Assembly: GCF_988243305.1 (NCBI RefSeq)
Contig: NZ_OZ547136.1
DNA length: 64,000 nt
Reading direction: 5' to 3' (one strand)
Part shown: one piece after another, positions 1-64,000 of the stretch
Layout: the number at the start of each line of letters is the position of its first letter
Numbering within the stretch: position 1 is the first letter of the stretch
Position numbers and translations under genes: made by a program
Notes under the pieces: model-generated
The model's database searches: none
What the model saw: only the letters and a program-made list of their open reading frames with translations
Told to the model about the DNA's origin: nothing

Positions 1-288
1 TGTGCCGCGCTTCTGCTCGCCCTCGCCTCACCCGCGGTACTCGCCGCGCCGGGATCCTGTGAGCGCATACAGAGCGATATATCACAGCGCATTATCAATA
101 ATGGCGTACCCGAAAGCAGCTTCACGTTAAGTATTGTACCCAATGACCAGGTTGATCAGCCTGATTCCCAGGTCGTCGGGCATTGCGCTAATGATACGCA
201 TAAAATTCTCTACACCCGCACCACCAGCGGTAACGTCTCTGCTCCCGCGCAGTCTACCCAGGATGGCGCGCCTGCCGAACCGCAGTAA
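1..288 (+). CDS. ynfD: YnfD (DUF1161 secreted protein), 3' part; 5' end outside window
   Basis: Frame 1 is open from base 1 to TAA at 286-288. Translation ...AAPGSCERIQSDISQRIINNGVPESSFTL...APAEPQ* is recognised as E. coli YnfD, and it sits upstream of ynfE as in K-12. Confidence 0.8.
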   Translation, partial: CAALLLALASPAVLAAPGSCERIQSDISQRIINNGVPESSFTLSIVPNDQVDQPDSQVVGHCANDTHKILYTRTTSGNVSAPAQSTQDGAPAEPQ

Positions 289-486
289 TACATTATCGAC
301 TGCACGCCGGATACGACACATCCGGCGATTTGAACATACAACATAATCCCACCTTATTACTCATACCCTTCTATTGATATGGATTAATAATTCTTAACCC
401 AAAATAGGTAGACTCCCTCTATTGTTAGCGCGCTAAATATTCAATATATAAACTTTTATATAACAATAAAGAACAGGGAGTGAGTT

Positions 487-2913
487 ATGTCCAAAAATGA
501 ACAAATGGTGGGCATCAGCCGCAGAACACTCGTTAAATCTACCGCGATAGGTTCTCTGGCGCTGGCTGCAGGCGGTTTTTCTTTACCGTTCACCCTACGC
601 AGTGCAGCGGCAGCGGTACAACAGGCCAGCGAAAAAGTGGTCTGGGGTGCCTGTTCCGTCAACTGTGGTAGCCGCTGTGCACTTCGTCTGCATGTTAAAG
701 ATAATGAAGTGACCTGGGTGGAAACTGACAACACCGGCAGCGACGAGTATGGCAATCATCAAGTACGCGCCTGTTTGCGCGGTCGGTCCATCCGTCGACG
801 TATTAATCATCCCGATCGCTTGAATTACCCAATGAAACGCGTGGGCAAACGCGGCGAAGGCAAATTCGAACGGATTAGCTGGGATGAAGCCCTGGATACT
901 ATCGCCAGTAGCCTGAAAAAAACCGTCGAACAATATGGCAATGAGGCTGTATATATTCAGTACTCTTCAGGGATCGTTGGCGGCAATATGACCCGCTCTT
1001 CGCCATCCGCCTCGGCGGTCAAACGCCTGATGAACTGCTACGGCGGTTCACTCAACCAGTATGGCTCCTACAGCACCGCGCAAATTTCCTGTGCCATGCC
1101 CTACACCTACGGCAGTAATGATGGCAACAGCACCACGGATATTGAAAACAGCAAGCTGGTCGTGATGTTTGGTAACAACCCGGCAGAAACCCGCATGAGC
1201 GGCGGTGGCATCACTTATCTTCTTGAAAAAGCGCGCGAGAAATCGAACGCAAAAATGATTGTTATCGATCCGCGATATACCGATACAGCTGCTGGTCGTG
1301 AAGACGAATGGCTACCTATTCGCCCGGGCACCGATGCCGCGCTGGTTGCGGGTATTGCCTGGGTATTGATTAACGAAAATCTCGTTGATCAACCTTTTCT
1401 CGATAAATACTGCGTCGGCTATGACGAAAAAACCTTACCCGCAGATGCACCAAAAAATGGTCACTATAAAGCCTATATTCTTGGTGAAGGTGACGATAAA
1501 ACAGCGAAAACGCCGCAGTGGGCTTCGCAAATTACCGGTATCCCGGTGGACCGTATCATCAAACTGGCGCGTGAAATTGGCACAGCAAAACCCGCTTATA
1601 TCTGCCAGGGCTGGGGACCGCAACGCCAGGCAAACGGCGAGCTGACTGCACGTGCTATTGCGATGTTGCCTATTCTGACGGGCAATGTCGGCATCAGCGG
1701 CGGGAATAGTGGCGCGCGTGAATCGACCTATACCATTACCATAGAACGCCTACCGGTGCTGGATAATCCGGTCAAAACGTCAATCTCCTGCTTCAGCTGG
1801 ACAGATGCTATCGATCATGGCCCGCAAATGACGGCAATCCGCGACGGTGTCCGGGGCAAAGATAAACTGGATGTGCCCATTAAGTTCATCTGGAACTATG
1901 CGGGAAATACCCTCGTTAATCAGCATTCTGACATCAACAAAACGCATGAAATTCTGCAGGACGAATCGAAATGCGAAATGATTGTGGTCATCGAAAACTT
2001 TATGACCTCATCGGCAAAATATGCCGACATTCTGCTGCCAGACCTGATGACCGTTGAGCAGGAAGATATTATTCCTAACGACTACGCCGGTAACATGGGA
2101 TATCTCATTTTCCTTCAGCCAGTCACCAGCGAAAAATTCGAACGCAAACCGATTTACTGGATCCTGAGTGAAGTCGCGAAACGTCTTGGACCTGAAGTCT
2201 ATCAAAAGTTCACTGAAGGTCGCACTCAGGAACAATGGTTACAACATCTGTACGCCAAAATGCTTGCCAAAGATCCGGCGTTACCGTCTTACGACGAACT
2301 GAAAAAAATGGGTATCTATAAGCGTAAAGATCCCAATGGTCATTTTGTCGCCTACAAAGCATTTCGTGACGACCCCGAGGCAAATCCACTTAAAACGCCT
2401 TCCGGTAAGATTGAAATTTACTCCAGCAAGCTGGCGGAAATTGCCCGTACCTGGGAACTGGAAAAAGATGAAGTGATAAGCCCACTGCCGGTTTATGCCT
2501 CAACCTTTGAAGGCTGGGACTCCCCTGAACGTAGCACCTTCCCACTGCAACTGTTTGGTTTCCATTACAAATCCCGTACTCACTCGACCTACGGCAACAT
2601 TGATGTCCTGAAGGCAGCCTGCCGTCAGGAGGTGTGGATCAACCCTATAGATGCACAGAAACGTGGGATTGCCAACGGCGATATGGTGCGGGTGTTTAAC
2701 CATCGTGGCGAAGTTCGGCTACCAGCCAAAGTGACACCACGCATTCTCCCTGGGGTTAGCGCTATGGGCCAGGGAGCCTGGCACGAGGCCAATATGTCTG
2801 GCGATAAAATCGACCATGGCGGCTGTGTGAATACGCTAACCACTCTGCGCCCTTCACCACTGGCGAAGGGAAACCCGCAGCACACGAATCTGGTCGAGAT
2901 CGAAAAAATATAA
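487..2913 (+). CDS. ynfE: Tat-exported molybdopterin (DMSO/selenate reductase family) catalytic subunit YnfE
   Basis: 808-aa ORF with twin-arginine signal (SRRTLVKS) and N-terminal Cys cluster CSVNCGSRC. Recognised as YnfE, a DmsA paralogue. Confidence 0.96.
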   Translation: MSKNEQMVGISRRTLVKSTAIGSLALAAGGFSLPFTLRSAAAAVQQASEKVVWGACSVNCGSRCALRLHVKDNEVTWVETDNTGSDEYGNHQVRACLRGRSIRRRINHPDRLNYPMKRVGKRGEGKFERISWDEALDTIASSLKKTVEQYGNEAVYIQYSSGIVGGNMTRSSPSASAVKRLMNCYGGSLNQYGSYSTAQISCAMPYTYGSNDGNSTTDIENSKLVVMFGNNPAETRMSGGGITYLLEKAREKSNAKMIVIDPRYTDTAAGREDEWLPIRPGTDAALVAGIAWVLINENLVDQPFLDKYCVGYDEKTLPADAPKNGHYKAYILGEGDDKTAKTPQWASQITGIPVDRIIKLAREIGTAKPAYICQGWGPQRQANGELTARAIAMLPILTGNVGISGGNSGARESTYTITIERLPVLDNPVKTSISCFSWTDAIDHGPQMTAIRDGVRGKDKLDVPIKFIWNYAGNTLVNQHSDINKTHEILQDESKCEMIVVIENFMTSSAKYADILLPDLMTVEQEDIIPNDYAGNMGYLIFLQPVTSEKFERKPIYWILSEVAKRLGPEVYQKFTEGRTQEQWLQHLYAKMLAKDPALPSYDELKKMGIYKRKDPNGHFVAYKAFRDDPEANPLKTPSGKIEIYSSKLAEIARTWELEKDEVISPLPVYASTFEGWDSPERSTFPLQLFGFHYKSRTHSTYGNIDVLKAACRQEVWINPIDAQKRGIANGDMVRVFNHRGEVRLPAKVTPRILPGVSAMGQGAWHEANMSGDKIDHGGCVNTLTTLRPSPLAKGNPQHTNLVEIEKI

Positions 2914-2970
2914 CCCACTACAACCATAAATTCTGGCATGACATTTTGTTTGAAAAGCAATAAGTGAGTA

Positions 2971-5397
2971 ATGATGAAAATCCATACCACAGAGGCGCTC
3001 ATGAAGGCTGAAATCAGCCGTAGAAGTCTGATGAAAACCTCCGCACTTGGCAGTCTTGCGCTGGCAAGCAGTGCTTTCACTCTGCCATTTTCCCAAATGG
3101 TCCGAGCGGCAGAGGCACCGGTAGAAGAGAAAGCGGTCTGGAGTTCCTGCACCGTTAACTGCGGGAGCCGCTGTCTGTTACGTTTGCATGTGAAAGATGA
3201 CACCGTGTACTGGGTGGAGTCTGATACGACAGGTGACGACGTCTACGGTAATCATCAGGTTCGGGCATGTTTACGCGGGCGCTCTATCCGCCGACGGATG
3301 AATCATCCTGACAGGTTGAAATATCCCATGAAGCGCGTCGGCAAGCGCGGTGAAGGTAAATTTGAACGGATAAGTTGGGATGAAGCCCTGGATACCATCA
3401 GTGATAATCTTCGGCGGATCCTTGAAGATTACGGCAATGAGGCTGTACATGTCCTGTACGGAACAGGCGTAGATGGCGGAAACATCACCAACTCGAACGT
3501 CCCGTACCGTCTGATGAACTCTTGCGGTGGTTTTCTCAGTCGCTATGGCAGCTACAGTACCGCTCAAATCAGTGCCGCAATGAGTTATATGTTCGGTGCC
3601 AATGATGGCAACAGCCCGGATGATATAGCCAATACGAAACTGGTCGTTATGTTCGGAAATAACCCGGCAGAAACCCGGATGAGCGGCGGTGGTGTCACTT
3701 ACTACGTCGAGCAAGCCCGAGAACGTTCAAACGCACGCATGATCGTCATCGATCCACGTTATAACGACACTGCTGCCGGGCGTGAAGATGAATGGCTGCC
3801 AATTCGCCCAGGCACCGATGGCGCACTGGCCTGTGCGATTGCCTGGGTACTGATTACTGAAAACATGGTCGATCAGCCATTTCTCGACAAATATTGTGTT
3901 GGTTACGATGAAAAAACGCTGCCCGCCAACGCACCACGTAACGCGCATTATAAAGCCTATATTCTGGGCGAAGGGCCTGACGGCATAGCTAAAACGCCGG
4001 AATGGGCAGCAAAAATCACCAGCATCCCGGCAGAAAAAATTATCCATTTGGCACGAGAGATCGGTTCAGCAAAACCTGCTTATATTTGTCAGGGTTGGGG
4101 GCCACAACGACACTCCAACGGCGAACAAACGTCCCGCGCTATTGCCATGCTTTCCGTTCTCACCGGTAACGTCGGCATAAACGGCGGCAACTCAGGTGTA
4201 CGCGAAGGTAGCTGGGATCTGGGGGTAGAATGGTTCCCGATGCTCGAGAATCCTGTTAAAACGCAGATTTCCGTCTTTACATGGACAGATGCCATCGACC
4301 ATGGTACGGAAATGACCGCGACCCGTGATGGTGTTCGTGGAAAAGAAAAACTGGATGTCCCCATCAAGTTTTTATGGTGCTACGCCAGTAACACATTGAT
4401 CAATCAACATGGCGACATCAATCACACCCATGAGGTGCTTCAGGATGACAGCAAGTGCGAGATGATTGTTGGCATTGACCACTTCATGACTGCCTCGGCT
4501 AAGTATTGCGATATCCTGTTGCCCGACCTGATGCCAACAGAGCAAGAAGACCTTATCTCTCACGAATCTGCCGGGAATATGGGCTATGTGATCCTCGCCC
4601 AACCCGCAACCTCAGCAAAATTTGAACGCAAACCCATCTACTGGATGCTGAGTGAAGTCGCCAAACGCTTAGGACCAGACGTTTATCAAACCTTTACTGA
4701 AGGCCGCAGTCAGCACGAATGGATCAAATATCTCCATGCGAAAACGAAGGAACGTAACCCTGAGATGCCCGACTACGAGGAGATGAAAACGACCGGGATC
4801 TTTAAGAAAAAATGCCCGGAAGAACACTACGTCGCTTTCCGCGCATTCCGTGAAGATCCACAGGCAAACCCGTTGAAAACACCTTCGGGGAAAATCGAAA
4901 TTTATTCTGAACGACTGGCGACGATTGCGGATACCTGGGAATTGAAAAAAGATGAAATTATTCATCCCCTTCCTGCGTATACCCCAGGTTTTGATGGCTG
5001 GGACGATCCCCTGCGGAAAACCTATCCACTGCAGCTAACGGGCTTCCACTACAAAGCGCGTACCCACTCCAGCTACGGCAATATTGATGTGTTACAGCAG
5101 GCCTGCCCACAAGAGGTGTGGATCAACCCTATTGATGCTCAGGCACGCGGTATCCGTCATGGCGATACCGTGCGGGTATTTAACAATAATGGAGAAATGC
5201 TGATTGCCGCAAAAGTGACTCCGCGTATTCTGCCTGGCGTTACCGCCATCGGGCAAGGTGCGTGGCTTAAAGCGGATATGTTTGGTGACCGGGTCGATCA
5301 CGGCGGCAGTATTAATATTCTGACCTCTCACCGCCCTTCACCGCTGGCAAAGGGAAACCCGTCGCACAGCAATCTTGTCCAGATCGAAAAGGTTTAA
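2971..5397 (+). CDS. ynfF: Tat-exported molybdopterin oxidoreductase catalytic subunit YnfF, tandem paralogue of YnfE
   Basis: 808-aa ORF with twin-arginine motif SRRSLMKT and CTVNCGSRC cluster. Collinear similarity to the upstream ORF is visible by eye. The start could be one codon downstream (MKIHTT). Confidence 0.95.
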   Translation: MMKIHTTEALMKAEISRRSLMKTSALGSLALASSAFTLPFSQMVRAAEAPVEEKAVWSSCTVNCGSRCLLRLHVKDDTVYWVESDTTGDDVYGNHQVRACLRGRSIRRRMNHPDRLKYPMKRVGKRGEGKFERISWDEALDTISDNLRRILEDYGNEAVHVLYGTGVDGGNITNSNVPYRLMNSCGGFLSRYGSYSTAQISAAMSYMFGANDGNSPDDIANTKLVVMFGNNPAETRMSGGGVTYYVEQARERSNARMIVIDPRYNDTAAGREDEWLPIRPGTDGALACAIAWVLITENMVDQPFLDKYCVGYDEKTLPANAPRNAHYKAYILGEGPDGIAKTPEWAAKITSIPAEKIIHLAREIGSAKPAYICQGWGPQRHSNGEQTSRAIAMLSVLTGNVGINGGNSGVREGSWDLGVEWFPMLENPVKTQISVFTWTDAIDHGTEMTATRDGVRGKEKLDVPIKFLWCYASNTLINQHGDINHTHEVLQDDSKCEMIVGIDHFMTASAKYCDILLPDLMPTEQEDLISHESAGNMGYVILAQPATSAKFERKPIYWMLSEVAKRLGPDVYQTFTEGRSQHEWIKYLHAKTKERNPEMPDYEEMKTTGIFKKKCPEEHYVAFRAFREDPQANPLKTPSGKIEIYSERLATIADTWELKKDEIIHPLPAYTPGFDGWDDPLRKTYPLQLTGFHYKARTHSSYGNIDVLQQACPQEVWINPIDAQARGIRHGDTVRVFNNNGEMLIAAKVTPRILPGVTAIGQGAWLKADMFGDRVDHGGSINILTSHRPSPLAKGNPSHSNLVQIEKV

Positions 5398-5407
5398 GGA
5401 GTAGCCC

Positions 5408-6025
5408 ATGACCACACAATATGGATTTTTTATCGATTCCAGCCGCTGTACTGGCTGTAAAACCTGCGAACTGGCGTGCAAAGATTTTAAAGATCTTGGC
5501 CCGGAAGTCAGTTTCCGCCGTATTTATGAATATGCTGGCGGCGACTGGCAGGAAGATAATGGCGTCTGGCACCAGAACGTGTTCGCTTATTATCTCTCCA
5601 TCTCCTGTAACCATTGCGATGACCCCGCATGTACAAAAGTCTGCCCCAGCGGCGCAATGCATAAGCGTGAAGATGGCTTTGTGGTGGTTGATGAAGATGT
5701 TTGTATCGGCTGCCGCTACTGCCACATGGCTTGTCCGTACGGCGCGCCACAGTACAATGCTGAAAAAGGGCACATGACGAAGTGCGATGGTTGTTATTCG
5801 CGCGTCGCCGAGGGGAAACAACCCATATGTGTCGAATCCTGCCCGCTGCGTGCACTTGAGTTCGGTCCAATTGAAGAGCTGCGCCAGAAGCACGGCACTC
5901 TGGCTGCCGTCGCGCCACTACCGCGCGCGCATTTCACAAAACCCAATATCGTTATCAAACCTAACGCCAACAGCCGCCCGACCGGCGATACCACTGGTTA
6001 TCTGGCTAATCCGGAGGAAGTGTAA
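5408..6025 (+). CDS. ynfG: 4Fe-4S ferredoxin-type electron-transfer subunit (DmsB paralogue)
   Basis: 205-aa ORF with four CxxCxxCxxxCP-type clusters (CTGCKTCELAC, CNHCDDPAC, CIGCRYCHMAC, CDGC...C). Confidence 0.96.
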   Translation: MTTQYGFFIDSSRCTGCKTCELACKDFKDLGPEVSFRRIYEYAGGDWQEDNGVWHQNVFAYYLSISCNHCDDPACTKVCPSGAMHKREDGFVVVDEDVCIGCRYCHMACPYGAPQYNAEKGHMTKCDGCYSRVAEGKQPICVESCPLRALEFGPIEELRQKHGTLAAVAPLPRAHFTKPNIVIKPNANSRPTGDTTGYLANPEEV

Positions 6026-6026
6026 A

Positions 6027-6881
6027 ATGGGAAATGGATGGCATGAATGGCCACTGGTTATCTTTACCGTATTGGGTCAATGCGTAGTAGGCGCGCTGAT
6101 TGTTAGCGGAATTGGCTGGTTCGCCGCCAATAATGACGCAGACCGTCAGCGTATTGTCCGTGGCATGTTTTTCCTCTGGCTGTTGATGGGCATCGGGTTT
6201 ATTGCCTCTGTCATGCACCTGGGATCGCCACTGCGAGCGTTTAACTCGCTGAATCGAATCGGAGCTTCTGGTCTGAGTAACGAGATTGCTGCCGGTTCAA
6301 TATTTTTTGCCGTTGGCGGATTATGGTGGCTGGTGGCGGTCATCGGTAAAATGCCGCAAGCGTTGGGGAAACTCTGGTTACTTGTCAGCATGGCGCTCGG
6401 CGTCATTTTCGTCTGGATGATGACCGGCGTGTATCAAATCGACACCGTGCCAACCTGGCATAACGGTTACACTACGCTGGCTTTCTTCCTGACAGTATTG
6501 TTGAGCGGTCCAATACTTGCTGCCGCAATTCTGCGGGCAGCCCGCATTACATTTAATACCACACCCTTTGCCATCATTAGCGTTCTGGCGCTGATCGCTT
6601 GTGCCGGGGTGATTGTGCTGCAAGGTTTGTCTCTGGCGTCTATTCACTCATCCGTACAACAAGCCAGCGCACTGGTACCAGATTACGCCTCCTTACAGGT
6701 CTGGCGTGTGGTATTGTTATGCACAGGTCTAGGATGCTGGCTTTGTCCGCTCATTCGTCGCCGTGAACCTCACGTTGCCGGACTTGTTCTGGGGCTAATC
6801 CTCATACTTGGCGGTGAGATGATCGGGCGTGTGCTCTTTTATGGCCTGCACATGACGGTAGGAATGGCTATTGCAGGTTAA
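6027..6881 (+). CDS. ynfH: Membrane anchor subunit (DmsC paralogue)
   Basis: ATG at 6027 (MGNGWHEWPLVIF...) lies 1 nt after the ynfG stop. The product is a 284-aa polytopic hydrophobic protein. The longer 5787 start in the ORF track overlaps ynfG and is rejected. Confidence 0.93.
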   Translation: MGNGWHEWPLVIFTVLGQCVVGALIVSGIGWFAANNDADRQRIVRGMFFLWLLMGIGFIASVMHLGSPLRAFNSLNRIGASGLSNEIAAGSIFFAVGGLWWLVAVIGKMPQALGKLWLLVSMALGVIFVWMMTGVYQIDTVPTWHNGYTTLAFFLTVLLSGPILAAAILRAARITFNTTPFAIISVLALIACAGVIVLQGLSLASIHSSVQQASALVPDYASLQVWRVVLLCTGLGCWLCPLIRRREPHVAGLVLGLILILGGEMIGRVLFYGLHMTVGMAIAG

Positions 6882-6923
6882 CAAATTGGTGCGGGGCAAC
6901 CCGCACATTTCAGGATGTTAGGA

Positions 6924-7538
6924 ATGACCCATTTTTCACAGCAAGATAATTTTTCTGTCGCGGCGCGCGTGTTGGGCGCGCTGTTTTATTACGCTCCAGA
7001 GAGTGCGGAAGCCGCACCTCTGGTTGCGGTACTCACCCGTGACGGCTGGGAAACTCAGTGGCCTCTACCCGAAGCGTCATTAGCGCCGCTGGTGACGGCT
7101 TTTCAGGCACAGAGTGAAGAGACTCGCGCCCAGGCCTGGCAGCGTTTGTTTGTCGGCCCGTGGGCACTGCCGTCACCGCCGTGGGGGTCGGTCTGGCTGG
7201 ATCGCGAATCTGTGCTGTTTGGCGATTCAACATTGGCACTTCGTCAGTGGATGCGCGAGAAAGGCATTCAGTTTGAAATGAAGCAAAACGAACCGGAAGA
7301 TCATTTTGGTTCACTGCTGTTGATGGCTGCGTGGTTGGCGGAGAATGGTCGCCAGACAGAATGCGAAGAATTGCTGGCATGGCACCTTTTTCCGTGGTCA
7401 ATACGTTTTCTTGACGTTTTTATCGAAAAAGCAGAACACCCTTTCTACCGTGCACTGGGTGAACTGGCTCGCTTAACGCTGGCGCAATGGCAATCACAAC
7501 TGTTAATTCCTGTCGCGGTTAAACCACTCTTTCGATAG
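6924..7538 (+). CDS. dmsD: Tat proofreading chaperone DmsD
   Basis: MTHFSQQDNFSVAARVLGALFYY... is recognised as DmsD (204 aa). The start is chosen at the K-12 N-terminus within the 6915 ORF. Confidence 0.93.
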   Translation: MTHFSQQDNFSVAARVLGALFYYAPESAEAAPLVAVLTRDGWETQWPLPEASLAPLVTAFQAQSEETRAQAWQRLFVGPWALPSPPWGSVWLDRESVLFGDSTLALRQWMREKGIQFEMKQNEPEDHFGSLLLMAAWLAENGRQTECEELLAWHLFPWSIRFLDVFIEKAEHPFYRALGELARLTLAQWQSQLLIPVAVKPLFR

Positions 7539-7731
7539 GATCACCGTAATATTGCCGGATGGTGGCGATTACGCGCAATTCGGCAATAATAGGTTACAGT
7601 GTCACGTTTTTTATCTCTTAAAGCACGCACTGCTTTTGCGTCTGGCCTCTTTTGCCGCAAAATAGTCGCCCGTGTTTCATTGCCCATTTCTGCTCATGCA
7701 TCATCTACACATCTATCCGGATCTGCGCACT

Positions 7732-8988
7732 ATGTTCCGCCGTCTGCTTATCGCAACAGTCGTCGGTATTCTCGCGGCCTTTGCCGTTGCCGGGTTTCGT
7801 CATACGATGCTGCTACTGGAGTGGTTGTTCCTCAATAATGACTCGGGCAGTCTGGTCAATGCAGCGACAAATCTTTCCCCGTGGCGACGGCTGCTAACTC
7901 CGGCGCTCGGCGGACTGGCGGCGGGTTTGTTGCTGATGGGCTGGCAGAAATTTACCCAGCAACGCCCTCATGCGCCGACCGATTACATGGAAGCGTTGCA
8001 AACCGATGGGCAGTTTGATTACGCAGCAAGCCTGGTTAAATCGCTTGCCTCTCTGCTGGTAGTAACCAGCGGCAGTGCAATTGGTCGCGAAGGTGCGATG
8101 ATTCTTTTAGCTGCCCTTGCCGCCTCCTGTTTTGCCCAACGTTTTACGCCACGCCAGGAGTGGAAATTATGGATCGCCTGTGGAGCTGCGGCGGGAATGG
8201 CTGCGGCCTATCGCGCCCCGCTTGCTGGCAGTTTATTTATAGCCGAAGTGCTGTTTGGCACTATGATGTTGGCCTCTCTCGGCCCGGTGATTATTTCCGC
8301 CGTCGTGGCGTTGCTGGTTAGCAATCTGATTAATCATAGCGACGCGTTACTCTACAGCGTACAACTCTCAGTGACGATTCAGGCTCGTGACTATGCGCTG
8401 ATTATCAGTACAGGTGTGCTGGCAGGTCTGGGCGGACCACTGTTGTTAACGTTAATGAACGCCTGTCATCGTGGATTTGTAAGTCTCAAACTTGCGCCGC
8501 CCTGGCAACTGGCACTGGGCGGGTTGATCGTGGGTCTGCTTTCCCTGTTCACACCTGCAGTGTGGGGCAACGGCTATAGCACCGTACAATCCTTTTTAAC
8601 CGCCCCGCCACTGTTAATGATCATTGCCGGGATCTTCCTCTGTAAACTGTTTGCCGTGCTGGCGAGTAGTGGTTCTGGCGCGCCCGGTGGTGTCTTTACA
8701 CCGACGCTATTTATCGGTCTTGCCATTGGCATGTTGTATGGTCGTAGCCTGGGATTATGGTTCCCTGATGGCGAAGAAATTACGCTTTTACTCGGATTGA
8801 CCGGGATGGCGACACTGTTGGCGGCAACCACGCACGCGCCGATTATGTCGACGTTGATGATATGTGAAATGACCGGGGAGTATCAGCTACTCCCCGGTTT
8901 ATTGATTGCCTGCGTAATTGCGTCGGTAATTTCGCGGACGTTACACCGTGACTCTATCTACCGCCAGCACACTGCGAAGCATAGCTAA
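7732..8988 (+). CDS. clcB: Voltage-gated ClC-type chloride channel ClcB
   Basis: [17 protein letters not shown]... gives 418 aa from the internal ATG of the 7672 ORF. ClC motifs GSAIGREG and GxFxP (GGVFTP) are present. Confidence 0.93.
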
Positions 8989-9636
8989 GCGGATGTATTG
9001 CCCCAGTTCACGCTGTTCGGCGCGCGGCAGATAAGGCAGTTCACCAATGAGCGGTGCCGGAAGTTTTTTACCGAGCACATCAATGATTTCCGCATAATGC
9101 GCCAGTCCTGGATTGATTCGGTTAGCCACCCAGCCAATGAGCGGTAGCCCGTCGTTGGCGATCGCCTGAGCTGTTAGCAGTGCATGGTTAATGCAACCTT
9201 CCTGAATACCGACAACCATCAACACCGGCAGTTGTTCCTGCACCACCCATTCAGAGAGCGGACGCAAATCATTCATCAGACTGCGCCAGCCGCCAGTCCC
9301 TTCTACCACCACATGATCGACTTTATCGGTCAGGTTTGCCAGGCCGTTTGAAATGAGGGTGTAATTGATTGGGCAACTGTGCGCCACGCTACTTTCTTCT
9401 TCGCTTAACGCGATAGGATTAACTGCTTCATAAGGCAGTTCGATGGTTGAAACACTCTGCAACACCAGGGCATCTTTATTACGCAGCCCTTCGGGTGTCT
9501 CTTTGCTCCCCTTCGCTACGGGTTTATATCCCGCAACCGTTTTTCCCTGGGAGGCTAACGCTTGTAGCAATGCGCGGGAAACCACCGTTTTCCCTACAGA
9601 AGTGTCTGTACCGGTAATAAAGAAACGCTTCAGCAT
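8941..9636 (-). CDS. ynfK: Dethiobiotin synthetase paralogue (BioD2/YnfK)
   Basis: [18 protein letters not shown]-loop N-terminus, 231 aa. The 3' end overlaps the clcB 3' end convergently by 48 nt. Confidence 0.93.
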
Positions 9637-9760
9637 CACTAACTCCACCGTTATGCTTCACAAATATAAACCAGGAAAATAATTAACCTTGAAAGTCTAA
9701 GTTATGCTTTCCTGGCCCAAATTGAGATAGCGCAAATTTTGGTAGAACAGTTAAAAAATG

Positions 9761-10981
9761 TTAACCCTGCAACAGACGAATCAACAAAGAACCGTTATAC
9801 ATCGCGTCTTTTACTAGCGCAGCCCCTGCCATCGTACCCTGGTTAGAAAATTGAGTACTCTCAACGCTAATGTGCTGACTATACGCAGGAAGGGCCTGCT
9901 GACGGATGCTGTCCGAGATGACCGGGAAGAGGATATCTGCCGCTTTACTTAACGGTGAGCCAATCAGTATTTTTTGTGGGTTAAATAAATTCACCATGAT
10001 GGCAAGAATGCGCCCGACATGCGCGCCCACCCCGGTAATGATGTCTTTTGCCAGCAGATCGCCGCGCAATGCCGCCTGACACAATGAATCCACGGTTAAC
10101 GGCTGTCCATGTAACATCGAGCTCATGGATTGATTAAGACGCAGCTGCGCCAGCTCAAGAATACTGTCCACACTGGCGATGGTTTCGAGGCAGCCGTGAT
10201 TCCCGCAATAACAGCGTTTCCCATACGGGTCGACCTGCGTGTGACCTATTTCCACGAGGCTACTGCTGCCTGCGTGTAGCAGATGACCATCGGTAATGAC
10301 GCCCGCCCCCACGTTGTGATCGATAACCACCTGAATCACATCGCGCGCCCCGCGTGAGGCACCAAACAAGGCCTCAGCCATCGTCCATGCGCTGATATCA
10401 TGCTGAATATAAACCGGTACGCCGGTATGCTGCTCCAGCGCCTCGCCGAGCGGCATCTCTTTTACATCCTCGTAGAACGGCATGCGATGTACAATACCAT
10501 TTTCCGTATCAATAATTCCCGGCAAGGTAATGGCAATCGAAGTCAGACGCTCAAGTTTTTTCTGGTGGCGGATAAAAAACTGATCGATATGGGAAATGAT
10601 ACGATCCAGCAATGGCGAGTCATCTTTTAACGCCAGTTCCTGCGACTCCTCCACTACCAGTTTGCTGCTCAGATCGCGCAAAGCAAGGAAAATCTCCCCG
10701 CGACTAATGCGCAGAGAAAGATAGTGCCAGGCTTCAGTTTCAACCACCAGCCCCACTGCCGGACGGCCACGGTTCCCCGCTTCTTTGATTTCCAGCTCTT
10801 GCACCAGGTGTGCTTCGAGCATCTCACGGACAATTTTAGTGATACTGGCAGGAGCCAGCTGCGCCAGACGGGAAAGATCGATACGCGAGACTGGACCAAG
10901 CTGATCAATCAGGCGATAAACCGCGCCCGCGTTGGTCTGCTTTATTTGATCAATGTGCCCAGGCTGATTTTCAGCAACCAC
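9761..10981 (-). CDS. mlc: ROK-family global glucose regulator Mlc (DgsA)
   Basis: 406-aa ORF, MVAENQPGHIDQIKQTNAGAVYRLID..., with ROK Cys motif CYCGNHGCLE. Confidence 0.96.
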   Translation of the reverse strand: MVAENQPGHIDQIKQTNAGAVYRLIDQLGPVSRIDLSRLAQLAPASITKIVREMLEAHLVQELEIKEAGNRGRPAVGLVVETEAWHYLSLRISRGEIFLALRDLSSKLVVEESQELALKDDSPLLDRIISHIDQFFIRHQKKLERLTSIAITLPGIIDTENGIVHRMPFYEDVKEMPLGEALEQHTGVPVYIQHDISAWTMAEALFGASRGARDVIQVVIDHNVGAGVITDGHLLHAGSSSLVEIGHTQVDPYGKRCYCGNHGCLETIASVDSILELAQLRLNQSMSSMLHGQPLTVDSLCQAALRGDLLAKDIITGVGAHVGRILAIMVNLFNPQKILIGSPLSKAADILFPVISDSIRQQALPAYSQHISVESTQFSNQGTMAGAALVKDAMYNGSLLIRLLQG

Positions 10982-11115
10982 CGCATACTCCCTATATTTT
11001 CGCGCTCCGAAATAATCTGTAGGCTATGGTGAAGCACTTCAATACGTGTCGTCAAATTTTTACTTAGGCATGTGATTAACAGCACATTTTTCGGGCTTTT
11101 TCGCTGAAATTTCCC

Positions 11116-12009
11116 TCACCTGAGAGCATTCAGCAGATGAATACGAAAGTTACGCGCAGCCGGACTTTGTTCATGGTGTTTCGGCCAGACCAACCACATT
11201 TCAGAAACCGCATCCTCTTCAGCAATCGGCACCCAGCGCATTTCGTTGAGCTGAACACGTTTAAATGACGCAGGCAAAATTGAAACACCCAGACCAGCGG
11301 AAACCAGACCGATGATGGTCATTGCCTCACCCACCTCCTGAGTGATGACGGGCGTCAAATTGTAACGTCGCATCAGCCCGAGAATATCGTCATACAGCCC
11401 TGTCCCTACGTGCGGATCAAAAAAGACAAAGGGTTCTTTCGCCAGTTCAGCCAGCGTTACACTCGGATTATTTGCCAGGGGATGATCGTGCGGGATCATC
11501 GCCATAAGCGGTTCATGGACGATGACTGCGTGTTCAAGCGTCTCCGGTAACGCTGTGTTACGCAGCAATCCCATATCCAGCGTTCCTTCAATGAGCGGAG
11601 CGATTTGCTCGCGAGTGTTCATTTCGCGGGTTTGTAAATGGACATCGGGATAATCACGGCGAAACAGCGATAACGTATCGGACACCGCCCGAATAAAAGG
11701 AGCGGACGAAGTAAAACCAATGCGCAACTCCCCCGCTTCACCCTGATGCAGTCTTTCAGCGCGAGCGGCAGCGTCATCCACCATAGACAGGATTTGCCGA
11801 CTATCTGCAAGAAACTGTTTTCCTGCTGCCGTCAGCAATACACTGCGATTAGTTCGTGCCAGCAGTCGGGCACCAATTTGTTGCTCCAGCGCCTGAATCT
11901 GCTGACTTAGCGGCGGTTGCGAAATATTCAGGCGGGCAGCGGCGCGCCCGAAATGCAGCTCTTCTGCAACAGCAACAAAGTAACGCAGATGACGAAGTTC
12001 AATATTCAT
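11116..12009 (-). CDS. ynfL: LysR-family transcriptional regulator
   Basis: 297-aa ORF with N-terminal HTH MNIELRHLRYFVAVAEELHFGRAA, divergent from ynfM as in K-12. Confidence 0.94.
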   Translation of the reverse strand: MNIELRHLRYFVAVAEELHFGRAAARLNISQPPLSQQIQALEQQIGARLLARTNRSVLLTAAGKQFLADSRQILSMVDDAAARAERLHQGEAGELRIGFTSSAPFIRAVSDTLSLFRRDYPDVHLQTREMNTREQIAPLIEGTLDMGLLRNTALPETLEHAVIVHEPLMAMIPHDHPLANNPSVTLAELAKEPFVFFDPHVGTGLYDDILGLMRRYNLTPVITQEVGEAMTIIGLVSAGLGVSILPASFKRVQLNEMRWVPIAEEDAVSEMWLVWPKHHEQSPAARNFRIHLLNALR

Positions 12010-12115
12010 ATTTAAAACATCTTATTTGAGATTATTAATATATTAGACAGAACAATTCGATTTTCCTAATCTATTCATAAGCCTGATCCACAGGCATATT
12101 TAGCAAGGATTTCAA

Positions 12116-13369
12116 GTGAGCCGTACTACAACTGTTGATGGCGCTCCGGCAAGCGACACTGACAAGCAAAGCATTTCTCAGCCAAATCAATTTATTAAAC
12201 GCGGTACGCCGCAATTTATGCGCGTCACCCTGGCGCTGTTCTCTGCCGGACTGGCAACCTTCGCACTTCTCTATTGTGTGCAACCTATCCTTCCGGTGCT
12301 TTCGCAGGAGTTTGGCTTAACGCCCGCGAACAGTAGTATTTCACTGTCCATTTCCACGGCGATGTTGGCTATCGGTTTGCTGTTTACTGGCCCGTTATCC
12401 GATGCCATTGGTCGCAAACCAGTGATGGTCACGGCGCTACTGTTGGCCTCCATTTGTACGTTACTTTCGACAATGATGACCAGCTGGCACGGCATTTTGA
12501 TTATGCGCGCCTTGATTGGGCTTTCGTTAAGTGGCGTAGCAGCTGTTGGCATGACTTATCTTAGCGAGGAAATCCACCCCAGTTTCGTGGCCTTTTCGAT
12601 GGGATTGTATATCAGCGGCAACTCAATTGGCGGCATGAGCGGACGCTTAATTAGCGGTGTCTTCACGGACTTTTTCAACTGGCGAATTGCGCTGGCGGCA
12701 ATCGGTTGTTTCGCGCTGGCCTCGGCGTTAATGTTCTGGAAAATCCTCCCTGAATCACGCCATTTTCGCCCGACTTCGCTGCGACCTAAGACGTTGTTTA
12801 TCAACTTTCGTCTGCACTGGCGTGACCGGGGATTACCGTTATTGTTCGCAGAAGGCTTTTTGCTGATGGGGTCGTTCGTCACGCTGTTTAATTACATCGG
12901 CTATCGGTTGATGCTCTCCCCCTGGCATGTCAGCCAGGCCGTGGTTGGCTTATTATCGCTGGCTTATTTGACCGGTACATGGAGCTCACCCAAAGCCGGA
13001 ACCATGACCACCCGCTATGGGCGCGGTCCGGTGATGTTGTTTTCGACGGGGGTTATGCTGTTTGGTTTACTGATGACCTTATTTAGCTCGCTGTGGCTGA
13101 TCTTTGCCGGAATGTTACTCTTCTCAGCCGGATTCTTCGCAGCCCACTCAGTAGCCAGCAGCTGGATCGGCCCCCGCGCAAAACGCGCTAAAGGCCAGGC
13201 CTCCTCGCTGTATCTGTTCAGTTACTATCTGGGGTCGAGTATTGCCGGGACGCTGGGTGGTGTTTTCTGGCATAACTATGGCTGGAACGGCGTCGGCACA
13301 TTTATTGCTCTGATGCTGGTCATTGCTCTGCTGGTCGGGACGCGTTTGCATCGTCGTCTGCACGCCTGA
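12116..13369 (+). CDS. ynfM: MFS transporter YnfM
   Basis: 417-aa polytopic ORF with a GTG start; recognised as the YnfM sequence. Confidence 0.94.
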   Translation: MSRTTTVDGAPASDTDKQSISQPNQFIKRGTPQFMRVTLALFSAGLATFALLYCVQPILPVLSQEFGLTPANSSISLSISTAMLAIGLLFTGPLSDAIGRKPVMVTALLLASICTLLSTMMTSWHGILIMRALIGLSLSGVAAVGMTYLSEEIHPSFVAFSMGLYISGNSIGGMSGRLISGVFTDFFNWRIALAAIGCFALASALMFWKILPESRHFRPTSLRPKTLFINFRLHWRDRGLPLLFAEGFLLMGSFVTLFNYIGYRLMLSPWHVSQAVVGLLSLAYLTGTWSSPKAGTMTTRYGRGPVMLFSTGVMLFGLLMTLFSSLWLIFAGMLLFSAGFFAAHSVASSWIGPRAKRAKGQASSLYLFSYYLGSSIAGTLGGVFWHNYGWNGVGTFIALMLVIALLVGTRLHRRLHA

Positions 13370-13371
13370 AA

Positions 13372-13411
13372 AATAAGTCCGGACTGCGGTAAATACCCAT
13401 CCGGACTTATT
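13372..13411 (+). terminator. Hairpin downstream of ynfM (12-bp stem AATAAGTCCGGA/TCCGGACTTATT)
   Basis: A perfect inverted repeat sits 3 nt after the ynfM stop. There is no strong T-run, so terminator function is uncertain. Confidence 0.45.
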
Positions 13412-13792
13412 GCCTGCTCAAACCAACGTTAATAGCCATCCTAAAATAGACGAAGCGCCAGCCAATTCCCGCAGCGCATCTAGTGTCATCAGGATTATAA
13501 GTACCCAAATAAACGGATTCATTTTGCTGTGTGTCATTTATTACTGATGCGCAGTTATTCTACCGCTTTGTAAGTAGTAAAATAGTTAACCCGATCAAGA
13601 CTACTATTATTGGTAGCTAAATTTCCCTTAAGTCACAATACGTTATTATCAACGCTGTAATTTATTCAGCGTTTGTACATATCGTTACACGCTGAAACCA
13701 ACCACTCACGGAAGTCTGCCATTCCCAGGGATATAGTTATTTCAACGGCCCCGCAGTGGGGTTAAATGAAAAAACAAATTGAGGGTATGACA

Positions 13793-14101
13793 ATGAAAAA
13801 AGTATTAGCTCTGGTTGTTGCCGCTGCTATGGGTCTGTCTTCTGCTGCCTTTGCTGCAGAGACTGCGACCACACCTGCTCCGACTGCGACGACCACCAAA
13901 GCAGCGCCGGCGAAAACCACACATCATAAAAAACAGCATAAAGCAGCACCTGCCCAGAAAGCGCAGGCGGCTAAAAAGCATCATAAAAATGCCAAAGCTG
14001 AACAGAAAGCTCCTGAACAAAAAGCGCAGGCAGCGAAGAAACACGCCAAGAAACACAGCCATCAGCAACCGGCAAAACCTGCTGCACAACCCGCAGCGTA
14101 A
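13793..14101 (+). CDS. asr: Acid shock periplasmic protein Asr
   Basis: [21 protein letters not shown] signal peptide followed by a Lys/His/Ala/Gln-rich low-complexity repeat ([12 protein letters not shown]). The start is taken at the K-12 Met inside the 13766 ORF. Confidence 0.93.
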
Positions 14102-14193
14102 GTTATCAATAGTAATGCTGGCGCGCCCCCTCGCGCCTGAAAATTACGGTGCTAAGCGGATAACGTTTAGCACCGCCTTTAGCGGAGGGTAGT

Positions 14194-14277
14194 ATGGTGG
14201 GCCGTTATCGCTTTGAGTTCATTCTTATCATCCTTATTTTATGCGCACTGATTGCCGCCCGTTTTTATCTTTCCTGA
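14194..14277 (+). CDS. ydgU: Small membrane protein YdgU (27 aa)
   Basis: ATG GTG GGC CGT TAT... encodes MVGRYRFEFILIILILCALIAARFYLS*. It is below the ORF-track cutoff and was read directly from the sequence; it matches the K-12 small protein at this position. Confidence 0.7.
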   Translation: MVGRYRFEFILIILILCALIAARFYLS

Positions 14278-14376
14278 TCGTAGTTATCTGATTTTACTCC
14301 CACTTTCATCCCGTCCCGTCTATAGTATTTATGAGGGTTTGCTTTTAATAATCATAATTACCCACCAGAGTGTGAT

Positions 14377-15198
14377 ATGCGTACAACCATTGCTGTAGTG
14401 TTGGGTGCAATTAGTTTGACGTCTGCTTTTGTGTTTGCAGATAAACCAGACGTTGCCAAATCGGCAAACGATGAGGTCAGCACCCTGTTTTTTGGTCATG
14501 ATGATCGTGTGCCAGTGAATGACACGACCCAATCACCGTGGGATGCGGTTGGCCAACTGGAAACGGCCAGCGGCAATTTATGTACGGCGACGCTGATTGC
14601 ACCCAATCTGGCATTAACGGCAGGACACTGTTTATTGACGCCGCCAAAGGGTAAAGCCGATAAAGCGGTAGCGCTGCGTTTCGTGTCAAATAAAGGTCTT
14701 TGGCGCTATGAGATCCACGACATAGAAGGCCGCGTTGATCCGACACTGGGAAAGCGGTTAAAAGCAGATGGGGATGGTTGGATTGTTCCTCCCGCAGCTG
14801 CGCCGTGGGACTTCGGTTTGATTGTGCTACGTAATCCCCCTTCTGGCATTACACCGTTGCCGTTATTTGAGGGAGATAAAGCCGCGCTTACCGCCGCATT
14901 AAAATCGGCTGGCCGTAAAGTGACTCAGGCAGGATACCCTGAAGATCATCTCGATACGTTGTACAGTCATCAAAACTGTGAAGTGACTGGCTGGGCGCAA
15001 ACGTCGGTGATGTCACATCAGTGCGATACCTTGCCGGGTGACAGCGGTTCGCCTCTGATGTTGCATACCAATGACGGCTGGCAATTAATTGGGGTGCAAA
15101 GTTCGGCTCCTGCCGCGAAAGATCGCTGGCGCGCCGATAACCGGGCCATTTCTGTTACCGGTTTTCGCGACAAGCTGGATCAACTGTCGCAAAAATAA
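14377..15198 (+). CDS. ydgD: Secreted trypsin-like serine protease YdgD
   Basis: 273-aa ORF with signal peptide and catalytic motifs TAGHC and GDSGSP. Confidence 0.94.
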
Positions 15199-15205
15199 TG
15201 TTCAA

Positions 15206-15231
15206 ACGCTGCCCGACAGTGCGGGCAGCGT
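15206..15231. terminator. Bidirectional hairpin between convergent ydgD and mdtI
   Basis: ACGCTGCCCG-acagtg-CGGGCAGCGT, a 10-bp GC-rich stem located between the two stop codons. Confidence 0.6.
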
Positions 15232-15236
15232 GTTCA

Positions 15237-15566
15237 TCAGGCAAGTTTCACCATGATCATTCCAGCCAACAGCAAGACCAGGCCAATCCAGCCTTTACGA
15301 TTTAACCGTTGACCAAACAAGATCCAACCTGCGGCTAACGTGGCGGCAATACCAAACCCGCCCCACAATGCATAAGCGACAGACAAGTCGATCCCTTTAA
15401 CGGCCTGAGAAAGCGCACTAAAGGCAGCCAGCACCGCCGCCAGGGAGAGCAAGCCAAATATTTTGCGACGAAAGCCGTCAGAAAATTTCAAAAAAACGTT
15501 AGCAACGATTTCCAGCACGATTGCCAATGCCAGCCAGGCGGCGTGAACCCATTCAAACTGCGCCAT
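15237..15566 (-). CDS. mdtI: SMR-family spermidine exporter subunit MdtI
   Basis: 109-aa four-[37 protein letters not shown]. Confidence 0.95.
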
Positions 15567-15918
15567 GGTTCACCTCCAGTTCAGGTTTACGCGCTTTACG
15601 GGTACCTGATTTGATCAATACAATCCCGGCCACCAGGGTGGTTAACCCGGCAATTTTCATCAGCGATAAACTTTCGTCGAATAACAAAACGCTAAACAAG
15701 GTAATAAATAAAATACCGATACCTTCCCACAGCGCATAAGCCACGCCTAAGGCGATTTTTTTAACGGCGAAAGAGAGAAATATATACGACAGAGAAATCA
15801 TCACCAGCATTAAAATAAAGCCGCCATTTCCCTCACTGACGCTCGCCCATTTCATTGACAGCGTACCGGTAATTTCCGTAGCAATAGCCAGGCCTAATAA
15901 AATCCAATAAATATACAT
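15553..15918 (-). CDS. mdtJ: SMR-family spermidine exporter subunit MdtJ
   Basis: 121-aa [29 protein letters not shown], overlapping the mdtI start by 14 nt. Confidence 0.95.
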
Positions 15919-16329
15919 TGTCCTTCTCCTGCAAGAGAATTATTTTAATTTTCGCTTATTTCAGCGAAACCAAAGTAAAGTGGTCAAGCCCCGCGCATAG
16001 CGCAAGCTTAGGCAGAAGAAAGGACTAAAGCGCGTTGCGCCAGTGCTGCTCACCTACGAGCAAGATAGTGGATGAGGTACGAAGATGGGTAAATGTAGAA
16101 AATAACGTCCTGAACAAATTGTCCATAATATTACAATTATCCGCAGTGTTGCTTCTCGTCATCGCGGATGATAATTGTCCTCGGTAGTTGAACACGCCTG
16201 ATTTGTATCATAGCTTAAGAATTAACTCAAAATATTTTCACTTCTTTACCTGAGCAGTTTGATTTTCGTTATGATGACGGAGCGAAAAAGACATTATTAT
16301 TAGCAAAGGAAGAAAAAACGGGGACAAGC

Positions 16330-16466
16330 ATGGCAAAGCCGATCATCACGCTCAATGGCCTAAAAATCGTCATTATGTTGGGAATGCTGGTCATTATTCT
16401 CTGCGGTATCCGTTTTGCCGCCGAGATCATCGTGCCGTTTATTCTCGCATTATTTATTGCTGTTAT
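16330..16466 (+). pseudogene. tqsA: tqsA (AI-2 exporter) 5' fragment, codons 1-45, truncated by the insertion
   Basis: [45 protein letters not shown] then runs into island DNA (IYNLFHITR*). The rest of the gene resumes in frame at 31788. Confidence 0.95.
16458..16466 (+). repeat. attL core TGCTGTTAT
   Basis: Identical 9-mer at 31787-31795. Joining the flanks restores the tqsA reading frame (..FIAV|[10 protein letters not shown]..). Confidence 0.85.
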
Positions 16467-16540
16467 ATATAACTTATTTCACATAACACGTTGATTTAAT
16501 TAAATAATTTTCACCGCAAAAAGTGCCAAAAATCGCAAAA

Positions 16541-16606
16541 TGACTACACCAGTGACTACACCGTTCGGTGCACTGTATGAAACAACGTGGAACAAATAGA
16601 CACAAG
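16541..16606 (+). repeat. Left arm repeat: TGACTACACC x2 followed by 10-bp-phased AACAA units
   Basis: TGACTACACCAGTGACTACACC is identical to 31637-31658. The downstream AACAACGTGGAACAAATAGACACAAG resembles 31678-31705. Candidate integrase/excisionase arm sites. Confidence 0.7.
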
Positions 16607-16825
16607 AAATATACAGGCGGATCATCTTTCCAGGGGGAAGCGCACCAATTCATGAGGGGCGTTAATGTCGATATGGGGATCCCCACCTACCGGAATTTTT
16701 TTCCGGTTAAACGTTAATCAGGCTGGTGGGCTTTACCTGTTCGGTAGGTGTTATGATTATCGTAATACCTTTCCCCCAATGGGGTAAAAGCATCAACCGT
16801 AACGAAAGTCGTTATGGTTGCCACT

Positions 16826-16899
16826 GATACCCCAAATTTGGGTATCACGAGTAAGACCCAAAATCTGGGTGTTACTCTTACTACCCAAACTACGGGTAG
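16826..16899. repeat. Three tandem inverted-repeat units of the form ACCC-N5-7-GGGT, starting about 26-30 bp apart
   Basis: GATACCC-caaattt-GGGTATC (16826-16846), ACCCA-aaatc-TGGGT (16856-16870) and CTACCC-aaactac-GGGTAG (16881-16899). They lie in non-coding DNA. Confidence 0.6.
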
Positions 16900-16918
16900 T
16901 TTCCGTAGTTTCATGGTC

Positions 16919-16938
16919 GAGTTGCAGATCTGCAACTC
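16919..16938. repeat. Perfect 20-bp palindrome GAGTTGCAGATCTGCAACTC
   Basis: Read directly; the sequence is its own reverse complement. It lies 20 bp from the third inverted-repeat unit. Confidence 0.8.
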
Positions 16939-17231
16939 CCCCATTAACCACAGGCGAATTTCCGCCTTCGGTCATTCCTTAATCATCTGCGTAATCATAA
17001 TGATTATTCAGCAAGCGCAATTTTGCACTTTGCTTAAAGTTCAGCGAGTTACCGCGCCGACTTCCTCAAATTGAGGTTTCCGAAAATATCAGCGGGTTAG
17101 CGATTAAGCTGATCATTAATTAAACTGCGAAAATTTCGTAGTTTGTGACTGTCTTTCAGGCAGCTTGTTAACAGTCCTCAGAAGCGAGGGATGTAGCCAC
17201 CCATTTTTGGTCCGTCGGGAATATCAACCAG

Positions 17232-17513
17232 TTACCGCCGCAACCGCTCCGGCTTCTTCCAGTGGTACGTTATTTTCTCCTTCTCCCGATACATCTCCAC
17301 GCGGCGACGGTAGGCCAGCAACTCAAGAACTCTGGTTCGTATGTTGCGCATATCCACGCCATTAAGTTCTATACCATCACGGCGCATCACCTCAGCAACA
17401 ACACGCGCATAGTTTTCGGCTGTCACGCTGTCCGGCTGCGTGGCCTGTTCGTCAGCCTGCTGGCTGATTCCGGCAACGCGGCGGATTAATCCCGTTATTT
17501 CGGCTTCTGTCAT
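17232..17513 (-). CDS. Hypothetical protein (93 aa), last gene of the packaging operon
   Basis: ORF directly downstream of terL (13-nt gap). It is charged with a basic C-terminus, and I recognise no family. Confidence 0.55.
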   Translation of the reverse strand: MTEAEITGLIRRVAGISQQADEQATQPDSVTAENYARVVAEVMRRDGIELNGVDMRNIRTRVLELLAYRRRVEMYREKEKITYHWKKPERLRR

Positions 17514-17526
17514 GCTGCTGACCTCA

Positions 17527-19188
17527 TTACACCCCGCTAAATTCTTCCAGTTTCTGGCGGTGGCTGTCGCTTATATCAAAAGCAAAATCCTCATGCTCTG
17601 CCTGGAATGTACCAAACGCCATCAGCGCCGCCACGCTCGGGTCTATCTTGTTCGGTGATTTTTTCTTGTTCGGCTTGATATTGGCGTTCGCGTCACTCTG
17701 CATCACGACGTTACTCATCGACCAGGACAACACCGGATCGCCACGATGCACAATCACCCTGCGGTTAACAAAAACTTCGAACGATTTCGCCGCCGGACTG
17801 AATCTGAGGTAGGTTTGCGGGAACGGCTCCACCTCAAAACCTGCCCCCTGTAATTGCGTTCTGAGATGCGTGGCGTTCCACGTATCAAAGCCCACCAGCC
17901 TGATATTAAATTTCTCCGCGTCCTGCATGATGTCATCTCTGATCCGGTCGTAATCAATGCAGTCGCCAGGCGTTGTGCGTATCCAGCCTGCTTTAGCCCA
18001 CTGACGATAGATGGCGCGGTTTTTATTGGCGGGGTTCTGTAGCTGAAATTCCGGCAGATAGTGACGGGAAACCAGCATAATGGTTTTACCGACCGGAAAG
18101 GCATAGCACACGCTGGAAATATCGCTGGTTGATGATAAGTCCAGCCCCGCGTAACACTCCTGGCCGTGTAAATCTTCCTCCGTGAACGTTCCGGCACACT
18201 CAGCCCATGCGCCGTTACCCATCCACGGGGTAGCCCCCAGGCACCAGATATTAAATCGCTTTGTCATCATCTCCACCCACTGCGACGGAATACCCCGCGC
18301 TTTCTGGATGGTTGAGGCCAGTTTTTCACGATCCACGGAAACATCAATATTAGGGTTCGCCTTTATCCACATCGCCGGATCATCAACCTCGTTTTCGTCG
18401 TCCAGTTCGTAAATCAGTACAAAAATTGAATCGTTGACCTCTTCGCCGTCCAGGATCTGGCAGCAATAATCATAGTGCTGCTTACAGGCTGAAACGACGT
18501 TACTGCCTGATGTGGTAATAGCAAATAACAGCCCTTCGGGACGTGCGCCCATCCCCAGCTCAAGCGCGGAATAAACGCCGTTATCGGGGTGCAAGTGGTA
18601 TTCGTCCACGATGGAAAGGCTGGGGTTTGTTCCCTCGATGGTTGCCGCTTTTGCTGCCAGCGGCTTTAACAGGCTGTTGCTTTTCGGGTGTATCACCTTA
18701 TGCGCCTGAATATTCACCCGCCTGCGTAACGGTCGGGATAAAAGGCACATCTGACGCGCATCATCAAAGACGATCCGCGCCTGGTCACGGCTCACCGCTG
18801 CGGTGTAAATATCCTGCTGACCGTTCTCCATAATCAGAAACCAGTTAGCCAGAATCGCGGCGGTCGTGGATTTCGCATTTTTGCGCGGCACTTCGATAAA
18901 GGCGCTCGTGTATTTGCGCCGTCCGGTGGCCTTAACCTTAAAGCCGAGGATGCACGCAAAGGCGAACTGCTGCCACGGCTCCAGCTCAATGGGTCTGCCA
19001 CGCATCGGCCCTTTTACGTGCGGGCACACCCTGGAAAAGGCAATAAACCGCTCCACAACCTCACGATCGAACGTGTAAAGGGGGCTTTCAAGGTCCGAAA
19101 AGTACCGTTTAACGGCCTGTTTCAGCCGTTTACAGGCCGGAATTTTGCCCGTTTTTACGTCTTCTGCGTACTTATTCCAGGCGGTCAA
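17527..19188 (-). CDS. terL: Terminase large subunit
   Basis: 553-aa ORF with Walker-A-like region VPRKNAKST, DEYH Walker B and a C-terminal nuclease-like half. Its position after TerS is typical of Terminase_1-family TerL. Confidence 0.88.
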   Translation of the reverse strand: MTAWNKYAEDVKTGKIPACKRLKQAVKRYFSDLESPLYTFDREVVERFIAFSRVCPHVKGPMRGRPIELEPWQQFAFACILGFKVKATGRRKYTSAFIEVPRKNAKSTTAAILANWFLIMENGQQDIYTAAVSRDQARIVFDDARQMCLLSRPLRRRVNIQAHKVIHPKSNSLLKPLAAKAATIEGTNPSLSIVDEYHLHPDNGVYSALELGMGARPEGLLFAITTSGSNVVSACKQHYDYCCQILDGEEVNDSIFVLIYELDDENEVDDPAMWIKANPNIDVSVDREKLASTIQKARGIPSQWVEMMTKRFNIWCLGATPWMGNGAWAECAGTFTEEDLHGQECYAGLDLSSTSDISSVCYAFPVGKTIMLVSRHYLPEFQLQNPANKNRAIYRQWAKAGWIRTTPGDCIDYDRIRDDIMQDAEKFNIRLVGFDTWNATHLRTQLQGAGFEVEPFPQTYLRFSPAAKSFEVFVNRRVIVHRGDPVLSWSMSNVVMQSDANANIKPNKKKSPNKIDPSVAALMAFGTFQAEHEDFAFDISDSHRQKLEEFSGV

Positions 19189-19528
19189 GCTCGTCCTCTT
19201 CTTCTGTTTCCGGTGGATTTTTACGGCGGCTTATCGGGTCAAAACCGAGCAAGGAGGCCATTTTTATCATCACCCTTTCAGCGTCGGATTTTGCGCTTAA
19301 TGCGGGGTTTCTGCTCTCGCCGCCCTGACTGTTAACAATGCTGAACCCGCGCGCCGCAAGGTCTGCAACGGCTTTCCGGTAAATGGAGTAGTTGACACAA
19401 TACAGTTCCAGATTGCTCCAGTCGGCGGGGGTCAGGTCTCCCCGTTCCGCAAGCTGCCGCGATTTTTCCCGCCACTGCTTCACGGCGATGTCATCCAGGT
19501 AGGCGGGGGCTTTCGGTGGTCTTGCCAT
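19172..19528 (-). CDS. terS: Terminase small subunit, P27 family
   Basis: 118 aa. MARPPKAPAYLDDIAVKQWREKSRQLAERGDLTPADWSNLELYCVNYSIYRKA...GFDPISRRK matches the P27/Terminase_4 pattern. It overlaps terL by 17 nt. Confidence 0.85.
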   Translation of the reverse strand: MARPPKAPAYLDDIAVKQWREKSRQLAERGDLTPADWSNLELYCVNYSIYRKAVADLAARGFSIVNSQGGESRNPALSAKSDAERVMIKMASLLGFDPISRRKNPPETEEEDELDRLE

Positions 19529-19651
19529 ACTTATTTTTTCGCCAGATTATTTTTCAAAAAATTCCCGTGCATAAAAATTTGAGGAGGCGTTCGGTGCCCG
19601 GCGGGGTCGGGTTTGTCCTGAAAACGCCCCCCACCCCGTCATACAGCCTCA
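19529..19651 (-). other. Putative cos region (GC-rich segment with nested inverted repeats between the HNH-side genes and terS)
   Basis: Non-coding 123 bp containing GGCGTTCGGTGCCCGGCGGGGTCGGGTTTGTCCTGAAAACGCCCCCCACCCCG. The HNH / gap / TerS arrangement is that of HK97-like cos phages. The cleavage site itself cannot be read from the sequence. Confidence 0.35.
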
Positions 19652-19825
19652 TCAGCGATTGCGGAAACATTCCATAACCTCGCGGTCACGGTCGGTTAAT
19701 CGCTTCGCTGTGATGCGTTCTGCGCGTCCTGACGCTTTATCTTTATGCCCTGTTTCCTGTGTCTTCCATGCGTCACGCTGCCTTATAAGTCCACGGATAA
19801 GGCGGTTTTGTTCCCGCTCATTCAT
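19652..19825 (-). CDS. Small basic hypothetical protein (57 aa), start overlapping the HNH stop
   Basis: The ATG lies inside GCTGATGAATGA, overlapping the HNH stop (coupled arrangement). Product MNEREQNRLIRGLIRQRDAWKTQETGHKDKASGRAERITAKRLTDRDREVMECFRNR is Arg/Lys-rich. It is the 3' third of the 134-aa track ORF, whose remainder overlaps HNH. Confidence 0.4.
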   Translation of the reverse strand: MNEREQNRLIRGLIRQRDAWKTQETGHKDKASGRAERITAKRLTDRDREVMECFRNR

Positions 19826-20258
19826 CAGCGTCATACATCCAGTTATTGCGGTTAGCGGACCGTTCTTCCTCTTCACGAAATCCACCTGCGGCACGCTTGC
19901 TTTTTGTTGCCGGATCAAGCCATTTCGTTTTCTGGTTATGACACGCCTGACACAATGGCTGATGGTTCCATTCGGGCCAGAAGAGAACATCATCGCCGCC
20001 ATCGATGGGGATAATGTGATCCACCACCACGGCGGGCGTATATATCCCCTTCTCAAGGCATCGCACGCATAACGGGTTTTTACTCAGATACATGGCGCGG
20101 TATTTGTCCCACTGTCTGGAGTACCCACGCGCGCGGCGGTGTCCTCGTCTGGCATCCTCTGCACGCCATGCCGCCCGCCTGTGCTCCTCACACTTACCGG
20201 ACTTAACGCGCCTGTTACAGCCTGGTTCTGTACATCGTCTTAATGGTTGCCACGGCAT
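19818..20258 (-). CDS. HNH endonuclease (terminase-associated)
   Basis: 146 aa with CxxC...VDHIIP...N...LCxxCH HNH/zinc motifs (CVRC, DHIIPIDGG, CQACHNQKT), adjacent to the terminase genes. Confidence 0.88.
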   Translation of the reverse strand: MPWQPLRRCTEPGCNRRVKSGKCEEHRRAAWRAEDARRGHRRARGYSRQWDKYRAMYLSKNPLCVRCLEKGIYTPAVVVDHIIPIDGGDDVLFWPEWNHQPLCQACHNQKTKWLDPATKSKRAAGGFREEEERSANRNNWMYDADE

Positions 20259-20554
20259 CAGTACACCCCCACATCACGGTAAGCCGTCCAGAGTGCGCCT
20301 ATCGTCATGGGTACGCGCGTTTTTGCGTTATCCGCGACAATCTGGCGATTTTCATACAGGTGAGCGATAAACATCATGCAGCCAATCTTTATGGCTGGCG
20401 TGAACTCCAGCCCGTCATCAAAGCGCCTGCCTATGTGTATCTGGCACGCCTCAAGCGATGCGGCAATGTATCCGCTGATTAACTGGTCTTCATCGTCGCC
20501 ATCGATGCGGCAATGGAGTTTCACTTCTTCCAGGGTGATAAGTTCTTCTGTCAT
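20258..20554 (-). CDS. gp6-like head-tail connector protein
   Basis: 98 aa. MTEELITLEEVKLHCRIDGDDEDQLISGYIAASLEAC... is the typical Phage_connect_1 N-terminus. The stop overlaps the HNH start (TGATG). Confidence 0.8.
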   Translation of the reverse strand: MTEELITLEEVKLHCRIDGDDEDQLISGYIAASLEACQIHIGRRFDDGLEFTPAIKIGCMMFIAHLYENRQIVADNAKTRVPMTIGALWTAYRDVGVY

Positions 20555-20889
20555 TTTTCCGCGCCCTCACGACAAAGAATTTCAAGGCGTGTCCTGGCGG
20601 CATCCGGCAACGGTTGCCCGATGATATTCAGTACACGCCCCGCCAGCGGCCCTGTATTGACCTTTATCCGACTGGTGGCGTTGATGTCCTTCCGGTAGCG
20701 TATCCATATCCTTACCGTTCCAGTCGCCAGCTCTGCACCTGATGAAATGGCCTCCTTGCTGCTGATCATGTTCACGCTTGCCCAGAGTGTGTGACCGTCC
20801 ACCCACGTTTCGAGTATTTCGCCGGTTATATCCCTGGTCTGTTTCAGGGTCTGAATCGTTACCCTGTCACGCAGTCGCCCTATGTTCAT
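20551..20889 (-). CDS. Head-tail joining (head closure/adaptor, gp7-like) protein
   Basis: MNIGRLRDRVTIQTLKQTRDITGEILETWVDGHTLWASV...VRIWIRYRKDI matches the Phage_H_T_join pattern. ATGA overlaps occur at both ends. Confidence 0.8.
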   Translation of the reverse strand: MNIGRLRDRVTIQTLKQTRDITGEILETWVDGHTLWASVNMISSKEAISSGAELATGTVRIWIRYRKDINATSRIKVNTGPLAGRVLNIIGQPLPDAARTRLEILCREGAEK

Positions 20890-22097
20890 TCCGGTTTTTC
20901 TCCCTCGCTGATTTTTACTTCCTGTTTCCATGCCTGGCTGAACTCATCACCACCATCACGCGGGGACAGCCCTTCACGTTCGCGGGCTTCGTTCGGGCAC
21001 ATAACGCCGGATTTGATGCCGCGTTCATAGGTGGCAAAGCGTTCGCCAGGTGTGGCCCGTAACAGGTCCGCGCTGTCAAACTCCACCTGATACCGGATAC
21101 CAGGTACAGGCGAGGCCACCAGCAGGGCGTTTTTTATCTGCTGCTCAAAGTTCGCCAGCCACGGGCGCATCGTCATGGTGAGAAATGCGCGGCTTGCCTC
21201 GCTGAAGTTGCTGTAGGTGCTGTTGCTGTATTCCTGCAAAAAAATCGGCGAGACGTTGAACATTCGGGCGATGTCTTCAATGGTGAAGCGACGGGAGGCC
21301 AGCCATTCGGCATCCTGATTACTCATGCCCAGCTGCTGATAGCTCATCCCCCCTTCAAGGATGGGCGTTTTTCCGGCGTTTCTGGCCCCTTTGTAGCGTT
21401 CCAGTGCGGCTAATGCCTGTTTGCCCTTCACGCCGTCCAGCCATTCGCCTGACGTGATAACCCCTGCCGCCATCATGCCATCACGCATCACGCTCGCGCC
21501 GTGGCGTTGTTGGGCCAGCCCAAGCCCCAGCGATTCGCGGCAGATGGTTACAGGTGAGCGCCCCATAAAACCGTCATCCGTGGAGTAACGAAGGTGGAGA
21601 ACCTCCCACGGTAAATAGTTGCGGGTGTTTCCGGTGTAGGCGTCAGTGATGCAGTAGCGCCAGTTATGATCACCTGTCTGCTCCACGTTCACCGACTGCG
21701 GCGGGTAAGGATGTAAAGCCACCGGAAAACCATCACGCCCCCACTGAATCACCGCATAAGCATTACCGTTTAACAGGCAGTGGCGGATCATCATTCGCTT
21801 AAACTGGTAGGGAGTCTGCCACGCGTTCGGGCGCTCGTTGAGGATGTGATCGACCGGATGAGAATCAAGCCACTCGCGGGCCTCCTTCCCCTTCTCATTG
21901 CGTACCAGGTACAGGTAACACGGCATGGTAGCCACCGCCTCAGAGATGACCGTCACGGCGTTCATGACGGCGGGCAGTGATTCCGCTGTCCCCGATGATA
22001 CGTACTCACCCGCCCCCGTGTTCGATGTGCCAGCCAGCGCCATAAACTCATCAAGCGTCATGCTGCGCTGCTCTTTTTTTCTTCTGAAAGGCCACAT
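20886..22097 (-). CDS. Portal protein, HK97 family
   Basis: 403 aa with typical HK97-type portal features (..ESLPAVMNAVTVISEAVATMP.., C-terminal acidic tail). It lies next to the protease. Confidence 0.88.
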   Translation of the reverse strand: MWPFRRKKEQRSMTLDEFMALAGTSNTGAGEYVSSGTAESLPAVMNAVTVISEAVATMPCYLYLVRNEKGKEAREWLDSHPVDHILNERPNAWQTPYQFKRMMIRHCLLNGNAYAVIQWGRDGFPVALHPYPPQSVNVEQTGDHNWRYCITDAYTGNTRNYLPWEVLHLRYSTDDGFMGRSPVTICRESLGLGLAQQRHGASVMRDGMMAAGVITSGEWLDGVKGKQALAALERYKGARNAGKTPILEGGMSYQQLGMSNQDAEWLASRRFTIEDIARMFNVSPIFLQEYSNSTYSNFSEASRAFLTMTMRPWLANFEQQIKNALLVASPVPGIRYQVEFDSADLLRATPGERFATYERGIKSGVMCPNEAREREGLSPRDGGDEFSQAWKQEVKISEGEKPE

Positions 22098-22098
22098 A

Positions 22099-22671
22099 TC
22101 ACACCCCCGCTAAATCCACCCACCAGCGGCGATTATCCGCACGCGGCATTTTTTCGGGGTGCTGCTCATACAGGGAACGGCGGGCCAGCTCCACGCCGGA
22201 ATCGGGGTAAGCCGGTACCGATGTAACGGTAATTTCGTACAGTTCCGCCACCAGCACGGTGCGCACGCATGGATCTGTTGTGGTATCCCATACATCCTTA
22301 CGGGAGCGAAAGCCAAAGCTCATCCCCGAGATGTCCCCACGCTTAACCAGTTCGATAACGTCGCGCCCTGTACTGGTATCCGGTGGGGTCAGTTCAAAGC
22401 GTAACCCTGTTTCGTCCTCTTCCAGTTTCAGCGTGCCGGAACGGGTGCGCCCCAGTAACATGCTGTGGTCATGCTCATACAGGCCGCGAACGTCATTACC
22501 CGCCGCAAGCCACTCAGTAAACGCCCCCCGCTGGAATTTTTCGTAAAACTCCCCCCATAGCAGTTCTGAAAGCTTATCCCAGCGAACAACGTAGCCCGTC
22601 AGCGTACCGGCTCCGCTGGTAGTGATTTCCGATGACCGGATTTCCATACTCTTCATAATTTTTTCACCCAT
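22099..22671 (-). CDS. Prohead maturation protease, HK97 (S78) family
   Basis: 190 aa. ..GYVVRWDKLSE...RGLYEHDHSMLLGRT...GDISGMSFGF.. is the pattern of HK97 gp4-like proteases. It sits between the MCP and portal genes. Confidence 0.85.
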   Translation of the reverse strand: MGEKIMKSMEIRSSEITTSGAGTLTGYVVRWDKLSELLWGEFYEKFQRGAFTEWLAAGNDVRGLYEHDHSMLLGRTRSGTLKLEEDETGLRFELTPPDTSTGRDVIELVKRGDISGMSFGFRSRKDVWDTTTDPCVRTVLVAELYEITVTSVPAYPDSGVELARRSLYEQHPEKMPRADNRRWWVDLAGV

Positions 22672-22710
22672 AAAACACTAAAGGGGCTTTTAAGCCCCTT
22701 CTGTATGCTG

Positions 22711-23868
22711 TTAATCGTCGTCCTGTGGCAGTTCCAGAATCTTGATCGCGTTCGAATCCACCACGCCACCGCCTAAATATTTCTGCGTGAAAATTTTGAT
22801 GAAGCCCGGCTCTGTGAGGTTGTCCGGTCTGGTGCGAACACCTGTTTCGTGATCAACAATGTAGTAACCGCGTTTGAAGTCACCCAGGGCAATAACGTTA
22901 TCCGGCATAAACTCCAGATATTCGACCGGAAGGCCCAGTAACGTATCAGGATCACCCGCCTGTAAACGGTCGCGCCAGATGTAATCACCGTTCGCGTTCT
23001 TCACCTTCTGAAGTTTTGCCGCCGTCGTGGAGTTAACCACCCAGACCGCGTTTTTGCGGTATTTTTTACGTAATGCAAATTTCAGGTCGATCAGCGGGTC
23101 CGCAGATGTCCACGCCAGAGATTCGGAAGGTTTAATTACCTGCAACGTACCAAAATCACGCTCTTTGTCGTTCTTCTCTGCACGGGGTACGGATAAAAAA
23201 CCTTTTGCTTTTTTGTCACCGTCGCCCACAACCAGATCGCTTTCTTCGGTTTCCGTGAAGGTGTCGCCAATCTCGCCCGTCAGCCATGAAAGGATGTCCA
23301 CATCGGAAAAATCCACGATTTCCTGTGTGGTGCGCGGGTACGCATAGACCGGATACAGCTTAATGCTCACCTCGTTAATCTGCGGGGTGCTGGTCTGTTC
23401 GCGTGTCTTACCCTCTTCACCGTGGTTAACGGTCGCACCGCCAGCGGAAACAAGCTGCTTAAACTCGTTGCTGCTGATTTTCTTCACGGTACAGATGCGG
23501 CGCATGGTGGACTCATCCGCCAGCATTCGCATGATTTCGGTGTTCAGTTCGGGGATAACGGTATAACCACCATCAGCGGGAACGCCTGTACTTAATGCGC
23601 GGGTTTCACCTGTCAGAATGTAGTTGCGTAGTTCTGCGGGGTCAGTGGTCTGGCTGCTTTTACCTGGCTTGCTGCGCTCTTCGTCTGCAATGGCTTCAAG
23701 GCGGGAAATGTCTTTATCGAGGGATTCAGCTTTAGCGCGTAATTCGTCAAATTTTGCGCCCTCAGCATCGTTAAGACTGCGGTTTTCTTTTTCCGCGTTC
23801 TCCAGCATGTCGCGCATCTGATTTTTAATGGCGGTTTTCTGCTGGCGTAATTCGATTATTCTCGGCAT
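22711..23868 (-). CDS. Major capsid protein, HK97 fold, with N-terminal coiled-coil delta/scaffold domain
   Basis: ATG at 23868 (MPRIIELRQQKTAIKNQMRDMLENAEKE...) is preferred over the TTG at 23913. The product is 385 aa with a coiled-coil N-terminus followed by a typical HK97-family body. Confidence 0.88.
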   Translation of the reverse strand: MPRIIELRQQKTAIKNQMRDMLENAEKENRSLNDAEGAKFDELRAKAESLDKDISRLEAIADEERSKPGKSSQTTDPAELRNYILTGETRALSTGVPADGGYTVIPELNTEIMRMLADESTMRRICTVKKISSNEFKQLVSAGGATVNHGEEGKTREQTSTPQINEVSIKLYPVYAYPRTTQEIVDFSDVDILSWLTGEIGDTFTETEESDLVVGDGDKKAKGFLSVPRAEKNDKERDFGTLQVIKPSESLAWTSADPLIDLKFALRKKYRKNAVWVVNSTTAAKLQKVKNANGDYIWRDRLQAGDPDTLLGLPVEYLEFMPDNVIALGDFKRGYYIVDHETGVRTRPDNLTEPGFIKIFTQKYLGGGVVDSNAIKILELPQDDD

Positions 23869-24083
23869 AAAAAAAAGTCCTGGGGTTAAGTAAGGAACTC
23901 CAGGACGCGGCAAACACTCAACCGTTTTTCATAAGGAAATCAGCAATCGCACCGATCGTTTTCCCGCCTGGTAATGAATATTGGCGAGCACATTAACAGG
24001 CGGGAAAGTGGCCCCAGCGTCCTGGCACCACGGGCGAGAATAATCATGATTCAGTTCGGGTAAAATATGCCGATCCGCTCAGT

Positions 24084-24110
24084 GAACAACGTGGAACAAC
24101 CACGAACAAA
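24084..24110 (+). promoter_or_regulatory. Three 10-bp-phased GAACAA units upstream of the capsid operon
   Basis: GAACAAcgtgGAACAAccacGAACAAataa lies 216 bp upstream of the MCP ATG, between the terminator at 24121-24150 and the operon. A 23-nt stretch matches 30289-30311 (inverted) with 2 mismatches. Confidence 0.55.
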
Positions 24111-24120
24111 TAATTTACAA

Positions 24121-24150
24121 AAAATAACAAAAAGCCGGATTGCTCCGGCT
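24121..24150 (-). terminator. Rho-independent terminator (minus strand)
   Basis: On the minus strand, AGCCGGAgcaaTCCGGCT is followed by TTTTTGTTATTTTTT. It lies 20 nt after the stop of the 74-aa gene. Confidence 0.8.
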
Positions 24151-24169
24151 GTATGTGCTGTATGGGTGC

Positions 24170-24394
24170 TCAGTCTCTGATCCCTTTCAGAAATTCTATC
24201 AATGCATCTGTCTGTTCAGGATTTACTGCCAGCATTTCACCGGATAGCGCGCAACGAACAAAACCATGATGATCCTTTTCAATCAGTGCGCCCGTCTCCA
24301 GGAATGCGCGGTAATCATTGATGCTCATCGTCTCCATGTTGTCAGCATGGTATTTATCACGCTGTTTTAATATCTCATCAAATTTCATCGGCAT
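24170..24394 (-). CDS. Hypothetical protein (74 aa), moron-like unit bracketed by twin terminators
   Basis: ATG at 24394 is preceded by AGAGGAAAAAACA. Product is MPMKFDEILKQRDKYHADNMETMSINDYRAFLETGALIEKDHHGFVRCALSGEMLAVNPEQTDALIEFLKGIRD. I recognise no family. Confidence 0.6.
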   Translation of the reverse strand: MPMKFDEILKQRDKYHADNMETMSINDYRAFLETGALIEKDHHGFVRCALSGEMLAVNPEQTDALIEFLKGIRD

Positions 24395-24488
24395 TGTTTT
24401 TTCCTCTGTTGTGTCTGTTTGTTTCAGATAGTAACTATGCCTGACCGTGACGAAAACCCGGTAATGCGCCATACCGTTTCAACTGGTG

Positions 24489-24513
24489 CAAAAAAAGCCG
24501 GATTTCTCCGGCT
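24489..24513 (-). terminator. Rho-independent terminator (minus strand), near-duplicate of 24121-24150
   Basis: On the minus strand, AGCCGGAgaaaTCCGGCT is followed by TTTTTTTG, downstream of the PerC-like gene. Confidence 0.8.
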
Positions 24514-24563
24514 GTGTGATTAGCTGTCCTGGTAATTGCGCCATATTTCATCACCAGCACCAT

Positions 24564-24791
24564 CTATCCCCATTTCGGCATAAGTGCGATCGACTGCCTT
24601 TTCAGGTCTCCGTAATTATCCGGTGGCTCCGGTGGCCTCTGTGCCTTCCTGGAACATTCCAGCCGTCGCATCGTGATGTGATGCCGTTCCTTGTCTGTCT
24701 CCACCAGCAGCATGACTTCACCCCATCGCGCCGACGCCCTCCGGTAAAATCCTTTAGCCTCGAGTTCCTCCGCTATGCGGTCATGTACCAT
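24564..24791 (-). CDS. PerC-family (PerC/Pch-like) transcriptional regulator
   Basis: ATG at 24791 is preceded by GGGGGTGAGG, right after the ssb stop. The 75-aa product MVHDRIAEELEAKGFYRRASARWGEVMLLVETDKERHHITMRRLEC... resembles the PerC N-terminal signature (..AE.LE.KG.WRRAA.RW..). Confidence 0.65.
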   Translation of the reverse strand: MVHDRIAEELEAKGFYRRASARWGEVMLLVETDKERHHITMRRLECSRKAQRPPEPPDNYGDLKRQSIALMPKWG

Positions 24792-24801
24792 CCTCACCCC
24801 C

Positions 24802-25212
24802 TCAGAACGGAATACCGTCACCGTAAGGGTCATCGCCTCCCGCTGGTGGCTGATTACCCTGTGTGCCTGTGGTTTTGCGTCTGTTCCCGCCAGGACGTGC
24901 CGCACGGGCACTGATTACGCTGTCTGCAATAACCTGCCAGCCCTGCCGCGTTTCTCCGTTCTGTCCGGTCCACTGGCTTACCTGCATCGTGCCGGATACG
25001 CTGGCAACATCGCCTTTTTGATGTTTAGCCAGGAAGTCGGCCTGTTTGCCAAATGCGATGACCGATAACCATAACGTCGCCTGTCCGTCCTGTGCCTGGC
25101 TGCATGGCAAAGATACCGCCATACGCGCCAGCGTCATCGGTGTGCCCTTGCTGGTCTGTTTTACCTGCGGGTCGTCCACCAGCCGCCCGTAAGCGGCTAT
25201 CTGTGCCGTCAT
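24802..25212 (-). CDS. ssb: Single-stranded DNA-binding protein
   Basis: 136 aa with an OB-fold-like N-terminus, a Gly/Pro/Gln-rich linker and a C-terminal acidic tip ..GGDDPYGDGIPF, the canonical SSB tail. Confidence 0.85.
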   Translation of the reverse strand: MTAQIAAYGRLVDDPQVKQTSKGTPMTLARMAVSLPCSQAQDGQATLWLSVIAFGKQADFLAKHQKGDVASVSGTMQVSQWTGQNGETRQGWQVIADSVISARAARPGGNRRKTTGTQGNQPPAGGDDPYGDGIPF

Positions 25213-25460
25213 AATTCCACCTCTCCGGTTTTAACGTTGATGGTTGTTACCTGTTCCGCTTCGGCAATCTCCCGTTCTGTCAGCGTGGCAAAGTTTGCCG
25301 CCGCCGTGGTCATGAATGCGCTTATCAGGTCGGGATGTTCCTTCGCGTATCCTTCCCGCGTGTGGCGGTCTATCGTTCTGATTGCCACCTTTAAAGCGTG
25401 CTCAGTCATGTCTAACGCTTTATATTTTGGCTCTGTTCTGTCTCTGCGTTTTTGGGTCAT
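25209..25460 (-). CDS. Hypothetical protein (83 aa)
   Basis: ATG at 25460 (MTQKRRDRTEPKYK...) with GAGAGG upstream is preferred over 25490, which would overlap the iterons. ATGA overlap with ssb. Confidence 0.55.
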   Translation of the reverse strand: MTQKRRDRTEPKYKALDMTEHALKVAIRTIDRHTREGYAKEHPDLISAFMTTAAANFATLTEREIAEAEQVTTINVKTGEVEL

Positions 25461-25472
25461 TTCTCGCAACCT

Positions 25473-25662
25473 CTCACTTTTTCGCCTCACTTTTTCAAGC
25501 GTCTCACTTCGTCGCAGTTGGGATTTTCGGTTTTTCTATGTGTGTGTTTCATAAGTATTTTTTTACCCCTCACTTTTGAGGATGTATACAGGTCGAAAAG
25601 TGAGGGAGAGCGGGCTAATTTTGGCCCTCTTTCTATCCCCCTCGCTTTTGCTCCTCACTTTT
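25473..25662. repeat. Iteron array (CCTCACTTTT x7, one inverted) with AT-rich core: putative origin of replication
   Basis: Copies lie at 25473, 25485, 25502, 25568, 25596 (inverted), 25640 (1 mismatch) and 25653. They flank a T-rich stretch at 25520-25565, directly downstream of the helicase gene. Confidence 0.6.
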
Positions 25663-27061
25663 ATAGCGGCGCTACATCATCCCCATCGATACGAATAACC
25701 CCATCTTTTTCCAGCTTGTACAGCCAGCGCCGGAAGTTTTTCATTTCATACCCCAGTTTTTTCATGTCATCACGTAACAGCGGGATCGTGCACTTGTCGC
25801 CGTTCTGTGTGCGTGAACGGATGCACCCCCATAGCGCGGTATGGTTTTCCGTCTTGTTCCCTGCCTCCTCGATGCGCTCCAGTTCAACAGGAGGGCGCGG
25901 ATCATCCACCACTACCAGCGACGTGATTAATTCACCGTCAGCGTCGGTAAAAAGCTCCACCACGCGTAAGTCATATGCGGCTTCTTTGAGTTCCTCCGCG
26001 TCCTTCATTTTGGTGCATGAGATAACCAGCGCTTCGCTTCCTGCGTCCTCCCTGCGTATCCGGTATTCAGCATCCAGCGAAGCACGAAATGCACTGGAAC
26101 CGCGCGCGCCTTTCGTCTCATCCTTGCCGGAATGGTGAACCACCAGCACCGTGGCCCCTGTGCGTCGTTTCAGTTCGTCACAACCACGGATAAACGCCCC
26201 CATATCACGGGAATCATTTTCATCATTCCCACCAAAGCAACGCGCCAGCGTATCCAGAATAATCATGCGTACAGGTTTACCCGTTTCCCGCTCCACCTGA
26301 CGGGCAGCGATAACCATTTCATCAACATCAAGCGGGGCAGCCGGAAAGATGGGGCGGTTTACCAGATACAGATTTTTCACCTGCTCATCGTGCACAACCT
26401 CCCAGGCTTTTACACGACGCGGAACACCTATACCGCCTTCACCAACCACATAGAGAACCGCACCATGTGCAACCCTGCGGCCTCCCCACTGGCGACCAGT
26501 GGCAACATGGCACGCCCACGATCCGGCAAGGAATGATTTATAGGACCCGCTAGCCCCGTATATGCTGCATAGCGATACCGCCGGAATAATCCCCTTAACC
26601 ACGTAATCCAGTTGCGTGTCGTATCCGGTAGATCCAACGCTCATCGGTAGCGTGGTTTTTCGCTGGTGGTTTTTTTCTTCCACCGGCTCTTTCCCGCGCA
26701 CCCGTTCCAGGTATTCGCGCCAGTTCTCCCGCATATGGCTGTGCATCCCTTCGGGGTAATAATTCGCATCAGTTACACCCGCCGCCGCCAGCTTGTGCGC
26801 AATGGCATTAATATTTGATGGCCTGATGTGGCCTGCCTTGTACAGCCGGACACAATAGCGCCCCTCGTCGATGATTCTCAGGTCTGCCAGTTCATCCAGT
26901 TGATCATCAGCCAGCACAACGGGAGGCACATTATCGCCAGCCAGTCGCCCGTCCTGTTCCTGCCACTGTTTCGCATGTGCCCAGGCATCACTACCCGCAA
27001 AAATAATGACTTCGGTCATCTTGTCGTAAGGCTGTTTTTTTAAGTTCGGTGCGCTTTTCAT
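25661..27061 (-). CDS. Replication protein: RepA/AAA_25 (RecA-like) helicase-type ATPase with extra N- and C-terminal domains
   Basis: 466 aa. Features are P-loop-like GASGSYKS, Walker B MIILDT, LVVHHSGKD and ARGSSAF motifs typical of RepA-like helicases. The C-terminal part looks like a winged-helix domain. Confidence 0.75.
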   Translation of the reverse strand: MKSAPNLKKQPYDKMTEVIIFAGSDAWAHAKQWQEQDGRLAGDNVPPVVLADDQLDELADLRIIDEGRYCVRLYKAGHIRPSNINAIAHKLAAAGVTDANYYPEGMHSHMRENWREYLERVRGKEPVEEKNHQRKTTLPMSVGSTGYDTQLDYVVKGIIPAVSLCSIYGASGSYKSFLAGSWACHVATGRQWGGRRVAHGAVLYVVGEGGIGVPRRVKAWEVVHDEQVKNLYLVNRPIFPAAPLDVDEMVIAARQVERETGKPVRMIILDTLARCFGGNDENDSRDMGAFIRGCDELKRRTGATVLVVHHSGKDETKGARGSSAFRASLDAEYRIRREDAGSEALVISCTKMKDAEELKEAAYDLRVVELFTDADGELITSLVVVDDPRPPVELERIEEAGNKTENHTALWGCIRSRTQNGDKCTIPLLRDDMKKLGYEMKNFRRWLYKLEKDGVIRIDGDDVAPL

Positions 27062-27357
27062 TTCTTGCCCCTGAATCCGTTAATCATGGTTTTCAGCTTC
27101 TGGATGTTTGCCCGTGCCCTGGCGTTGCTGGTGGGCACGTTATGCGGCGCGGTCTGTACCAGAGAAAAATCACGCCGGAACTGATAAACAGGCATCACGC
27201 AATCATATTCGTAACCTTCACGGCGGTAGGTTACGCGCCGTTCTTCCACGCCCTTAATCATTACCGTGCCGCCGTACTGGTCGCGGTAAATATCACCGCG
27301 CGTAAATTTAGGGTGAGTGTTGCCACTGGCAGTTAAGCCAGAATATTTAAGTTTCAT
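27058..27357 (-). CDS. Hypothetical protein (99 aa; possibly DUF4222-like)
   Basis: ATGA overlap with the helicase start. GDIYRDQYGGTVMIKGVEERRVTYRREGYEYDCVMPVYQFRRDF resembles a small prophage family, recalled only loosely. Confidence 0.55.
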   Translation of the reverse strand: MKLKYSGLTASGNTHPKFTRGDIYRDQYGGTVMIKGVEERRVTYRREGYEYDCVMPVYQFRRDFSLVQTAPHNVPTSNARARANIQKLKTMINGFRGKK

Positions 27358-27362
27358 TATTT

Positions 27363-27596
27363 TTATTCTCCGGTGTGCTGTTCTTTATATCTGTCGTGCA
27401 ATAGATCTATTTCTTGCAGTTCCATTATTACAGGCTCAAGAAGCGTTATTAATGCCGTGGCAATTCTTGATTTTTGTTTGTCGCGTTCATTGTCGCCAAG
27501 TGTTTCAAGCCATATGCGCAATATTTCCAGCATGTTTTCACTGTGAGAAAGTGCAAGAAATACGCGGTCTATTGTTTCGTGGTAAATATCACGCAT
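27363..27596 (-). CDS. Hypothetical protein (77 aa)
   Basis: Tightly packed minus-strand ORF (MRDIYHETIDRVFLALSH...) whose start lies 2 nt after the upstream stop. Confidence 0.5.
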   Translation of the reverse strand: MRDIYHETIDRVFLALSHSENMLEILRIWLETLGDNERDKQKSRIATALITLLEPVIMELQEIDLLHDRYKEQHTGE

Positions 27597-27597
27597 A

Positions 27598-27819
27598 TTA
27601 ATCCCCGTCCGTCGTTTTTCTTAAAATAACCTCTGTCACGAAATCAGCATAATCGGCGGCGATATTCAGTACATCAAGCCCCGTTGATTTATATTCTCTC
27701 GTGGAAAGTAAGAAAAAAGCCGCTCTAATAAGTTCTGGCATTGACGAAAGCGCATCAGCCGCATCATCAGGAACGCCGGAAAATTCCTGTTTCAGGGAAT
27801 TAAAACGATCATCACGCAT
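27598..27819 (-). CDS. Hypothetical protein (73 aa)
   Basis: ATG at 27819 lies 2 nt downstream of a G9 run (minus strand). Acidic helical protein, MRDDRFNSLKQEFSGVPDD... Confidence 0.5.
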   Translation of the reverse strand: MRDDRFNSLKQEFSGVPDDAADALSSMPELIRAAFFLLSTREYKSTGLDVLNIAADYADFVTEVILRKTTDGD

Positions 27820-28034
27820 AACCCCCCCCCATTTTCACAATCAGCAACAAGAATATTTTTAGCGTCATTCAGCGACCGCGTTGCGATGTATCGGATACAT
27901 TCCAGGGCGAACTGTGTCCGGTCTTTCTGTTCTTCTCCCTGCGCAAGCTCTGCAGTGCATTCAATATCGATAAGCGCGTGCATCAGCGTAGTGAGCGCGG
28001 CGGCTGCTGCGTCCGGTGTGGTTTTATTGCACAT
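27792..28034 (-). CDS. Hypothetical protein (80 aa)
   Basis: ATG at 28034 is preceded by AGGAGG (MCNKTTPDAAAAALTTLMHALIDIECTAELAQGEEQ...). It overlaps the icd-like 3' end by 11 nt. Confidence 0.55.
   Translation of the reverse strand: MCNKTTPDAAAAALTTLMHALIDIECTAELAQGEEQKDRTQFALECIRYIATRSLNDAKNILVADCENGGGLCVMIVLIP
27822..27830. repeat. Homopolymeric C9 (plus) / G9 (minus) tract
   Basis: Read directly: a CCCCCCCCC a. It lies in the 3' end of the 80-aa ORF and in the RBS position of the 73-aa ORF. Confidence 0.95.
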
Positions 28035-28224
28035 GGCACACCTCCTGACGAATACGGGCGGCGAATACAGCAACACAACCGGACGGGCAACGGCTACGCG
28101 CTTCGCGTTCCGTCCAGGCGGTTACGTGGATGATTTGAGATTCTCCGGCACTTAGTGCCAGAAAACGCCACACAAAGGCCGTTTGTGTGTGTATAAGGCG
28201 TGGTATATGATTTACGGCAACCAT
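28024..28224 (-). CDS. Icd-like (host cell-division inhibitor family) small protein
   Basis: ATG at 28224 is preceded by AGGAG. The 66-aa product ..FVWRFLALSAGESQIIHVTAWTEREARSRCPSGCVAVFAARI.. fits the Icd-like pattern (aromatic core, EREAR, FAAR). It is the only credible part of the 344-aa track ORF. Confidence 0.6.
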   Translation of the reverse strand: MVAVNHIPRLIHTQTAFVWRFLALSAGESQIIHVTAWTEREARSRCPSGCVAVFAARIRQEVCHVQ

Positions 28225-28312
28225 AACGGCTCCTAGTTTACGTTGTTGGTTAGACGCCCCGTATGTGTTCCCAGCACTGCGGGGCGTTGATTTTTGTGTA
28301 ATGGCAAGTACA

Positions 28313-28358
28313 ATGGTAATTACCATGTAGGTATAGTAATGAAGGGTAATTACCATGT
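28313..28358. promoter_or_regulatory. Two copies of GGTAATTACCATGT exactly 30 bp apart (first within perfect 14-bp palindrome ATGGTAATTACCAT): putative operators in a divergent control region
   Basis: Copies at 28315-28328 and 28345-28358; the second covers the start codon of the Arc-like gene. A TATAGT -10-like hexamer at 28332-28337 lies between them. Confidence 0.6.
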
Positions 28359-28528
28359 CAACACCATTAGAAAAACGTTCGCCTCCATACCAAATGCGAT
28401 TACCGGAAGACTTCAGAGCGCAGCTAGAAGAAGCAGCTAAGGCCGATGGCGACACATCTTTAGCCACTTGGATTAAACGCGTTCTCCGCAAAGAATTACA
28501 GCAACGCGGCATAGAGCCAAAAGGTTGA
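28355..28528 (+). CDS. Arc/Mnt-family ribbon-helix-helix DNA-binding protein (57 aa)
   Basis: Read manually because it is below the track cutoff: MSTPLEKRSPPYQMRLPEDFRAQLEEAAKADGDTSLATWIKRVLRKELQQRGIEPKG. The beta-strand (YQMRLP) plus two helices parallel P22 Arc (PQFNLRWPREVLDLVRKVAEENGRSVNSEIYQRV). It is one of only two plus-strand genes in the island. Confidence 0.7.
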   Translation: MSTPLEKRSPPYQMRLPEDFRAQLEEAAKADGDTSLATWIKRVLRKELQQRGIEPKG

Positions 28529-28549
28529 ATTTCAGAAGGAGATAAAATA

Positions 28550-28702
28550 ATGAACTGGCTGTTACATACCCTCCCAGGTCGCATTCTCATTGCACTAATT
28601 ATTTTATGGATTTTGTACCAATTCGGTTTTTTCGATTCGCTTTGGAAGCCTGACTGTTCCGTTAACCCTGGCGATGTACTGAAAGGCTGTAAAAATGGCT
28701 GA
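28550..28702 (+). CDS. Small single-pass membrane peptide (50 aa)
   Basis: AGGAGA RBS lies 6 nt upstream of the ATG. Product MNWLLHTLPGRILIALIILWILYQFGFFDSLWKPDCSVNPGDVLKGCKNG* has one TM helix and a two-Cys C-terminal tail. It is followed by two hairpins (28705-28719, 28735-28749). Confidence 0.6.
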   Translation: MNWLLHTLPGRILIALIILWILYQFGFFDSLWKPDCSVNPGDVLKGCKNG

Positions 28703-29057
28703 TCAGGGTTACTCCCTGTAATGCCTTTAACTGGCCCTCTTAAAGAGGGTTGGTTATCTTCGCAGCTCTCTACGTTTTTCGTCGGAACCTCTGAACCTAA
28801 GCAGTGTTGATGTTCAGGAGAACCCGAATACTGTTCGTGTTCGTTGCTCGCCAATTCTCGCGTTTCGCGATAATCAAAATGATTCAATGGGTTGAGATGT
28901 CCGTACGTTAAACGTACGCGGTTAATTTGTACATGCGAATTTCGTCGGCTCAAATTCTGCGCAACCCTGCTTGAGTTATGCAAATAGCACGCGGCTAACT
29001 CACAAGGATTTGAGCGCCCCCAAACGGGGGAGCGCAAAATTTTAGGCATAAGACGCA

Positions 29058-29771
29058 TCAGCGAATCTCCAACACTGACGATGAAGTGATCAGGCTGGCG
29101 AACGCATCCATACGGCGGGCAACCTCACGCACCGCATCGCCTGGACTCATGTCATTACGCACCGCCTCATTAAAGGCCGCCTGTTCGATTTTCTGCATCA
29201 CTACCAACAGCCCCAATTGCTGTTCGTCTGCGGTACCGCGTTCACCATCAGACAAACCAGCCACGCGGTTTTCAGCGCGGGCCAGATTGATGTAATGGTG
29301 CCGTTGTGCGCCCAGAGCTTTTAATCTGTCGCGGCTTTCGTGATAGCCAGGCAGGTACTCACGGCGGATAGGTTCTGCGGCGCGGCGCTTAGTGAATGCC
29401 TTCGTAACATCCAGTTTGAACTGGTTAATACGCTCAGGATCACGCCCTCGGGTGATACGCAGCAGATAGTCGAGCTGCGGCTCATTCAGCAGATAACTAA
29501 TCTCAGGACGCCCACGCTTTCGGCCGGATTTTCCCGATTTCAAATCGGTTAATTCCTTGAGTGACTGACGAGGCAGTGATCCCAGCTCGCGCAATCTGCT
29601 CTGGTGCGATTTAATCGTCGCGCTTAAGCTTTCATGTTGTATTCCGGCTCGCTCTGAAATAACGCGGGAATCGATACGCGGCTCCGATTTGTGATTAATT
29701 AAAATATCGCTCTGGCTGGCTTCAGGGCGAACGAATCCCCGCCCACGTTCTGGCGTATATTCAATCTTCAT
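29058..29771 (-). CDS. Phage regulatory protein, tentatively Rha/antirepressor-like
   Basis: 237 aa. The N-terminal region IDSRVISERAGIQHESLSATIKSHQSRLRELG resembles the Rha-type HTH region. The functional assignment is weak. Confidence 0.6.
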   Translation of the reverse strand: MKIEYTPERGRGFVRPEASQSDILINHKSEPRIDSRVISERAGIQHESLSATIKSHQSRLRELGSLPRQSLKELTDLKSGKSGRKRGRPEISYLLNEPQLDYLLRITRGRDPERINQFKLDVTKAFTKRRAAEPIRREYLPGYHESRDRLKALGAQRHHYINLARAENRVAGLSDGERGTADEQQLGLLVVMQKIEQAAFNEAVRNDMSPGDAVREVARRMDAFASLITSSSVLEIR

Positions 29772-29828
29772 GGTTATAGCTCTGTGTTCAGATGATTGAT
29801 GTGTGGCGGCTGCGTGCCGCCAGCGTGA

Positions 29829-30017
29829 TTAATGAACTGCCTTGCAGCTATCCTTCCAGGCCAGAACCTCGGATAAAGACCAGCCAACGGAACGACCGCC
29901 AAGTTTACGACGTGATGGGAATTGTCCGGCCTTTTCCAGGCGGTAGCGACACGTACGGCTAAGGCCGGTTAGTTTTTCGCATTCTTTTTCACGTATAAAC
30001 CGATCAGTGCTTAACAC
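29829..30017 (-). CDS. alpA: AlpA-family regulator / excisionase-like protein
   Basis: 62 aa with a GTG start after AAAGGGGG. ..IREKECEKLTGLSRTCRYRLEKAGQFPSRRKLGGRSVGWSLSEVLAW is the classic AlpA/Phage_AlpA signature. Confidence 0.88.
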   Translation of the reverse strand: MLSTDRFIREKECEKLTGLSRTCRYRLEKAGQFPSRRKLGGRSVGWSLSEVLAWKDSCKAVH

Positions 30018-30166
30018 TATTGCCCCCTTTCGTTTCTTAAAGAGTCATCAGGTGTCTTATTGTGTCGTATTGTTCCCGCTAGAGTGATAAATGGCAAATA
30101 CTGAGGATGTATGATTTACAGAAAATGAAACAGTAAGAATAAAATCTTTTAAATTCATGTTAATAC

Positions 30167-30200
30167 AAAGGCATAAAATATTGTTTCATGCCTTTTTTCT
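30167..30200 (+). terminator. Plus-strand intrinsic-terminator-like hairpin in the int-alpA spacer
   Basis: AAAGGCAT-13 nt-ATGCCTTT is followed by TTTCT on the plus strand, antisense to the island's main transcription direction. On the minus strand it lacks a T-run. Confidence 0.45.
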
Positions 30201-30288
30201 CGCTCTTTAAAGAGTGATTCGCTAGTGTATAAAAAACCAGTAACGCATTAAAAATCAGCTACTTATAAATCCGTACGCTTTTTCGCCT

Positions 30289-30342
30289 CTTGTTCGTAGT
30301 TGTTCCACATTGTTGCTCATTGTTGCACGTTGTATCTGTTCG
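30289..30342 (-). promoter_or_regulatory. Five 10-bp-phased TGTT units (complement of the AACA/GAACAA units) between int and alpA
   Basis: tgttcgtagt tgttccacat tgttgctcat tgttgcacgt tgtatctgtt. These have inverted orientation relative to the copies at 16582, 24084 and 31678. Confidence 0.55.
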
Positions 30343-30381
30343 CATATACAGTATGCGCATACTGAAAAAACACGAAAAAAA

Positions 30382-31611
30382 TTATTTTCTTCTGGCTACT
30401 GGTAGCGTGGTTACGTTTTCATGTGTTCCCGCCAGTATCCCTAACCGCTCCGTCCACATATCCAGCGCATTGCGTTTAGCATCCAGATAACGGGAATGAT
30501 TATAAACTCGCTGCATTCCTGGCATCTGGTGGCCTGTAAGCTGCTCCACGACATGCGGATCAACGCCTAAATCGTTCAGCATGGTTGTAAAGGTGCGCCG
30601 GATGTCATGCAGTGACCAGTGAGGATGATTAAGCCTCCTGTGCGCTAATCTTCCATACTGCGATACGCTGGCCTCCTGTTTCACTTCCCCCAGCAATAAG
30701 CCCGTGTGCCTGTTCTGCTCCACCAGCTGCGTGACGAACGGCAGGATCGCTTCCGGTATGGGCCGGAATATTGCGACCTTCGTTTTGCTGTGCTCCTTCG
30801 GAACGGTCCATAGCATTTCCGTAAAATCCCACTCCCCGATCTCCGATAACCTCAGTTCTACCGTTCTGGCTCCGAAGACAATCAGGAGGCGGATTAACGC
30901 GACGTAGTAAGGGGAGAATATTTTTTTGTCCAGTGCCTGCAATAATTCGCCAAGTTCTTTGTTACTTAAGACACGTTCGCTTATATCCGGTTTTTTCCCA
31001 ACGTCCGCCACGTTCAGATCGTCCAGAACGTTGCTGATTGCATAGCGCCGCCTACGGCAGAACTTAAGCGCCTGTTTGCACGCCTGTAGCACGAATCCGG
31101 CAGTAACAGGCGTTCGCTTTGCCACCTGGTCAAAACAGGCCAGCCAGTGCCGTAGCTCGCATTTATCCAGCGGCATAGCACCAATCTGCTGTATTACGTG
31201 ATTATTAAGTCGCCTTTTCAGGGCGATATAATCCACGCGGTTTTCCTTTACGTAATACTCAAGCCAGTAGGTGAGCGCATCGCCAACCGTTACGGGCTTT
31301 AACGCTTCCTGTACGGTGTAATTCATCTCATGACGTGGATTTTTCCCCTCAGCCAGCCATGTGCGACACTGTGCGGCTTTTTCCCTGGCTGCTTTCAGGC
31401 TCAGATCAGGATAACTTCCCAGCTTAATGCGTTCGGGTCGTGTCTCCCTTCCCGTTCCGGCCCTGTATGTGAAATACCAGGTCAATTTCCCTGATGTTAA
31501 ATATTTCACGCTCAGGTTTCCGCCATCACTATAAAACGTGTTTTTCTCCGCTGGCTTACCATGAAGTTTCCTTAGCAAGGTATCGCTCAGTTTGTTCATT
31601 GCTCTGCTCAC
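30382..31611 (-). CDS. int: Tyrosine recombinase/integrase, P4-type (DUF4102 arm-binding N-terminus)
   Basis: 409 aa. The N-terminal ..LSVKYLTSGKLTWYFTYRAG..IKLGSYPDLSLKAAREKA.. is typical of P4-like integrases. Catalytic residues lie in ..HDIRRTF.. and ..HQMPGMQRVYNHSRY. GTG start at 31611 (SD GAGGGGG), or ATG at 31599. Confidence 0.92.
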   Translation of the reverse strand: MSRAMNKLSDTLLRKLHGKPAEKNTFYSDGGNLSVKYLTSGKLTWYFTYRAGTGRETRPERIKLGSYPDLSLKAAREKAAQCRTWLAEGKNPRHEMNYTVQEALKPVTVGDALTYWLEYYVKENRVDYIALKRRLNNHVIQQIGAMPLDKCELRHWLACFDQVAKRTPVTAGFVLQACKQALKFCRRRRYAISNVLDDLNVADVGKKPDISERVLSNKELGELLQALDKKIFSPYYVALIRLLIVFGARTVELRLSEIGEWDFTEMLWTVPKEHSKTKVAIFRPIPEAILPFVTQLVEQNRHTGLLLGEVKQEASVSQYGRLAHRRLNHPHWSLHDIRRTFTTMLNDLGVDPHVVEQLTGHQMPGMQRVYNHSRYLDAKRNALDMWTERLGILAGTHENVTTLPVARRK

Positions 31612-31636
31612 GTTTTACCCCCTCTTTACGAAAAAG

Positions 31637-31705
31637 TGACTACACCAGTGACTACACCGATCGTTGCACAAAGGGCTACAACGTGAAACAAGCTGGAACA
31701 AGGAA
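31637..31705 (+). repeat. Right arm repeat: TGACTACACC x2 followed by 10-bp-phased ACAA units
   Basis: The 22-mer is identical to 16541-16562, followed by acaacgtgaa acaagctgga acaagg. It lies between the int start and the attR core. Confidence 0.7.
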
Positions 31706-31786
31706 AATCACAAATCTGTTGATAATCAAAAACATAATGCACAGCCTGAAACATTATGAAACAGCAAAAAACACTAAATGATAAAA

Positions 31787-31795
31787 TGCTGTTAT
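31787..31795 (+). repeat. attR core TGCTGTTAT
   Basis: Identical to 16458-16466. tqsA codons A44-V45-I46 resume here. Confidence 0.85.
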
Positions 31796-32693
31796 TCTTA
31801 ACCCGCTGGTGCAACACATGGTCCGCTGGCGAGTGCCGCGTGTACTGGCGGTGTCGATTTTGATGACCATCATCGTGATGGCGATGGTGTTGCTGTTAGC
31901 TTATCTGGGTTCCGCACTCAACGAGTTGACGCGGACGTTACCGCAATATCGCAACTCTATTATGACGCCGCTGCAAGCGCTTGAACCGTTGTTGCAACGC
32001 GTAGGGATTGACGTCTCAGTTGACCAACTGGCGCATTACATTGATCCGAACGCGGCGATGACGTTGCTCACCAACTTATTGACGCAGTTATCTAATGCCA
32101 TGTCATCAATCTTTTTATTGCTGCTGACGGTGCTGTTTATGCTGCTCGAAGTGCCACAATTGCCCGGAAAATTTCAGCAAATGATGGCGCGTCCGGTTGA
32201 AGGGATGGCGGCGATTCAGCGTGCGATTGACAGTGTTTCTCATTATCTGGTGCTGAAAACAGCCATCAGCATCATCACCGGCCTGGTCGCCTGGGCGATG
32301 CTCGCCGCACTCGATGTTCGCTTCGCTTTTGTCTGGGGATTGCTGGCCTTTGCGCTTAATTACATCCCGAATATTGGTTCAGTTCTCGCGGCAATCCCCC
32401 CTATCGCTCAGGTATTGGTGTTTAATGGCTTCTACGAAGCGTTGCTGGTGCTGGCGGGATATCTGCTGATTAATCTGGTCTTCGGCAATATTCTGGAGCC
32501 GCGCATCATGGGGCGTGGGCTGGGGCTTTCCACATTGGTGGTATTTCTGTCGTTGATTTTTTGGGGATGGTTGTTAGGACCGGTGGGTATGCTGCTTTCC
32601 GTGCCGTTGACAATTATTGTCAAAATTGCGCTTGAACAAACAGCGGGTGGTCAAAGCATCGCCGTTCTGTTAAGCGATCTCAATAAAGAGTGA
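31787..32693 (+). pseudogene. tqsA: tqsA 3' portion (codons 44-344), separated from its promoter and first 45 codons
   Basis: In-frame continuation ..[30 protein letters not shown]... runs to the K-12 C-terminus LLSDLNKE*. A stop (TAA 31782-31784) lies immediately upstream in frame. Confidence 0.93.
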
Positions 32694-32713
32694 CGGCCTC
32701 CGCAGAGGCCGTC
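32692..32713. terminator. Bidirectional hairpin between convergent tqsA and pntB
   Basis: GACGGCCTC-cgca-GAGGCCGTC lies between the two stop codons. Confidence 0.65.
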
Positions 32714-32717
32714 AGGG

Positions 32718-34109
<1,392 letters not shown>

Positions 34110-34116
34110 TTACCCC

Positions 34117-35712
<1,596 letters not shown>

Positions 35713-36172
35713 TCATGTACGAGCTAAATGTTACTCCGTTAAAATAAATTAGTAACAAACGCCCTATAACGTACTGAAAATTATGCCTGTGATCTAGCGC
35801 CAAAAATCAGTATTTCGGCGTGAACTCGCAAAATATTAACGATTCAGCCGTGATAGTGGGATAAACACCTTAGAACGTTGGATAAAGACTGATAATTGTC
35901 TTCGACGGTCAGGTAAAACGAGACATCGCCCCGGCACGAATCACTACTTAACATTAAATTAACTTATACAATTCAGTTGCTTCAGTAGTATTGATGCTGA
36001 TACGGCTGTTTTTTAAGCATAGACGGTCATTTGAGCAGGATTAAAATTGGCTTAAGGAATGTGATATGAAAAATGACGCAGACAGTTACACCGTTTAAAT
36101 GCAATAATCAGCCACGTTTCTCGTTAATAACAATACCAGTACCTGGTTTGCGCAAGGCGAAGGATTATTTTT

Positions 36173-37117
36173 ATGAAGCTTAAGAACACCCTCCTGGCGT
36201 CGGCACTGCTTTCTGCTACGGCATTCTCCGTTAACGCAGCAACAGAACTGACACCGGAGCAAGCGGCAGCGGTTAAACCTTTTGACCGTGTAGTGGTTAC
36301 CGGTCGTTTTAATGCTATTGGCGAAGCGGTGAAAGCCGTTTCTCGTCGCGCAGATAAAGAAGGTGCCGCCTCTTTTTATGTTGTCGACACTTCTGATTTT
36401 GGTAACAGCGGTAACTGGCGTGTGGTCGCTGACCTCTATAAAGCCGATGCTGAAAAAGCAGAAGAAACAAGTAATCGCGTAATTAACGGTGTTGTCGAAC
36501 TGCCGAAAGATCAGGCTGTTCTGATTGAACCGTTTGACACGGTCACCGTCCAGGGCTTCTATCGTAGCCAGCCAGAAGTCAATGATGCCATCACCAAAGC
36601 GGCAAAAGCGAAAGGTGCCTACTCTTTCTACATCGTTCGTCAAATCGATGCCAACCAGGGCGGCAACCAGCGTATTACTGCATTCATCTATAAAAAAGAT
36701 GCGAAGAAACGTATCGTCCAGAGCCCGGATGTGATCCCGGCAGATTCCGAAGCAGGACGTGCAGCTCTGGCTGCCGGTGGCGAAGCCGCGAAGAAAGTTG
36801 AGATTCCGGGTGTTGCGACTACCGCATCACCAAGCTCTGAAGTCGGTCGCTTCTTTGAAACCCAGTCATCAAAAGGCGGGCGTTACACTGTCACGCTTCC
36901 TGACGGCACTAAAGTCGAAGAACTGAACAAAGCGACCGCAGCGATGATGGTCCCGTTCGACAGCATCAAATTCTCTGGCAACTACGGCAACATGACTGAA
37001 GTCTCCTATCAGGTTGCGAAACGTGCCGCGAAGAAAGGTGCTAAATATTACCACATCACCCGCCAGTGGCAGGAACGTGGTAATAACCTGACCGTCAGCG
37101 CAGATCTGTATAAATAA
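36173..37117 (+). CDS. ydgH: Periplasmic DUF1471-repeat protein YdgH
   Basis: 314 aa with signal peptide MKLKNTLLASALLSATAFSVNA and three YdgH/BhsA-type repeats. Confidence 0.94.
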   Translation: MKLKNTLLASALLSATAFSVNAATELTPEQAAAVKPFDRVVVTGRFNAIGEAVKAVSRRADKEGAASFYVVDTSDFGNSGNWRVVADLYKADAEKAEETSNRVINGVVELPKDQAVLIEPFDTVTVQGFYRSQPEVNDAITKAAKAKGAYSFYIVRQIDANQGGNQRITAFIYKKDAKKRIVQSPDVIPADSEAGRAALAAGGEAAKKVEIPGVATTASPSSEVGRFFETQSSKGGRYTVTLPDGTKVEELNKATAAMMVPFDSIKFSGNYGNMTEVSYQVAKRAAKKGAKYYHITRQWQERGNNLTVSADLYK

Positions 37118-37135
37118 CTATTCAGTTACTCCTAT

Positions 37136-37156
37136 AAGGCGGCTTGATGCCGCCTT
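37136..37156 (+). terminator. ydgH terminator hairpin
   Basis: AAGGCGGC-ttgat-GCCGCCTT followed by TCGCATTTTT. Confidence 0.7.
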
Positions 37157-37302
37157 TCGCATTTTTAGTCACAAATTTCCCCGCGACCATTGCATGCAGA
37201 CACATCTCTTCGTAAAATCCCGCGCTTCAGTGGCAAACTCCATTTTTATGCGTTTTGCCCTAATATTTATTCTTCTTATCACGTTTTAATCACTGGATAT
37301 CG

Positions 37303-38685
37303 ATGGAAAAGAAACTGGGACTGAGCGCACTCACCGCGCTGGTATTAAGCTCAATGCTGGGCGCGGGTGTTTTCAGTCTGCCGCAAAATATGGCAGCAGT
37401 TGCCAGCCCGGCAGCACTGCTCATCGGCTGGGGCATTACTGGCGCTGGCATTTTATTGCTGGCCTTTGCCATGCTGATCCTCACGCGCATTCGTCCCGAA
37501 CTTGACGGCGGTATCTTTACCTATGCCCGCGAAGGGTTTGGCGAGCTAATCGGCTTTTGTTCCGCATGGGGATACTGGCTGTGCGCGGTCATCGCCAACG
37601 TCTCCTATCTGGTGATCGTTTTTTCCGCGTTAAGCTTTTTTACGGACACGCCGGAATTGCGCCTGTTTGGCGATGGTAATACCTGGCAATCGATCGTCGG
37701 TGCATCGGCTTTATTGTGGATTGTTCACTTTTTGATCCTGCGCGGGGTGCAAACCGCTGCCAGCATTAACCTGGTGGCAACACTGGCAAAACTGTTGCCG
37801 CTGGGTCTGTTTGTTGTGTTGGCGATGATGATGTTCAAACTGGATACCTTCAAGCTCGACTTCACCGGACTTGCACTTGGCGTACCCGTTTGGGAACAGG
37901 TGAAAAACACCATGCTGATCACCCTGTGGGTTTTCATTGGTGTGGAAGGTGCCGTGGTTGTTTCTGCGCGTGCGCGTAATAAACGTGATGTTGGCAAAGC
38001 GACACTGCTGGCGGTTCTCTCCGCTCTGGGCGTTTACTTGCTGGTAACGCTGCTTTCGTTGGGTGTGGTGGCACGTCCTGAACTGGCTGAAATTCGTAAC
38101 CCGTCAATGGCCGGTCTGATGGTGGAAATGATGGGACCATGGGGCGAAATCATCATCGCTGCCGGTTTAATCGTTTCCGTTTGCGGCGCGTACTTAAGCT
38201 GGACCATCATGGCGGCAGAAGTTCCGTTCCTGGCCGCCACTCATAAAGCATTCCCGCGCATTTTTGCGCGCCAGAACGCACAAGCTGCGCCATCCGCCTC
38301 ACTGTGGTTGACCAACATCTGCGTGCAAATTTGTCTGGTACTCATCTGGCTGACCGGTTCCGATTACAACACGTTGCTGACCATCGCCTCAGAAATGATT
38401 CTGGTGCCCTATTTCCTGGTCGGCGCGTTCTTGCTGAAAATCGCAACCCGTCCACTGCATAAAGCGGTAGGTGTCGGTGCCTGCATTTATGGCTTATGGT
38501 TATTGTACGCCTCTGGTCCAATGCACTTGCTGTTATCCGTTGTTCTGTATGCACCGGGGCTGCTGGTTTTCCTGTACGCGCGTAAAACGCATACCCATGA
38601 TAATGTACTGAATCGTCAGGAAATGGTGCTGATTGGCATGCTGTTAATTGCCTCAGTTCCGGCGACCTGGATGCTGGTGGGATAA
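37303..38685 (+). CDS. ydgI: APC-family arginine/ornithine antiporter-like transporter YdgI (ArcD)
   Basis: 460-aa polytopic ORF recognised as YdgI. Confidence 0.94.
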   Translation: MEKKLGLSALTALVLSSMLGAGVFSLPQNMAAVASPAALLIGWGITGAGILLLAFAMLILTRIRPELDGGIFTYAREGFGELIGFCSAWGYWLCAVIANVSYLVIVFSALSFFTDTPELRLFGDGNTWQSIVGASALLWIVHFLILRGVQTAASINLVATLAKLLPLGLFVVLAMMMFKLDTFKLDFTGLALGVPVWEQVKNTMLITLWVFIGVEGAVVVSARARNKRDVGKATLLAVLSALGVYLLVTLLSLGVVARPELAEIRNPSMAGLMVEMMGPWGEIIIAAGLIVSVCGAYLSWTIMAAEVPFLAATHKAFPRIFARQNAQAAPSASLWLTNICVQICLVLIWLTGSDYNTLLTIASEMILVPYFLVGAFLLKIATRPLHKAVGVGACIYGLWLLYASGPMHLLLSVVLYAPGLLVFLYARKTHTHDNVLNRQEMVLIGMLLIASVPATWMLVG

Positions 38686-38721
38686 CGTTCATCCCATCGT
38701 TGGATAGCAAAGGAGATAACG

Positions 38722-39444
38722 ATGGGTAAAGCCCAGCCCTTGCCAATATTAATTACTGGCGGTGGTCGTCGCATCGGCCTCGCCCTCGCATGGCATTTCA
38801 TTAATCAAAAGCAACCGGTGATTATCAGCTATCGGACGCACTATCCAGCCATTGATGGACTGATTAACGCAGGTGCGCAGTGTATTCAGGCTGATTTTTC
38901 GACCAACGACGGTGTGATGGCGTTTGCCGATGAAGTACTAAAAAGCACCCATGGCCTGCGTGCTATTTTGCATAACGCCAGCGCGTGGATGGCAGAAAAA
39001 CCAAGTACACCACTGACCGACGTACTGGCTTGCATGATGCAGATCCACGTTAATACCCCATATCTACTCAACCATGCCCTGGAAAGATTACTGCGTGGGC
39101 ACGGACACGCCGCCAGCGATATTATTCACTTTACCGATTATGTGGTGGAGCGCGGTAGCGACAAACATATTGCCTATGCTGCAAGCAAAGCGGCACTGGA
39201 TAATATGACCCGCTCGTTTGCCCGCAAGTTGGCACCGGAAGTGAAAGTGAATTCTATTGCGCCATCGCTGATCCTGTTTAATGAGCATGATGATGCCGAA
39301 TATCGACAACAGGCGCTGAATAAATCACTGATGAAAACCGCGCCTGGCGAGAAAGAAGTGATCGACCTGGTCGATTACTTACTTACCAGCTGCTTTGTCA
39401 CCGGACGCAGTTTCCCTCTTGATGGCGGTCGTCATCTGCGTTAA
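38722..39444 (+). CDS. folM: Dihydromonapterin/dihydrofolate reductase FolM (SDR family)
   Basis: 240 aa with ILITGGGRRIG Rossmann motif and YAASKAAL catalytic motif. Confidence 0.95.
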   Translation: MGKAQPLPILITGGGRRIGLALAWHFINQKQPVIISYRTHYPAIDGLINAGAQCIQADFSTNDGVMAFADEVLKSTHGLRAILHNASAWMAEKPSTPLTDVLACMMQIHVNTPYLLNHALERLLRGHGHAASDIIHFTDYVVERGSDKHIAYAASKAALDNMTRSFARKLAPEVKVNSIAPSLILFNEHDDAEYRQQALNKSLMKTAPGEKEVIDLVDYLLTSCFVTGRSFPLDGGRHLR

Positions 39445-39776
39445 TGCAGCTTTATCCAGCATATAATCAACACCCATGCGCTTATCCCCCAACACGCAAC
39501 AGAACCAACAAAAGCGGCGGGCAAGCGCATCATTCCGGTGAAATACCACAGCGACGCCAGGTAAACAAAATAGGGAATAATCGACCACATGCTAAAAATG
39601 ATGGTTGCGCGTAAGGCTTCAATGCCGCGTTCGCTGGCAACAATATAATGCGCGATGAGCGCAAAGGTCGGGAAAAGTGGGATCAGCCCGGCGATATAAT
39701 AATTTTTCGTTTTTGCTAAAACACCAATCAACAGCACTACCAGCGCACCGAGCGCGGCTTTGATTACCAGCCCCAT
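39441..39776 (-). CDS. ydgC: GlpM-family inner membrane protein YdgC
   Basis: 111-aa hydrophobic ORF, convergent with folM (4-nt overlap). Confidence 0.93.
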   Translation of the reverse strand: MGLVIKAALGALVVLLIGVLAKTKNYYIAGLIPLFPTFALIAHYIVASERGIEALRATIIFSMWSIIPYFVYLASLWYFTGMMRLPAAFVGSVACWGISAWVLIICWIKLH

Positions 39777-39904
39777 CTTTTTACCTTAACACTTCCATAA
39801 CAAGTCATCAGTAGAATACCTGATGAAAACTTGTTTAGAAACGATTGATAGTAAGTAAAAACAGCGCGGTGTATTGTGACGTTTTTATATCTACCGTGAA
39901 TAAT

Positions 39905-40624
39905 ATGAACACTATCGTATTTGTGGAAGATGATGCGGAAGTCGGTTCACTGATTGCCGCGTACCTGGCAAAACATGATATGCAGGTTACCGTAGAGCCG
40001 CGCGGCGACCAGGCCGAAGAAACTATTCTGCGAGAAAATCCGGATTTGGTGTTACTCGACATCATGCTACCAGGCAAGGACGGCATGACCATTTGTCGTG
40101 ATTTACGCGCAAAGTGGTCCGGACCAATTGTTCTTCTAACCTCTCTCGATAGCGATATGAACCACATCCTGGCACTGGAAATGGGAGCCTGCGACTATAT
40201 TCTCAAAACGACGCCCCCTGCTGTTTTGTTAGCGCGTTTACGTTTGCATTTGCGTCAGAATGAGCAAGCCACACTGAGCAAAGGTCTTCAGGAAACGTCT
40301 CTGACTCCCTACAAAGCCCTGCATTTCGGCACGTTGACCATCGATCCTATCAACCGCGTAGTCACCCTGGCTAACACTGAAATCTCGCTCTCGACAGCTG
40401 ATTTCGAATTATTGTGGGAATTAGCTACCCATGCTGGGCAAATCATGGACCGCGATGCATTGCTGAAAAATTTACGTGGCGTCAGTTATGACGGACTGGA
40501 TCGTAGCGTGGACGTGGCTATTTCGCGGTTAAGAAAAAAACTGCTCGATAACGCCGCAGAACCTTATCGCATTAAAACTGTGCGTAACAAAGGCTATCTT
40601 TTTGCGCCTCATGCATGGGAATAA
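39905..40624 (+). CDS. rstA: OmpR-family response regulator RstA
   Basis: MNTIVFVEDDAEVGSLIAAYL... gives 239 aa from the internal ATG of the 259-aa track ORF. Confidence 0.95.
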   Translation: MNTIVFVEDDAEVGSLIAAYLAKHDMQVTVEPRGDQAEETILRENPDLVLLDIMLPGKDGMTICRDLRAKWSGPIVLLTSLDSDMNHILALEMGACDYILKTTPPAVLLARLRLHLRQNEQATLSKGLQETSLTPYKALHFGTLTIDPINRVVTLANTEISLSTADFELLWELATHAGQIMDRDALLKNLRGVSYDGLDRSVDVAISRLRKKLLDNAAEPYRIKTVRNKGYLFAPHAWE

Positions 40625-40627
40625 GCG

Positions 40628-41929
40628 ATGAAAAAACTGTTTATCCAGTTTTACCTGTTATTGTTTGTCTGCTTCCTTGTGATGTCTCTGCTGGTTGGGT
40701 TGGTGTACAAATTTACCGCCGAACGCGCGGGCAAACAGTCGCTGGATGATTTGATGAACAGTTCGCTGTATCTGATGCGCAGCGAATTGCGTGAGATCCC
40801 CCCACACGACTGGGGTAAGACGCTGAAAGAGATGGATTTAAATCTCTCTTTCGATCTGCGTGTCGAGCCACTGAGTAAATACCATCTTGATGATATTTCC
40901 ATGCACCGACTGCGTGGCGGCGAAATTGTCGCCCTGGACGATCAGTACACGTTTTTGCAACGTATCCCGCGCAGCCACTACGTGCTGGCAGTTGGTCCTG
41001 TTCCTTATCTTTATTATCTCCATCAGATGCGATTGCTGGATATCGCCCTGATCGCTTTTATTGCTATTTCCCTCGCCTTTCCGGTGTTTATCTGGATGCG
41101 TCCGCACTGGCAGGATATGTTAAAACTGGAAGCAGCGGCGCAACGATTTGGCGATGGGCATCTCAATGAGCGTATCCACTTTGATGAGGGTTCGAGCTTT
41201 GAACGACTTGGTATCGCATTTAACCAGATGGCGGACAATATCAACGCCTTGATTGCCAGCAAAAAACAGCTTATTGACGGTATCGCTCACGAACTGCGAA
41301 CACCGTTAGTGCGCCTGCGTTATCGACTGGAGATGAGCGATAACCTGAGCGCCGCCGAATCCCAGGCGTTGAATCGTGATATCAGTCAACTTGAAGCTTT
41401 AATTGAAGAGCTGCTGACTTATGCCCGACTCGATCGCCCACAAAACGAGCTTCATCTTAGCGAACCAGACCTGCCGTTGTGGCTGTCAACGCATCTGGCA
41501 GATATTCAGGCAGTAACGCCCGATAAAACGGTACGGATAAAAACGCTCGTGCAAGGCCATTATGCGGCGTTGGATATGCGCTTAATGGAGCGCGTGCTGG
41601 ATAATTTGCTCAATAACGCCCTGCGGTACTGCCATTCAACGGTTGAAACCAGCCTGCTACTGTCGGGGAATAGAGCGACATTAATTGTTGAGGATGATGG
41701 CCCAGGGATTGCCCCAGAAAACCGCGAACATATCTTTGAACCTTTTGTTCGCCTCGATCCCAGCCGGGATCGCTCAACCGGCGGCTGCGGGCTGGGGCTG
41801 GCAATTGTCCACTCTATAGCACTGGCAATGGGCGGTACGGTTAATTGTGACACCAGCGAACTGGGTGGTGCTCGCTTCTCGTTTAGCTGGCCGTTATGGC
41901 ATAACATCCCGCAATTTACCTCTGCCTGA
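40628..41929 (+). CDS. rstB: Sensor histidine kinase RstB
   Basis: 433 aa with HAMP domain, H-box IAHELRTPL and N/G boxes (DDGPGI, GGCGLGLAIV). Confidence 0.96.
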   Translation: MKKLFIQFYLLLFVCFLVMSLLVGLVYKFTAERAGKQSLDDLMNSSLYLMRSELREIPPHDWGKTLKEMDLNLSFDLRVEPLSKYHLDDISMHRLRGGEIVALDDQYTFLQRIPRSHYVLAVGPVPYLYYLHQMRLLDIALIAFIAISLAFPVFIWMRPHWQDMLKLEAAAQRFGDGHLNERIHFDEGSSFERLGIAFNQMADNINALIASKKQLIDGIAHELRTPLVRLRYRLEMSDNLSAAESQALNRDISQLEALIEELLTYARLDRPQNELHLSEPDLPLWLSTHLADIQAVTPDKTVRIKTLVQGHYAALDMRLMERVLDNLLNNALRYCHSTVETSLLLSGNRATLIVEDDGPGIAPENREHIFEPFVRLDPSRDRSTGGCGLGLAIVHSIALAMGGTVNCDTSELGGARFSFSWPLWHNIPQFTSA

Positions 41930-41971
41930 CACTACGCGCACGATGGTCAAGTCACCACCATTGTGCTATAA

Positions 41972-44334
<2,363 letters not shown>

Positions 44335-44476
44335 GGCCTGCTCCTCACCTGATTAATTTTTTCTTTCTGTTTTGCTTTCGTTAAGCAACTTTTAGCTCAC
44401 TCATTATTTACTATTTGATAACAAATGTTTGGTCTTTCGTGCCATGTAAAAAAACCGCCCCGAAGGGCGGCTCTGT

Positions 44477-46123
44477 TTATTTCACACAGCGGGTGCACTG
44501 TGTGAGTTGTATCTGCTGGAAGAAGTCATTTCCTTTATCATCCACAAGGATAAACGCCGGGAAATCTTCCACTTCAATTTTCCAGATGGCTTCCATTCCC
44601 AGTTCCGGATATTCAACACATTCCAGGCTCTTAATGCTTCCCTGCGCCAATACAGCTGCCGGACCACCGATACTACCGAGGTAGAAACCGCCGTGTTTTT
44701 TACAGGCATCCGTCACCTGCTGGCTGCGGTTGCCTTTCGCCAGCATGATCATACTTCCGCCCTGCGCTTGCAGTTGATCGACATAAGAATCCATCCGGCC
44801 GGCGGTCGTTGGGCCAAGAGAACCGGAGGCATAACCTTCCGGCGTTTTGGCCGGACCCGCGTAGTAAATCGGATGATCTTTAATATACTGCGGCAGCCCT
44901 TCGCCGTTATCCATCCGCTCTTTCAGTTTGGCGTGAGCAATATCACGACCAACGATAATCGTGCCATTCAGCGACAAGCGCGTAGAAACGGGATACTGCG
45001 ACAACTGTGCGAGGATCTCTTTCATCGGACGGTTAAGGTCAACGCGCACCGCTTCGCCTTCTCCCGCTTTACGCAGCTCTTCAGGGATATATTTACCTGG
45101 ATTATGTTCCAGTTTTTCGATCCAGATCCCCTGACGGTTGATCTTCGCTTTGATATTACGGTCAGCAGAACAGGAGACGCCCATACCGACCGGGCAGGAT
45201 GCGCCGTGACGTGGCAGGCGAATCACGCGGATGTCGTGAGCGAAGTATTTACCACCAAACTGCGCACCCAGACCAAGATTTTGCGCTTCGATCAGCAATT
45301 CTTTTTCCAGTTCCACATCGCGGAACGCCTGACCGTGCTCATTCCCTTCCGTTGGCAGTTCATCATAGTATTTAGCGGAAGCCAGTTTCACCGTTTTAAG
45401 GTTCGTTTCCGCAGAAGTTCCACCAATCACAAATGCAATATGATAGGGAGGACAGGCTGCCGTACCCAGCGTGCGCATTTTCTCAACCAGGTAATTTTTC
45501 AGTTTTCCCGGCGTCAGTAACGCTTTGGTTTCCTGATACAGATACGTCTTGTTTGCCGAACCGCCACCTTTGGCGATACAGAGGAATTTGTACTCGTCGC
45601 CATCAACGGCATAAAGATCGATCTGCGCCGGCAAGTTGGTGCCGGTATTCACCTCTTTATACATATCCAGCGGCGCGTTTTGCGAGTAGCGCAGATTATC
45701 TTCGATATAAGTGTTATAGACACCGCGCGCCAGCGCCGCTTCATCACCACCACCGGTCCATACACGCTGCCCTTTTTTACCAACAATAATCGCGGTGCCG
45801 GTATCCTGACAGGTTGGCAGAACGCCTTTCGCCGCGATGTCGGAGTTGCGCAGGAATTGCAGCGCCACATATTTATCATTTTCGCTGGCTTCCGGGTCAC
45901 GCAGAATGTCGGCCACCTGTTGTTGGTGAGCCGGACGCAGCATAAATGACGCATCATGAAACGCCTGACGCGCCAACAGAGTTAACGCTTCGGGTGCGAC
46001 TTTCAAAATCTCCTGCCCTTCAAATTCAGATACGCTAACGTGTTCGCTGGTTAGCAGGTAATACTCAGTATCATCTTTTTTGAGTGGAAAAGGAGCCTGA
46101 TAATGAAAGGGTTTGTTTGACAT
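44477..46123 (-). CDS. fumA: Class I (Fe-S) fumarate hydratase
   Basis: 548 aa, [29 protein letters not shown]... Confidence 0.97.
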
Positions 46124-46321
46124 TGTTCTCTCACTTACTGCCTGGTTTGGTTATGCTCTGGGCGGGTGTTCCGTTGCCCTGTTAAAAGCGAGTAACAATA
46201 TCCTACACACTTTTTTAACAAAAACTGAGACTAGTACGACTTTTTGCGGCTCCAGGTTACTTCCCGTAGGATTCTTGCTTTAATAGCGGGATTAATTTCC
46301 ACATATAAACAGGGATTGATC

Positions 46322-47497
46322 ATGCAAAAACTCATTAACTCAGTGCAAAACTATGCCTGGGGCAGCAAAACGGCGTTGACTGAACTTTATGGTATGGAAA
46401 ATCCGTCCAGCCAGCCGATGGCCGAGCTGTGGATGGGCGCACATCCGAAAAGCAGTTCACGGGTGCAGAATGCCGCCGGAGATATCGTTTCACTGCGTGA
46501 TGTGATTGAGAGTGATAAATCGACTCTGCTCGGAGAGGCCGTTGCCAAACGCTTTGGCGAACTGCCTTTCCTGTTCAAAGTATTATGCGCAGCACAGCCG
46601 CTCTCCATTCAGGTTCATCCAAACAAACGCAATTCTGAAATCGGTTTTGCCAAAGAAAATGCCGCAGGTATTCCGATGGATGCCGCCGAGCGTAACTATA
46701 AAGATCCTAACCACAAGCCGGAGCTGGTTTTTGCGCTGACGCCTTTCCTTGCGATGAACGCGTTTCGTGAATTTTCCGAGATTGTCTCCCTACTCCAGCC
46801 AGTCGCAGGTGCACATCCGGCGATTGCTCACTTTTTACAACAGCCTGATGCCGAACGTTTAAGCGAACTGTTCGCCAGCCTGCTGAATATGCAGGGGGAA
46901 GAAAAATCCCGCGCGCTGGCGATTTTAAAATCGGCGCTCGACAGTCAGCAGGGTGAACCGTGGCAAACGATTCGTTTAATTTCTGAATTTTACCCGGATG
47001 ACAGCGGTCTGTTCTCCCCGCTGTTGCTGAATGTGGTGAAATTGAATCCTGGCGAAGCGATGTTCCTGTTCGCTGAAACACCGCACGCTTACCTGCAAGG
47101 CGTGGCGCTGGAAGTGATGGCGAACTCCGATAACGTGCTGCGTGCGGGTCTGACGCCTAAATACATTGATATTCCGGAACTGGTTGCCAATGTGAAGTTC
47201 GAAGCCAAACCGGCTAACCAGTTGTTGACCCAGCCGGTGAAACAAGGTGCAGAACTGGACTTCCCGATTCCTGTGGATGATTTTGCCTTCTCGCTGCATG
47301 ACCTTAGTGATAAAGAAACCACCATCAGCCAGCAGAGTGCCGCCATTTTGTTCTGCGTCGAAGGCGATGCAACGCTGTGGAAAGGTTCTCAGCAGTTACA
47401 GCTTAAACCGGGTGAATCAGCGTTTATTGCCGCCAACGAATCACCGGTGACTGTCAAAGGCCACGGCCGTTTAGCGCGTGTTTACAACAAGCTGTAA
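46322..47497 (+). CDS. manA: Mannose-6-phosphate isomerase
   Basis: MQKLINSVQNYAWGSKTALTELYG..., 391 aa from the internal ATG of the 417-aa track ORF. Confidence 0.96.
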   Translation: MQKLINSVQNYAWGSKTALTELYGMENPSSQPMAELWMGAHPKSSSRVQNAAGDIVSLRDVIESDKSTLLGEAVAKRFGELPFLFKVLCAAQPLSIQVHPNKRNSEIGFAKENAAGIPMDAAERNYKDPNHKPELVFALTPFLAMNAFREFSEIVSLLQPVAGAHPAIAHFLQQPDAERLSELFASLLNMQGEEKSRALAILKSALDSQQGEPWQTIRLISEFYPDDSGLFSPLLLNVVKLNPGEAMFLFAETPHAYLQGVALEVMANSDNVLRAGLTPKYIDIPELVANVKFEAKPANQLLTQPVKQGAELDFPIPVDDFAFSLHDLSDKETTISQQSAAILFCVEGDATLWKGSQQLQLKPGESAFIAANESPVTVKGHGRLARVYNKL

Positions 47498-47597
47498 GAG
47501 CTTACTGAAAAAATTAACATCTCTTGCTAAGCTTATTAAAGGCTTATAACACCTTCAGGCGGCCAGTCCGCCTGATTTCATTTTATGGATAATCATT

Positions 47598-49106
47598 ATG
47601 AATAAATCGCTGGTAGCGGTAGGCGTCATTGTTGCGCTAGGCGTAGTCTGGACAGGCGGCGCATGGTATACAGGCAAGAAGATTGAAACCCATCTCGAAG
47701 ACATGGTCGCGCAGGCGAACGCGCAACTCAAACTGACCGCTCCTGAATCCAACCTGGAAGTGAGTTATCAAAACTATCATCGCGGCGTATTCAGCAGTCA
47801 GCTGCAACTGTTGGTGAAACCCATTGCCGGGAAAGAAAATCCGTGGATTAAAAGCGGTCAGAGCGTCATCTTCAACGAATCGGTTGATCATGGTCCCTTC
47901 CCCCTTGCCCAGCTTAAAAAACTGAACCTGATCCCGTCGATGGCATCAATTCAAACCACGCTGGTTAATAACGAAGTTAGCAAGCCACTGTTTGATATGG
48001 CAAAAGGTGAAACGCCTTTTGAGATTAACTCCCGCATTGGTTACAGCGGAGATTCCAGTTCCGATATTTCGCTCAAGCCACTGAATTACGAGCAAAAGGA
48101 TGAAAAAGTCGCCTTTAGCGGCGGCGAGTTCCAGTTAAATGCAGACAGAGACGGCAAAGCTATCTCCCTTTCCGGGGAGGCGCAAAGTGGTCGGATAGAC
48201 GCGGTTAACGAATATAACCAGAAAGTACAGTTGACCTTTAATAATCTGAAAACCGACGGTTCCAGCACGCTGGCAAGTTTTGGTGAGCGCGTAGGAAATC
48301 AAAAACTATCACTGGAAAAAATGACCATTTCAGTGGAAGGCAAAGAACTGGCACTGCTGGAAGGCATGGAGATCAGCGGTAAATCGGATCTGGTCAATGA
48401 CGGTAAAACGATCAATAGCCAACTGGATTACTCGCTAAACAGCCTGAAGGTACAGAATCAGGATCTGGGCAGCGGCAAGCTGACTTTAAAAGTCGGCCAA
48501 ATTGATGGCGAAGCCTGGCATCAGTTTAGCCAGCAATATAACGCGCAAACTCAGGCGCTGCTGGCACAGCCAGAAATTGCCAACAATCCCGAACTTTATC
48601 AGGAAAAAGTGACGGAAGCCTTCTTTAGCGCCCTGCCGCTGATGTTGAAAGGCGATCCGGTGATTACTATCGCGCCGCTAAGCTGGAAAAACAGTCAGGG
48701 TGAAAGTGCGCTGAATCTGTCGCTGTTCCTGAAAGATCCGGCAACGACTAAAGAAGCGCCGCAAACGCTGGCGCAGGAAGTAGATCGTTCGGTTAAATCT
48801 CTGGATGCGAAACTGACCATTCCGGTGGATATGGCAACTGAGTTTATGACTCAGGTAGCGAAGCTGGAAGGTTATCAGGAAGATCAAGCGAAAAAACTGG
48901 CGAAACAGCAAGTTGAAGGTGCATCAGCAATGGGGCAGATGTTCCGTCTGACCACCTTGCAGGACAATACCATCACCACCAGCCTGCAATATGCTAACGG
49001 TCAGATCACGTTAAACGGGCAGAAAATGCCACTGGAAGATTTTGTTGGGATGTTTGCGATGCCGGCATTAAACGTTCCGGCTGTACCCGCTATTCCGCAG
49101 CAGTAA
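47598..49106 (+). CDS. ydgA: DUF945-family protein YdgA
   Basis: 502-aa ORF with an N-terminal signal/anchor; recognised as YdgA. Confidence 0.94.
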   Translation: MNKSLVAVGVIVALGVVWTGGAWYTGKKIETHLEDMVAQANAQLKLTAPESNLEVSYQNYHRGVFSSQLQLLVKPIAGKENPWIKSGQSVIFNESVDHGPFPLAQLKKLNLIPSMASIQTTLVNNEVSKPLFDMAKGETPFEINSRIGYSGDSSSDISLKPLNYEQKDEKVAFSGGEFQLNADRDGKAISLSGEAQSGRIDAVNEYNQKVQLTFNNLKTDGSSTLASFGERVGNQKLSLEKMTISVEGKELALLEGMEISGKSDLVNDGKTINSQLDYSLNSLKVQNQDLGSGKLTLKVGQIDGEAWHQFSQQYNAQTQALLAQPEIANNPELYQEKVTEAFFSALPLMLKGDPVITIAPLSWKNSQGESALNLSLFLKDPATTKEAPQTLAQEVDRSVKSLDAKLTIPVDMATEFMTQVAKLEGYQEDQAKKLAKQQVEGASAMGQMFRLTTLQDNTITTSLQYANGQITLNGQKMPLEDFVGMFAMPALNVPAVPAIPQQ

Positions 49107-49120
49107 TTCACAGCCAAAAC

Positions 49121-49150
49121 GCCGGAGATTTTTCTCTCCGGCATTTTTTT
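49121..49150 (+). terminator. ydgA rho-independent terminator
   Basis: GCCGGAGA-tttttc-TCTCCGGC followed by ATTTTTTT. Confidence 0.8.
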
Positions 49151-49151
49151 C

Positions 49152-50417
49152 TTACTTCAGCATAAAGTCATACTGAATACTCCTTTTCACATCCCAGTAA
49201 TTCAGGCGATCGCCCAGCGCACTGCCATCGCGCTTTTCCCGCCCTTTATCGGCAGCAAGAAAGAAATTCATCCCTTGTAACGGCCCTTCGCTGACCCGAT
49301 AGTTCATACCACCTAAGATACCCGCGCCTTCAATCCGCACATCTCGTTTACTGGATTCATAGCCGCGAGTCACAATCGGTGCAAATGTCATCGTAAATTG
49401 CGGGGTTAAACGATAATTGACACCCAATTGCCAGGACTGCATTCCTTCACGGTTACGATCAAGACTTAATGAAAAGGGATAGCCAATGTCGGTATCCACC
49501 ACGGCACCATTCATTGCATGGCGCAAATAACCACCACTGCCAAATACGCTTCCCCACGGCGCATTCCAGGTCAATTGTCCACTAACCAACGCCGTTTCAT
49601 TGGGCTGGCTGGTATTACGACTTAAACCTTCAAGTTGCGCGTAAAAGCCGAGCAACTCCCCTTTCAACGTATAATTCGGGTCAAGCGGTATGCTTTTCTC
49701 GAGAATACTTTGTATCTGATTGGAAACATCTTTCTGTACCGATGCCCCCAGAGAATAGCGACTGGTATCATCATGCCAACTGGCGGCTAAAAAAGAACGT
49801 GCGCGATGTTTATCGTATTTTCCCGTCTGGCTGTTATACACCCCTTCATCACGAATACCGGTTGTTGAATCAGTCCATAAAAATACTCGTGAACGCCACA
49901 TTCCCCACAGATCAATATTTGGCGTTAAAGCCCAATAACCTAATGCTCCTTCAGAAACTGTCGGTAATGTACGTTGCGAACTGCCAGCCATTAACGGAAT
50001 ACGATAAGGTAAGCTACCATAACTATAATCCGTCCCGAAGCGACCTAATTTTAGCAGGCTATTTTCACTGGGTTTTATTTTTACTGCCCCCAGGGCAAAG
50101 CCAAAACTTTTATCACCATCAAGATACCACCGGGTACTCATATCAGCACGAGCACCTAATTTATAAACATAATACGCTCCGCCTTCAACGCCAATAATAT
50201 TGGAATAATAACCACTATTGAAATCGAGCAATCCTCCCTGTACCCATGCGTAAATATCTCTTCCCGCGCCAGCACTGGGCTTATCAGCCCTGCGCAATTC
50301 GTTTTTCAGTCTGATGCGTAGTCCCGCTTCATCGTCAGCCAGTTGCGCCGCGTAAGCAGAGGTAAGGCCAGAGGCAGCCGTCAGGCAAATAACGGCCATG
50401 GCCACTATTTTTCTCAT
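49152..50417 (-). CDS. uidC: Outer membrane glucuronide porin UidC
   Basis: 421 aa with a signal peptide and beta-barrel-type sequence ending ..YDFMLK. Confidence 0.94.
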   Translation of the reverse strand: MRKIVAMAVICLTAASGLTSAYAAQLADDEAGLRIRLKNELRRADKPSAGAGRDIYAWVQGGLLDFNSGYYSNIIGVEGGAYYVYKLGARADMSTRWYLDGDKSFGFALGAVKIKPSENSLLKLGRFGTDYSYGSLPYRIPLMAGSSQRTLPTVSEGALGYWALTPNIDLWGMWRSRVFLWTDSTTGIRDEGVYNSQTGKYDKHRARSFLAASWHDDTSRYSLGASVQKDVSNQIQSILEKSIPLDPNYTLKGELLGFYAQLEGLSRNTSQPNETALVSGQLTWNAPWGSVFGSGGYLRHAMNGAVVDTDIGYPFSLSLDRNREGMQSWQLGVNYRLTPQFTMTFAPIVTRGYESSKRDVRIEGAGILGGMNYRVSEGPLQGMNFFLAADKGREKRDGSALGDRLNYWDVKRSIQYDFMLK

Positions 50418-50455
50418 AGTTGCACCTTTGATGTTCTGATTATTTTTATTGAATA

Positions 50456-53688
<3,233 letters not shown>

Positions 53689-54026
53689 TTAACCAATTCT
53701 GTGTTGCACACAGTTATCTGTGAGAAACCCATGGAAGAGAAATGGAAATAAAAAGAACTGACACCGCGATCAAAAAACCAAAAACTGCAATACCCACAGC
53801 GTGATATAGATCGCATTAATCTTTAAAACAGCGTTGACATAAGCCACAAAATAAGCAATCGAACGTTCGTTCGAGCATATTGGGAACGATAAACTCTCAT
53901 GACATATGGCTACAGTGAATATTTGGGGGGAATTCTCCGAACCCAGGAAGGATATTTTTTGCACAGAGAAATTACGATATGAAACGCGGGCTCAGTTGTC
54001 ACCAGCCCGCGGAAAGAGAGAGAGGA

Positions 54027-54617
54027 TCAGGATGCGGTTAAGATACCGCCAATCATCGCGCGTAATCCCTGAGCAAACGACGCTTCACGCGCCAGATCTT
54101 CCGCTTCGATATCGGCCAGTACACCGTAGGTCAGATCCAGCAGTAAACGTGAAGTCATTGCCGTGTTGATGTCTGGGCTTATCTCGCCTTTTTGCTGGGC
54201 ATCACGCATCCGCTGGGCAACAAATTCCGTGATCGTCATATGTTTATTTTTAAGCATGGCGGCGACCTGTGGGTTACGCATCCCTTCCGCCATAATTTCA
54301 ACCACCAGCGCCCGTTGTCCAAAGGCTTCATGGGTGAGAGAGACAATGGACTCGACCATATAGTCAACAAAATGAATCCCTTCAATCGGTTCCCGGAAAC
54401 GGGCCAGCGCCCTCTCCTGGTCCTGTAAGATAATCGCCTGAATCAAGGCTTCTTTGGAGATGAAATGGTGATAGAGCGTCCCGGGACTAATGGCGCAAGA
54501 TTTACAGATGGCTTTCATCGAGGCACTGTGAAATCCATTTTCTGAAAAAATCTCTCTGGCAGCATTGAGGATCCGGGTCCGTGTCGGTTGTGCTTCAGTC
54601 TGCATGTTATCCATCAT
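54027..54617 (-). CDS. uidR: TetR-family repressor of the uid operon
   Basis: 196 aa with an N-terminal TetR HTH. Confidence 0.95.
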   Translation of the reverse strand: MMDNMQTEAQPTRTRILNAAREIFSENGFHSASMKAICKSCAISPGTLYHHFISKEALIQAIILQDQERALARFREPIEGIHFVDYMVESIVSLTHEAFGQRALVVEIMAEGMRNPQVAAMLKNKHMTITEFVAQRMRDAQQKGEISPDINTAMTSRLLLDLTYGVLADIEAEDLAREASFAQGLRAMIGGILTAS

Positions 54618-54845
54618 TAAACCATTATAGTTAGCGTGAATAACTAGTTTACCGCGTTGTCAGGTGAGCGCCTATCATTGCTGTTGAATAGTGCGAAGGT
54701 ACACTCTATTCGTATACTTTTCACCCAACAATTGGTTAACCAATAGCCGTGATTTGGCTGCCAGTTGTTTCGCAGAGACGTTGATGAGTTGTTCACGCTA
54801 TCCCGGTATACAACACGTACGGCTGTTTACCGGTCCGTTAGTGTA

Positions 54846-55613
54846 TTAATTGAGCTCCTGTACCCCACCACCGGAGACGGTGAGAATTTGTCCGCTTACC
54901 CAGCTGGCTGCAGGCGAGCAAAGGAACAGCGCCGCGTTAGCAATATCTTGCGGTTGGCCCAGACGTCTGATCGGCGTGTGTTGTAACATTTTTTGTTCAA
55001 TTTCTGGTGTAATAACGGATTTCAGGGCATCGGTTAATATTGCCCCCGGCGCAATGCCATTTACCCGAATATTTTTTTCACCCAGGTCAAACGCCATATT
55101 TCTGACCAGATGACTGGCCGCAGCTTTAGATGATGCATAGGAAGTCATGTTTATATTTTTATTTTCTGCCGCCATAGAAGTGATGGTCAGAATAACGCCA
55201 CCACCATTTTTTTCCATTTCTGGCGCAACAAGTTGTGACAGATGGAAAAAAGAAAACACATTCAGTTCATAAGCACGGCGAAAATCCGCCATTGGCATAT
55301 CAAACGGTTTAGGACCACCGCCACCGGCGTTGTTAACCAGAATATCAACTTTACCCAGCTTACTGACGGCAAAGTCTGCCAGTGCAGAGAGTTCCTGTTC
55401 GGACGTAATATCACAACGCCAGGCAAATGCCTGACCACCCAGTTGTTGAATTTTGTCTACAACATGGTTAGCTGCGTCGGCGTTAATATCACTGACCACC
55501 ACAGATGCGCCAGCTGTCGCGAATGTAATGGCGATTTCTTTACCAATACCTGCACCCGCACCTGTGATGATGGCGCATTTTCCGTCGAGTCTCAGGTTGT
55601 CAGAATTAAACAC
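54846..55613 (-). CDS. hdhA: 7-alpha-hydroxysteroid dehydrogenase (SDR)
   Basis: 255 aa with TGAGAGIG and YASSKAA motifs. Confidence 0.95.
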   Translation of the reverse strand: MFNSDNLRLDGKCAIITGAGAGIGKEIAITFATAGASVVVSDINADAANHVVDKIQQLGGQAFAWRCDITSEQELSALADFAVSKLGKVDILVNNAGGGGPKPFDMPMADFRRAYELNVFSFFHLSQLVAPEMEKNGGGVILTITSMAAENKNINMTSYASSKAAASHLVRNMAFDLGEKNIRVNGIAPGAILTDALKSVITPEIEQKMLQHTPIRRLGQPQDIANAALFLCSPAASWVSGQILTVSGGGVQELN

Positions 55614-55724
55614 ATAAACCTCCTGTGAACTTCAGTAAAAATAAAAGGCACCGCCTGTGTGCCACATTTTTTATCATTAACCTTGAGGAAAGGACACTAC
55701 CAGGTATAGCAGATAAAGAGAGGA

Positions 55725-58520
<2,796 letters not shown>

Positions 58521-58529
58521 GGATAAGAT

Positions 58530-59702
58530 ATGTTCGATTTTTCAAAGGTCGTGGATCGTCATGGCACATGGTGTACGCAGTGGGATTATGTCGCTGACCG
58601 TTTCGGCACTGCTGACCTGTTACCGTTCACGATTTCAGACATGGATTTTGCCACTGCCCCCTGCATTATCGAGGCGCTGAATCAGCGCCTGATGCACGGC
58701 GTGTTTGGCTACAGCCGCTGGAAAAACGATGAGTTTCTCGCGGCTATTGCCCACTGGTTTTCCACCCAGCATTACACCGCCATTGATACGCAGTCGGTGG
58801 TGTATGGCCCTTCTGTTATCTACATGGTCTCGGAACTGATTCGTCAGTGGTCTGAAAAAGGTGAAGGCGTGGTGATCCACACACCCGCCTATGACGCATT
58901 TTACAAGGCCATTGAAGGTAACCAGCGCACAGTAATGCCCGTCGCTTTAGAGAAGCGGGCTGACGGCTGGTTTTGCGATATGGGCAAGCTGGAAGCCGTG
59001 TTGGCGAAACCAGAATGTAAAATTATGCTCCTGTGTAGCCCACAGAATCCTACCGGGAAAGTGTGGACGTGCGATGAACTGGAGATCATGGCTGACCTGT
59101 GCGAGCGTCATGGTGTGCGGGTTATTTCCGATGAAATCCATATGGATATGGTCTGGGGCGAGCAGCCGCATATTCCCTGGAGTAATGTGGCGCGGGGAGA
59201 CTGGGCGTTGCTGACGTCGGGATCGAAAAGTTTCAATATTCCCGCGCTGACCGGTGCTTATGGGATTATAGAAAATAGCAGCAGCCGTGATGCCTATTTA
59301 TCGGCACTGAAAGGACGTGATGGGCTTTCTTCCCCTTCGGTACTGGCGTTAACTGCCCATATCGCCGCCTATCAGCAAGGCGCGCCGTGGCTGGATGCCT
59401 TACGCGTCTATCTGAAAGATAACCTGACGTATATCGCAGATAAAATGAACTCCGCGCTCCCTGAACTCAACTGGCAGATCCCGCAATCCACTTATCTGGC
59501 CTGGATTGATCTACGTCCGTTGAATATTGACGACAACGCGTTGCAAAAAGCGCTTATCGAGCAAGAGAAGGTCGCGATCATGCCGGGGTATACCTACGGT
59601 GAAGAAGGTCGTGGTTTTGTCCGTCTCAATGCCGGGTGCCCGCGTTCGAAACTGGAAAAAGGTGTTGCTGGATTAATTAACGCCATCCGCGCTGTTCGTT
59701 AA
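58530..59702 (+). CDS. malY: PLP-dependent cystathionine beta-lyase / MalT-regulon modulator MalY
   Basis: 390-aa ORF recognised as MalY. Confidence 0.95.
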   Translation: MFDFSKVVDRHGTWCTQWDYVADRFGTADLLPFTISDMDFATAPCIIEALNQRLMHGVFGYSRWKNDEFLAAIAHWFSTQHYTAIDTQSVVYGPSVIYMVSELIRQWSEKGEGVVIHTPAYDAFYKAIEGNQRTVMPVALEKRADGWFCDMGKLEAVLAKPECKIMLLCSPQNPTGKVWTCDELEIMADLCERHGVRVISDEIHMDMVWGEQPHIPWSNVARGDWALLTSGSKSFNIPALTGAYGIIENSSSRDAYLSALKGRDGLSSPSVLALTAHIAAYQQGAPWLDALRVYLKDNLTYIADKMNSALPELNWQIPQSTYLAWIDLRPLNIDDNALQKALIEQEKVAIMPGYTYGEEGRGFVRLNAGCPRSKLEKGVAGLINAIRAVR

Positions 59703-59805
59703 CCCCAATTGCGCAACGTAAAAAATCGTTGCGCAATCGTGGATTTTTACCCTGCTTTGTTTTTATAATGGTGCGCACTTTTATATCCAGAAAAAGAGTG
59801 CGACC

Positions 59806-60807
59806 ATGATTGATACCACCCTGCCATTAACTGATATCCATCGCCACCTTGATGGCAACATTCGTCCCCAGACCATTCTTGAACTTGGCCGCCAGTATAA
59901 TATCTCGCTTCCTGCACAATCCCTGGAAACACTGATTCCCCACGTTCAGGTCATTGCCAACGAACCCGATCTGGTGAGCTTTCTGACCAAACTTGACTGG
60001 GGCGTTAAAGTTCTCGCCTCTCTTGATGCCTGTCGCCGCGTGGCATTTGAAAACATTGAAGATGCAGCCCGTCACGGCCTGCACTATGTCGAGCTGCGTT
60101 TTTCACCAGGCTACATGGCAATGGCACATCAGCTGCCTGTAGCGGGTGTTGTCGAAGCGGTGATCGATGGCGTACGTGAAGGTTGCCGCACCTTTGGTGT
60201 GCAGGCGAAGCTTATCGGCATTATGAGCCGGACCTTCGGCGAAGCCGCCTGTCAGCAAGAGCTGGAGGCCTTTTTAGCCCACCGTGACCAGATTACCGCA
60301 CTTGATTTAGCCGGTGATGAACTTGGTTTCCCAGGAAGTCTGTTCCTTTCTCACTTCAACCGCGCGCGTGATGCGGGCTGGCATATTACCGTCCATGCAG
60401 GCGAAGCTGCCGGGCCGGAAAGCATCTGGCAGGCGATTCGTGAACTGGGGGCGGAACGTATTGGACATGGCGTAAAAGCCATTGAAGATCGGGCGCTGAT
60501 GGATTTTCTCGCCGAGCAGCAAATTGGTATTGAATCCTGTCTGACCTCCAATATTCAGACCAGCACCGTGGCAGAGCTGGCGGCACATCCGCTGAAAACG
60601 TTCCTTGAGCATGGCATTCGTGCCAGCATTAACACTGACGATCCCGGCGTACAGGGAGTGGATATCATTCACGAATATACCGTTGCCGCGCCGGCTGCTG
60701 GGTTATCCCGCGAGCAAATCCGCCAGGCGCAGATTAATGGTCTGGAAATGGCTTTCCTCAGCGCAGAGGAAAAACGCGCACTGCGAGAAAAAGTCGCTGC
60801 GAAGTAA
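59806..60807 (+). CDS. add: Adenosine deaminase
   Basis: 333 aa with [13 protein letters not shown] metal-binding N-terminus and SINTDDP motif. Confidence 0.96.
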
Positions 60808-60814
60808 CAAAAAT

Positions 60815-60837
60815 GGATGGTGCTAATTGCACCATCC
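60815..60837 (+). terminator. add terminator hairpin
   Basis: GGATGGTGC-taatt-GCACCATCC followed by TCTTTT. Confidence 0.7.
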
Positions 60838-60842
60838 TCTTT

Positions 60843-61883
60843 TCACGCAAGGCACAGCGTCGCGCGATGTTTGGCGGATTCGATGCCCAGCTCAATCAAC
60901 TCCATTACCTGGATTGCCTGACTTGCCGGAACCGGATTTTCACCATCGCCATTTAACGCATCACGAATAGCCGCATAGTAAGCCGGATAATTCCCTGGTA
61001 CTGTCAACAGCGTTTCTTCGACACGTTCCTCACCTTCCACGCGGGTAAGTACGCCATCACGCATATCGTAGCCCCAGTCTTCCTGCGGCAGACGCTCGCC
61101 ATTTTTCAGACGTTCTTCCTGTGGATCGAGGCCATATTTCACATAACTGCCTCGGGATCCATGCACGATATAACGTGCTGACTCAGCGGCTGCCAGCATG
61201 GTGCCGTGTAAAATGACTCGCCGCTGCGGATAGGACAAGATGGCGTGGAAATAATCGGTCGACTGCGCTCCGGGCCGTAACTGTGCCAAATCTACCGTCA
61301 TGCTAACCGGTAAACCAAATAACGTAATGGCCTGATCAAGAAGGTGCGGTGCTAAATCGTACCAGATACCGCTGCCAGGGCCGCCCTGTTCACGCCAACG
61401 ATCGCGCACCTGCGGACGGAAACGGTCAAAATGAGACTCAAAGTAAGCAACTTCACCCAGTACGCCTTCCGCGAGCAAACCTTTTAGCGTCAGGAAATCG
61501 CTATCCCAGCGACGGTTATGGAATACAGACAGCACACGCCCCAGGCTTTTTGCCAGCGCTTCCAGCTCGCGCGCTTGTGACAGTGTCACGGTAAAGGGTT
61601 TATCAACGACCACATGTTTACCCGCCTCAAGCGCCGCTTTGGCTAACGGGAAATGGGTATCGTTGGGTGTAGGAATGACAATCAGGTCTATGTTGGGATC
61701 GTTAAACAGATGCTTCGGCTCAGAGACAACCGTAACCGTTGGCCAGTCGGCTTTTACTTTTGTTTCATCACTGCTGGAGATTACCGCCAGTTCCAGCCCG
61801 GGCGTGCCCGCAATCAGGGGCGCATGGAAGGTTTTGCTCGCATAACCATACCCAATCAACCCAACACGGATGTTGTCGCTCAT
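60843..61883 (-). CDS. ydgJ: Gfo/Idh/MocA-family oxidoreductase YdgJ
   Basis: MSDNIRVGLIGYGYASKTFHAPLI... gives 346 aa from the internal ATG of the 359-aa track ORF. Confidence 0.93.
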   Translation of the reverse strand: MSDNIRVGLIGYGYASKTFHAPLIAGTPGLELAVISSSDETKVKADWPTVTVVSEPKHLFNDPNIDLIVIPTPNDTHFPLAKAALEAGKHVVVDKPFTVTLSQARELEALAKSLGRVLSVFHNRRWDSDFLTLKGLLAEGVLGEVAYFESHFDRFRPQVRDRWREQGGPGSGIWYDLAPHLLDQAITLFGLPVSMTVDLAQLRPGAQSTDYFHAILSYPQRRVILHGTMLAAAESARYIVHGSRGSYVKYGLDPQEERLKNGERLPQEDWGYDMRDGVLTRVEGEERVEETLLTVPGNYPAYYAAIRDALNGDGENPVPASQAIQVMELIELGIESAKHRATLCLA

Positions 61884-62125
61884 GTCATTGCCTCTCATTG
61901 AAGTATGATGGCTATTTGACACTATCCTTTACCCACGCTCAACAGTTTAATAACCTGCCAGCAATAAGGGATGTTGTTTAACTTAAGTCAAAAAAATAGC
62001 GAATTTTCCAACGACAAAAGCTAAATATCGCAAAAACCTCAGTAAAAATCTTGCTGGAGCTATTATTGCTAAGTAACATTTACCCCCTGAAGTTAATGGA
62101 TCAATCAAGAGAGATGTGGGCTGTA

Positions 62126-62251
62126 ATGAATCGTCTTATTGAATTAACAGGTTGGATCGTTCTTGTCGTTTCAGTCATTCTTCTTGGCGTGGCGAGTCAC
62201 ATTGACAACTATCAGCCACCTGAACAGAGTGCTTCGGTACAACACAAGTAA
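62126..62251 (+). CDS. blr: Small membrane protein Blr (41 aa)
   Basis: MNRLIELTGWIVLVVSVILLGVASHIDNYQPPEQSASVQHK* lies within the 66-aa track ORF and matches K-12 Blr. Confidence 0.8.
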   Translation: MNRLIELTGWIVLVVSVILLGVASHIDNYQPPEQSASVQHK

Positions 62252-62523
62252 GCTCTGCACTTGTGGAGCGACATGCTGCCCGTCCGGGTGCATGTTTTCA
62301 CTTGTCGGATATTAAACCAGGAATTTATTATCTTGTTCGATGTTGTTGGTGATTGTCAGGGATAGTAAAGCGCGTTACTCTTTTCAGAGCAGTTTTTCAT
62401 CCCTGAATATTTGCCATCAGCGCATTCTTATTATTGTAATAACACAAGCGTTCACTTTTGGTGAAATTTTATCATCACTAATAATACCTACCCCTTTGGT
62501 ATTAATTATTTTATGGACCTTTT

Positions 62524-62739
62524 ATGACTGTTCAGGACTACTTATTAAAATTTCGCAAAATCAGTTCACTCGAAAGTTTGGAAAAACTCTACGACCATCT
62601 TAATTACACCCTGACGGACGATCAGGAACTGATCAATATGTATCGTGCTGCCGATCACCGTCGCGCAGAGCTGGTTTCTGGCGGGCGTTTGTTTGACCTC
62701 GGCCAGGTACCGAAGTCCGTCTGGCACTATGTCCAATAA
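62524..62739 (+). CDS. cnu: Hha-family H-NS-binding protein Cnu (YdgT)
   Basis: 71 aa, [50 protein letters not shown]... Confidence 0.94.
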
Positions 62740-62824
62740 AGAAAGTAGCGATCGGTTATAAAAGCCTTATAATAACGCCCCTAAAATTAGATTTGCCTGT
62801 TTGCGTCGCTATTCTGGAGAACCT

Positions 62825-63265
62825 ATGACCACCACAACGCCACAACGTATTGGAGGCTGGTTGCTTGGCCCATTGGCCTGGCTTTTAGTCGCTCTGTTAA
62901 GTACGACGCTGGCGTTGTTGCTGTATACCGCTGCGTTATCTTCTCCGCAAACATTTCAAACGCTCGGCGAACAAGCACTGACGACACAAATCTTATGGGG
63001 CGTTTCTTTTATTACCGCTATCGCCATGTGGTATTACACACTGTGGTTGACCATCGCTTTCTTTAAACGTCGGCGTTGTGTTCCTAAACACTATATTATC
63101 TGGCTGCTTATTTCCGTATTGCTGGCAGTAAAAGCGTTCGCTTTTTCACCCGTGGAAGATGGCATAGCCGTTCGCCAGTTACTGTTTACTTTGTTGGCAA
63201 CCGCATTGATCGTCCCCTATTTTAAACGCTCGTCGCGGGTGAAAGCGACGTTTGTGAATCCGTAA
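62825..63265 (+). CDS. ydgK: DUF2569-family inner membrane protein YdgK
   Basis: MTTTTPQRIGGWLLGPLAWLLV... gives 146 aa from the internal ATG of the 154-aa track ORF. Confidence 0.92.
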   Translation: MTTTTPQRIGGWLLGPLAWLLVALLSTTLALLLYTAALSSPQTFQTLGEQALTTQILWGVSFITAIAMWYYTLWLTIAFFKRRRCVPKHYIIWLLISVLLAVKAFAFSPVEDGIAVRQLLFTLLATALIVPYFKRSSRVKATFVNP

Positions 63266-63341
63266 TAACCTTACAGTTAACCTGTTGTCGCCTGCTCTGG
63301 ATTAACGGATAATAGGCGGCTTTTTTATTTCAGGCCGAAAA

Positions 63342-63923
63342 ATGACTGACTACCTGTTACTGTTTGTCGGAACTGTACTGGTCAATAACTTTGTACTGGT
63401 CAAGTTTCTCGGTCTCTGTCCGTTTATGGGGGTTTCCAAAAAGCTGGAAACCGCGATGGGCATGGGGCTGGCTACAACGTTTGTGATGACGCTGGCGTCT
63501 ATTTGCGCCTGGCTTATCGATACGTGGATTTTGATCCCGCTTAATCTGATTTACCTGCGCACCCTGGCGTTTATTCTGGTGATTGCTGTGGTTGTGCAGT
63601 TCACCGAGATGGTGGTGCGCAAAACCAGCCCGGTGCTTTACCGTCTGCTGGGGATTTTTTTGCCGCTTATCACCACCAACTGTGCAGTGCTCGGCGTGGC
63701 GTTGCTGAATATCAATCTCGGGCACAATTTCTTGCAGTCGGCGCTGTACGGTTTTTCCGCCGCTGTCGGTTTCTCGCTGGTGATGGTGCTTTTCGCCGCC
63801 ATCCGCGAACGCCTTGCTGTGGCTGATGTCCCGGCACCTTTTCGCGGTAATGCCATTGCGTTAATTACCGCAGGTCTTATGTCTCTGGCCTTTATGGGCT
63901 TTAGTGGTTTGGTGAAGTTGTAA
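63342..63923 (+). CDS. rsxA: SoxR-reducing (Rnf-type) complex subunit RsxA
   Basis: 193-aa polytopic [39 protein letters not shown]... Confidence 0.96.
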
Positions 63924-64000
63924 TGAATGCTATCTGGATTGCCGTTGCCGCCGTGAGCCTGCTGGGCCTGGCGTTTGGCGCCATTCTGGGTTATGCCTCC
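63923..64000 (+). CDS. rsxB: RsxB, 5' end only (runs off the window)
   Basis: The ATG overlaps the rsxA TAA (TAATG). [26 protein letters not shown].. matches the RsxB N-terminus. Confidence 0.85.

Follow-up and report, generated by a model that had tools for sequence, protein, structure and literature searches.

The capsid-forming PICIs (cf-PICIs) were described in 2022–2023, with publication of the tail-piracy mechanism and the T=4 capsid structure following in 2025; they occur in 13% of Enterobacteriaceae genomes (PMC10085698). The prototype is EcCIEDL933 of E. coli O157:H7 EDL933 (Alqurainy et al. 2022/2023; capsid PDB 9GYI), which we located at about 1,680,100–1,695,600 of the EDL933 genome NZ_CP008957.1. 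For EcCIEDL933 and its relatives, experiments have shown that tail-less, DNA-filled heads are released, that the gp6/gp7-like proteins set the choice of tail and that the capsid is small; the tail-less heads and the adaptor/connector-set tail choice were published in 2022–2025. Mutating the EcCIEDL933 'gene 1792' severely reduced transfer. Proteobacterial cf-PICIs are arranged in the order capsid, protease, portal, connectors, hnh, terS and terL (bioRxiv 10.1101/2022.09.08.507074). In contrast, classical E. coli PICIs of the EcCICFT073 type are without portal, adaptor, connector and TerL, and use helper capsids and the helper terminase via Rpp and a lambda-like cos. The head of HK97-like siphoviruses is T=7, whereas that of EcCIEDL933 is T=4 with no covalent cross-link.

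The overall architecture of the 15,338-bp element analysed here (positions 16458–31795 of a 64-kb stretch of DNA, the window), which is inserted within E. coli tqsA, is similar to that of EcCIEDL933 (Table 1). The two are of comparable size (15.3 kb against 15.4–15.5 kb) and have the same gene order, and the segment 17220–25462, from the ssb region to the ORF behind terL, is 96.7% identical in nucleotide sequence. We consider it highly probable that the island is an intact cf-PICI of the EcCIEDL933 lineage, placed in the tqsA coding sequence by its P4-type integrase. Boundaries, gene content, gene intactness and near-identity to the prototype, all read from the sequence, carry this assignment, which agrees with the class proposed in an earlier note on this DNA; no feature of the sequence speaks against it. 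Genes were assigned by HMM scans against Pfam, PHROGs or NCBIfam, and the cfPICI model of SatelliteFinder, type A, supplied the membership criteria.

Table 1. Features of the tqsA island, ordered by position in the window.
Feature	Coordinates	Strand	Evidence or remark
attL core, TGCTGTTAT within tqsA	16458..16466	+	direct repeat, empty-site rebuild
attL-proximal arm region: 2x (A/G)TGACTACACC, then 2x 10-bp-phased [CG]NAACAA	16537..16612	+	
Non-coding array, five stable hairpins/palindromes	16800..17000	.	fold z about -7.9, either strand
93-aa conserved hypothetical protein	17232..17513	-	phrog_1561; 87% identity to EcCIEDL933 post-terL gene
Large terminase TerL	17527..19188	-	ATPase + nuclease domains; 98.4% identity to EcCIEDL933
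Small terminase TerS	19172..19528	-	Terminase_4 1e-23, P27 family; 100% identity to EcCIEDL933
Inferred cos region, orf60-terS intergenic	19529..19651	-	nearly identical to EcCIEDL933
60-aa protein (phrog_3173)	19652..19834	-	100% identity to EcCIEDL933 ORF at 'gene 1792' position
HNH endonuclease	19818..20258	-	HNH 1e-8; 99.3% identity to EcCIEDL933
gp6-like head-tail connector	20258..20554	-	Phage_connect_1 6e-12; 99.0% identity to EcCIEDL933
Head closure / head-tail adaptor	20551..20889	-	Phage_HCP 1e-23; 93.8% identity to EcCIEDL933
Portal protein	20886..22097	-	Phage_portal 8e-91; 99.3% identity to EcCIEDL933
Prohead serine protease	22099..22671	-	Peptidase_S78 7e-48; 97.4% identity to EcCIEDL933
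HK97-fold major capsid protein (MCP), 385 aa	22711..23868	-	Phage_capsid 2e-61
Phased AACAA repeats upstream of capsid operon, right after terminator hairpin	24085..24129	+	candidate regulator site
74-aa hypothetical protein, twin terminator hairpins either side	24170..24394	-	phrog_1957
PerC-family transcriptional activator	24564..24791	-	HMM
Single-strand DNA-binding protein (SSB)	24802..25212	-	99.3% identity to EcCIEDL933
83-aa hypothetical protein	25209..25460	-	phrog_1231
Putative ori: five AAAGTGAGR iterons downstream of repA	25472..25661	.	
RepA-family helicase (AAA_25)	25661..27061	-	in place of EcCIEDL933 DUF927 primase
DUF4222 protein	27058..27357	-	HMM
Three small hypothetical genes, 77/73/80 aa	27363..28034	-	phrogs 2196, 24341/2512, 5146
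Icd-like protein	28024..28224	-	NF033153
Plus-strand pair: 57-aa Arc/RHH-like ORF + 50-aa single-TM ORF	28355..28702	+	variable accessory cargo
237-aa variable gene downstream of alpA	29058..29771	-	weak Rha-like DNA-binding domain
AlpA regulator	29829..30017	-	Phage_AlpA; 100% identity to EcCIEDL933 AlpA
Four 10-bp-phased TTGTTNN repeats between int and alpA	30290..30334	-	
P4-type tyrosine integrase	30382..31611	-	Arm-DNA-bind_3 + Phage_integrase; 91% identity to EcCIEDL933 Int
attR-proximal arm region: both repeat types of attL side	31633..31708	+	
attR core, 9-bp direct repeat	31787..31795	+	direct repeat

The element splits tqsA into the segments 16330–16466 and 31796–32693. Its 9-bp core TGCTGTTAT has one further copy in the 64 kb, and joining the flanks in silico through a single copy restores a full-length TqsA ORF. 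Over 420 nt the rebuilt junction matches intact tqsA of the best-matching E. coli genomes at 100% identity, and it is contiguous, as a single match spanning at least 80% of the query, in 5167 of the 5426 genomes; the empty site sought by the earlier note was reconstructed in this way. Inside the core repeats, GTGACTACACC occurs twice per element end (16540–16562 and 31636–31658) within 76-nt direct repeats of 76% identity, and both the terminal repeats and the arm repeats reported by that note are as it described. A tyrosine integrase at one end, site-specific insertion and att repeats (Pfam; empty-site rebuild) are thus all in place. The attachment site is different in EcCIEDL933, which lies between roxA and phoQ with the core AAATATGTCC and whose integrase is 91% identical. 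The same 15-kb element is found at different att sites, tqsA here and in E. coli 14EC001, and roxA/phoQ in O157:H7, as befits a discrete unit.

The capsid and packaging block is the part nearest to the prototype. Aligned to EcCIEDL933, as the earlier note had proposed, the packaging proteins are 93.8–100% identical, and these proteins and AlpA have the same length in both islands. The MCP is 99.7% identical and matches the solved EcCIEDL933 capsid chain (PDB 9GYI) at 384 of its 385 residues, with one residue different; its N-terminal region of about 100 aa is removed on maturation. The adaptor is the most diverged protein within the capsid-to-terL core (7 substitutions in 112 residues). The island has its own MCP and prohead protease, its own HNH, TerS and TerL, and matches to Phage_portal, Phage_HCP and Phage_connect_1; all 11 SatelliteFinder core functions are present (int, alpA, rep, capsid, protease, portal, adaptor, connector, HNH, TerS and TerL), and the gene order from capsid to terL is the proteobacterial cf-PICI order given above. 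Core components, gene order and these identities all agree with the class that had been proposed. The MCP falls in the satellite clade by identity, 99.7% to the prototype against at most 40% to full-size phages, and TerL (98.4%) is placed there by comparison with the prototype only. An HNH endonuclease is a packaging co-factor in HK97-type cos systems. The ends of one related deposited genome suggest that cos lies at 19529–19651, a stretch in which the end of vB_KppS-Ant, a packaged genome record, aligns to about 19615. Beyond terL come the 93-aa ORF, 0.77 kb of non-coding DNA and then attL.

Some of the remaining genes distinguish the island from EcCIEDL933. Classical E. coli PICIs have the same left half of int, alpA, icd, DUF4222, rep, ssb and perC and, at the far end, also carry the 93-aa ORF with non-coding blocks downstream of it. 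AlpA lies beside int (Phage_AlpA, E = 5e-17). The replication module consists of RepA (AAA_25, E = 2e-43) and the iterons, whose five copies in the window all lie immediately downstream of repA as a putative ori. RepA is a helicase of 466 aa, whereas EcCIEDL933 has a DUF927 primase of 710 aa, and the two have in common only their first ~122 aa (67% identity). The gene after alpA and the block of small ORFs also differ. The gene list of the earlier note stood against Pfam, PHROGs and NCBIfam, except that its Rha-like call for the 237-aa gene is a weak one, scoring 25.8 bits where the cut-off is 29.9. Of a predicted 344-aa ORF at 28024–29058, only the final ~66 codons are real; they encode the Icd-like protein. 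Consistent with the note's count of all but two ORFs on the minus strand, 24 genes are minus and the RHH ORF (28355–28528) and the 50-aa ORF (28550–28702) are plus; the latter might possibly encode a membrane-active peptide. All island ORFs are full-length, and neither an IS element nor a frameshift is present. Searches of the remaining ORFs with Pfam, PHROGs, NCBIfam and PADLOC detected no tail, holin, endolysin/lysis or defence family, and HMM scans gave no CI/Cro match in any island ORF, as the note had reported for tail, lysis and CI/Cro genes.

The cis-acting DNA holds two further kinds of element. An extra hairpin-rich non-coding segment of ~400 bp follows the 93-aa ORF, and its array at the att-distal end is absent in EcCIEDL933 but common to some classical PICIs. 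The 10-bp-phased [CG]NAACAA repeats are confined to the two att arms, the int–alpA intergenic region and the stretch upstream of the capsid operon. We found no coverage of the hairpin array and phased repeats in the cf-PICI literature consulted. A doubtful but conceivable reading is that they form a shared satellite control system, in which AlpA-type sites would couple excision to late-operon activation and the array, as a portable module with a regulatory, sRNA or termination role, would be passed between PICI classes.

In E. coli 14EC001 (NZ_CP024127.1) and strains like it, this tqsA site is occupied by a cf-PICI with the same RepA module. The 14EC001 copy, the nearest same-site relative, matches 89% of the island at 98% identity; an IS1 separates its portal gene from its head-closure gene, and its alpA–icd region is different. 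Over 20.7 kb, most of the island included, the window has a 100% identical counterpart in the public drafts GCA_052135155.1 and Logan ERR4457445. Identical stretches that span most of the island are present in three or more public assemblies, counted as separate deposits and not as distinct strains.

HK97-like siphoviruses, including the helper HK106, have the HK97-fold MCP, protease-dependent maturation and HNH-assisted cos packaging in common with the island. The families of its head and packaging genes (Phage_capsid, Peptidase_S78, Phage_portal, HNH, Terminase_4 and TerL) are of HK97 type, as would be expected of a deletion remnant of an HK97-like prophage that had lost its tail and lysis modules and was no dedicated satellite. 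However, the island order of MCP, protease, portal, gp7-like, gp6-like, HNH, cos, terS and terL differs from the phage order of terS, terL, portal, protease, MCP, gp6, gp7 and tail, so no simple deletion yields it. In the island no tail module follows the head genes, and there is neither a lysis cassette nor an immunity region of CI/Cro type. One uninspected 106-kb Klebsiella record aside, no MCP of a full-size phage exceeds 40% identity. 'Phage' records with an MCP at least 57% identical comprise that record, two genomes of 15–16.5 kb and a 3.8-kb unannotated fragment. Among 50,697 phage records there is no long nucleotide match, the best covering 24% of the island at 78% identity in a satellite-sized record of 16.5 kb. 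Full prophages with the same head genes followed by tails, the test named in the earlier note, were not seen in ~40 IMG/VR loci with an MCP at least 98% identical, in which terL is followed directly by the contig end or a host gene and by no tail module; the 486-aa host ORF found there agrees with PhoQ in length and position. The left half, moreover, is a PICI module ~96% identical to classical E. coli PICIs. With the insertion precise, the att repeats intact, all ORFs full-length and relatives without a tail module, a remnant is very improbable, and the note's view of a complete element and not a truncated prophage holds.

The int, alpA and rep half is common to classical PICIs, and the integrase, AlpA and Icd-like protein are typical of P4-like elements too, both of which remodel helper capsids. 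Yet portal, adaptor, connector and TerL, forbidden in the classical PICI model, are all four present; no homologue of Sid, Psu, Delta or the alpha primase and no P2-type cos was detected in any ORF, a lambda-type cosN is absent from the island, and the near-identical prototype builds small capsids from an island-encoded MCP. Such an identity, rejected on gene content, is exceedingly improbable. The island could also be a genuine cf-PICI by descent in a copy that cannot be mobilised, through swapped regulatory or replication modules or for want of a compatible helper in its host. Its post-alpA gene and replication initiator do differ from those of the tested prototype, no helper prophage lies within the 64-kb window, and in EDL933 none of 17 resident prophages acted as helper. 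This reading is nonetheless unlikely, given that the genes are uninterrupted whereas the same-site relative has IS1, that the RepA, iteron and DUF4222 module is common to many other PICIs and cf-PICIs (among them that of O157:H7 strain 2571, with the same RepA), that another cf-PICI has the same 237-aa post-alpA gene, and that the identical stretches recur in separate public deposits.

As an intact cf-PICI, the island would be expected by homology to excise, replicate, be packaged and use tails as its prototype does, and the 94–100% protein identity suggests that it would form its own small capsids, package only itself and need helper tails alone. AlpA expression would be triggered by a helper phage or arise spontaneously at a low level, and AlpA and Int would release a 15,329-bp circle for replication by RepA from the iteron ori. 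The island MCP, S78 protease and portal would form a small head, T=4 and about 47 nm in size; TerS, TerL and HNH, with the help of the 60-aa protein, would cut at a cos between the 60-aa ORF and terS, so that exactly one island genome is packaged, and the adaptor (head-closure) and gp6-like connector would complete the neck. Lysis functions would be supplied from outside, and the tail-less heads would become infective only once siphovirus-made tails dock. Given an adaptor with 94% and a connector with 99% identity to their EcCIEDL933 counterparts, HK106-type tails are the expected partners, and the adaptor's 7 substitutions might alter tail choice. With a replication module and post-alpA gene unlike those of the prototype, the island could also differ from it in how it is induced and replicates.

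The element is already known as a textbook member of a published family, and as a discovery it matters little: the class, mechanism and capsid structure have been published and the packaging proteins are near-identical to the prototype. Its practical value is as a clean, uninterrupted example at the tqsA site, in contrast to the close same-site relative with its IS1. The comparison illustrates how att specificity, replication initiator and post-alpA gene are exchanged as modules while the capsid and packaging block stays nearly invariant. The island truncates tqsA, which encodes the AI-2 exporter, and one may speculate that the insertion acts as a reversible switch for AI-2 export. From the presence of the island, its host strain is predicted to be capable of exporting tail-less, DNA-filled capsids, which could pass between strains or species via free siphovirus tails.

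From its sequence the island is classified as a type A cf-PICI (capsid-forming phage-inducible chromosomal island), because all 11 SatelliteFinder core functions are present and no forbidden component was found among the families tested in its ORFs. Elements of this kind occur in ~13% of Enterobacteriaceae genomes (PMC10085698). HMM scans place a P4-type integrase, AlpA, an Icd-like protein (NF033153), DUF4222, a RepA/AAA_25 helicase, SSB, and PerC in the left half, and assign the head and packaging genes to an HK97-family MCP, an S78 protease, a portal, a head-completion (gp7-like) protein, a gp6-like connector, HNH, a Terminase_4 TerS, and a two-domain TerL. These results agree throughout with the gene assignments of the earlier note, the weak call being the Rha-like protein, a 237-aa product that scores weakly and under the Pfam threshold. 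The iterons proposed to accompany the RepA helicase correspond to five copies of AAAGTGAGR, the only ones in the window, and their clustering within 190 bp directly after repA supports an iteron origin. The remaining small ORFs have either no match or matches confined to PHROGs of unknown function; family searches of them returned no tail, holin, endolysin, spanin, CI/Cro, or defence family, in line with the reported lack of a tail, lysis, or CI/Cro module. A PADLOC scan of nine accessory ORFs found no defence family, and an Rfam scan of 15500–32800 (E up to 0.01) matched nothing.

One mechanically called ORF of 344 aa (28024–29058) is not a gene except for its last ~66 codons, which are Icd-like, because its upstream part has no family matches, overlaps a plus-strand Arc/RHH-like ORF called by NCBI annotators, and is non-coding DNA in a relative. 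The Arc/RHH-like ORF itself matches phrog_228 (E = 1.5e-6), and the 50-aa ORF that follows it is predicted to contain a single transmembrane helix and matches no family. At this position, relatives carry a YlcI/YnfO-like or HicB-like ORF on the opposite strand.

Coordinates of island features in the window.
Feature	Coordinates	Strand	Description
tqsA (AI-2 exporter) fragments	16330–16466 and 31796–32693		split after codon 46
attL core	16458–16466		direct repeat TGCTGTTAT; codons 43–46 of tqsA
attR core	31787–31795		direct repeat TGCTGTTAT; rest of tqsA resumes at 31796
Phased [CG]NAACAA clusters	16579–16595, 24093–24109, 30290–30326, 31685–31701		10-bp phasing
Hairpin array	16800–17000		non-coding; wider block 16822–17220
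Putative cos interval	19529–19651		123 bp
60-aa ORF			between hnh and terS
MCP gene	22711–23868		HK97 family
Twin terminator-like hairpins	24129–24155 and 24492–24518		flank 74-aa gene
RepA gene	25661–27061		RepA/AAA_25 helicase
57-aa Arc/RHH-like ORF and 50-aa ORF	28355–28702	+	variable region

The boundaries and 9-bp direct repeat described in the earlier note are exact. When the flanks are fused in silico with one repeat copy, a full-length TqsA ORF results. Across all 420 nt, the rebuilt junction has 100% identity to the uninterrupted tqsA of those complete E. coli genomes that match it best; given this precise reconstruction of the empty site, the excised circle would be 15,329 bp. The junction is contiguous (a single match) in 5167 of 5426 E. 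coli genomes, and ~260 of these 5426 complete genomes have no contiguous junction at the site. Besides the two island ends, the repeat has one other copy within the 64 kb. Matching arm repeats were also borne out, as two tandem GTGACTACACC motifs within a 76-nt direct repeat (76% identity) that lies ~75–80 bp inward of each end. Since the downstream part of tqsA has a GTG at 31809 as its sole start and is missing the N-terminal ~50 residues, it is probably non-functional as long as the island remains integrated. On either side of the island, the 64-kb window consists of normal E. coli chromosome (ynfD to rsxA), and neither flank contains a helper prophage.

The closest characterised relative is EcCIEDL933, the cf-PICI prototype on which experiments have been done; it was located between roxA and phoQ of strain EDL933 and compared with the window gene by gene. 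Identities for the head proteins are 99.7% (MCP), 97.4% (protease), 99.3% (portal), 93.8% (adaptor), and 99.0% (connector), and those for the packaging region are 99.3% (HNH), 100% (60-aa ORF), 100% (TerS), 98.4% (TerL), and 87% (93-aa ORF). All proteins from the MCP to the 93-aa ORF are equal in length, and the block 17220–25462 shows 96.7% nucleotide identity. For AlpA, SSB, and Int the identities are 100%, 99%, and 91%. If published numbering runs consecutively from capsid gene ‘1786’, the 60-aa ORF is ‘gene 1792’. The MCP differs from PDB chain 9GYI, the EcCIEDL933 capsid structure, by a single residue; the next solved structures are the MCPs of the Rhodobacter capsulatus gene transfer agent, another small-headed particle (6TB9 and 6TBA, E ~3e-46).

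Elsewhere, the two islands differ in modular fashion. EcCIEDL933 has another att core and insertion site, a different small-ORF block, and a different gene downstream of alpA, a position described as variable in a 2025 paper. Its replication initiator is a 710-aa DUF927 primase rather than a RepA helicase; the primase N-terminus is 67% identical to RepA residues 1–~122 while the rest is unrelated, which points to a common N-terminal domain fused to swapped catalytic modules. The exact mosaic seen here is already in public assemblies and is not new: two (GCA_052135155.1 and Logan ERR4457445) match the window at 100% identity along 20.7 kb that take in most of the island and its flank, and islands covering at least 80% of this one are present in 58 complete E. 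coli genomes. The cf-PICI of strain 14EC001, at the same tqsA site, carries an IS1 among its head genes, whereas the ORFs here are all intact.

That the island is instead a prophage truncated by loss of its tail genes is rejected on four independent grounds. The order MCP, protease, portal, gp7-like, gp6-like, HNH, cos, terS, terL is not a phage order minus tails, and it matches that published for proteobacterial cf-PICIs (bioRxiv 10.1101/2022.09.08.507074). Megablast against 50,697 phage records gave only short matches of 76–79% identity, none of which covers more than 24% of the island. By tblastn, ‘phage’ MCPs at least 57% identical came only from two satellite-sized records of 15–16.5 kb, a Klebsiella record of 106 kb, and an unannotated 3.8-kb fragment; full-size phage MCPs listed below these are at most 40% identical. 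Near-identical loci were checked for a tail module after the head genes, and none was seen in ~40 IMG/VR loci (MCP at least 98% identical), where the layout fits int, rep, MCP, portal, terL whenever fragments are long enough and the terL end runs into the contig end or a host gene (PhoQ by length and position). The 15-kb unit is also found at different chromosomal sites.

A related 16.5-kb record, ‘Escherichia phage vB_KppS-Ant’ (LR881103.1), came from an induced prophage and has a cf-PICI layout. After terL it carries a 765-aa gene (12216–14513) annotated as a tail length tape measure, which has no Pfam or PADLOC match and is probably misannotated satellite cargo; without family support, this annotation gives no evidence of tail genes in relatives. 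In two IMG/VR contigs (L059 and L061, MCP ~70% identical), one predicted viral region has the order terL, int, ..., MCP, portal, terL, ..., terL, portal, a layout that suggests two satellites in tandem. The vB_KppS-Ant record ends between its 60-aa-ORF homologue and terS, with one end aligning at ~19615. Because of this end and the near-identity of the 123-bp interval to its EcCIEDL933 counterpart, we infer that cos lies within it. A search for the lambda/phi80-type cosN (GGGCGGCGACCT, up to 3 mismatches) found nothing above chance, and the classical-PICI cos is therefore absent from the island.

The non-coding DNA has further structure. The hairpin array comprises five successive stable hairpins or palindromes, with three ACCC-N5-7-GGGT elements followed by GAGTTGCAGATCTGCAACTC and a GGCG...CGCC stem, and folding of its RNA gives z = −7.9 for the minus strand and −7.6 for the plus strand. 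EcCIEDL933 lacks this additional ~400 bp of hairpin-bearing DNA after the 93-aa ORF, whereas classical PICIs share the hairpins at an equivalent position: in that of strain SCU-108 they lie directly after the 93-aa ORF and beside att, with 93% identity. Distant blastn of 16690–17231 against the 50,697 phage records gave no match, so the palindromes are not recognisably copied helper operators; Rfam had no match for the array, and the covariation test drew on three homologues with little variation (93–99% identical). The twin hairpins are 93% identical, AGCCGGAG[A/C]AATCCGGCT followed by a T-run. In the relative GCA_037059065.1, exactly 24155–24492 is missing, suggesting that the 74-aa gene cassette was lost through recombination between the two hairpins. 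Four of the five phased [CG]NAACAA clusters in the 64 kb fall within the island, in both att arms, in the int–alpA gap as four inverted copies, and upstream of the capsid operon, and none elsewhere in it. They are plausible candidates for binding by AlpA/Xis or some other regulator of the island, which could couple excision to late-gene expression. The hairpins, repeats, cassette, and RHH pair leave the cf-PICI verdict unchanged.

The cf-PICI-type interpretation is thus supported in every respect. Tail-less heads, an own small capsid, and tail choice set by adaptor and connector were already published for EcCIEDL933 and its relatives, so the finding is correct but not novel. By homology with EcCIEDL933, AlpA would turn the island on, Int, presumably with AlpA, would excise it, and RepA would replicate it from the iterons. 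Its own MCP, protease, and portal would form a T=4 head of ~47 nm, into which its own TerS, TerL, and HNH would package one 15.3-kb genome, starting at cos. The heads would leave the cell tail-less and become infective once docked to siphovirus tails, with compatibility set by the adaptor and connector. As these are 94% and 99% identical to those of EcCIEDL933, HK106-type tails are the predicted partners.

Follow-up and report, generated by a model that had tools for sequence, protein, structure and literature searches.

A phage satellite, a capsid-forming phage-inducible chromosomal island (cf-PICI), is integrated within the coding sequence of tqsA in the 64,000-nucleotide stretch of contig NZ_OZ547136.1 analyzed here (the window). 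Its insertion is a case of ordinary site-specific recombination, mediated by a P4-type integrase, and tqsA is a dedicated attB, a regular target of this integrase lineage in E. coli. We regard it as probable that the cf-PICI entered by means of its own integrase, tqsA being a tolerated, non-essential landing site.

Both the insertion in tqsA and the idea that excision restores the gene are already known as published computational candidates. The available text of Bobay et al. 2013 (MBE, PMC3603311) places tqsA among the conserved genes disrupted by prophage integration, and the abstract of Mageeney et al. 2020 (NAR, PMC7192596) names it as a new candidate for "regulated gene integrity" (RGI); the latter paper, in its available parts, has the islands Eco282.16.tqsA, Eco33.11.tqsA and Eco557.15.tqsA, of ~11, 15 and 16 kb. 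These TIGER islands share with the one described here the target gene and the logic of domain disruption without restoration, and their sizes fit both of the element types found at this site; from site and size we infer that the window island is one of them. In the available sections of the two papers the tqsA elements are not named PICI or cf-PICI and no tqsA-specific experiment is given, and no literature tying tqsA/ydgG to PICIs by name was found. Added here are the class of the element, sequence evidence for attP, the occupancy of the site in complete genomes, a comparison with a sister integrase and a structural argument for the loss of TqsA function.

Junctions of the split gene

tqsA starts with the ATG at 16330 and is cut after codon 45/46 (16330-16466), the last base of codon 45 (GTT) being 16464. 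The 5' stub (16330-16494, plus strand) is a 54-aa ORF made up by codons 1-45 and nine island codons (I-Y-N-L-F-H-I-T-R), closed by a TGA stop at 16492-16494; Ile46 is still encoded by the first island codon, ATA. The 3' part (31788-32693, plus strand) spans codons 44-344 plus the stop and begins with GCT (Ala44). No in-frame ATG is found at the 31788 junction, the ATG at 31786-88 being out of frame, and directly 5' of it the frame is closed twice, by TGA at 31779-81 and by TAA at 31782-84. The original prediction had described codons 1-45 followed by nine foreign codons and a stop, and codons 44-344 resuming behind an in-frame TAA. Both descriptions are correct, with the addition that the TGA precedes the TAA.

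The 9-bp core TGCTGTTAT is present at attL (16458-16466, plus strand) and at attR (31787-31795, plus strand), and is found also in attB and attP. The identity, reported earlier as the only sequence shared by the two junctions, is exactly 9 bp, because the flanking bases mismatch on either side, and at least 9 bp of identity would be met at a random junction with a chance of ~4e-6. Joining 16330-16466 to 31796-32693 regenerates, as anticipated, an uninterrupted ORF of 344 aa, which matches PDB 7NB6 (TqsA) over residues 1-344 with E = 1e-208. In strain 14EC001, which hosts the closest tqsA-resident relative of the island (L001), both tqsA halves are called pseudogenes by PGAP, the 5' one as missing its C-terminus. 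The data support the view that an integrase-mediated insertion fell within the tqsA coding sequence and that nothing in the island restores either half of the gene.

The event would be a recombination between attP and the dedicated attB, carried out by the P4-type tyrosine integrase at the core TGCTGTTAT in tqsA codons 43-46. The attP arms would bring no replacement for either end of tqsA, and would therefore leave a 54-codon stub (helix H1 and half of H2) and a 3' part without a usable start or a promoter-like site. While the satellite stays in place the gene would be off, to be regenerated upon precise excision. Loss of tqsA is possibly mildly advantageous.

Gene content and integrase of the island

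The GC content of the island, 51.1%, does not differ from that of the flanks (~50.4%). According to published criteria, cf-PICIs are elements of 10-18 kb, endowed with integrase, regulation and replication modules and with an exclusive packaging module, without lytic genes or a tail module (bioRxiv 10.1101/2025.02.11.637232). The interval between the two cores (16467-31786) measures 15,320 bp, which is within this range, and the genes of the cf-PICI set, identified by Pfam and PHROG profile matches, are all on the minus strand. The gene for a P4-type tyrosine integrase of 409 aa (30382-31611) is at one end, and is followed by an AlpA-family regulator (29829-30017; 5.4e-17) and then by the replication module, which features a RepA-like AAA_25 helicase (25661-27061; 2.4e-43) and a single-stranded DNA-binding protein, SSB (24802-25212; 1.7e-16). 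A Rha-like regulatory protein (29058-29771, minus strand) is indicated by a weak match (1.7e-5, under the Pfam cut-off).

All eight components of the packaging and head module are present. These are the major capsid protein of the HK97 fold family PF05065 (22711-23913; 2.3e-61), the HK97-type prohead serine protease S78 (22099-22671; 7e-48), the portal protein (20886-22097; 7.5e-91), the head-tail adaptor, a head completion/head closure protein (20551-20931; 9.7e-24), the gp6-like head-tail connector (20258-20554; 5.6e-12), an HNH endonuclease serving as packaging accessory (19818-20258; 1.2e-8), the terminase small subunit of the P27/Terminase_4 family (19172-19528; 1.3e-23) and the terminase large subunit (17527-19188; TerL_nuclease 9.6e-50, TerL_ATPase 1.3e-25). 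For the capsid protein the coordinates cover the longest ORF; with the start chosen by PGAP in L001 it would have ~385 aa. The PGAP products of L001 agree with these head and packaging calls. Tail, holin and endolysin families had no match in the scanned ORFs, the small left-end ORFs at 16474-16975 being outside the scan, and neither L001 nor the O157:H7 relative L002 has annotated tail or lysis genes. Since the island corresponds to the published description of cf-PICIs, it is a phage satellite and not a prophage, and the term lysogen, used in the original prediction, is loose.

Additional genes on the minus strand encode a conserved 93-aa protein of unknown function (phrog_1561; 17232-17513), found also in the 11-kb PICIs L003 and L085 described below, and, as an accessory function, a PerC-family transcriptional activator (24564-24911; Pfam 1e-30). 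PerC/Pch homologues regulate LEE in EPEC and EHEC, and STEC lineages are frequent among the carriers of this island family. The island further encodes small Icd-like and unknown proteins and a DUF4222 protein. The accessory region that separates alpA from the replication module (27800-29800) is a mosaic, matched over at most 50% of its length in any complete E. coli genome. A 344-aa ORF (28024-29058) was considered as a cargo gene and set aside, since only its last ~60 residues match Icd-like/repressor families, and the long form is therefore probably spurious; a 57-aa Arc-like ORF (28355-28528) lies on the opposite strand. Rfam searches at gathering thresholds returned nothing across the whole window. 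In L001 an IS1A copy (6897-7594) resides between the head-closure and portal genes, and therefore the L001 element is probably packaging-defective.

The integrase features the architecture of the P4 type, with matches to PF13356 (Arm-DNA-bind_3; 1.4e-18) and PF00589 (Phage_integrase; 2.9e-16), which bears out its earlier assignment; the match to PF22022 is weak and under its cut-off. Candidate catalytic residues, read directly from the sequence and not from a curated alignment, are R249 (ARTVE), H335-x-x-R338 (HDIRRT), H361 and Y370, the spacing from H361 to Y370 being lambda-like. Integrases 100% identical to that of the island were found in three other sequences. Tandem 11-bp repeats sit ~75-130 bp inside either end of the island: two copies of GTGACTACACC at 31636-31658 (plus strand), on the P arm, and the pair ATGACTACACC A GTGACTACACC at 16540-16562 (plus strand), on the P' arm. 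The 11-bp repeat has six matches in the window against 0.48 expected, and four of the six are at the island ends. It is plausible that the GTGACTACACC tandem repeats are arm-type binding sites of the integrase.

The O157:H7 copy L002 (strain 2571), which we take to be the prototype cf-PICI EcCIEDL933, is 94% identical in nucleotide sequence over 85% of the window island; the latter is related to EcCIEDL933. The two integrases are identical at 373 of 409 residues (91%), yet target different sites. L002 resides between phoQ and roxA (attL near 2466-2500, attR near 18054), where its core, TATGYCCAT, begins directly behind the stop codon of phoQ and nothing is disrupted, unlike in the case of the island in tqsA. 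In L002 the arm repeat is TTAACTACACC, in place of GTGACTACACC, and residues 1-42, in the N-terminal arm-binding domain, account for 16 of the 37 substitutions between the integrases. It looks as if arm sites and the arm domain of the integrase co-evolve.

Occupancy of tqsA and the attP junction

The status of tqsA was monitored in 5,426 complete E. coli genomes with a 1,002-nt query derived from the joined flanks. The gene, with its core, is uninterrupted in 5,165 genomes, which identifies attB as the original prediction had it, and is split into two places in 255. The junction of int with the tqsA 3' part (attR side, at least 80% coverage) is found in 246 genomes, corresponding to ~96% of the 257 without an uninterrupted tqsA, and the attL junction in 232. 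Occupancy of tqsA amounts to ~4.5% of complete E. coli genomes, which answers the earlier question of how often related integrases use this site. Carriers include O26:H11 (strain 11368), O103, O111:H11, O55:H7, some O157:H7, and PCN033. In five carriers the tqsA 3' part was compared with that of the window; the differences, of 8-15 nt, point to several chromosomal backgrounds. Only 58 genomes hold at least 80% of the window island, at whatever site, and hence the tqsA site is occupied by a mosaic population of elements. Integrations have thus occurred repeatedly at one position, by a tight clade of integrases carried by two types of elements. Among species-representative genomes, the integrase was detected only as a 91%-identical copy in Shigella flexneri, and use of tqsA outside E. 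coli was not seen.

The attP predicted for the excised element was searched as island right end, core TGCTGTTAT and island left end. The exact 33-nt pattern has no match in viral contigs. A 22-nt pattern is found in a single viral contig, L003 (IMGVR_UViG_3300045988_152974), of 11,098 nt, which has a 119-nt terminal overlap and closes into a 10,979-bp circle. In the metagenome collection the same pattern is found in one contig only, L085 (CYGL01000683.1), where attP (8758-8779) is interior; this contig corresponds to the L003 element, circularly permuted and almost complete. The int/att modules of both are 99.3-99.5% identical in nucleotide sequence to that of the window, and their attP holds a single core. 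L003 and L085 are assemblies of excised or circular forms, of 11-kb classical PICIs and not of the 15-kb cf-PICI, and an attP-like junction may also be produced by a tandem array. For the 15-kb cf-PICI, the excised circle is predicted to feature the junction ...AAATGATAAAA-TGCTGTTAT-ATATAACTTATTT.... As attP is present in two independent assemblies, the crossover falls within the 9 bp, in line with the site originally proposed. Both 15-kb cf-PICIs and 11-kb classical PICIs would accordingly use the tqsA site.

In the contig L007 (IMGVR_UViG_2671180417_000010; 1-1400), lambdoid-prophage DNA with a Hok-family toxin and DUF968-region sequence takes the place expected for tqsA, next to the same 9-bp core and an integrase of 99% identity. 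A second attB or a tandem array was considered for this contig; the junction is missing from all complete E. coli genomes, and for this reason may be an off-target event or an assembly chimera.

Consequences for TqsA and comparison with known systems

In the structure of TqsA (PMC9475539), the pentamer is held together mainly by contacts of helix H1 (T7-F29), which is followed by H2 (Ala31-Trp57), a horizontal helix embedded in the membrane. The gene is broken at codon 45/46, midway through H2, and H1 is thereby cut off from the remainder of the protein. Judged from the sequence, tqsA is very likely a null allele in the carrier as long as the island is resident, in agreement with the original prediction. 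Polar effects are not expected, since the neighbouring genes, YdgV and mdtJI upstream and pntB downstream, are on the strand opposite to tqsA. The role of TqsA in AI-2 export had been taken as established. The biofilm, motility and AI-2 phenotypes of tqsA deletion (Herzberg 2006, as summarised in PMC9475539) stand; the export function is to be toned down, AI-2 being described in the structure paper as one that "still remains a probable substrate" (PMC9475539). The tqsA 3' parts of the carriers examined have no internal stops or frameshifts and their differences, mostly synonymous, are probably older than the integration, both being tests of decay with little power. One carrier has Trp in place of the tqsA stop codon; this stop-loss could be allelic variation or early decay.

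The null assignment would not hold if an N-terminally truncated, functional TqsA were made from V51 or M54 by outward transcription from the island, which we deem very improbable. In-frame starts do occur shortly past the junction (GTG 31809, V51; ATG 31818, M54), and a 95-aa ORF (31494-31781, plus strand), antisense to the 5' end of int and spanning the P arm, reads toward the junction in the frame of the tqsA 3' part. By direct reading, neither start is preceded by a good Shine-Dalgarno sequence, and the upstream ORF is cut off from tqsA by the two in-frame stops. Neither Pfam nor PHROG gave a match to this ORF, which is unlikely to be a gene; in L001 PGAP calls a shorter ORF on the same strand. 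An outward promoter, named in the original prediction as what could rescue the gene, was looked for by a simple sigma-70 consensus search, which weak or non-canonical transcription may escape; no promoter-like site faces the 3' part in 31200-32000 on the plus strand. At both junctions, promoter and terminator scans gave nothing exceeding the shuffled expectation, and int is transcribed away from tqsA. The truncated protein would, moreover, lose H1 and half of H2, and PGAP calls both halves pseudogenes. It is even harder to credit that TGCTGTTAT is a target-site duplication of the transposition type, or that the integration is accidental and tqsA no dedicated site. Duplications of 9 bp are typical of several transposons, and in L007 the same integrase and core lie beside unrelated prophage DNA. 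PICI integrases are also known to insert off-target (PMC10111431). Against this, identical junctions recur in 232-246 genomes, the int junction accounts for nearly all genomes without an uninterrupted tqsA, a tyrosine integrase with flanking arm repeats adjoins the 9-mer, and the 9-mer belongs to the attP of excised circles. The attP and recurrence data effectively refute both variants.

Whether the resident satellite acts as a switch is a separate matter. The original prediction viewed excision as turning tqsA on again, a case of regulated gene integrity, or active lysogeny, in which carriage keeps the gene off and a regulated excision that the cell survives restores it. Plausible in principle, this reading is somewhat disfavoured, and we hold it to be unlikely. 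A conserved domain is disrupted, and neither junction restores it, as one holds a 54-aa stub and the other a 3' part without start. One tight integrase lineage has hit the same position in 232-246 genomes with two element types; that such a clade returns to a conserved coding region is the criterion for regulation adopted by Mageeney et al., and counts against a merely tolerated site. Excised forms exist (L003, L085), the carrier 3' parts examined are free of internal stops and frameshifts, within the low power of that test, and tqsA is a named RGI candidate in the abstract of PMC7192596. With the deletion phenotypes summarised in PMC9475539 in mind, carriage with tqsA off would raise intracellular AI-2, biofilm and motility. 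On the other side, the literature assigns RGI status purely by computation, no host cue is known to regulate excision, and occupancy is ~4.5%, poorly populated sites being deemed probably secondary in the available text of Bobay et al. 2013. Induction of EcCIEDL933 and of Gram-negative PICIs needs helper-activated alpA expression, an alpA mutant being neither induced nor transferred, according to the accessible part of bioRxiv 10.1101/2022.09.08.507074. Excision is therefore normally part of the lytic cycle of the helper; as it would end in lysis, tqsA is, by analogy, probably no host-regulated switch. The non-disruptive site of the sister integrase suggests that the targeting of tqsA may have been selected, and the contrast between the tqsA and phoQ sites can be read two ways, as a recent shift in specificity or as the outcome of selection. 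That the targeting is adaptive, the block of export altering AI-2, biofilm and motility to the benefit of satellite or host and excision restoring tqsA in some survivors, seems doubtful to us; changed cell density and contact with helper phages would be an example of such a benefit.

With tqsA as a tolerated landing site, the preferred reading, the occupants of the site can now be named, as cf-PICIs and classical PICIs with one common int/att module, and through this module tqsA is predicted to be naturally null in ~4.5% of complete E. coli genomes. Studies on AI-2 and biofilm in occupied strains should allow for the predicted loss of tqsA. The tqsA-type and phoQ-type integrases, only 9% diverged, are a convenient pair for the analysis of specificity change. 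Were the switch real, a phage satellite would control a quorum-sensing/biofilm gene in pathogenic O26, O103, O111 and some O157 strains, and the few genes regulated by element excision would gain a satellite-driven case; were the targeting adaptive, tqsA would be the first quorum-sensing gene shown to be under phage-satellite control.

The island is best compared with elements described in the cf-PICI literature by Alqurainy et al. (bioRxiv 10.1101/2022.09.08.507074) and He et al. (bioRxiv 10.1101/2025.02.11.637232). The formation of small capsids which receive helper tails, and induction by the helper via alpA, come from experiments on EcCIEDL933 only, as reported in the accessible part of the former. 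The same source describes six attB sites for the cf-PICI family in E. coli, four of which are common to classical PICIs. Classical Gram-negative PICIs of the EcCICFT073 type, here L003 and L085, share with the island the int/att module, the 9-bp core, left-end sequences and the 93-aa ORF. They differ in size (~11 kb) and in encoding a D5-type primase, a gpE-like capsid protein and a gpD-like decoration protein, and their scanned ORFs, unlike those of the island, include no portal, TerL or connectors. As far as sequence goes, this distribution shows that int/att modules are exchanged between PICIs and cf-PICIs.

In Listeria phi10403S/comK, B. subtilis skin (sigK) and SPbeta (spsM), and the Stx prophage at mlrA, as at tqsA, the integrase splits a conserved coding sequence, which excision restores or, for tqsA, is predicted to restore; mlrA is, like tqsA, a biofilm-related gene of E. 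coli. In these established systems the cell survives excision, which is under developmental or environmental control. The window element, in contrast, is a helper-dependent satellite. The comK, sigK, spsM and mlrA cases are given as known RGI in the available text of PMC7192596. CP4-57 and P4-family islands feature an integrase with the same Arm-DNA-bind_3 and catalytic domains, and AlpA near int. They usually enter the 3' ends of tRNA or tmRNA genes, and the target is preserved. The target of the window island, unlike theirs, is an internal coding site, which is not preserved.

Follow-up and report, generated by a model that had tools for sequence, protein, structure and literature searches.

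In P4 (NC_001609), the core has on each side a pair of adjoining 12-nt repeats, annotated as "attP arm sequence repeats" after Pierson & Kahn 1987 and located at 3942-3965 and 4151-4174. All four are co-oriented, and the int start codon (3926) is 16 nt from the nearer pair. The int-side pair is followed by GGACAA, GGAAGA, and GGACGA at 10-bp spacing, and two extra single repeats, one of them inverted, are also present. The core spans 20 bp within a tRNA-Leu gene, and the RDF of P4, Vis, is a Phage_AlpA protein. The int promoter is repressed by P4 Int as well as by Vis, and P4 also has an IHF site (PMC7286903). A comparable arrangement was described in 2023 for helper-embedded PICIs (HE-PICIs), which are Gram-negative PICIs with int and alpA: the doubled motif tgTGTATTGCantgTGTATTGCa, a tandem 8-mer with the core TGTATTGC in a 12-bp register, occurs twice in attP in one orientation, with a spacing of 213 bp and at fixed, unequal distances of 81 and 132 bp from the crossover. 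The authors proposed these as four sites for the Int arm domains and stated that they did not find the motif in other PICIs, fis PICIs among them (PMC10111431). The sites of the IntS/TorI system of KplE1 (CPS-53) have been determined experimentally. There, an att arm and the int promoter region next to it overlap, and Int arm-type sites, whose motif contains TAAA, are interleaved with RDF sites. The latter read GTTCG (the reverse complement of CGAAC) and are grouped in two blocks, one with three sites separated by 2 nt; Int and RDF both repress int, and the RDF gene, which is transcribed separately, serves as the excision switch (PMC2951348).

Lambda attP combines a heterobivalent integrase with arm-type sites on both arms and IHF-like sites between the arms and the core. 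Its five arm sites are used differently in each direction, and Xis sites are found on one arm only. RDF sites are typically direct repeats spaced by one helical turn, and dual-function RDFs such as Apl of phage 186 and Cox of P2 are also active at promoters, Apl for instance working at att and at promoters (PMC7498355).

The excision switch of PICIs is known genetically, as int and alpA. In the literature searched, we found no report of mapped protein-binding sites for the integrase clade considered here, and searches with the motif string and with PDB code 8C3T gave no relevant match. Here we describe composite repeats of ~65-76 bp at both ends of an island in a 64-kb stretch of DNA (64,000 nucleotides, hereafter the window). 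Comparison with relatives indicates that they are probably the two attP arms of a P4-style recombination module carrying sites for Int and AlpA.

Results

The island and its integration site

Judged by its gene content, the island at 16467-31786 in E. coli tqsA is a capsid-forming PICI (a cf-PICI-type phage satellite). It measures 15,329 bp from core to core, and Pfam calls comprise int (Arm-DNA-bind_3 and Phage_integrase), alpA, a RepA-type helicase, and SSB, followed on the packaging side by capsid, protease, portal, head completion, connector, HNH, TerS, and TerL; no tail genes were among its Pfam matches. This set of int, alpA, replication, capsid, and packaging genes in ~15 kb, without tail or lysis genes, fits the cf-PICI definition of 10.1101/2022.09.08.507074. 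For EcCIEDL933, helper-phage induction and tail piracy have been reported in the literature. At least 80% of the query region 16300-32000 is present in 59 E. coli genomes. In a search for structured RNA, an Rfam scan of the same region gave no family at the gathering score. Iteron-like repeats at 25478-25662 lie directly 3' of repA, the place where PICI origins have been reported (PMC6092414).

The 9-bp core proposed in the first-pass annotation was found at both ends of the island, with the following surrounding features.

16458-16466, + strand: left 9-bp att identity block TGCTGTTAT, supported by the empty K-12 site, the aligned attPs, and the attP of relative L023
16458-16464, + strand: predicted 7-bp overlap, TGCTGTT
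16465-16472, + strand: putative C' core-type half-site ATATATAA
16484-16496, - strand: exact IHF consensus (WATCAANNNNTTR) match, AATCAACGTGTTA, in the interval that separates the core from the far-side doubled motif
31724-31736, + strand: IHF-like block AATCAAAAACATA, one mismatch to the consensus
31779-31786, + strand: putative C core-type half-site TGATAAAA, adjoined by the right TGCTGTTAT copy
31787-31795, + strand: right 9-bp identity block TGCTGTTAT

At the empty tqsA site of E. coli genomes, including K-12, the flanks are joined via a single copy of TGCTGTTAT. Aligned attPs read T[GT]ATAAAA-N7-[AT]TTTAT[AC]A, which is the arrangement of a core, with inverted half-sites around a short overlap that attP and attB have in common. 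The half-sites form a perfect TGATAAAA/TTTTATCA pair in the phoQ-site type, and C' of the window is ATATATAA. The IHF consensus is matched seven times in the window, where 2.75 matches would be expected. In the aligned attPs, the far-side candidate keeps its TTGA(T/A) block, and the int-side block is an exact consensus match in the Yersinia and Serratia relatives; across relatives, strict conservation of the IHF-like blocks is limited to ATCA/TTGA.

Paired repeats at the island ends

The 22-mer TGACTACACCAGTGACTACACC, said earlier to be repeated identically just inside both island ends, occurs exactly at 16541-16562 and 31637-31658, both on the + strand. Each copy holds two 10-mers, listed here with the integrase gene.

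16541-16550 and 16553-16562, + strand: far-side doubled motif, TGACTACACC twice in a 12-bp register, predicted Int arm-type pair
31637-31646 and 31649-31658, + strand: int-side doubled motif, TGACTACACC twice in a 12-bp register, predicted Int arm-type pair
30382-31611, - strand: int, tyrosine integrase of 409 aa with an N-terminal Arm-DNA-bind_3 domain (residues 8-95)

All four exact copies of TGACTACACC in the window are at these two loci. With at most one mismatch, eight matches were found against 2.33 expected, a number reached in none of 100 shuffles. A repeat finder extended the similarity to 76 nt with 76% identity (16537-16612 versus 31633-31708). The motif is thus of the kind that marks arm sites: repeated, distinct from the core, inside the element, and on both sides of the core. 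The int-side doubled motif begins 25 nt upstream of the int start codon.

The copies had been expected to flank attP almost symmetrically. This holds for the nearest block edges, which are 74 nt from the core on the left and 81 nt on the right (from the block end at 31705). The doubled 10-mers themselves are placed asymmetrically: since the two copies repeat in the same direction, the int-side pair is ~143 bp and the far-side pair ~90 bp from the centre of the crossover.

Relatives were drawn from E. coli complete genomes, exact-protein look-ups, and IMG/VR. The 23 with an int-side arm that was read represent six genera and include E. coli (six att sites), Shigella, Salmonella, Yersinia, Serratia, Cronobacter, and IMG/VR contigs; their Int proteins are 53-100% identical to that of the window. 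In all 23, a doubled 8-10-mer in a 12-bp register is located 16-60 nt upstream of int. The far arm, wherever its sequence was at hand, carries the same doubled motif in the same orientation. When the ends of related islands were aligned, as the first-pass annotation had suggested, the repeats were present in the homologous islands, with no absences among the arms read. The part of the 10-mer that is conserved in these islands is the 8-mer ACTACACC.

In reconstructed attPs from seven att-site classes, the distance between the pair centres is 232-234 bp, and 355-bp reconstructions align nearly without gaps. Genuine attP junctions in IMG/VR contigs gave separations of 233, 232, and 234 bp. One of these contigs, L023, is circular and metagenomic and encodes an Int 100% identical to that of the window; it matches the predicted attP junction at 289 of 299 bases, and its core and int-side arm are identical to those of the window. 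L021, a second tqsA island, is divergent between the IHF-like site and the motif, with the 8-mer cores, the spacer, and the array unchanged. The proposal that both ends of the element are intact is supported by the almost gapless alignment of the window attP with those of relatives, including the EcCICFT073 type, and by its agreement with the L023 attP; both ends accordingly appear complete.

Phased arrays and AlpA

ACAA units at exact 10-bp spacing trail both 22-mers, as first observed; they lie at 16582/16592/16602 and 31668/31678/31688/31698. Three further arrays (R2, B, and C), not noted in the first-pass annotation, are present in the island.

16580-16606, + strand: far-side phased array (AACAA 16581-16585, AACAA 16591-16595, CACAA 16601-16605), predicted AlpA (RDF) sites
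31667-31702, + strand: int-side array R1 (ACAA at 31668, 31678, 31688, 31698), predicted AlpA sites
31739-31773, + strand: int-side array R2, adjoining the core (GCACAG, GAAACA, GAAACA, AAAACA at 10-bp spacing)
24085-24130, + strand: array B, five units (24085, 24095, 24105, 24116, 24126), predicted AlpA-dependent capsid/packaging control region
30290-30333, - strand: array C, five units in the orientation opposite to the other arrays, predicted AlpA autoregulatory sites
30052-30077, - strand: pair of ACAA units in phase, read as TTGT at 30060 and 30070 of the + strand, ~50 nt ahead of the alpA start codon
29829-30017, - strand: alpA, 62 aa, Pfam Phage_AlpA, candidate binder of the phased arrays

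Arrays of at least three ACAA units at 10-bp spacing occur at four places in the island and in none of 200 shuffles. The phased arrays of the island are confined to the arms, the region upstream of alpA, and the region upstream of the capsid operon. On the - strand, the intrinsic terminator at 24133-24150 directly precedes array B, and the capsid gene (22711-23913) lies downstream of the array, which is also found in relative L001. Array C sits between the int stop codon and alpA, and relatives have five or six units with variable spacers there; GAAC pairs or arrays upstream of alpA, comparable to the pair at 30052-30077, were also seen in L008, L013, L015, L016, and L017, and distant relatives likewise have phased units there. 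A strict pattern, [AG]AAC[ACG]A with at least three units, missed most arrays since the units are degenerate, and a scan for ACAA chains and column information content were used instead. In 14 relatives, information content peaks on AAC every 10 columns. The 10-bp phasing noted earlier is thus conserved, but what is kept within each unit is (G/A)AAC and not ACAA.

AlpA of the window matches Phage_AlpA (E = 5.4e-17) and PDB entry 8c3t (E = 2e-6) and is 45% identical to P4 Vis. AlpA has been reported to activate its own promoter (PMC6092414). The arrays within the att arms consist of at least three direct repeats one helical turn apart. This is the layout typical of RDF sites (PMC7498355), and similar units recur upstream of alpA; both points favour the suggestion that an accessory or excision factor binds the phased units. 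Since such units are also found beside the core and in front of both alpA and the capsid operon, the likely binder is AlpA. The relative L003, whose Int and AlpA accessions are those of EcCICFT073, has these arms and arrays.

Phased A-rich tracts with a 10-bp period curve DNA, and the units are A-rich with just this period. They might be sequence-directed bends that curve the arms or, alternatively, initiator iterons like the type-1 repeats of P4 ori/crr (GGTGAACAG), which in ori contain GAACA at ~10-bp spacing and in crr lie close to attP. We regard this explanation as unlikely. A-A-C is the most conserved part of the unit, and its C is nearly invariant over six genera, which points to base-specific recognition and not to A-tract curvature alone. 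The arrays are also unchanged in islands with different initiators, namely, the RepA helicase in the window, a primase family in L001 and L003, and DUF927 in L006. Replication iterons were rejected on account of this constancy and of the separate iteron-like repeats 3' of repA.

Arrays B and C are both upstream of - strand genes and yet have opposite orientations, and this counts against the model.

In EcCICFT073, AlpA was reported to have no effect on an int promoter fusion (PMC6092414), a result that fits poorly with AlpA arrays between the core and int. Scans of the int-alpA and capsid-upstream regions for sigma-70 promoters gave counts at or below shuffle expectation; we have therefore placed no int or late promoter.

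Specificity of the paired repeats

The arm-binding domain of Int (Pfam Arm-DNA-bind_3, formerly DUF4102) gave E = 1.4e-18, consistent with a heterobivalent integrase, and the N-domain matched that of a CP4-like integrase (PDB 3jtz) with E = 1.5e-5. An AlphaFold model of this domain has strands at residues 25-28, 33-37, 43-49, and 60-67 and a helix at 72-87. The doubled motifs of the relatives fall into three classes, ACTACAC, ACC[AT]CACA, and ACTGCAC, and each class is uniform over all four sites, including the far arms located 10-15 kb from int. The ACC class was found with two AlpA lineages, both of which also occur with the ACT class, and the ACC-class Int proteins are one another's closest relatives. 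Class-specific Int residues are S34 to E/Q/L and T48 to K/R, and K39R accompanies ACTGCAC. Position 2 of the motif corresponds to Int residue 36 (K36 with G, R36 with A) in 21 of 23 int-side pairs, a correlation that could partly be linkage because the int-side motif is 25 nt from the N-domain codons. Residues 34, 36, and 48 are within strands 33-37 and 43-49 of the model. As judged from these comparisons, the variants of the doubled motif track the Int lineage and β-strand residues of its N-domain, not the AlpA lineage.

A strict co-variation of TGAC/TAAC with the N-domain on both arms was rejected; the far arms mix the two forms whatever the N-domain type. The changes of motif class amount to only two or three independent events.

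That the 10-mers are arm-type sites for the Int N-domain, as had been proposed, is supported by their conservation in both arms, the fixed 232-234 bp separation, and the co-variation with Int lineage, and we therefore refer to the doubled motifs as predicted Int arm-type sites. The authors of the HE-PICI study left open whether a protein other than Int binds their analogous motif (PMC10111431), and AlpA or another DNA-binding protein of the island could similarly occupy the doubled motif here. Such a binder seems quite improbable: motif class goes with the Int lineage and not with that of AlpA, for which a separate conserved phased motif is already available, and islands sharing the motif differ in their other regulators (Rha-like, AntA/AntB, DUF6387, and ORF6N) and also in their replication proteins. 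Moreover, the doubled motif was not found upstream of alpA, the known site of action of AlpA (PMC6092414).

It is hardly credible, and already largely refuted, that the copies stem from an old duplication and have no function, that they match by chance, or that they belong to a coding ORF. Two copies with 76% identity over 76 nt are what a duplication would give, and a 60-aa hypothetical protein in RefSeq spans the int-side arm in L021, with an arm-overlapping ORF in some genomes. However, an exact 22-mer twice in 64 kb is unexpected by chance, motif and spacing are kept down to 53% Int identity while the flanks diverge, the period of conservation is 10 bp and not 3 bp, with a 1-nt indel among relatives, and Rfam has no match in the region.

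Comparison with known attP systems

The predicted arm-type pairs of the window (31637-31658 and 16541-16562; int start 31611) resemble those of P4 in several respects. All four paired repeats are co-oriented in both; the int-side pair is close to the int start codon (16 nt in P4 and 25 nt in the window) and is followed by phased units; and the far-side pair is nearer to the core (75 versus 134 bp in P4 and ~90 versus ~143 bp in the window). The P4 integrase has an N-terminal arm-binding domain of the same family as Int of the window. By contrast, the arm motifs are unrelated (ATGCCCCC in P4 and ACTACACC in the window), which places the island outside the P4 specificity group, and the two integrases are only 24% identical. 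Given the 45% identity of Vis and AlpA, this fits a similar phased unit beside an unrelated arm motif. The two systems also differ in pair-to-pair distance (209 bp in P4 and 233 bp in the window), in the extra single repeats of P4 (in the window, no extra copies of its own motif were found), in the far-side pair, which in P4 has no phased array after it in the stretch read, and in the core, which in the window is a 9-bp block inside a protein-coding gene.

The HE-PICI motif shares with that of the window its tandem 8-mer, 12-bp register, co-orientation, and unequal distances from the crossover, but the sequence and spacing are different (TGTATTGC and 213 bp versus ACTACACC and 233 bp), and the window does not carry the HE-PICI motif. 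A Serratia fis PICI (L017) and the classical PICIs and cf-PICIs of E. coli carry a doubled motif of their own.

The interleaved Int and RDF sites of KplE1 have a counterpart in the window, where they are predicted from sequence and the arm-type motif differs. Pfam did not support TorI as a member of the AlpA family, the sequence queried giving no Phage_AlpA score; the likeness between GTTCG and GAAC is a resemblance that may be coincidental. The window shares with lambda the heterobivalent integrase, the predicted arm-type sites on both arms, and candidate IHF-like sites between the arms and the core. It differs in the number of arm sites, which is exactly four and made up of two identical pairs, and in carrying a phased array on each arm.

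Discussion

What is established here is the sequences with their conservation and geometry, the way they vary together with Int, and that the excised attP exists. On this basis, the module would work as follows. The N-terminal domain of Int would bind the paired sites of each arm, in a 12-bp register and with the core ACTACACC, so that the four arm sites could serve the four protomers of the recombining tetramer; in attP, the pairs are separated by a fixed 233 bp, of which ~143 bp fall to the int side of the crossover and ~90 bp to the far side. AlpA, a Vis-like winged-helix protein, would bind the direct (G/A)AAC(A)A units cooperatively on both arms and, on the int side, next to the core, and by bending the arms it may permit excision once a helper phage turns alpA on. 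At the units upstream of alpA and of the capsid operon, AlpA would activate its own gene and the late genes. Int at the int-side pair probably represses int because this pair is 25 nt from the int start codon; repression by Int of its own gene has been reported in P4 (PMC7286903) and KplE1 (PMC2951348).

No new principle of recombination is revealed by this layout, which is already known from P4. What the analysis offers for the clade to which the EcCICFT073-type model elements belong is a set of site predictions: four 8-mers for Int, GAAC units for AlpA, and a fixed span of 233 bp. It also extends the doubled-motif concept of helper-embedded PICIs to classical, fis-site, and capsid-forming PICIs and ties it to the P4 layout. 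Residues 34, 36, 39, and 48 are candidate specificity residues of Int, and if the residues are co-adapted, an S34E/T48K Int would be expected to fit ACCACACA at all four sites.

As widespread gene-transfer vehicles among Enterobacterales, PICIs and cf-PICIs are also being engineered for delivery. We put forward, as a tentative proposal about which we are more doubtful than confident, that AlpA reads one (G/A)AAC code at five places (the three att-arm arrays, the alpA promoter, and the capsid-operon control region) and, separately, that a rigid intasome with four arm sites and a 233-bp span is common to a whole clade of enterobacterial PICI integrases. In the first case, a single helper-induced protein would trigger excision, self-amplification, and late genes together. 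The integrases of the clade appear to retarget mainly by a swap of the 7-bp overlap while the arms stay constant, and if so, the clade would be a naturally reprogrammable integrase scaffold.

Structure of the island and its terminal repeats

The element is bounded by a 9-bp block, TGCTGTTAT, with copies at 16458-16466 and 31787-31795, and in empty-site genomes, including K-12, the flanks are joined via a single copy of this block inside tqsA. Every gene of the island is encoded on the − strand.

Genes of the island
30382-31611, −, int (Arm-DNA-bind_3 and Phage_integrase domains)
29829-30017, −, alpA
−, genes for a Rha-like protein, a RepA-type helicase, and SSB
−, capsid/packaging genes (capsid, prohead protease, portal, head completion, connector, HNH, TerS, and TerL)

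The island is a capsid-forming PICI with the architecture described for EcCIEDL933 (10.1101/2022.09.08.507074); no tail genes were found among its genes. Of complete E. coli genomes, 59 contain 80% or more of the query region (16300-32000). The island interrupts tqsA (AI-2 transporter) after approximately codon 46 (16330-16466 and 31787-32693) without restoring the gene, and an in-frame TAA lies just 5′ of the right junction. In the genome carrying L021, a second tqsA island, the tqsA remnant is a RefSeq pseudogene without the N-terminus, and island carriers are probably tqsA-null. The sequence TTTT[TAG]C[GCT]CCTCACTTTT is present three times, at intervals of 83 to 85 bp, in 25478-25662, immediately 3′ of the repA-type helicase gene; iteron-bearing PICI replication origins have been reported 3′ of a repA-type gene (PMC6092414). 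Strong enrichment of Chi (GCTGGTGG) marks the island, whose 15.3 kb hold 12 of the 18 copies in the window (span 16722-30727). One pair, 16722(+)/17892(−), faces inward within an 18-nt perfect inverted repeat. Between 17.9 and 30.7 kb, the − strand carries 8 of the 11 copies. Such an arrangement would shield a linear packaged genome, with ends near 16.7 to 17.9 kb, from RecBCD.

The composite repeats that the first-pass annotation had noticed just inside both island ends are genuine and far from chance. The 22-mer TGACTACACCAGTGACTACACC has two exact + strand copies, at 16541-16562 (far side) and 31637-31658 (int side), and ACAA units follow 3′ of each copy at a spacing of exactly 10 bp (16582, 16592, and 16602; 31668, 31678, 31688, and 31698). 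The 10-mer of this doubled motif is matched exactly four times across the 64 kb, never outside these two places; when up to one mismatch was allowed, eight matches were found against 2.33 expected, a count reached by no shuffle. Only four places in the island have ACAA chains of three or more units, and none of 200 shuffles produced one. The similarity of the two copies, as delimited by a repeat finder, spans 76 nt with 76% identity. The repeats had been expected to flank attP, the site of the excised circle, almost symmetrically. This holds for the core-proximal edges of the composite blocks, where the distance to the core is 74 nt on the left and, measured from the block end at 31705, 81 nt on the right. 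It does not hold for the doubled 10-mers: since the copies are direct repeats, the int-side pair is approximately 143 bp and the far-side pair approximately 90 bp from the crossover center.

Conservation of the att arms among related islands

Int relatives were present in 1,240 of 5,426 E. coli genomes, and E. coli islands were read at six sites.

Islands read, by integration site or host
tqsA: window, L021
phoQ/roxA: L001-L003, Shigella locus L004, L019 (EcCICFT073)
yifB: L005
smrA/abgR: L006, L010
clpS/cspD: L007, L008
thiM/rcnR: L009
Salmonella: L011, L012, L015, L016
Yersinia: L013, L014
Cronobacter: L018
Serratia, fis-site PICI: L017
IMG/VR contigs

Alignment of the related island ends recovered the doubled motif in every int-side arm read, as two tandem copies of an 8-10-mer with a 12-bp register, 16 to 60 nt 5′ of the int start codon; the far arm, wherever available, also carries this doubled motif, in the same orientation. 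Between the two tqsA islands, the stretch from the IHF-like site to the far-side pair has diverged strongly, with the 8-mer cores, spacer, and array unchanged. In L021, a 60-aa + strand hypothetical protein in RefSeq (17718-17900, corresponding to approximately 31599-31781 in the window) spans exactly the int-side arm, motif plus arrays; this ORF is likely an annotation artifact, because conservation has a period of 10 bp and an indel occurs among the relatives.

The center-to-center separation of the pairs is 232 to 234 bp in the reconstructed attPs of all seven site classes (the six E. coli sites and the Serratia fis site), despite unrelated cores and Int identity down to 55%, and the 355-bp attPs of relatives align nearly gap-free. 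Real junctions gave the same values. The IMG/VR contig L023 (11,098 bp), which is circular since its ends overlap, encodes an Int 100% identical to that of the window, and its attP agrees with the predicted junction at 289 of 299 compared bases: the int-side arm and core (...GATAAAATGCTGTTATATATAAC...) are identical to the prediction, and the 10 differences are all in the far arm. Its pairs lie 233 bp apart, and those of two further IMG/VR contigs 232 and 234 bp. This circular attP supports the earlier proposal that both ends of the element are intact.

In the aligned attPs, inverted core-type half-sites, T[GT]ATAAAA and [AT]TTTAT[AC]A, surround a variable 7-bp overlap. Both arms contain an ATCAA/TTGAT block, the far-side one being an exact IHF consensus at 16484-16496, and an A-tract 5′ of the far-side pair is conserved. 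The overlap changes most (TGCTGTT, TATGTCC, ATCCGCT, AACTATC, TACGGGT, and TCACGAT) among the junctions compared, namely, window 16458-16472 and 31779-31795 and those of L001, L005, L008, L009, L010, and L017. Closely related integrases use at least seven chromosomal sites, with the arms and inverted half-sites retained. The window Int shares 90 to 91% identity with the phoQ-site Ints; approximately half of the differences fall in residues 1-90, and the catalytic domain is nearly unchanged.

E. coli CREC-629 (L007) carries a tandem array of PICI copies at 6 places in the record. At L007 7686-7790, a hybrid junction between neighboring copies leads from the int-side pair, through a crossover within a ACGAACAA unit, into the far-side array, without the core and approximately 230 bp of attP; recombination between the direct composite repeats thus seems possible.

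The doubled motif as a candidate Int arm-type site

Three motif classes were distinguished: ACTACAC in most islands, ACC[AT]CACA in the E. coli and Salmonella islands at thiM/rcnR, and ACTGCAC in three relatives (L097, L100, and L101). All four sites of an element share one class, including those in far arms 10 to 15 kb from int, and linkage to the int 5′ end is therefore no explanation. The ACC class pairs with two different AlpA lineages: the AlpA of L009 (ACC) is 83% identical to that of L008 (ACT), and the AlpA of L015 (ACC) is nearest to that of L016 (ACT). By contrast, the Ints of L009 and L015 are mutual nearest relatives. Class-separating residues are confined to the Int N-terminal domain, with S34 replaced by E, Q, or L and T48 by K or R in the ACC class and K39R in the ACTGCAC class. 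Of 23 int-side pairs, 21 have G at motif position 2 with K36 or A with R36; the pairing of R36 with A was seen both in an E. coli clade and in a distant Salmonella island. Residues 34, 36, and 48 map to strands 33-37 and 43-49 of the sheet in an AlphaFold model; this β-sheet reads DNA in arm-binding domains of this type, as in λ and Tn916 Int.

Because the motif class co-varies with the Int lineage and its N-domain residues and not with AlpA, a co-variation that rests on only two or three independent changes, the doubled 8-mers are quite probably arm-type sites of the Int N-domain. Conservation, geometry, and precedent likewise favor this assignment, which the first-pass annotation had put forward for the 10-mers.

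The phased units as candidate AlpA sites

The attP contains three phased arrays, one 3′ of each pair and a third (31739-31773) reaching the core on the int side, and information content across 14 relatives peaks at A-A-C every 10 columns. Further units lie inside the island.

Phased units outside attP
24085-24130, array B, five units directly after an intrinsic terminator, 5′ of the capsid gene
30052-30077, two units approximately 50 nt 5′ of alpA
30290-30333, array C, five inverted units between int and alpA

Array C has five to six units with varying spacers in relatives, and GAAC pairs or arrays occur 5′ of alpA in distant relatives. It is unlikely that the units are replication iterons, because the arrays are constant across islands with different initiator types and separate iteron-like repeats sit immediately 3′ of repA.

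AlpA is the most likely binder, an assignment somewhat less secure than that of the doubled motif to Int, in view of the arrays in the arms and upstream of alpA and the capsid gene, the reported roles of AlpA, and precedents for recombination directionality factor (RDF) sites. The AlpA of EcCICFT073 activates its own promoter and is needed for induction, and its overexpression leads to excision and replication (PMC6092414); L003, with the same Int and AlpA accessions, has the arm and array layout of the window. PICMI AlpA is sufficient alone for excision and has been proposed as a component of the excision complex (PMC10803314). According to PMC7498355, RDF sites are direct repeats one helical turn apart, and Apl of phage 186 works at att as well as at promoters. 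Against AlpA, an EcCICFT073 int promoter fusion was unresponsive to it (PMC6092414). The conservation, the arrays 5′ of alpA, and the RDF precedent support the original suggestion of putative accessory or excision-factor sites.

Read along the − strand, 24085-24150 comprises an intrinsic terminator (24133-24150) and, directly after it, five phased TTGTT units, with the capsid gene next, an order that suggests that the capsid/packaging operon is a late unit under its own control. Array B and a portion of array C are 92% complementary. Halfway from int to alpA, on the downstream side of array C, a hairpin is followed by T residues (GGCATGAAACAATATTTTATGCC TTTG, − strand, 30130-30200); it was not called by the terminator scan and could be the int transcript end or an attenuator before alpA.

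Comparison with known systems

The GenBank record of P4 lists its "attP arm sequence repeats" as adjacent 12-mers, two to either side of the core and all on one strand. A gap of 16 nt separates the int-side pair (3942-3965) from int, and GGACAA/GGAAGA/GGACGA come after the pair, spaced 10 bp apart; this pair and the far-side pair (4151-4174) lie 134 and 75 bp, respectively, from the core center. The island AlpA shows 45% identity to P4 Vis, whereas the two Ints share 24%, which fits a similar phased unit and an unrelated arm motif (ATGCCCCC in P4 versus ACTACACC). In P4, int is repressed by both Int and Vis (PMC7286903). The TorI sites of KplE1 are GTTCG-type pentamers (reverse complement of CGAAC) in two blocks of the int-proximal arm (PMC2951348).

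A 2023 study of helper-embedded PICIs reported a doubled motif, TGTATTGC, with a 12-bp register and at distances of 81 and 132 bp from the attP center, proposed Int arm domains or AlpA as its binders, and stated that other PICIs, fis PICIs among them, lack it (PMC10111431). Our comparison, drawn from sequence, shows that classical, fis-site, and capsid-forming PICIs possess a doubled motif of their own, built to the same plan, for which no report was found in the literature searched. The arrangement is thus of a known type and brings no new mechanism; its value lies in exact, testable predictions of sites and residues for a widely studied satellite family.

Follow-up and report, generated by a model that had tools for sequence, protein, structure and literature searches.

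What is the role of a repeat-rich, non-coding stretch of about 620 bp at the end of a phage satellite? The stretch lies at positions 16607-17231 of the window, the 64,000-nucleotide piece of DNA that was analysed, and it is the integrase-distal non-coding arm of a capsid-forming PICI (cf-PICI) inserted in tqsA. A first-pass annotation, made from the letters of the DNA, had described it as a non-coding cluster of sites and not a gene, located between attL and the last gene of the operon, and had listed three ACCC...GGGT inverted repeats, a perfect palindrome and further repeats. All of these were present in the sequence with coordinates that were off by at most one base, TGGGGATCCCCA being found at 16674-16685 (previously 16673-16684) and the CCGGAA-ttttt-TTCCGG hairpin at 16690-16706 (previously 16691-16707). 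The description as a non-coding cluster of sites also held, with no PHROG match and neutral substitutions in six frames. Counting inverted repeats (stem >= 5, loop <= 8) gave 31 in 16607-17231 compared to 6.1 ± 2.9 in dinucleotide shuffles, and 0 of 300 shuffles reached 31; two equal-length coding controls had 3 inverted repeats each. Thus, the palindrome clustering in this stretch is far beyond chance.

The 620 bp had previously been treated as one element. Instead, we found it to be a patchwork in which homology breaks off sharply, a mosaic comprising five or more modules that are inherited independently, the leftmost part being attP arm DNA. From left to right, an attP arm is followed by a second arm segment and by a conserved palindrome cassette termed module B, after which come a small GC hairpin and repeats of a 93-aa gene's 3' end. 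The island ends at the attL crossover core, placed approximately at 16459-16468 (~GCTGTTAT), where the tqsA pseudogene stops in an identical island; GCTGTTAT is repeated in attR at about 31786-31795, both being read from the sequence. The integrase-specific attP arm (module A1, 16490-16600) contains two arm-type sites, TGACTACACC, at 16541-16550 and 16553-16562, and a 23-mer of this module, TGACTACACCAGTGACTACACCG, also adjoins int at 31637-31659, so that TGACTACACC is present twice there too (31637-31658). A1 accompanied every integrase that was 99-100% identical and never accompanied integrases that were 67-89% identical or of another type. The second arm segment (module A2, 16601-16821) was found with integrases only 68-76% identical, was 84% conserved in the Shigella cf-PICI L054 and was also present in EcCICFT073. 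In addition to TGGGGATCCCCA, A2 contains ACCGGAA-T5-TTCCGGT at 16689-16707 and a hairpin at 16800-16814, followed on the minus strand by a U-rich run (UUGAUGCUUUU; hairpin and run together at 16815-16780). We read the latter hairpin as a putative terminator; a consensus terminator scan gave no flag there.

To the right of module B lies the hairpin H0 (AGGCG-AATTTC-CGCCT, 16952-16967). Position comparison across PICIs revealed that this place is always taken by some GC-armed, AT-centred palindrome, the sequence of which differs between PICIs. Module C (17029-17237) carries copies of the 93-aa gene 3' end with a downstream motif, at 17037-17054, 17085-17102 and 17220-17237, and the repeat gave 5 matches compared to 0.77 expected. 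Each copy, in our reading, would fit the IHF consensus WATCARNNNNTTR, and CCTCAAATTGAGG is found within the module at 17064-17076. EcCICFT073 and L054 each carry 3-4 repeats of these units, and module C is 86% conserved in L054. Elsewhere, the cargo slot of the arm holds a Q antiterminator gene, a GTGAC x4 array, or an iteron cluster between two copies of B.

Module B (16822-16947, 126 bp) is the core of the finding. It comprises S1 (GATACCC-caaattt-GGGTATC, 16826-16846), S2 (16849-16877, with the core ACCCA-aaatc-TGGGT at 16856-16870 and the arms GAGTAA/TTACTC), S3 (CTACCC-aaactac-GGGTAG, 16881-16899, the element extending to 16913) and P, the perfect 20-bp palindrome GAGTTGCAGATCTGCAACTC (16919-16938). 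S3 overlaps a 9-nt direct repeat (GTAGTTTCC/GTAGTTTCA, 16896-16913), and some relatives have lost one copy of this repeat. A spacing of exactly 27 bp separates the starts of the three ACCC-N7-GGGT cores (16829, 16856 and 16883). This pattern had four matches in the 64-kb window, three of them within 70 bp, compared to 0.70 expected, and P was unique in the window, where 0.02 occurrences were expected. All 8 stem pairs of P were kept in 36 relatives, one pair being G-U in 3 of them. The second ACCC...GGGT repeat of the first-pass annotation was confirmed as a palindrome, but of 36 distinct relatives just one had its outer A-T pair, CCCC...GGGT being found in the rest; the site is better described as CCCA-N5-TGGG with the flank GTGTT.

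We found that B was conserved by itself in many E. coli PICIs. It was 91-94% identical between islands whose adjacent 93-aa gene was 80-86% identical at the DNA level, indicating that B is under constraint. Substitutions were concentrated in S1, and the stretch from S2 to P was spared. Position and orientation were also fixed, every copy of B adjoining the 93-aa gene on its 3' side. This gene (17232-17513, minus strand; phrog_1561) is the last of the packaging operon. The structure predicted for its protein consisted of three helices (pLDDT 72) and had no fold match with E < 2. The best 120 homologues listed were from E. coli or Shigella where named, and a scan of genome contigs with the protein returned one locus only. 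Identity with RgdR was rejected, as RgdR is a 99-aa protein with an RGD motif that is encoded elsewhere in PICIs.

The distribution of B was that of a cassette. B co-occurred with at least four packaging types, including cf-type TerL/TerS, DUF1441 with a ClpP-capsid fusion, TerS with MCP, and Rpp-type modules, with four Rep iteron types (TGTTCACC, GTCTACC, CTCACTTTT and GCGGGTTA) and with three integrase types. The arm was 100% identical in PCN033, though Rep differs there. Moreover, B was absent from EcCICFT073 and from L054, the TerS of which is 100% identical. Because the types of machinery vary among islands with B, and because these two islands lack it, B is an optional cassette and not ori, cos or att. 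Plasmid matches to B were PICIs. A blastn search of the phage database with B gave no match, 20-nt matches falling under the threshold, and a literature search by sequence string found nothing. No link to B was found in EHEC small-RNA catalogues, and tqsA is intact in Sakai, which makes the Sakai data unusable here.

The palindromes of B also occur inside temperate phage genes for proteins with KilA-N, a DNA-binding domain related to APSES. The KilA-N gene sb46 of ST64B agreed with S1 in 21 of 22 bases, that of phage SKA5 with S2 in 17 of 18, and one of the 2H10 type with P in 20 of 21; inside KilA-N genes the 20-22-mer of P encodes ELQICNS. Furthermore, the neighbouring G hairpin of L002 matched ST64B in 23 of 25 bases, and H0 variants were similar to KilA-N palindromes of two classes, G (GGCGGAATTCCGCC) and SE1. 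The matches of S1, S2, P and the G hairpin were 92-95% identical over 18-25 nt, with E values of 6e-6 to 2e-3 obtained by blastn-short against a database of ~2 kb; S3 had no counterpart among the 11 KilA-N genes sampled. In IMG/VR, 19 further S1 copies with a similar A/T-rich spacer were found inside KilA-N genes, and among 120 new hits for ACACCCA-N5-TGGGTGT, the S2 pattern, 91 fell within KilA-N coding regions.

The 11 genes had been chosen by protein identity alone (33-100%) from seven host genera plus P1 kilA. In all 11, a palindrome was present in one and the same alignment gap, the variable linker of the KilA-N domain, with sequence classes that differed between genes, and the positions of the matched palindromes coincided in the KilA-N protein alignment. 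The linker palindrome was top-scoring in 10 of the 11 genes, the imperfect Stx2c palindrome being placed by eye, and in 9 of 11 its score was matched by at most 8 of 200 codon shuffles. A KilA-N homologue was found neither in the window nor in the sequenced part of any locus with B. The related-locus search with KilA-N returned only 98-100% identical copies, and the literature search for KilA-N plus palindrome found nothing.

These observations led us to favour, as a tentative reading that falls somewhat short of an even chance, that B is a series of operator-like DNA sites at which phage proteins of the KilA-N type act in trans. B, probably with the neighbouring small hairpins, would then be an accessory non-coding cassette of operator-like palindromes. 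Each palindrome class would be the cognate binding site of the KilA-N allele carrying it, and the satellite would string several classes together, namely S1, S2 and P plus G/H0-type hairpins. Because PICIs with B lack a KilA-N gene of their own, a phage residing in the same cell or infecting it would provide the binder in trans, and through the array phage regulators would be sensed or titrated by the satellite, or would act on it. We infer from the shared sequences that KilA-N proteins may bind these palindromes and that binding may matter for the satellite. A more far-reaching form, in which KilA-N proteins each recognise the palindrome in their own linker and satellites array several classes as a multi-phage hub, seems doubtful. 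A site for a helper-phage protein was among the interpretations offered previously, and it gains support from the presence of the same palindromes in phage KilA-N genes and in PICIs without KilA-N, so that the earlier interpretation is partly supported. The results gave no pointer to two of the other proposals, transcription anti-termination and partition of the excised circle.

Lambda offers a precedent for a gene that contains the binding site of its own product, the dyad-symmetric iterons of ori lying inside the linker-coding part of gene O. Similarly, the KilA-N palindromes lie in the variable linker-coding segment of the gene for a DNA-binding protein, and site class and protein allele travel as one mosaic unit. 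Unlike lambda ori, the putative KilA-N sites usually consist of one palindrome and not of four iterons plus an AT-rich region, and in the satellite the sites stand alone, with the gene absent. The Bro-family protein Roi of HK022 reportedly binds a site in its own gene beside an IHF site. It is comparable as a nin-region regulator of the Bro network with an intragenic site, and IHF-consensus motifs lie near B too. However, Roi is not homologous to the KilA-N proteins studied here (BLASTP E = 7) and the roi gene does not contain the B palindromes; it was therefore rejected as a direct homologue and serves as a precedent only.

Several observations speak against the KilA-N model, among them the missing counterpart of S3 and the single reading frame that the matched palindromes share, which is treated below. 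For HK106, a phage that experiments have established as a helper of the prototype cf-PICI (10.1101/2022.09.08.507074), no KilA-N gene is annotated in the early-right/nin region (bases 26000-41468), suggesting for the region examined that B is not needed for induction by HK106. In addition, the fixed position of B 3' of the 93-aa gene has no account in this model.

Palindromes fit DNA dimer sites and RNA or DNA hairpins alike, and the same data therefore fit an RNA element. B might be a structured RNA, transcribed from the minus strand as the 3' UTR of the late packaging operon and serving as a stabiliser, a processing site or the precursor of a 3'-UTR-derived small RNA, and the matching KilA-N palindromes would then be intragenic RNA hairpins. 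We consider this rather unlikely. REP elements and lambda sib are 3'-UTR hairpin arrays that protect or process mRNA, and B is like them a stable hairpin cluster past the last gene of an operon and before a likely terminator. Terminator-like hairpins were found on its far side both in L002, where a GC hairpin and then UUACUUAUU lie beyond B, and in the window (16815-16780). The folding of B was very stable, with z values of -8.0 (minus strand) and -8.2 (plus strand), a hairpin always occupies the H0 position while its sequence varies, and the Q gene of L052, the other protein-coding cargo seen in the slot, is co-oriented with the operon. One compensatory change was also found, an A-T pair of S1 replaced by C-G.

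However, this was the only pair changed on both sides in the covariation test, and the value obtained (0.025; 36 distinct sequences with a mean column identity of 93% and low variation) equalled the shuffled mean (256/500). Most variation in B breaks pairs, loops and spacers are as conserved as stems, the outer arms of S2 are not kept paired in relatives, and its extended stem is only 85% paired. The asymmetry between G-U and A-C indicated different strands at different pairs. An Rfam scan of 14000-34000 gave no match at E <= 1 except a chance snoRNA match elsewhere. A terminator scan of 16300-17600 found two terminator-like sites compared to 1.7 expected, one of which was S2 on the plus strand; the minus-strand hairpins downstream of B had partial U runs only, and in the consensus scan no canonical terminator or promoter delimited a discrete small RNA. 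Unlike REP and sib arrays, B is conserved in sequence beyond pairing, shows no covariation above that of shuffles and shares its sequences with phage coding regions. The first-pass annotation had proposed a structured RNA and a search for conservation and covariation in related islands. B was conserved there at 91-94%, but covariation did not exceed that of shuffles, and the RNA proposal received no support. An antiterminator RNA resembling HK022 put consists of two stem-loops that lie downstream of a promoter and affect RNA polymerase in cis. The Rfam scan bears on this variant indirectly, and the position of B at the end of the operon seems to argue against it.

B might also have no function in the satellite. 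It would then be debris left by recombination, or else a selfish element or linker, consisting of captured KilA-N linker-coding DNA or of small palindromes that spread, or that mediate mosaic recombination between phage and satellite; we judge this unlikely. The patchwork of the arm with its sharp homology breaks, the repeated 3' ends of the 93-aa gene and the duplication of B around an inserted iteron cluster in some islands are consistent with debris, as is the fact that EcCICFT073 and L054 do without B. Furthermore, S1, S2 and P share one frame, in which they correspond to the KilA-N linker peptides DTPNLGI, TQNLGV and ELQICNS, and one KilA-N linker carries two TQNLG units in tandem. This frame was open in 41 of 42 variants, and a single shared open frame of the matched palindromes could mean that B is simply linker-coding DNA that was captured. 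Debris would nevertheless be expected to decay and to vary in extent, whereas B clearly exceeds the neighbouring coding gene in conservation across dozens of islands, keeps its place and orientation, and never occurs with flanking KilA-N coding sequence.

It is very improbable that B belongs to the core machinery of the island, as an origin or second cis replication site (like P4 crr), as cos, pac or cosB, or as an extension of attP with AlpA/Xis sites, and the distribution of B has already largely refuted this. The proximity of attL and the consensus IHF motifs nearby would suit such a role, and the Xis sites of lambda are in the int-distal arm. However, B begins ~355 bp from the att core, and shared arm-type repeats together with integrase co-inheritance were found for 16490-16600 only, B occurring with three integrase types; integrase or Xis sites were therefore rejected. 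In L014, L025, L007 and L037 an iteron cluster is flanked by two copies of B, which would suit an origin, and like the iterons of a PICI ori, B is a cluster of short, repeated, putatively protein-binding motifs in non-coding DNA of such an island. Yet the PICI ori is located 3' of rep (PMC6092414), where the iterons of this island (CTCACTTTT) cluster at 25450-25660, and the distal arms of four islands (the one in the window, L001, L002 and L003) contained no cognate iterons. Unlike the ori, B is not beside rep, has no AT-rich melting region and is common to four iteron types, and it was rejected as a replication origin. EcCICFT073 has cos1/cos2 and the cosB R elements bound by Rpp-TerS (PMC6739421, PMC6092414). 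Like these cis sites, B is found towards the end of the packaging module and not far from the same 93-aa gene, but the cos sites carry lambda cosN and flank rpp upstream of that gene, whereas B has no cosN (<=2 mismatches), is absent from EcCICFT073, is independent of packaging type and is missing from L054 despite its identical TerS. B was thus rejected as cos as well, and the HNH-terS gap (19529-19655) is the likely cos of this island.

That B encodes a small protein, from the plus-strand frame reading ..DTPNLGITSKTQNLGVTLTTQTTGSFRSFMVELQICNS.. or from a minus-strand 76-aa ORF, is scarcely credible and was rejected, for although the plus-strand frame is the one open in nearly all variants and survives a 9-nt in-frame deletion, its synonymous substitutions numbered 10 compared to 9.1 expected, in each of the six frames synonymous and non-synonymous changes (36 distinct substitutions) were close to neutral expectation, neither start codons nor C-terminal tails were conserved across island types, the ORFs across the repeats had no PHROG family match, and no convincing ribosome-binding site was seen.

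In the accounts consulted, contact between helper and PICI in Gram-negatives is described only as activation of alpA by the helper. If B is an array of sites for KilA-N-type proteins, a cassette copying cis elements of phage regulator genes would be a concrete, testable contact point between satellite and phage. Even if B should prove to be an RNA element or mere debris, the distal arm of the PICI has been mapped module by module, and a cargo slot has been defined that also carries the Q antiterminator and extra iteron clusters. The fixed spot of the palindrome in the KilA-N genes sampled suggests where this very widespread family may bind, and KilA-N specificity would become readable from sequence if the palindromes are binding sites. 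Recognition of the linker palindrome in the own gene, if true, would be a general and so far undescribed feature of KilA-N (Bro-family) proteins, and an array hub, if true, would mean that many resident or helper phages are sensed by the satellite, or that their regulators are titrated.

The E. coli chromosome in the window carries a 15.3-kb island that interrupts tqsA, between mdtJ and pntB; an annotated island in strain PCN033 is identical across the distal arm. On the minus strand we found int (30382-31611), an AlpA-type regulator with a replication module, and an HK97-like head and packaging module of capsid, protease, portal, connectors, HNH, TerS (19172-19528) and TerL (17527-19188), with a 93-aa gene (17232-17513, phrog_1561) last in the operon. 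This is the capsid-forming PICI (cf-PICI) gene set, as in EcCIEDL933 (10.1101/2022.09.08.507074). The early and replication region at 25661-29771 is unlike that of PCN033 despite the 100% identical distal arm, encoding an AAA_25 Rep, a 344-aa protein and a Rha-domain protein where PCN033 has a P4-alpha-like primase, and this comparison shows a recent module exchange inside one island lineage. In all PICI types seen, the 93-aa protein is the last of the operon. It gave no Pfam match and no informative fold match, and was modelled as three helices (pLDDT 72). Mutation of a candidate equivalent, 'hypothetical gene 1792', severely reduced transfer (10.1101/2022.09.08.507074).

All of the repeats that the first-pass annotation had named between attL and this gene were found, at positions no more than one base off. 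Spaced exactly 27 bp from one another, the three ACCC-N7-GGGT cores begin at 16829, 16856 and 16883, and the pattern occurs four times in the whole window against 0.7 expected. The interval 16607-17231 has 31 short inverted repeats, compared with 6.1 in shuffles (0 of 300 reach 31) and 3 in coding controls, and the 161-nt core folds with a z of about -8 on either strand.

The stretch had been taken as a single 620-bp element, but of 5,426 complete E. coli genomes compared by blastn 1,496 contain some part of it and only 179 contain at least 80%, and the modules delimited by local comparison indicate that it is a mosaic. Module A1 (16490-16600) holds two integrase arm-type sites, TGACTACACC; its 23-mer recurs beside int at 31637-31659. 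A1 accompanies every 99-100% identical integrase and was seen with none of 67-89% identity or of other type, and we assign it as attP arm DNA. Module A2 (16601-16821) is 84% shared with EcCICFT073 and a Shigella cf-PICI. Module B (16822-16947) contains the three ACCC/GGGT palindromes, S1 (16826-16846), S2 (16849-16877) and S3 (16881-16899), a 9-nt direct repeat and the 20-bp palindrome P (16919-16938). A small hairpin with GC arms, H0 (16952-16967), follows; some hairpin always occupies this position, its sequence varying between islands. Module C (17029-17237) comprises repeated last codons of the 93-aa gene and a downstream motif fitting the IHF consensus, in units also repeated in EcCICFT073 and the Shigella cf-PICI (L054). 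Across the island, just downstream of int, the IHF-like motif is matched once more (30250-30265; AAAAATCAGCTACTTA, 2 mismatches).

In every B locus (more than 85, of which 50 came from the first scan) the 93-aa gene lies just upstream of B in the same orientation, 60-560 bp off. The accompanying genes are of four packaging types (cf-type TerL/TerS; DUF1441 with a ClpP-capsid fusion; TerS with capsid and decoration; Rpp), Rep proteins of four iteron types (TGTTCACC, GTCTACC, CTCACTTTT and GCGGGTTA) and three integrase types. B is absent from EcCICFT073, in which rpp, with one cos site on each side, lies upstream of the 93-aa gene, and from L054, in which TerS is 100% and TerL 98% identical. B is thus an optional cassette, independent of PICI function other than its link to the 93-aa gene. 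It is also constrained: copies are 91-94% identical to that of the window where the adjacent 93-aa gene DNA is 80-86% identical, and from S2 to the palindrome B is nearly invariant, loops and spacers included.

In other islands the slot at about 16822-17047 holds a Q antiterminator gene, four GTGAC repeats with a terminator, or an iteron cluster. The Q gene, in a P4-like satellite of E. coli 2018-166 (L052, 9001-10007), has on its two sides segments with homology to 16698-16822 and 17063-17269 of the window, so that the slot behaves as a cargo hotspot. In L054, from Shigella flexneri, positions 4471-4705 replace B with GTGACGGAGA GTGACAACCA GTGACACACC GTGACAAAAA, four GTGAC repeats 10 bp apart that resemble the integrase arm-type site AGTGACTACACC, and then a clean intrinsic terminator. 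Four related cf-PICI loci (L014, 1060-1378; L025, reverse complement, 1054-1198 and 8742-8865; also L007 and L037) carry at the distal end a second iteron cluster, with GCGGGTTA repeats around an AT-rich centre sandwiched by two direct B copies. L025 has a separate cluster of the same iteron about 7.6 kb away, whose place fits an ori by rep, and no rep gene was identified there; the arrangement is reminiscent of P4 ori plus crr. Module B is also contained in NZ_CP148328.1 (10,790 bp; H82), an entry classed among non-mobilisable E. coli plasmids that may be an excised circular PICI.

An IMG/VR scan for the 20-bp palindrome returned PICIs plus many large prophage contigs, where it lies in a nin-region gene for a 265-aa KilA-N domain protein and encodes ELQICNS. 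To avoid ascertainment bias, KilA-N homologues were picked from a phage collection by protein identity alone, and ten were read. All 11 genes (L056, L264-L273), including P1 kilA and genes of Ralstonia and Acinetobacter phages, have a palindrome of 20-26 bp in one variable linker, between a conserved helix (..QT.ELI.EL) and a conserved strand (PV.VI.GG..QGTY); it is the top-scoring palindrome in ten. The sequences differ and fall into several classes, and in nine of the 11 genes no more than 8 of 200 codon-shuffled versions equalled the palindrome score. A linker palindrome looks to be a general trait of the KilA-N family that has not been described; we found no paper on KilA-N palindromes. 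Four of the classes match those of the PICI arm. ST64B sb46 carries GATACCCAAAATTTGGGTATC, equal to S1 in 21 of 22 bases, and ACCGAGGGCGGAATTCCACCCTCGG, equal in 23 of 25 to the GC hairpin flanking B in a related island (L002), while the SKA5 gene carries AACACCCAGAATTTGGGTGTT, matching S2. P occurs in the 2H10 or Stx2a type, Yersinia YeP2 and a Morganella phage, variants of the GC hairpin in Stx2c phages and Serratia BZS1, and the SE1 palindrome resembles an H0 variant of other PICIs. In IMG/VR, 91 of 120 new matches to ACACCCA-N5-TGGGTGT fell inside KilA-N coding regions, as did 19 matches to S1 with an AAAT-type spacer, the other listed S1 matches having unrelated spacers. One linker holds a tandem pair of TQNLG units, as in B. 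Neither the window nor the sequenced part of any B locus has a KilA-N homologue.

The protein itself does not require a palindromic gene, so different palindromes at one spot in 11 homologues point to a role of the nucleic acid itself. The KilA-N domain binds DNA, and the closest precedent is the lambda ori, whose dyad-symmetric iterons lie within the linker-coding part of gene O. We therefore favour, though tentatively, the reading that each linker palindrome is the cognate site of the KilA-N allele carrying it and that B is an array of several classes of such sites, to which proteins from a co-resident or an infecting phage would bind in trans; the satellite could benefit by sensing, by titration or by being acted on. 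However, HK106, whose helper role for the prototype cf-PICI is proven (10.1101/2022.09.08.507074), has no annotated KilA-N gene in its bases 26000-41468, so that induction by this helper does not require B. S3 has no phage counterpart so far, this reading does not explain why B is always linked to the 93-aa gene, and binding of the palindromes by KilA-N proteins is inferred from sequence.

A structured 3' UTR or small-RNA precursor, in line with the structured RNA that the first-pass annotation had envisaged, is an unlikely alternative that fits the position and stability of B. B would be transcribed with the operon, as it is followed on the minus strand by terminator-like hairpins and the Q gene replacing it in L052 is co-oriented with the operon. 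However, conservation at the sequence level and absent covariation do not fit. Across 36 distinct copies and four local hairpins 93% of cells pair, with a compensatory change at one pair in one sequence, and the covariation score equalled the shuffled mean, low variation leaving little power. The second ACCC...GGGT outer pair occurs in the window type only, many relatives have breaks in the extended S2 stem, the asymmetry between G-U and A-C favours one strand at some pairs and the other strand at others, and the arm has no Rfam match. About as doubtful, or slightly more so, is that B is captured linker DNA, or that its palindromes mediate mosaic recombination; the patchwork arm, the duplications and the single open frame shared by S1, S2 and P agree with this, but the excess conservation of B over the adjacent 93-aa gene does not.

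A core-machinery role is highly improbable, as the varied Rep, packaging and integrase types and the two islands lacking B argue against ori, cos or att. A PICI ori is expected 3' of rep (PMC6092414), and CTCACTTTT iterons in both orientations flank an AT-rich stretch at 25450-25660, the probable origin, immediately 3' of the gene for the AAA_25 Rep (25661-27061); no cognate iterons were found near B. Nor was a lambda-type cosN found, and among the modules only A1 tracks the integrase. The gap between HNH and terS (19529-19655) has a GC-rich run (GGGGTGGGGGGCG...CCCGACCCCGCCGGGC) and, by analogy with HK97, is the likely cos. The EcCICFT073 cos sites (L053, from CFT073; 2540-2600 and 3260-3320) are inverted lambda-type cosN copies, the second just upstream of the 93-aa gene with three CCGGACAT repeats, candidate R elements, beside it. 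That B encodes a small protein is hardly credible and, like the core-machinery role, close to excluded: in agreement with the arm having been called non-coding, ORFs across the repeats had no family match, and among 36 distinct substitutions in relatives synonymous changes lay at the neutral expectation in all six frames.

Collectively, B would be a cis-acting site array, its repeats confirmed and its function inferred. Of the options first raised, RNA structure found no support, whereas a site for a helper-phage protein gains evidence through the KilA-N palindromes, which connect B with a general feature of KilA-N genes that has apparently not been described before.

Follow-up and report, generated by a model that had tools for sequence, protein, structure and literature searches.

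In phage HK97, the cos site is cut between positions -1 and +1, which leaves a 10-nt 3′ overhang, and the minimal site of the small terminase (TerS) extends from +15 to +29 and contains an A/T-tract (PMC11331095). Another mapped case is the Acinetobacter phage fEg-Aba01 (MT344103), for which a 10-nt 3′ cohesive end, CGCCCCCCAT, was established with PhageTerm and by heat/cool digestion (PMC7354433). Phage satellites with cos packaging are also known, among them P4, SaPIbov5 and EcCICFT073, and in this respect they resemble the island described here. P4 and cos SaPIs such as SaPIbov5 use the cos of the helper together with the helper terminase, and Rpp PICIs such as EcCICFT073 retarget the helper TerS, which together with Rpp recognises their cos, again with the helper terminase. 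Our island, in contrast, is self-equipped and would bring its own cos along with its own TerS, large terminase (TerL) and HNH protein.

The closest described relatives are the capsid-forming PICIs (cf-PICIs), and especially EcCIEDL933. Mutants of this island in HNH, TerS or TerL each abolish island transfer and not replication (Alqurainy et al., bioRxiv 10.1101/2022.09.08.507074). The same study showed that the island packaging mutants leave phage transfer intact while helper mutants do the reverse, that particle DNA gives a discrete PICI-sized band on Southern blots, and that helper HK106 induces the island and has to supply the tails (bioRxiv 10.1101/2022.09.08.507074). For a second member, KpCIDSM30104, cohesive-end concatemers of the DNA were reported, with no end sequence given (He et al., bioRxiv 10.1101/2025.02.11.637232). 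Self-packaging, helper independence and cohesive ends of cf-PICIs are therefore already published, and what is new here is the position and the anatomy of the cos, neither of which we found in the cf-PICI literature accessible as text, including both preprints.

We describe a segment at 19546-19637 (minus strand) that is very probably the HK97-type cos site of a cf-PICI. The assignment is made because of three independent observations: the segment is homologous to the HK97 cos, an assembly of particle DNA is broken there, and blocks of non-coding sequence are conserved across it. All three support the proposal of a preliminary description of this DNA, which had placed the cos of the island between the HNH gene with its small ORF and terS.

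The Island and Its Packaging Genes

The window (the whole 64-kb stretch of DNA that was analysed) contains a 15.1-kb cf-PICI of the EcCIEDL933 kind, whose insertion has split tqsA. A 23-bp direct repeat, present at 16541-16563 and at 31637-31659, bounds the element, so that the att repeats are 15,096 bp apart. All features of the cos region and their genes are on the minus strand and are collected in Table 1. Upstream of the connector, with respect to transcription, are the genes for the portal, the prohead protease and the major capsid protein, and neither tail nor lysis genes were found among the island ORFs and family matches or in the RefSeq annotation of the 99.4% identical locus. The island thus encodes an integrase, regulator and primase together with capsid, protease, portal, connectors, HNH, TerS and TerL, and its size falls inside the 10-18 kb of cf-PICIs. 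With EcCIEDL933 and the cf-PICI family it shares the length of 15.1 kb, the absence of tail and lysis genes, and the gene order int, alpA-type regulator, primase, capsid, protease, portal, connectors, hnh, terS, terL. Only the 57-aa ORF and the 123-bp gap separate the HNH gene from terS, which is the HK97-type arrangement. The closest matches of the locus are STEC strains, with 99.4% identity, and the stretch from HNH to terS was detected in ~10% of complete E. coli genomes (532 of 5426).

Table 1. Features of the packaging region and predicted parts of the cos site (positions in the window).
Feature	Position	Strand	Basis
Head-tail connector	20258-20554	-	ORF/family matches
HNH endonuclease, 146 aa, last named gene before the predicted cos	19818..20258	-	PF01844 E 1e-8; phrog_144 E 1e-44; RefSeq annotation of 99.4% identical locus
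57-aa Arg-rich ORF	19652..19825	-	phrog_3173 full length, E 7.9e-37
Intergenic gap, 123 bp	19529-19651	-	between 57-aa ORF and terS
Block A: G-run + TTTTCAGGAC (GGGGTGGGGGGCGTTTTCAGGAC), right-end side of the predicted cos	19615..19637	-	cross-genus; mean column identity 0.73
Variable spacer, 18 nt (AAACCCGACCCCGCCGGG)	19597..19614	-	mean column identity 0.49, like synonymous sites
Block B (CACCGAACGCCTCC), predicted cosN	19583..19596	-	profile alignment to HK97 -1/+1 junction
Block C (TCAAATTTTTATGCAC), first T-tract element, left-end side of the predicted cos	19567..19582	-	near-invariant across orders
Block D (GGGAATTTTTTGAAAAATAAT), second T-tract element, predicted TerS recognition site (cosB)	19546..19566	-	aligns with HK97 CTAACCCGATTTTTT; strongly conserved
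Leader with terS ribosome-binding region	19529..19545	-	poorly conserved; mean column identity 0.43
terS, small terminase, P27/Terminase_4 family, 118 aa	19172..19528	-	PF05119 E 1e-23; phrog_83
terL, large terminase, 553 aa	17527..19188	-	TerL_ATPase + TerL_nuclease
Integrase, further along the island with primase and regulators	30382-31611		

Composition of the Gap and Conserved Blocks

The preliminary description had noticed a highly basic 57-aa ORF that starts in the stop region of the HNH gene, followed by a 123-bp gap with a GC-rich centre, an AT-rich run and then terS. Both points stand: the ATG of the ORF overlaps the HNH stop by 8 nt (ATGAATGA) and its product, with 12 Arg and 4 Lys, has a pI of 10.7; the GC content of the gap is 71.7% at 19581-19640, a region of a kind that is rare in the island (at least 70% GC in just 0.33% of its 60-nt windows), against 25% in the AT-rich run at 19529-19580.

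Relatives of the locus were gathered through their TerS from IMG/VR, from a set with one genome per species and from phage records, and the regions upstream of terS were aligned. Four blocks of primary sequence, A to D, turned out to be common to Escherichia, Klebsiella, Citrobacter, Enterobacter, Kosakonia, Serratia, Erwinia and Rahnella, and the same blocks were recovered from this alignment in Xenorhabdus, Photorhabdus, Proteus, Providencia, Aeromonas, Gilliamella/Frischella and Pasteurellaceae; they span Enterobacterales, Aeromonas, Orbales and Pasteurellales. Blocks B, C and D are also present in Pasteurella Pmp8 and Acinetobacter AbIPP1. Some Pasteurellaceae loci whose TerS is 67% identical have no such blocks within 175 nt upstream.

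Conservation is very uneven along the gap. In the spacer between blocks A and B, 14 of the 18 columns vary even among relatives at the E. coli level, and in block C such changes affect just 3 of the 16 columns in a set of 62 close relatives. For 61 distinct loci, drawn from many genera, blocks B, C and D (19596-19546) reach a mean pairwise column identity of 0.83, and terS codon positions 1, 2 and 3 reach 0.81, 0.86 and 0.52, respectively, in a sample rich in Xenorhabdus, so that these identities are not phylogenetically independent; the same pattern is seen in distant genera as well.

Correspondence with the Mapped cos of HK97 and with Other Phages

An nhmmer profile (A2) was built from the cf-PICI loci alone and used to search both strands of the circularised 40-kb HK97 genome. 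Its best match was the cos junction, with an E-value of 0.0097 and 11.0 bits, a score attained by 1 of 5000 dinucleotide shuffles of the HK97 junction. The helper HK106, whose cos core is identical to that of HK97, gives the identical match. Over 81 profile positions, from the G-run through the T-tract, the elements of the two sites align in the same order: the G9 run and ATCAAATC of HK97 pair with block A, the spacer comes next, ACCGCCGCCAAA, which ends at the cut, pairs with block B, GTTTGAATTTAACGC with block C and CTAACCCGATTTTTT with block D.

Carried over to the island, this alignment would put the sense-strand cut at about 19584/19583, good to a few nt, in a comparison that scores modestly (11 bits; 48% identity with HK97 and HK106 over 85 aligned columns). 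The predicted product is a 10-nt 3′ cohesive end, CGAACGCCTC, at about 19593-19584. The equivalent of the mapped TerS site is predicted at about 19569-19555; moving this site to block D is an analogy, because similarity between the TerS of the island and HK97 gp1 was not detected by BLASTP (E 2.4) or by hhalign (probability 0.06%). No solved structure for the TerS family of the island was detectable by sequence.

The two sites have much in common. Both are situated between an HNH gene and terS, and in both a G-run with an (A)TCAAA-like element is separated by ~20 nt from a GC-rich ACCGNNCGCC... segment that extends up to the cut, with a T-tract, in HK97 the mapped TerS site, ~24 nt downstream of the cut. 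In both cases, the terminase is of the HNH-dependent type, with TerL_ATPase and TerL_nuclease domains. The differences concern the specific parts: 7 of the 10 positions differ between the HK97 overhang CGCCGCCAAA and the predicted CGAACGCCTC of the island, and likewise for the helper HK106; the island has two T-tract elements whereas HK97 has one; the TerS of the island belongs to PF05119 whereas HK97 gp1 has no Pfam match; and the 57-aa gene that the island carries between HNH and cos has no homologue in HK97 and HK106.

Phage fEg-Aba01 offers a second comparison, with the order HNH, small ORF, cos, terS and a TerL 28% identical to that of the island (E 3e-22). By eye, it presents a G-run (GGGGGGATGTCAAAAC) and TCAAAAC, then a spacer, and then GACAC followed by its overhang CGCCCCCCAT, where the island has GGCAC followed by CGAACGCCTC; CGCCCCCCCAAT of Pasteurella Pmp8 can be lined up by eye with the overhang segments of both. 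fEg-Aba01 differs in having a TerS of the Terminase_2 family, an A-tract past the cut where the island has a T-tract, and an unrelated small ORF. In Clostridium phage PhiS63, an 11-nt sequence, which we read as the cohesive end, is duplicated at both ends of the record, with a GGTGGGG element upstream and two T-tracts downstream. The cf-PICI profile gave no significant match to the mapped cos of fEg-Aba01 or to that of PhiS63, so the likeness to these two is one seen by eye only. Among true phages, the nearest relatives by TerL (33-36% identity) have terL within ~400-700 nt of the left record end, and a cohesive end is annotated in phi105, also a TerL relative.

Particle and Metagenome DNA

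The GenBank record LR881103.1, named 'vB_KppS-Ant', is a SPAdes assembly of particle DNA from a Nextera XT library, with reads under PRJEB40148, and matches a part of K. pneumoniae DSM 30104 at >99% identity (PMC8006926). It codes for capsid, protease, portal, HNH, the small ORF, a TerS 84% identical to that of the island, TerL, integrase and primase. From this gene content and from its identity with DSM 30104, the record can be recognised as the cf-PICI of this strain, which has been studied under the name KpCIDSM30104. The contig, of 16,548 nt, begins 22 nt before terS, proceeds through terL and over the att junction into int, and stops past the small ORF at ...GGTTTTCAGGAC, which is exactly the last base of block A (TTTTCAGGAC).

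In ATCC 13883, which we take to be the same strain as DSM 30104, the chromosome is continuous here, and the 69 nt that are missing from the contig (positions 2410-2478 of the aligned locus L091, around 3123756-3123824 of NZ_KN046818.1) correspond to 19614-19547 of the window. The predicted Klebsiella overhang (L091 2431-2440) is located within this missing segment, 21 and 38 nt from the two ends of the contig. Tagmented libraries fall short of true DNA ends by some tens of nt. A contig that is closed over attP and open at the cos segment is what we would expect for tagmented linear molecules with fixed ends, and it is one whose ends could in principle have been trimmed by the submitters, PMC8006926 being silent on the treatment of ends.

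Metagenome contigs are a different kind of material. One of them (L303) ends 1 nt from the predicted nick and 14 others cross the site. Most cross it, which is the expectation for integrated copies and adds no support. Among Logan/ENA contigs with the small ORF there was no clustering of ends: those of 15-17 kb extend from int to terL with the cos internal, and short ones also cross the cos segment. The ends of IMG/VR contigs (289 TerS relatives, 120 exact motif matches) were uninformative, since these are mostly prophage predictions with the site internal.

Structure in the Gap and Other Readings of the Blocks

The preliminary description had also pointed to nested inverted repeats in the GC-rich segment. 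The repeats do exist (GGAGGCGTT/AACGCCCCC and CGGGGTCGGG/CCCCACCCCG), but their arms, 17-31 nt apart, overlap instead of nesting, and folding is at the level of chance: as single-stranded DNA, the segment scored z = +0.54 against dinucleotide shuffles, with 134 of the 200 shuffles equally good. The repeats are not conserved either. The GGCGTT arm is altered in close E. coli variants with no compensating change, and RNAalifold on 34 diverse relatives gave -1.38 kcal/mol with only a G5/C5 run paired, that is, neither conserved structure nor informative covariation. The sense strand yielded no sigma-70-like promoter and no site resembling an intrinsic terminator, and a search of 19400-19900 with the Rfam covariance models returned no match at E <= 1. 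We therefore discarded three candidates: the inverted repeats as a functional signal (folding at shuffle level, covariation and terminator both absent); an intrinsic, Rho-independent terminator (no sense-strand site, distant arms, shuffle-level folding, no conserved pairing); and a known structured RNA family (no Rfam match). Conservation of sequence with no conservation of structure indicates a protein-binding DNA site.

These results bear directly on the possibility that the blocks are signals for the expression of terS and terL, i.e., an internal promoter, a terminator or attenuator, or a translational control element, with the cos elsewhere in the island. The blocks are directly upstream of terS, a T-run AT-rich stretch follows the GC-rich segment, and as RNA the whole gap folds marginally better than shuffles (z -1.64, 15 of 200), all of which would fit such signals. 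On the sense strand, however, neither such a promoter nor such a terminator was found, no conserved structure, covariation or Rfam match accompanies the blocks, and the collinearity with the HK97 cos would be left unexplained, as would the break in the particle assembly, which makes this explanation very unlikely. The blocks may nevertheless have a dual use, in cos and in expression.

If the blocks are bound by TerS, they could instead form a pac site, from which headful packaging would produce circularly permuted, terminally redundant DNA; TerS sites of pac phages, too, lie in or beside terS. Here the neighbourhood and the particle DNA speak for a cos. An HNH gene beside terS is the hallmark of HK97-type cos packaging, a point attributed to Kala 2014 and Quiles-Puchalt 2014, and a cos phage, phi105, is among the TerL relatives. 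A genome packaged by headful should assemble as a circle and not with 69 nt missing, KpCIDSM30104 DNA forms cohesive-end concatemers (bioRxiv 10.1101/2025.02.11.637232), and EcCIEDL933 particles yield the discrete band of PICI size (bioRxiv 10.1101/2022.09.08.507074). We consider a pac site very improbable in view of these data. Finally, that the GC-rich inverted-repeat segment is a functionless chance feature of a short spacer agrees with the unconserved, chance-level repeats and with the freely variable inner 18 nt, yet it is scarcely credible given that the flanking blocks A-D are conserved across orders like codon positions 1 and 2.

Proposed Packaging Pathway and Its Specificity

On the reading of 19546-19637 as an HK97-type cos, packaging could proceed as follows. 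After induction by the helper, the island would excise at the 23-bp att repeats and replicate, presumably into concatemers, and the late operon would presumably be transcribed across cos, providing capsid, protease, portal, connectors, HNH, the 57-aa protein, TerS and TerL. The P27-family TerS would bind blocks C and D, the T-tract elements next to terS on its upstream side, and TerL with the HNH protein would nick block B, ~15 bp upstream, in a staggered manner, which would create the 10-nt 3′ overhang at 19593-19584. The DNA would then be packaged from terS via attP through the 15.1-kb genome up to the next cos, with block A on the side packaged last. In this scheme, we infer the exact nick positions, the assignment of blocks to proteins and the direction of packaging.

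That such a cos would belong to the terminase set of the island itself and be insulated from the helper, as had also been suggested at the outset, is consistent with the sequence because of three features: a search of the 123-bp gap against 50,697 phage records returned only cf-PICI-like matches (a fragment from an EDL933-grown lysate, Pasteurella Pmp7 and Pmp8), the predicted overhang differs from that of the helper at 7 of 10 positions, and the TerS has no detectable similarity to HK97 gp1. For EcCIEDL933 this independence is functionally established (bioRxiv 10.1101/2022.09.08.507074). An overhang and a presumed TerS site that are both unlike those of the helper would explain in the simplest physical terms why, as published, satellite and helper packaging exclude each other. 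No new mechanism is revealed, the arrangement being the one expected for a known family. The analysis does provide a concrete, testable cos position and sequence for a widespread family of satellites with relatives across Enterobacterales and Pasteurellales, and blocks A-D supply a short DNA signature with which packaging modules of the cf-PICI type can be located. In addition, satellites that have been assembled from particles as a 'small phage', of which vB_KppS-Ant is an example, would become recognisable and could be correctly oriented.

The 57-aa Arginine-Rich Protein

Judged by its sequence, the 57-aa ORF is a real gene: it matches a PHROG of small phage proteins (phrog_3173, profile positions 1-57 of 57), its amino acids are conserved, and the third codon position is the most variable among its homologues. 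These homologues, of 46-57 aa, are found in Klebsiella, Enterobacter, Citrobacter, Salmonella, Cronobacter, Erwinia, Rahnella, Hafnia, Proteus and some Xenorhabdus. In an alignment of 43 sequences, R46, R55, N56 and R57 are invariant, and E3, L9, L13 and the C-terminal FRNR are nearly so. An AF2 model proposes a helix-linker-helix, with helices at 3-39 and 45-55 (pLDDT 77, pTM 0.37). The protein has no Pfam family and the model no PDB fold match, and no homologue was found in HK97, HK106, fEg-Aba01, AbIPP1, PhiS63 or Pmp8. It is also missing from many relatives that have the four blocks, namely most Xenorhabdus loci, Citrobacter amalonaticus and Pasteurellaceae. Since these relatives keep all four cos blocks, the 57-aa protein is taken to be accessory.

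Published genetics may already bear on its role. In the packaging module of EcCIEDL933, a mutant of 'hypothetical gene 1792', the only gene there with this label, has severely reduced but not zero transfer, and the defect was complemented (bioRxiv 10.1101/2022.09.08.507074). The capsid gene is number 1786 (He et al., bioRxiv 10.1101/2025.02.11.637232), and counting from there via protease, portal, head closure, connector and HNH, the 57-aa ORF is probably gene 1792. By this gene-number argument, we infer that the 57-aa protein is a lineage-specific accessory factor which raises the efficiency of packaging or transfer, with a possible role at cos, where the preliminary description had suggested that it might bind.

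A broader idea, which is tentative and which we hold to be rather doubtful, is that HK97-type cos sites are modular: a shared G-run and GC-rich nick part would be read by TerL and HNH, a swapped module of TerS and T-tract would set specificity and insulation, and the 57-aa FRNR protein (probably gene 1792) would be an added factor for cos efficiency or discrimination. The G-run and the GC-rich nick region are common to elements whose TerS families are unrelated, namely HK97 with gp1, fEg-Aba01 with Terminase_2 and the island with P27/Terminase_4.

Island Borders and Gene Content

The island, a capsid-forming PICI (cf-PICI) of E. coli, is bounded by two copies of a 23-bp direct repeat, TGACTACACCAGTGACTACACCG, which enclose an element of 15.1 kb, and its insertion interrupts tqsA, a 5' fragment of which is found beside one border. 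The ORF immediately 3' of terL, which encodes 93 amino acids and matches at full length a family without assigned function, is part of the island. The cos profile, an nhmmer model built from cf-PICI loci, also gave a weak second match that adjoins the replication genes and is probably due to chance.

Coordinates of the island borders and of associated features in the window
Feature	Position	Strand	Remark
tqsA 5' fragment	16330-16494		
Direct repeat, first copy	16541-16563		23 bp
93-aa ORF	17232-17513	-	phrog_1561, E 3e-56
Second cos-profile match	27288-27326	-	TTTACGCGCGGTGATATTT, E 1.4
Integrase gene	30382-31611	-	
Direct repeat, second copy	31637-31659		23 bp

The cos Region in Related Loci

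A Logan metagenome contig of 1118 nt (SRR31617695, L303), from a Klebsiella/Enterobacter-type relative, finishes with the bases ...GCCCGGCACC, its end lying 1 nt beyond the nick predicted for the lower strand; this is a single case, and the other short contigs continue through the site.

As in the island, a small ORF of 72-74 amino acids lies between HNH and cos in the Acinetobacter phages AbIPP1 (L087, 742-960) and fEg-Aba01 (L295, 482-706), but its sequence is unrelated to that of the Arg-rich 57-aa protein encoded by the island. It is the position of this ORF that recurs and not the protein.

In Xenorhabdus, the terS/cos module occurs in many copies per single genome (loci L100-L142 and L161-L168); X. 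kozodoii and X. innexi, for instance, have six or more such loci apiece. At an X. hominickii locus (L130), block A, one of the conserved cos segments, is enlarged to five tandem GGGGTA units followed by the usual GGGGTATCAAAAATGAC, about 100-130 nt upstream of terS.

Seven Pasteurellaceae loci (L152-L155, L157-L159), whose TerS is 67-69% identical to that of the island, present no cos block in the 175 nt upstream of terS, and their cos may be located at another place or be of a different type. The cos blocks are present at two further loci, L156 and L160, from the same 'Macca' genome.

Misnamed or Possibly Chimeric Phage Records

The 'Escherichia phage vB_KppS-Ant' (LR881103.1), published as a filamentous ssDNA prophage, is over the whole record the cf-PICI carried by K. 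pneumoniae DSM 30104. A 768-aa ORF of this element, located 3' of terL, carries a tape measure protein annotation. The 106.5-kb record of 'Klebsiella phage P12620-1' (PQ569648.1) contains at 89444-92158 a cf-PICI terS-terL pair, 80-82% identical, which abuts unrelated DNA precisely at the terS start codon, and this record looks like a chimeric assembly.
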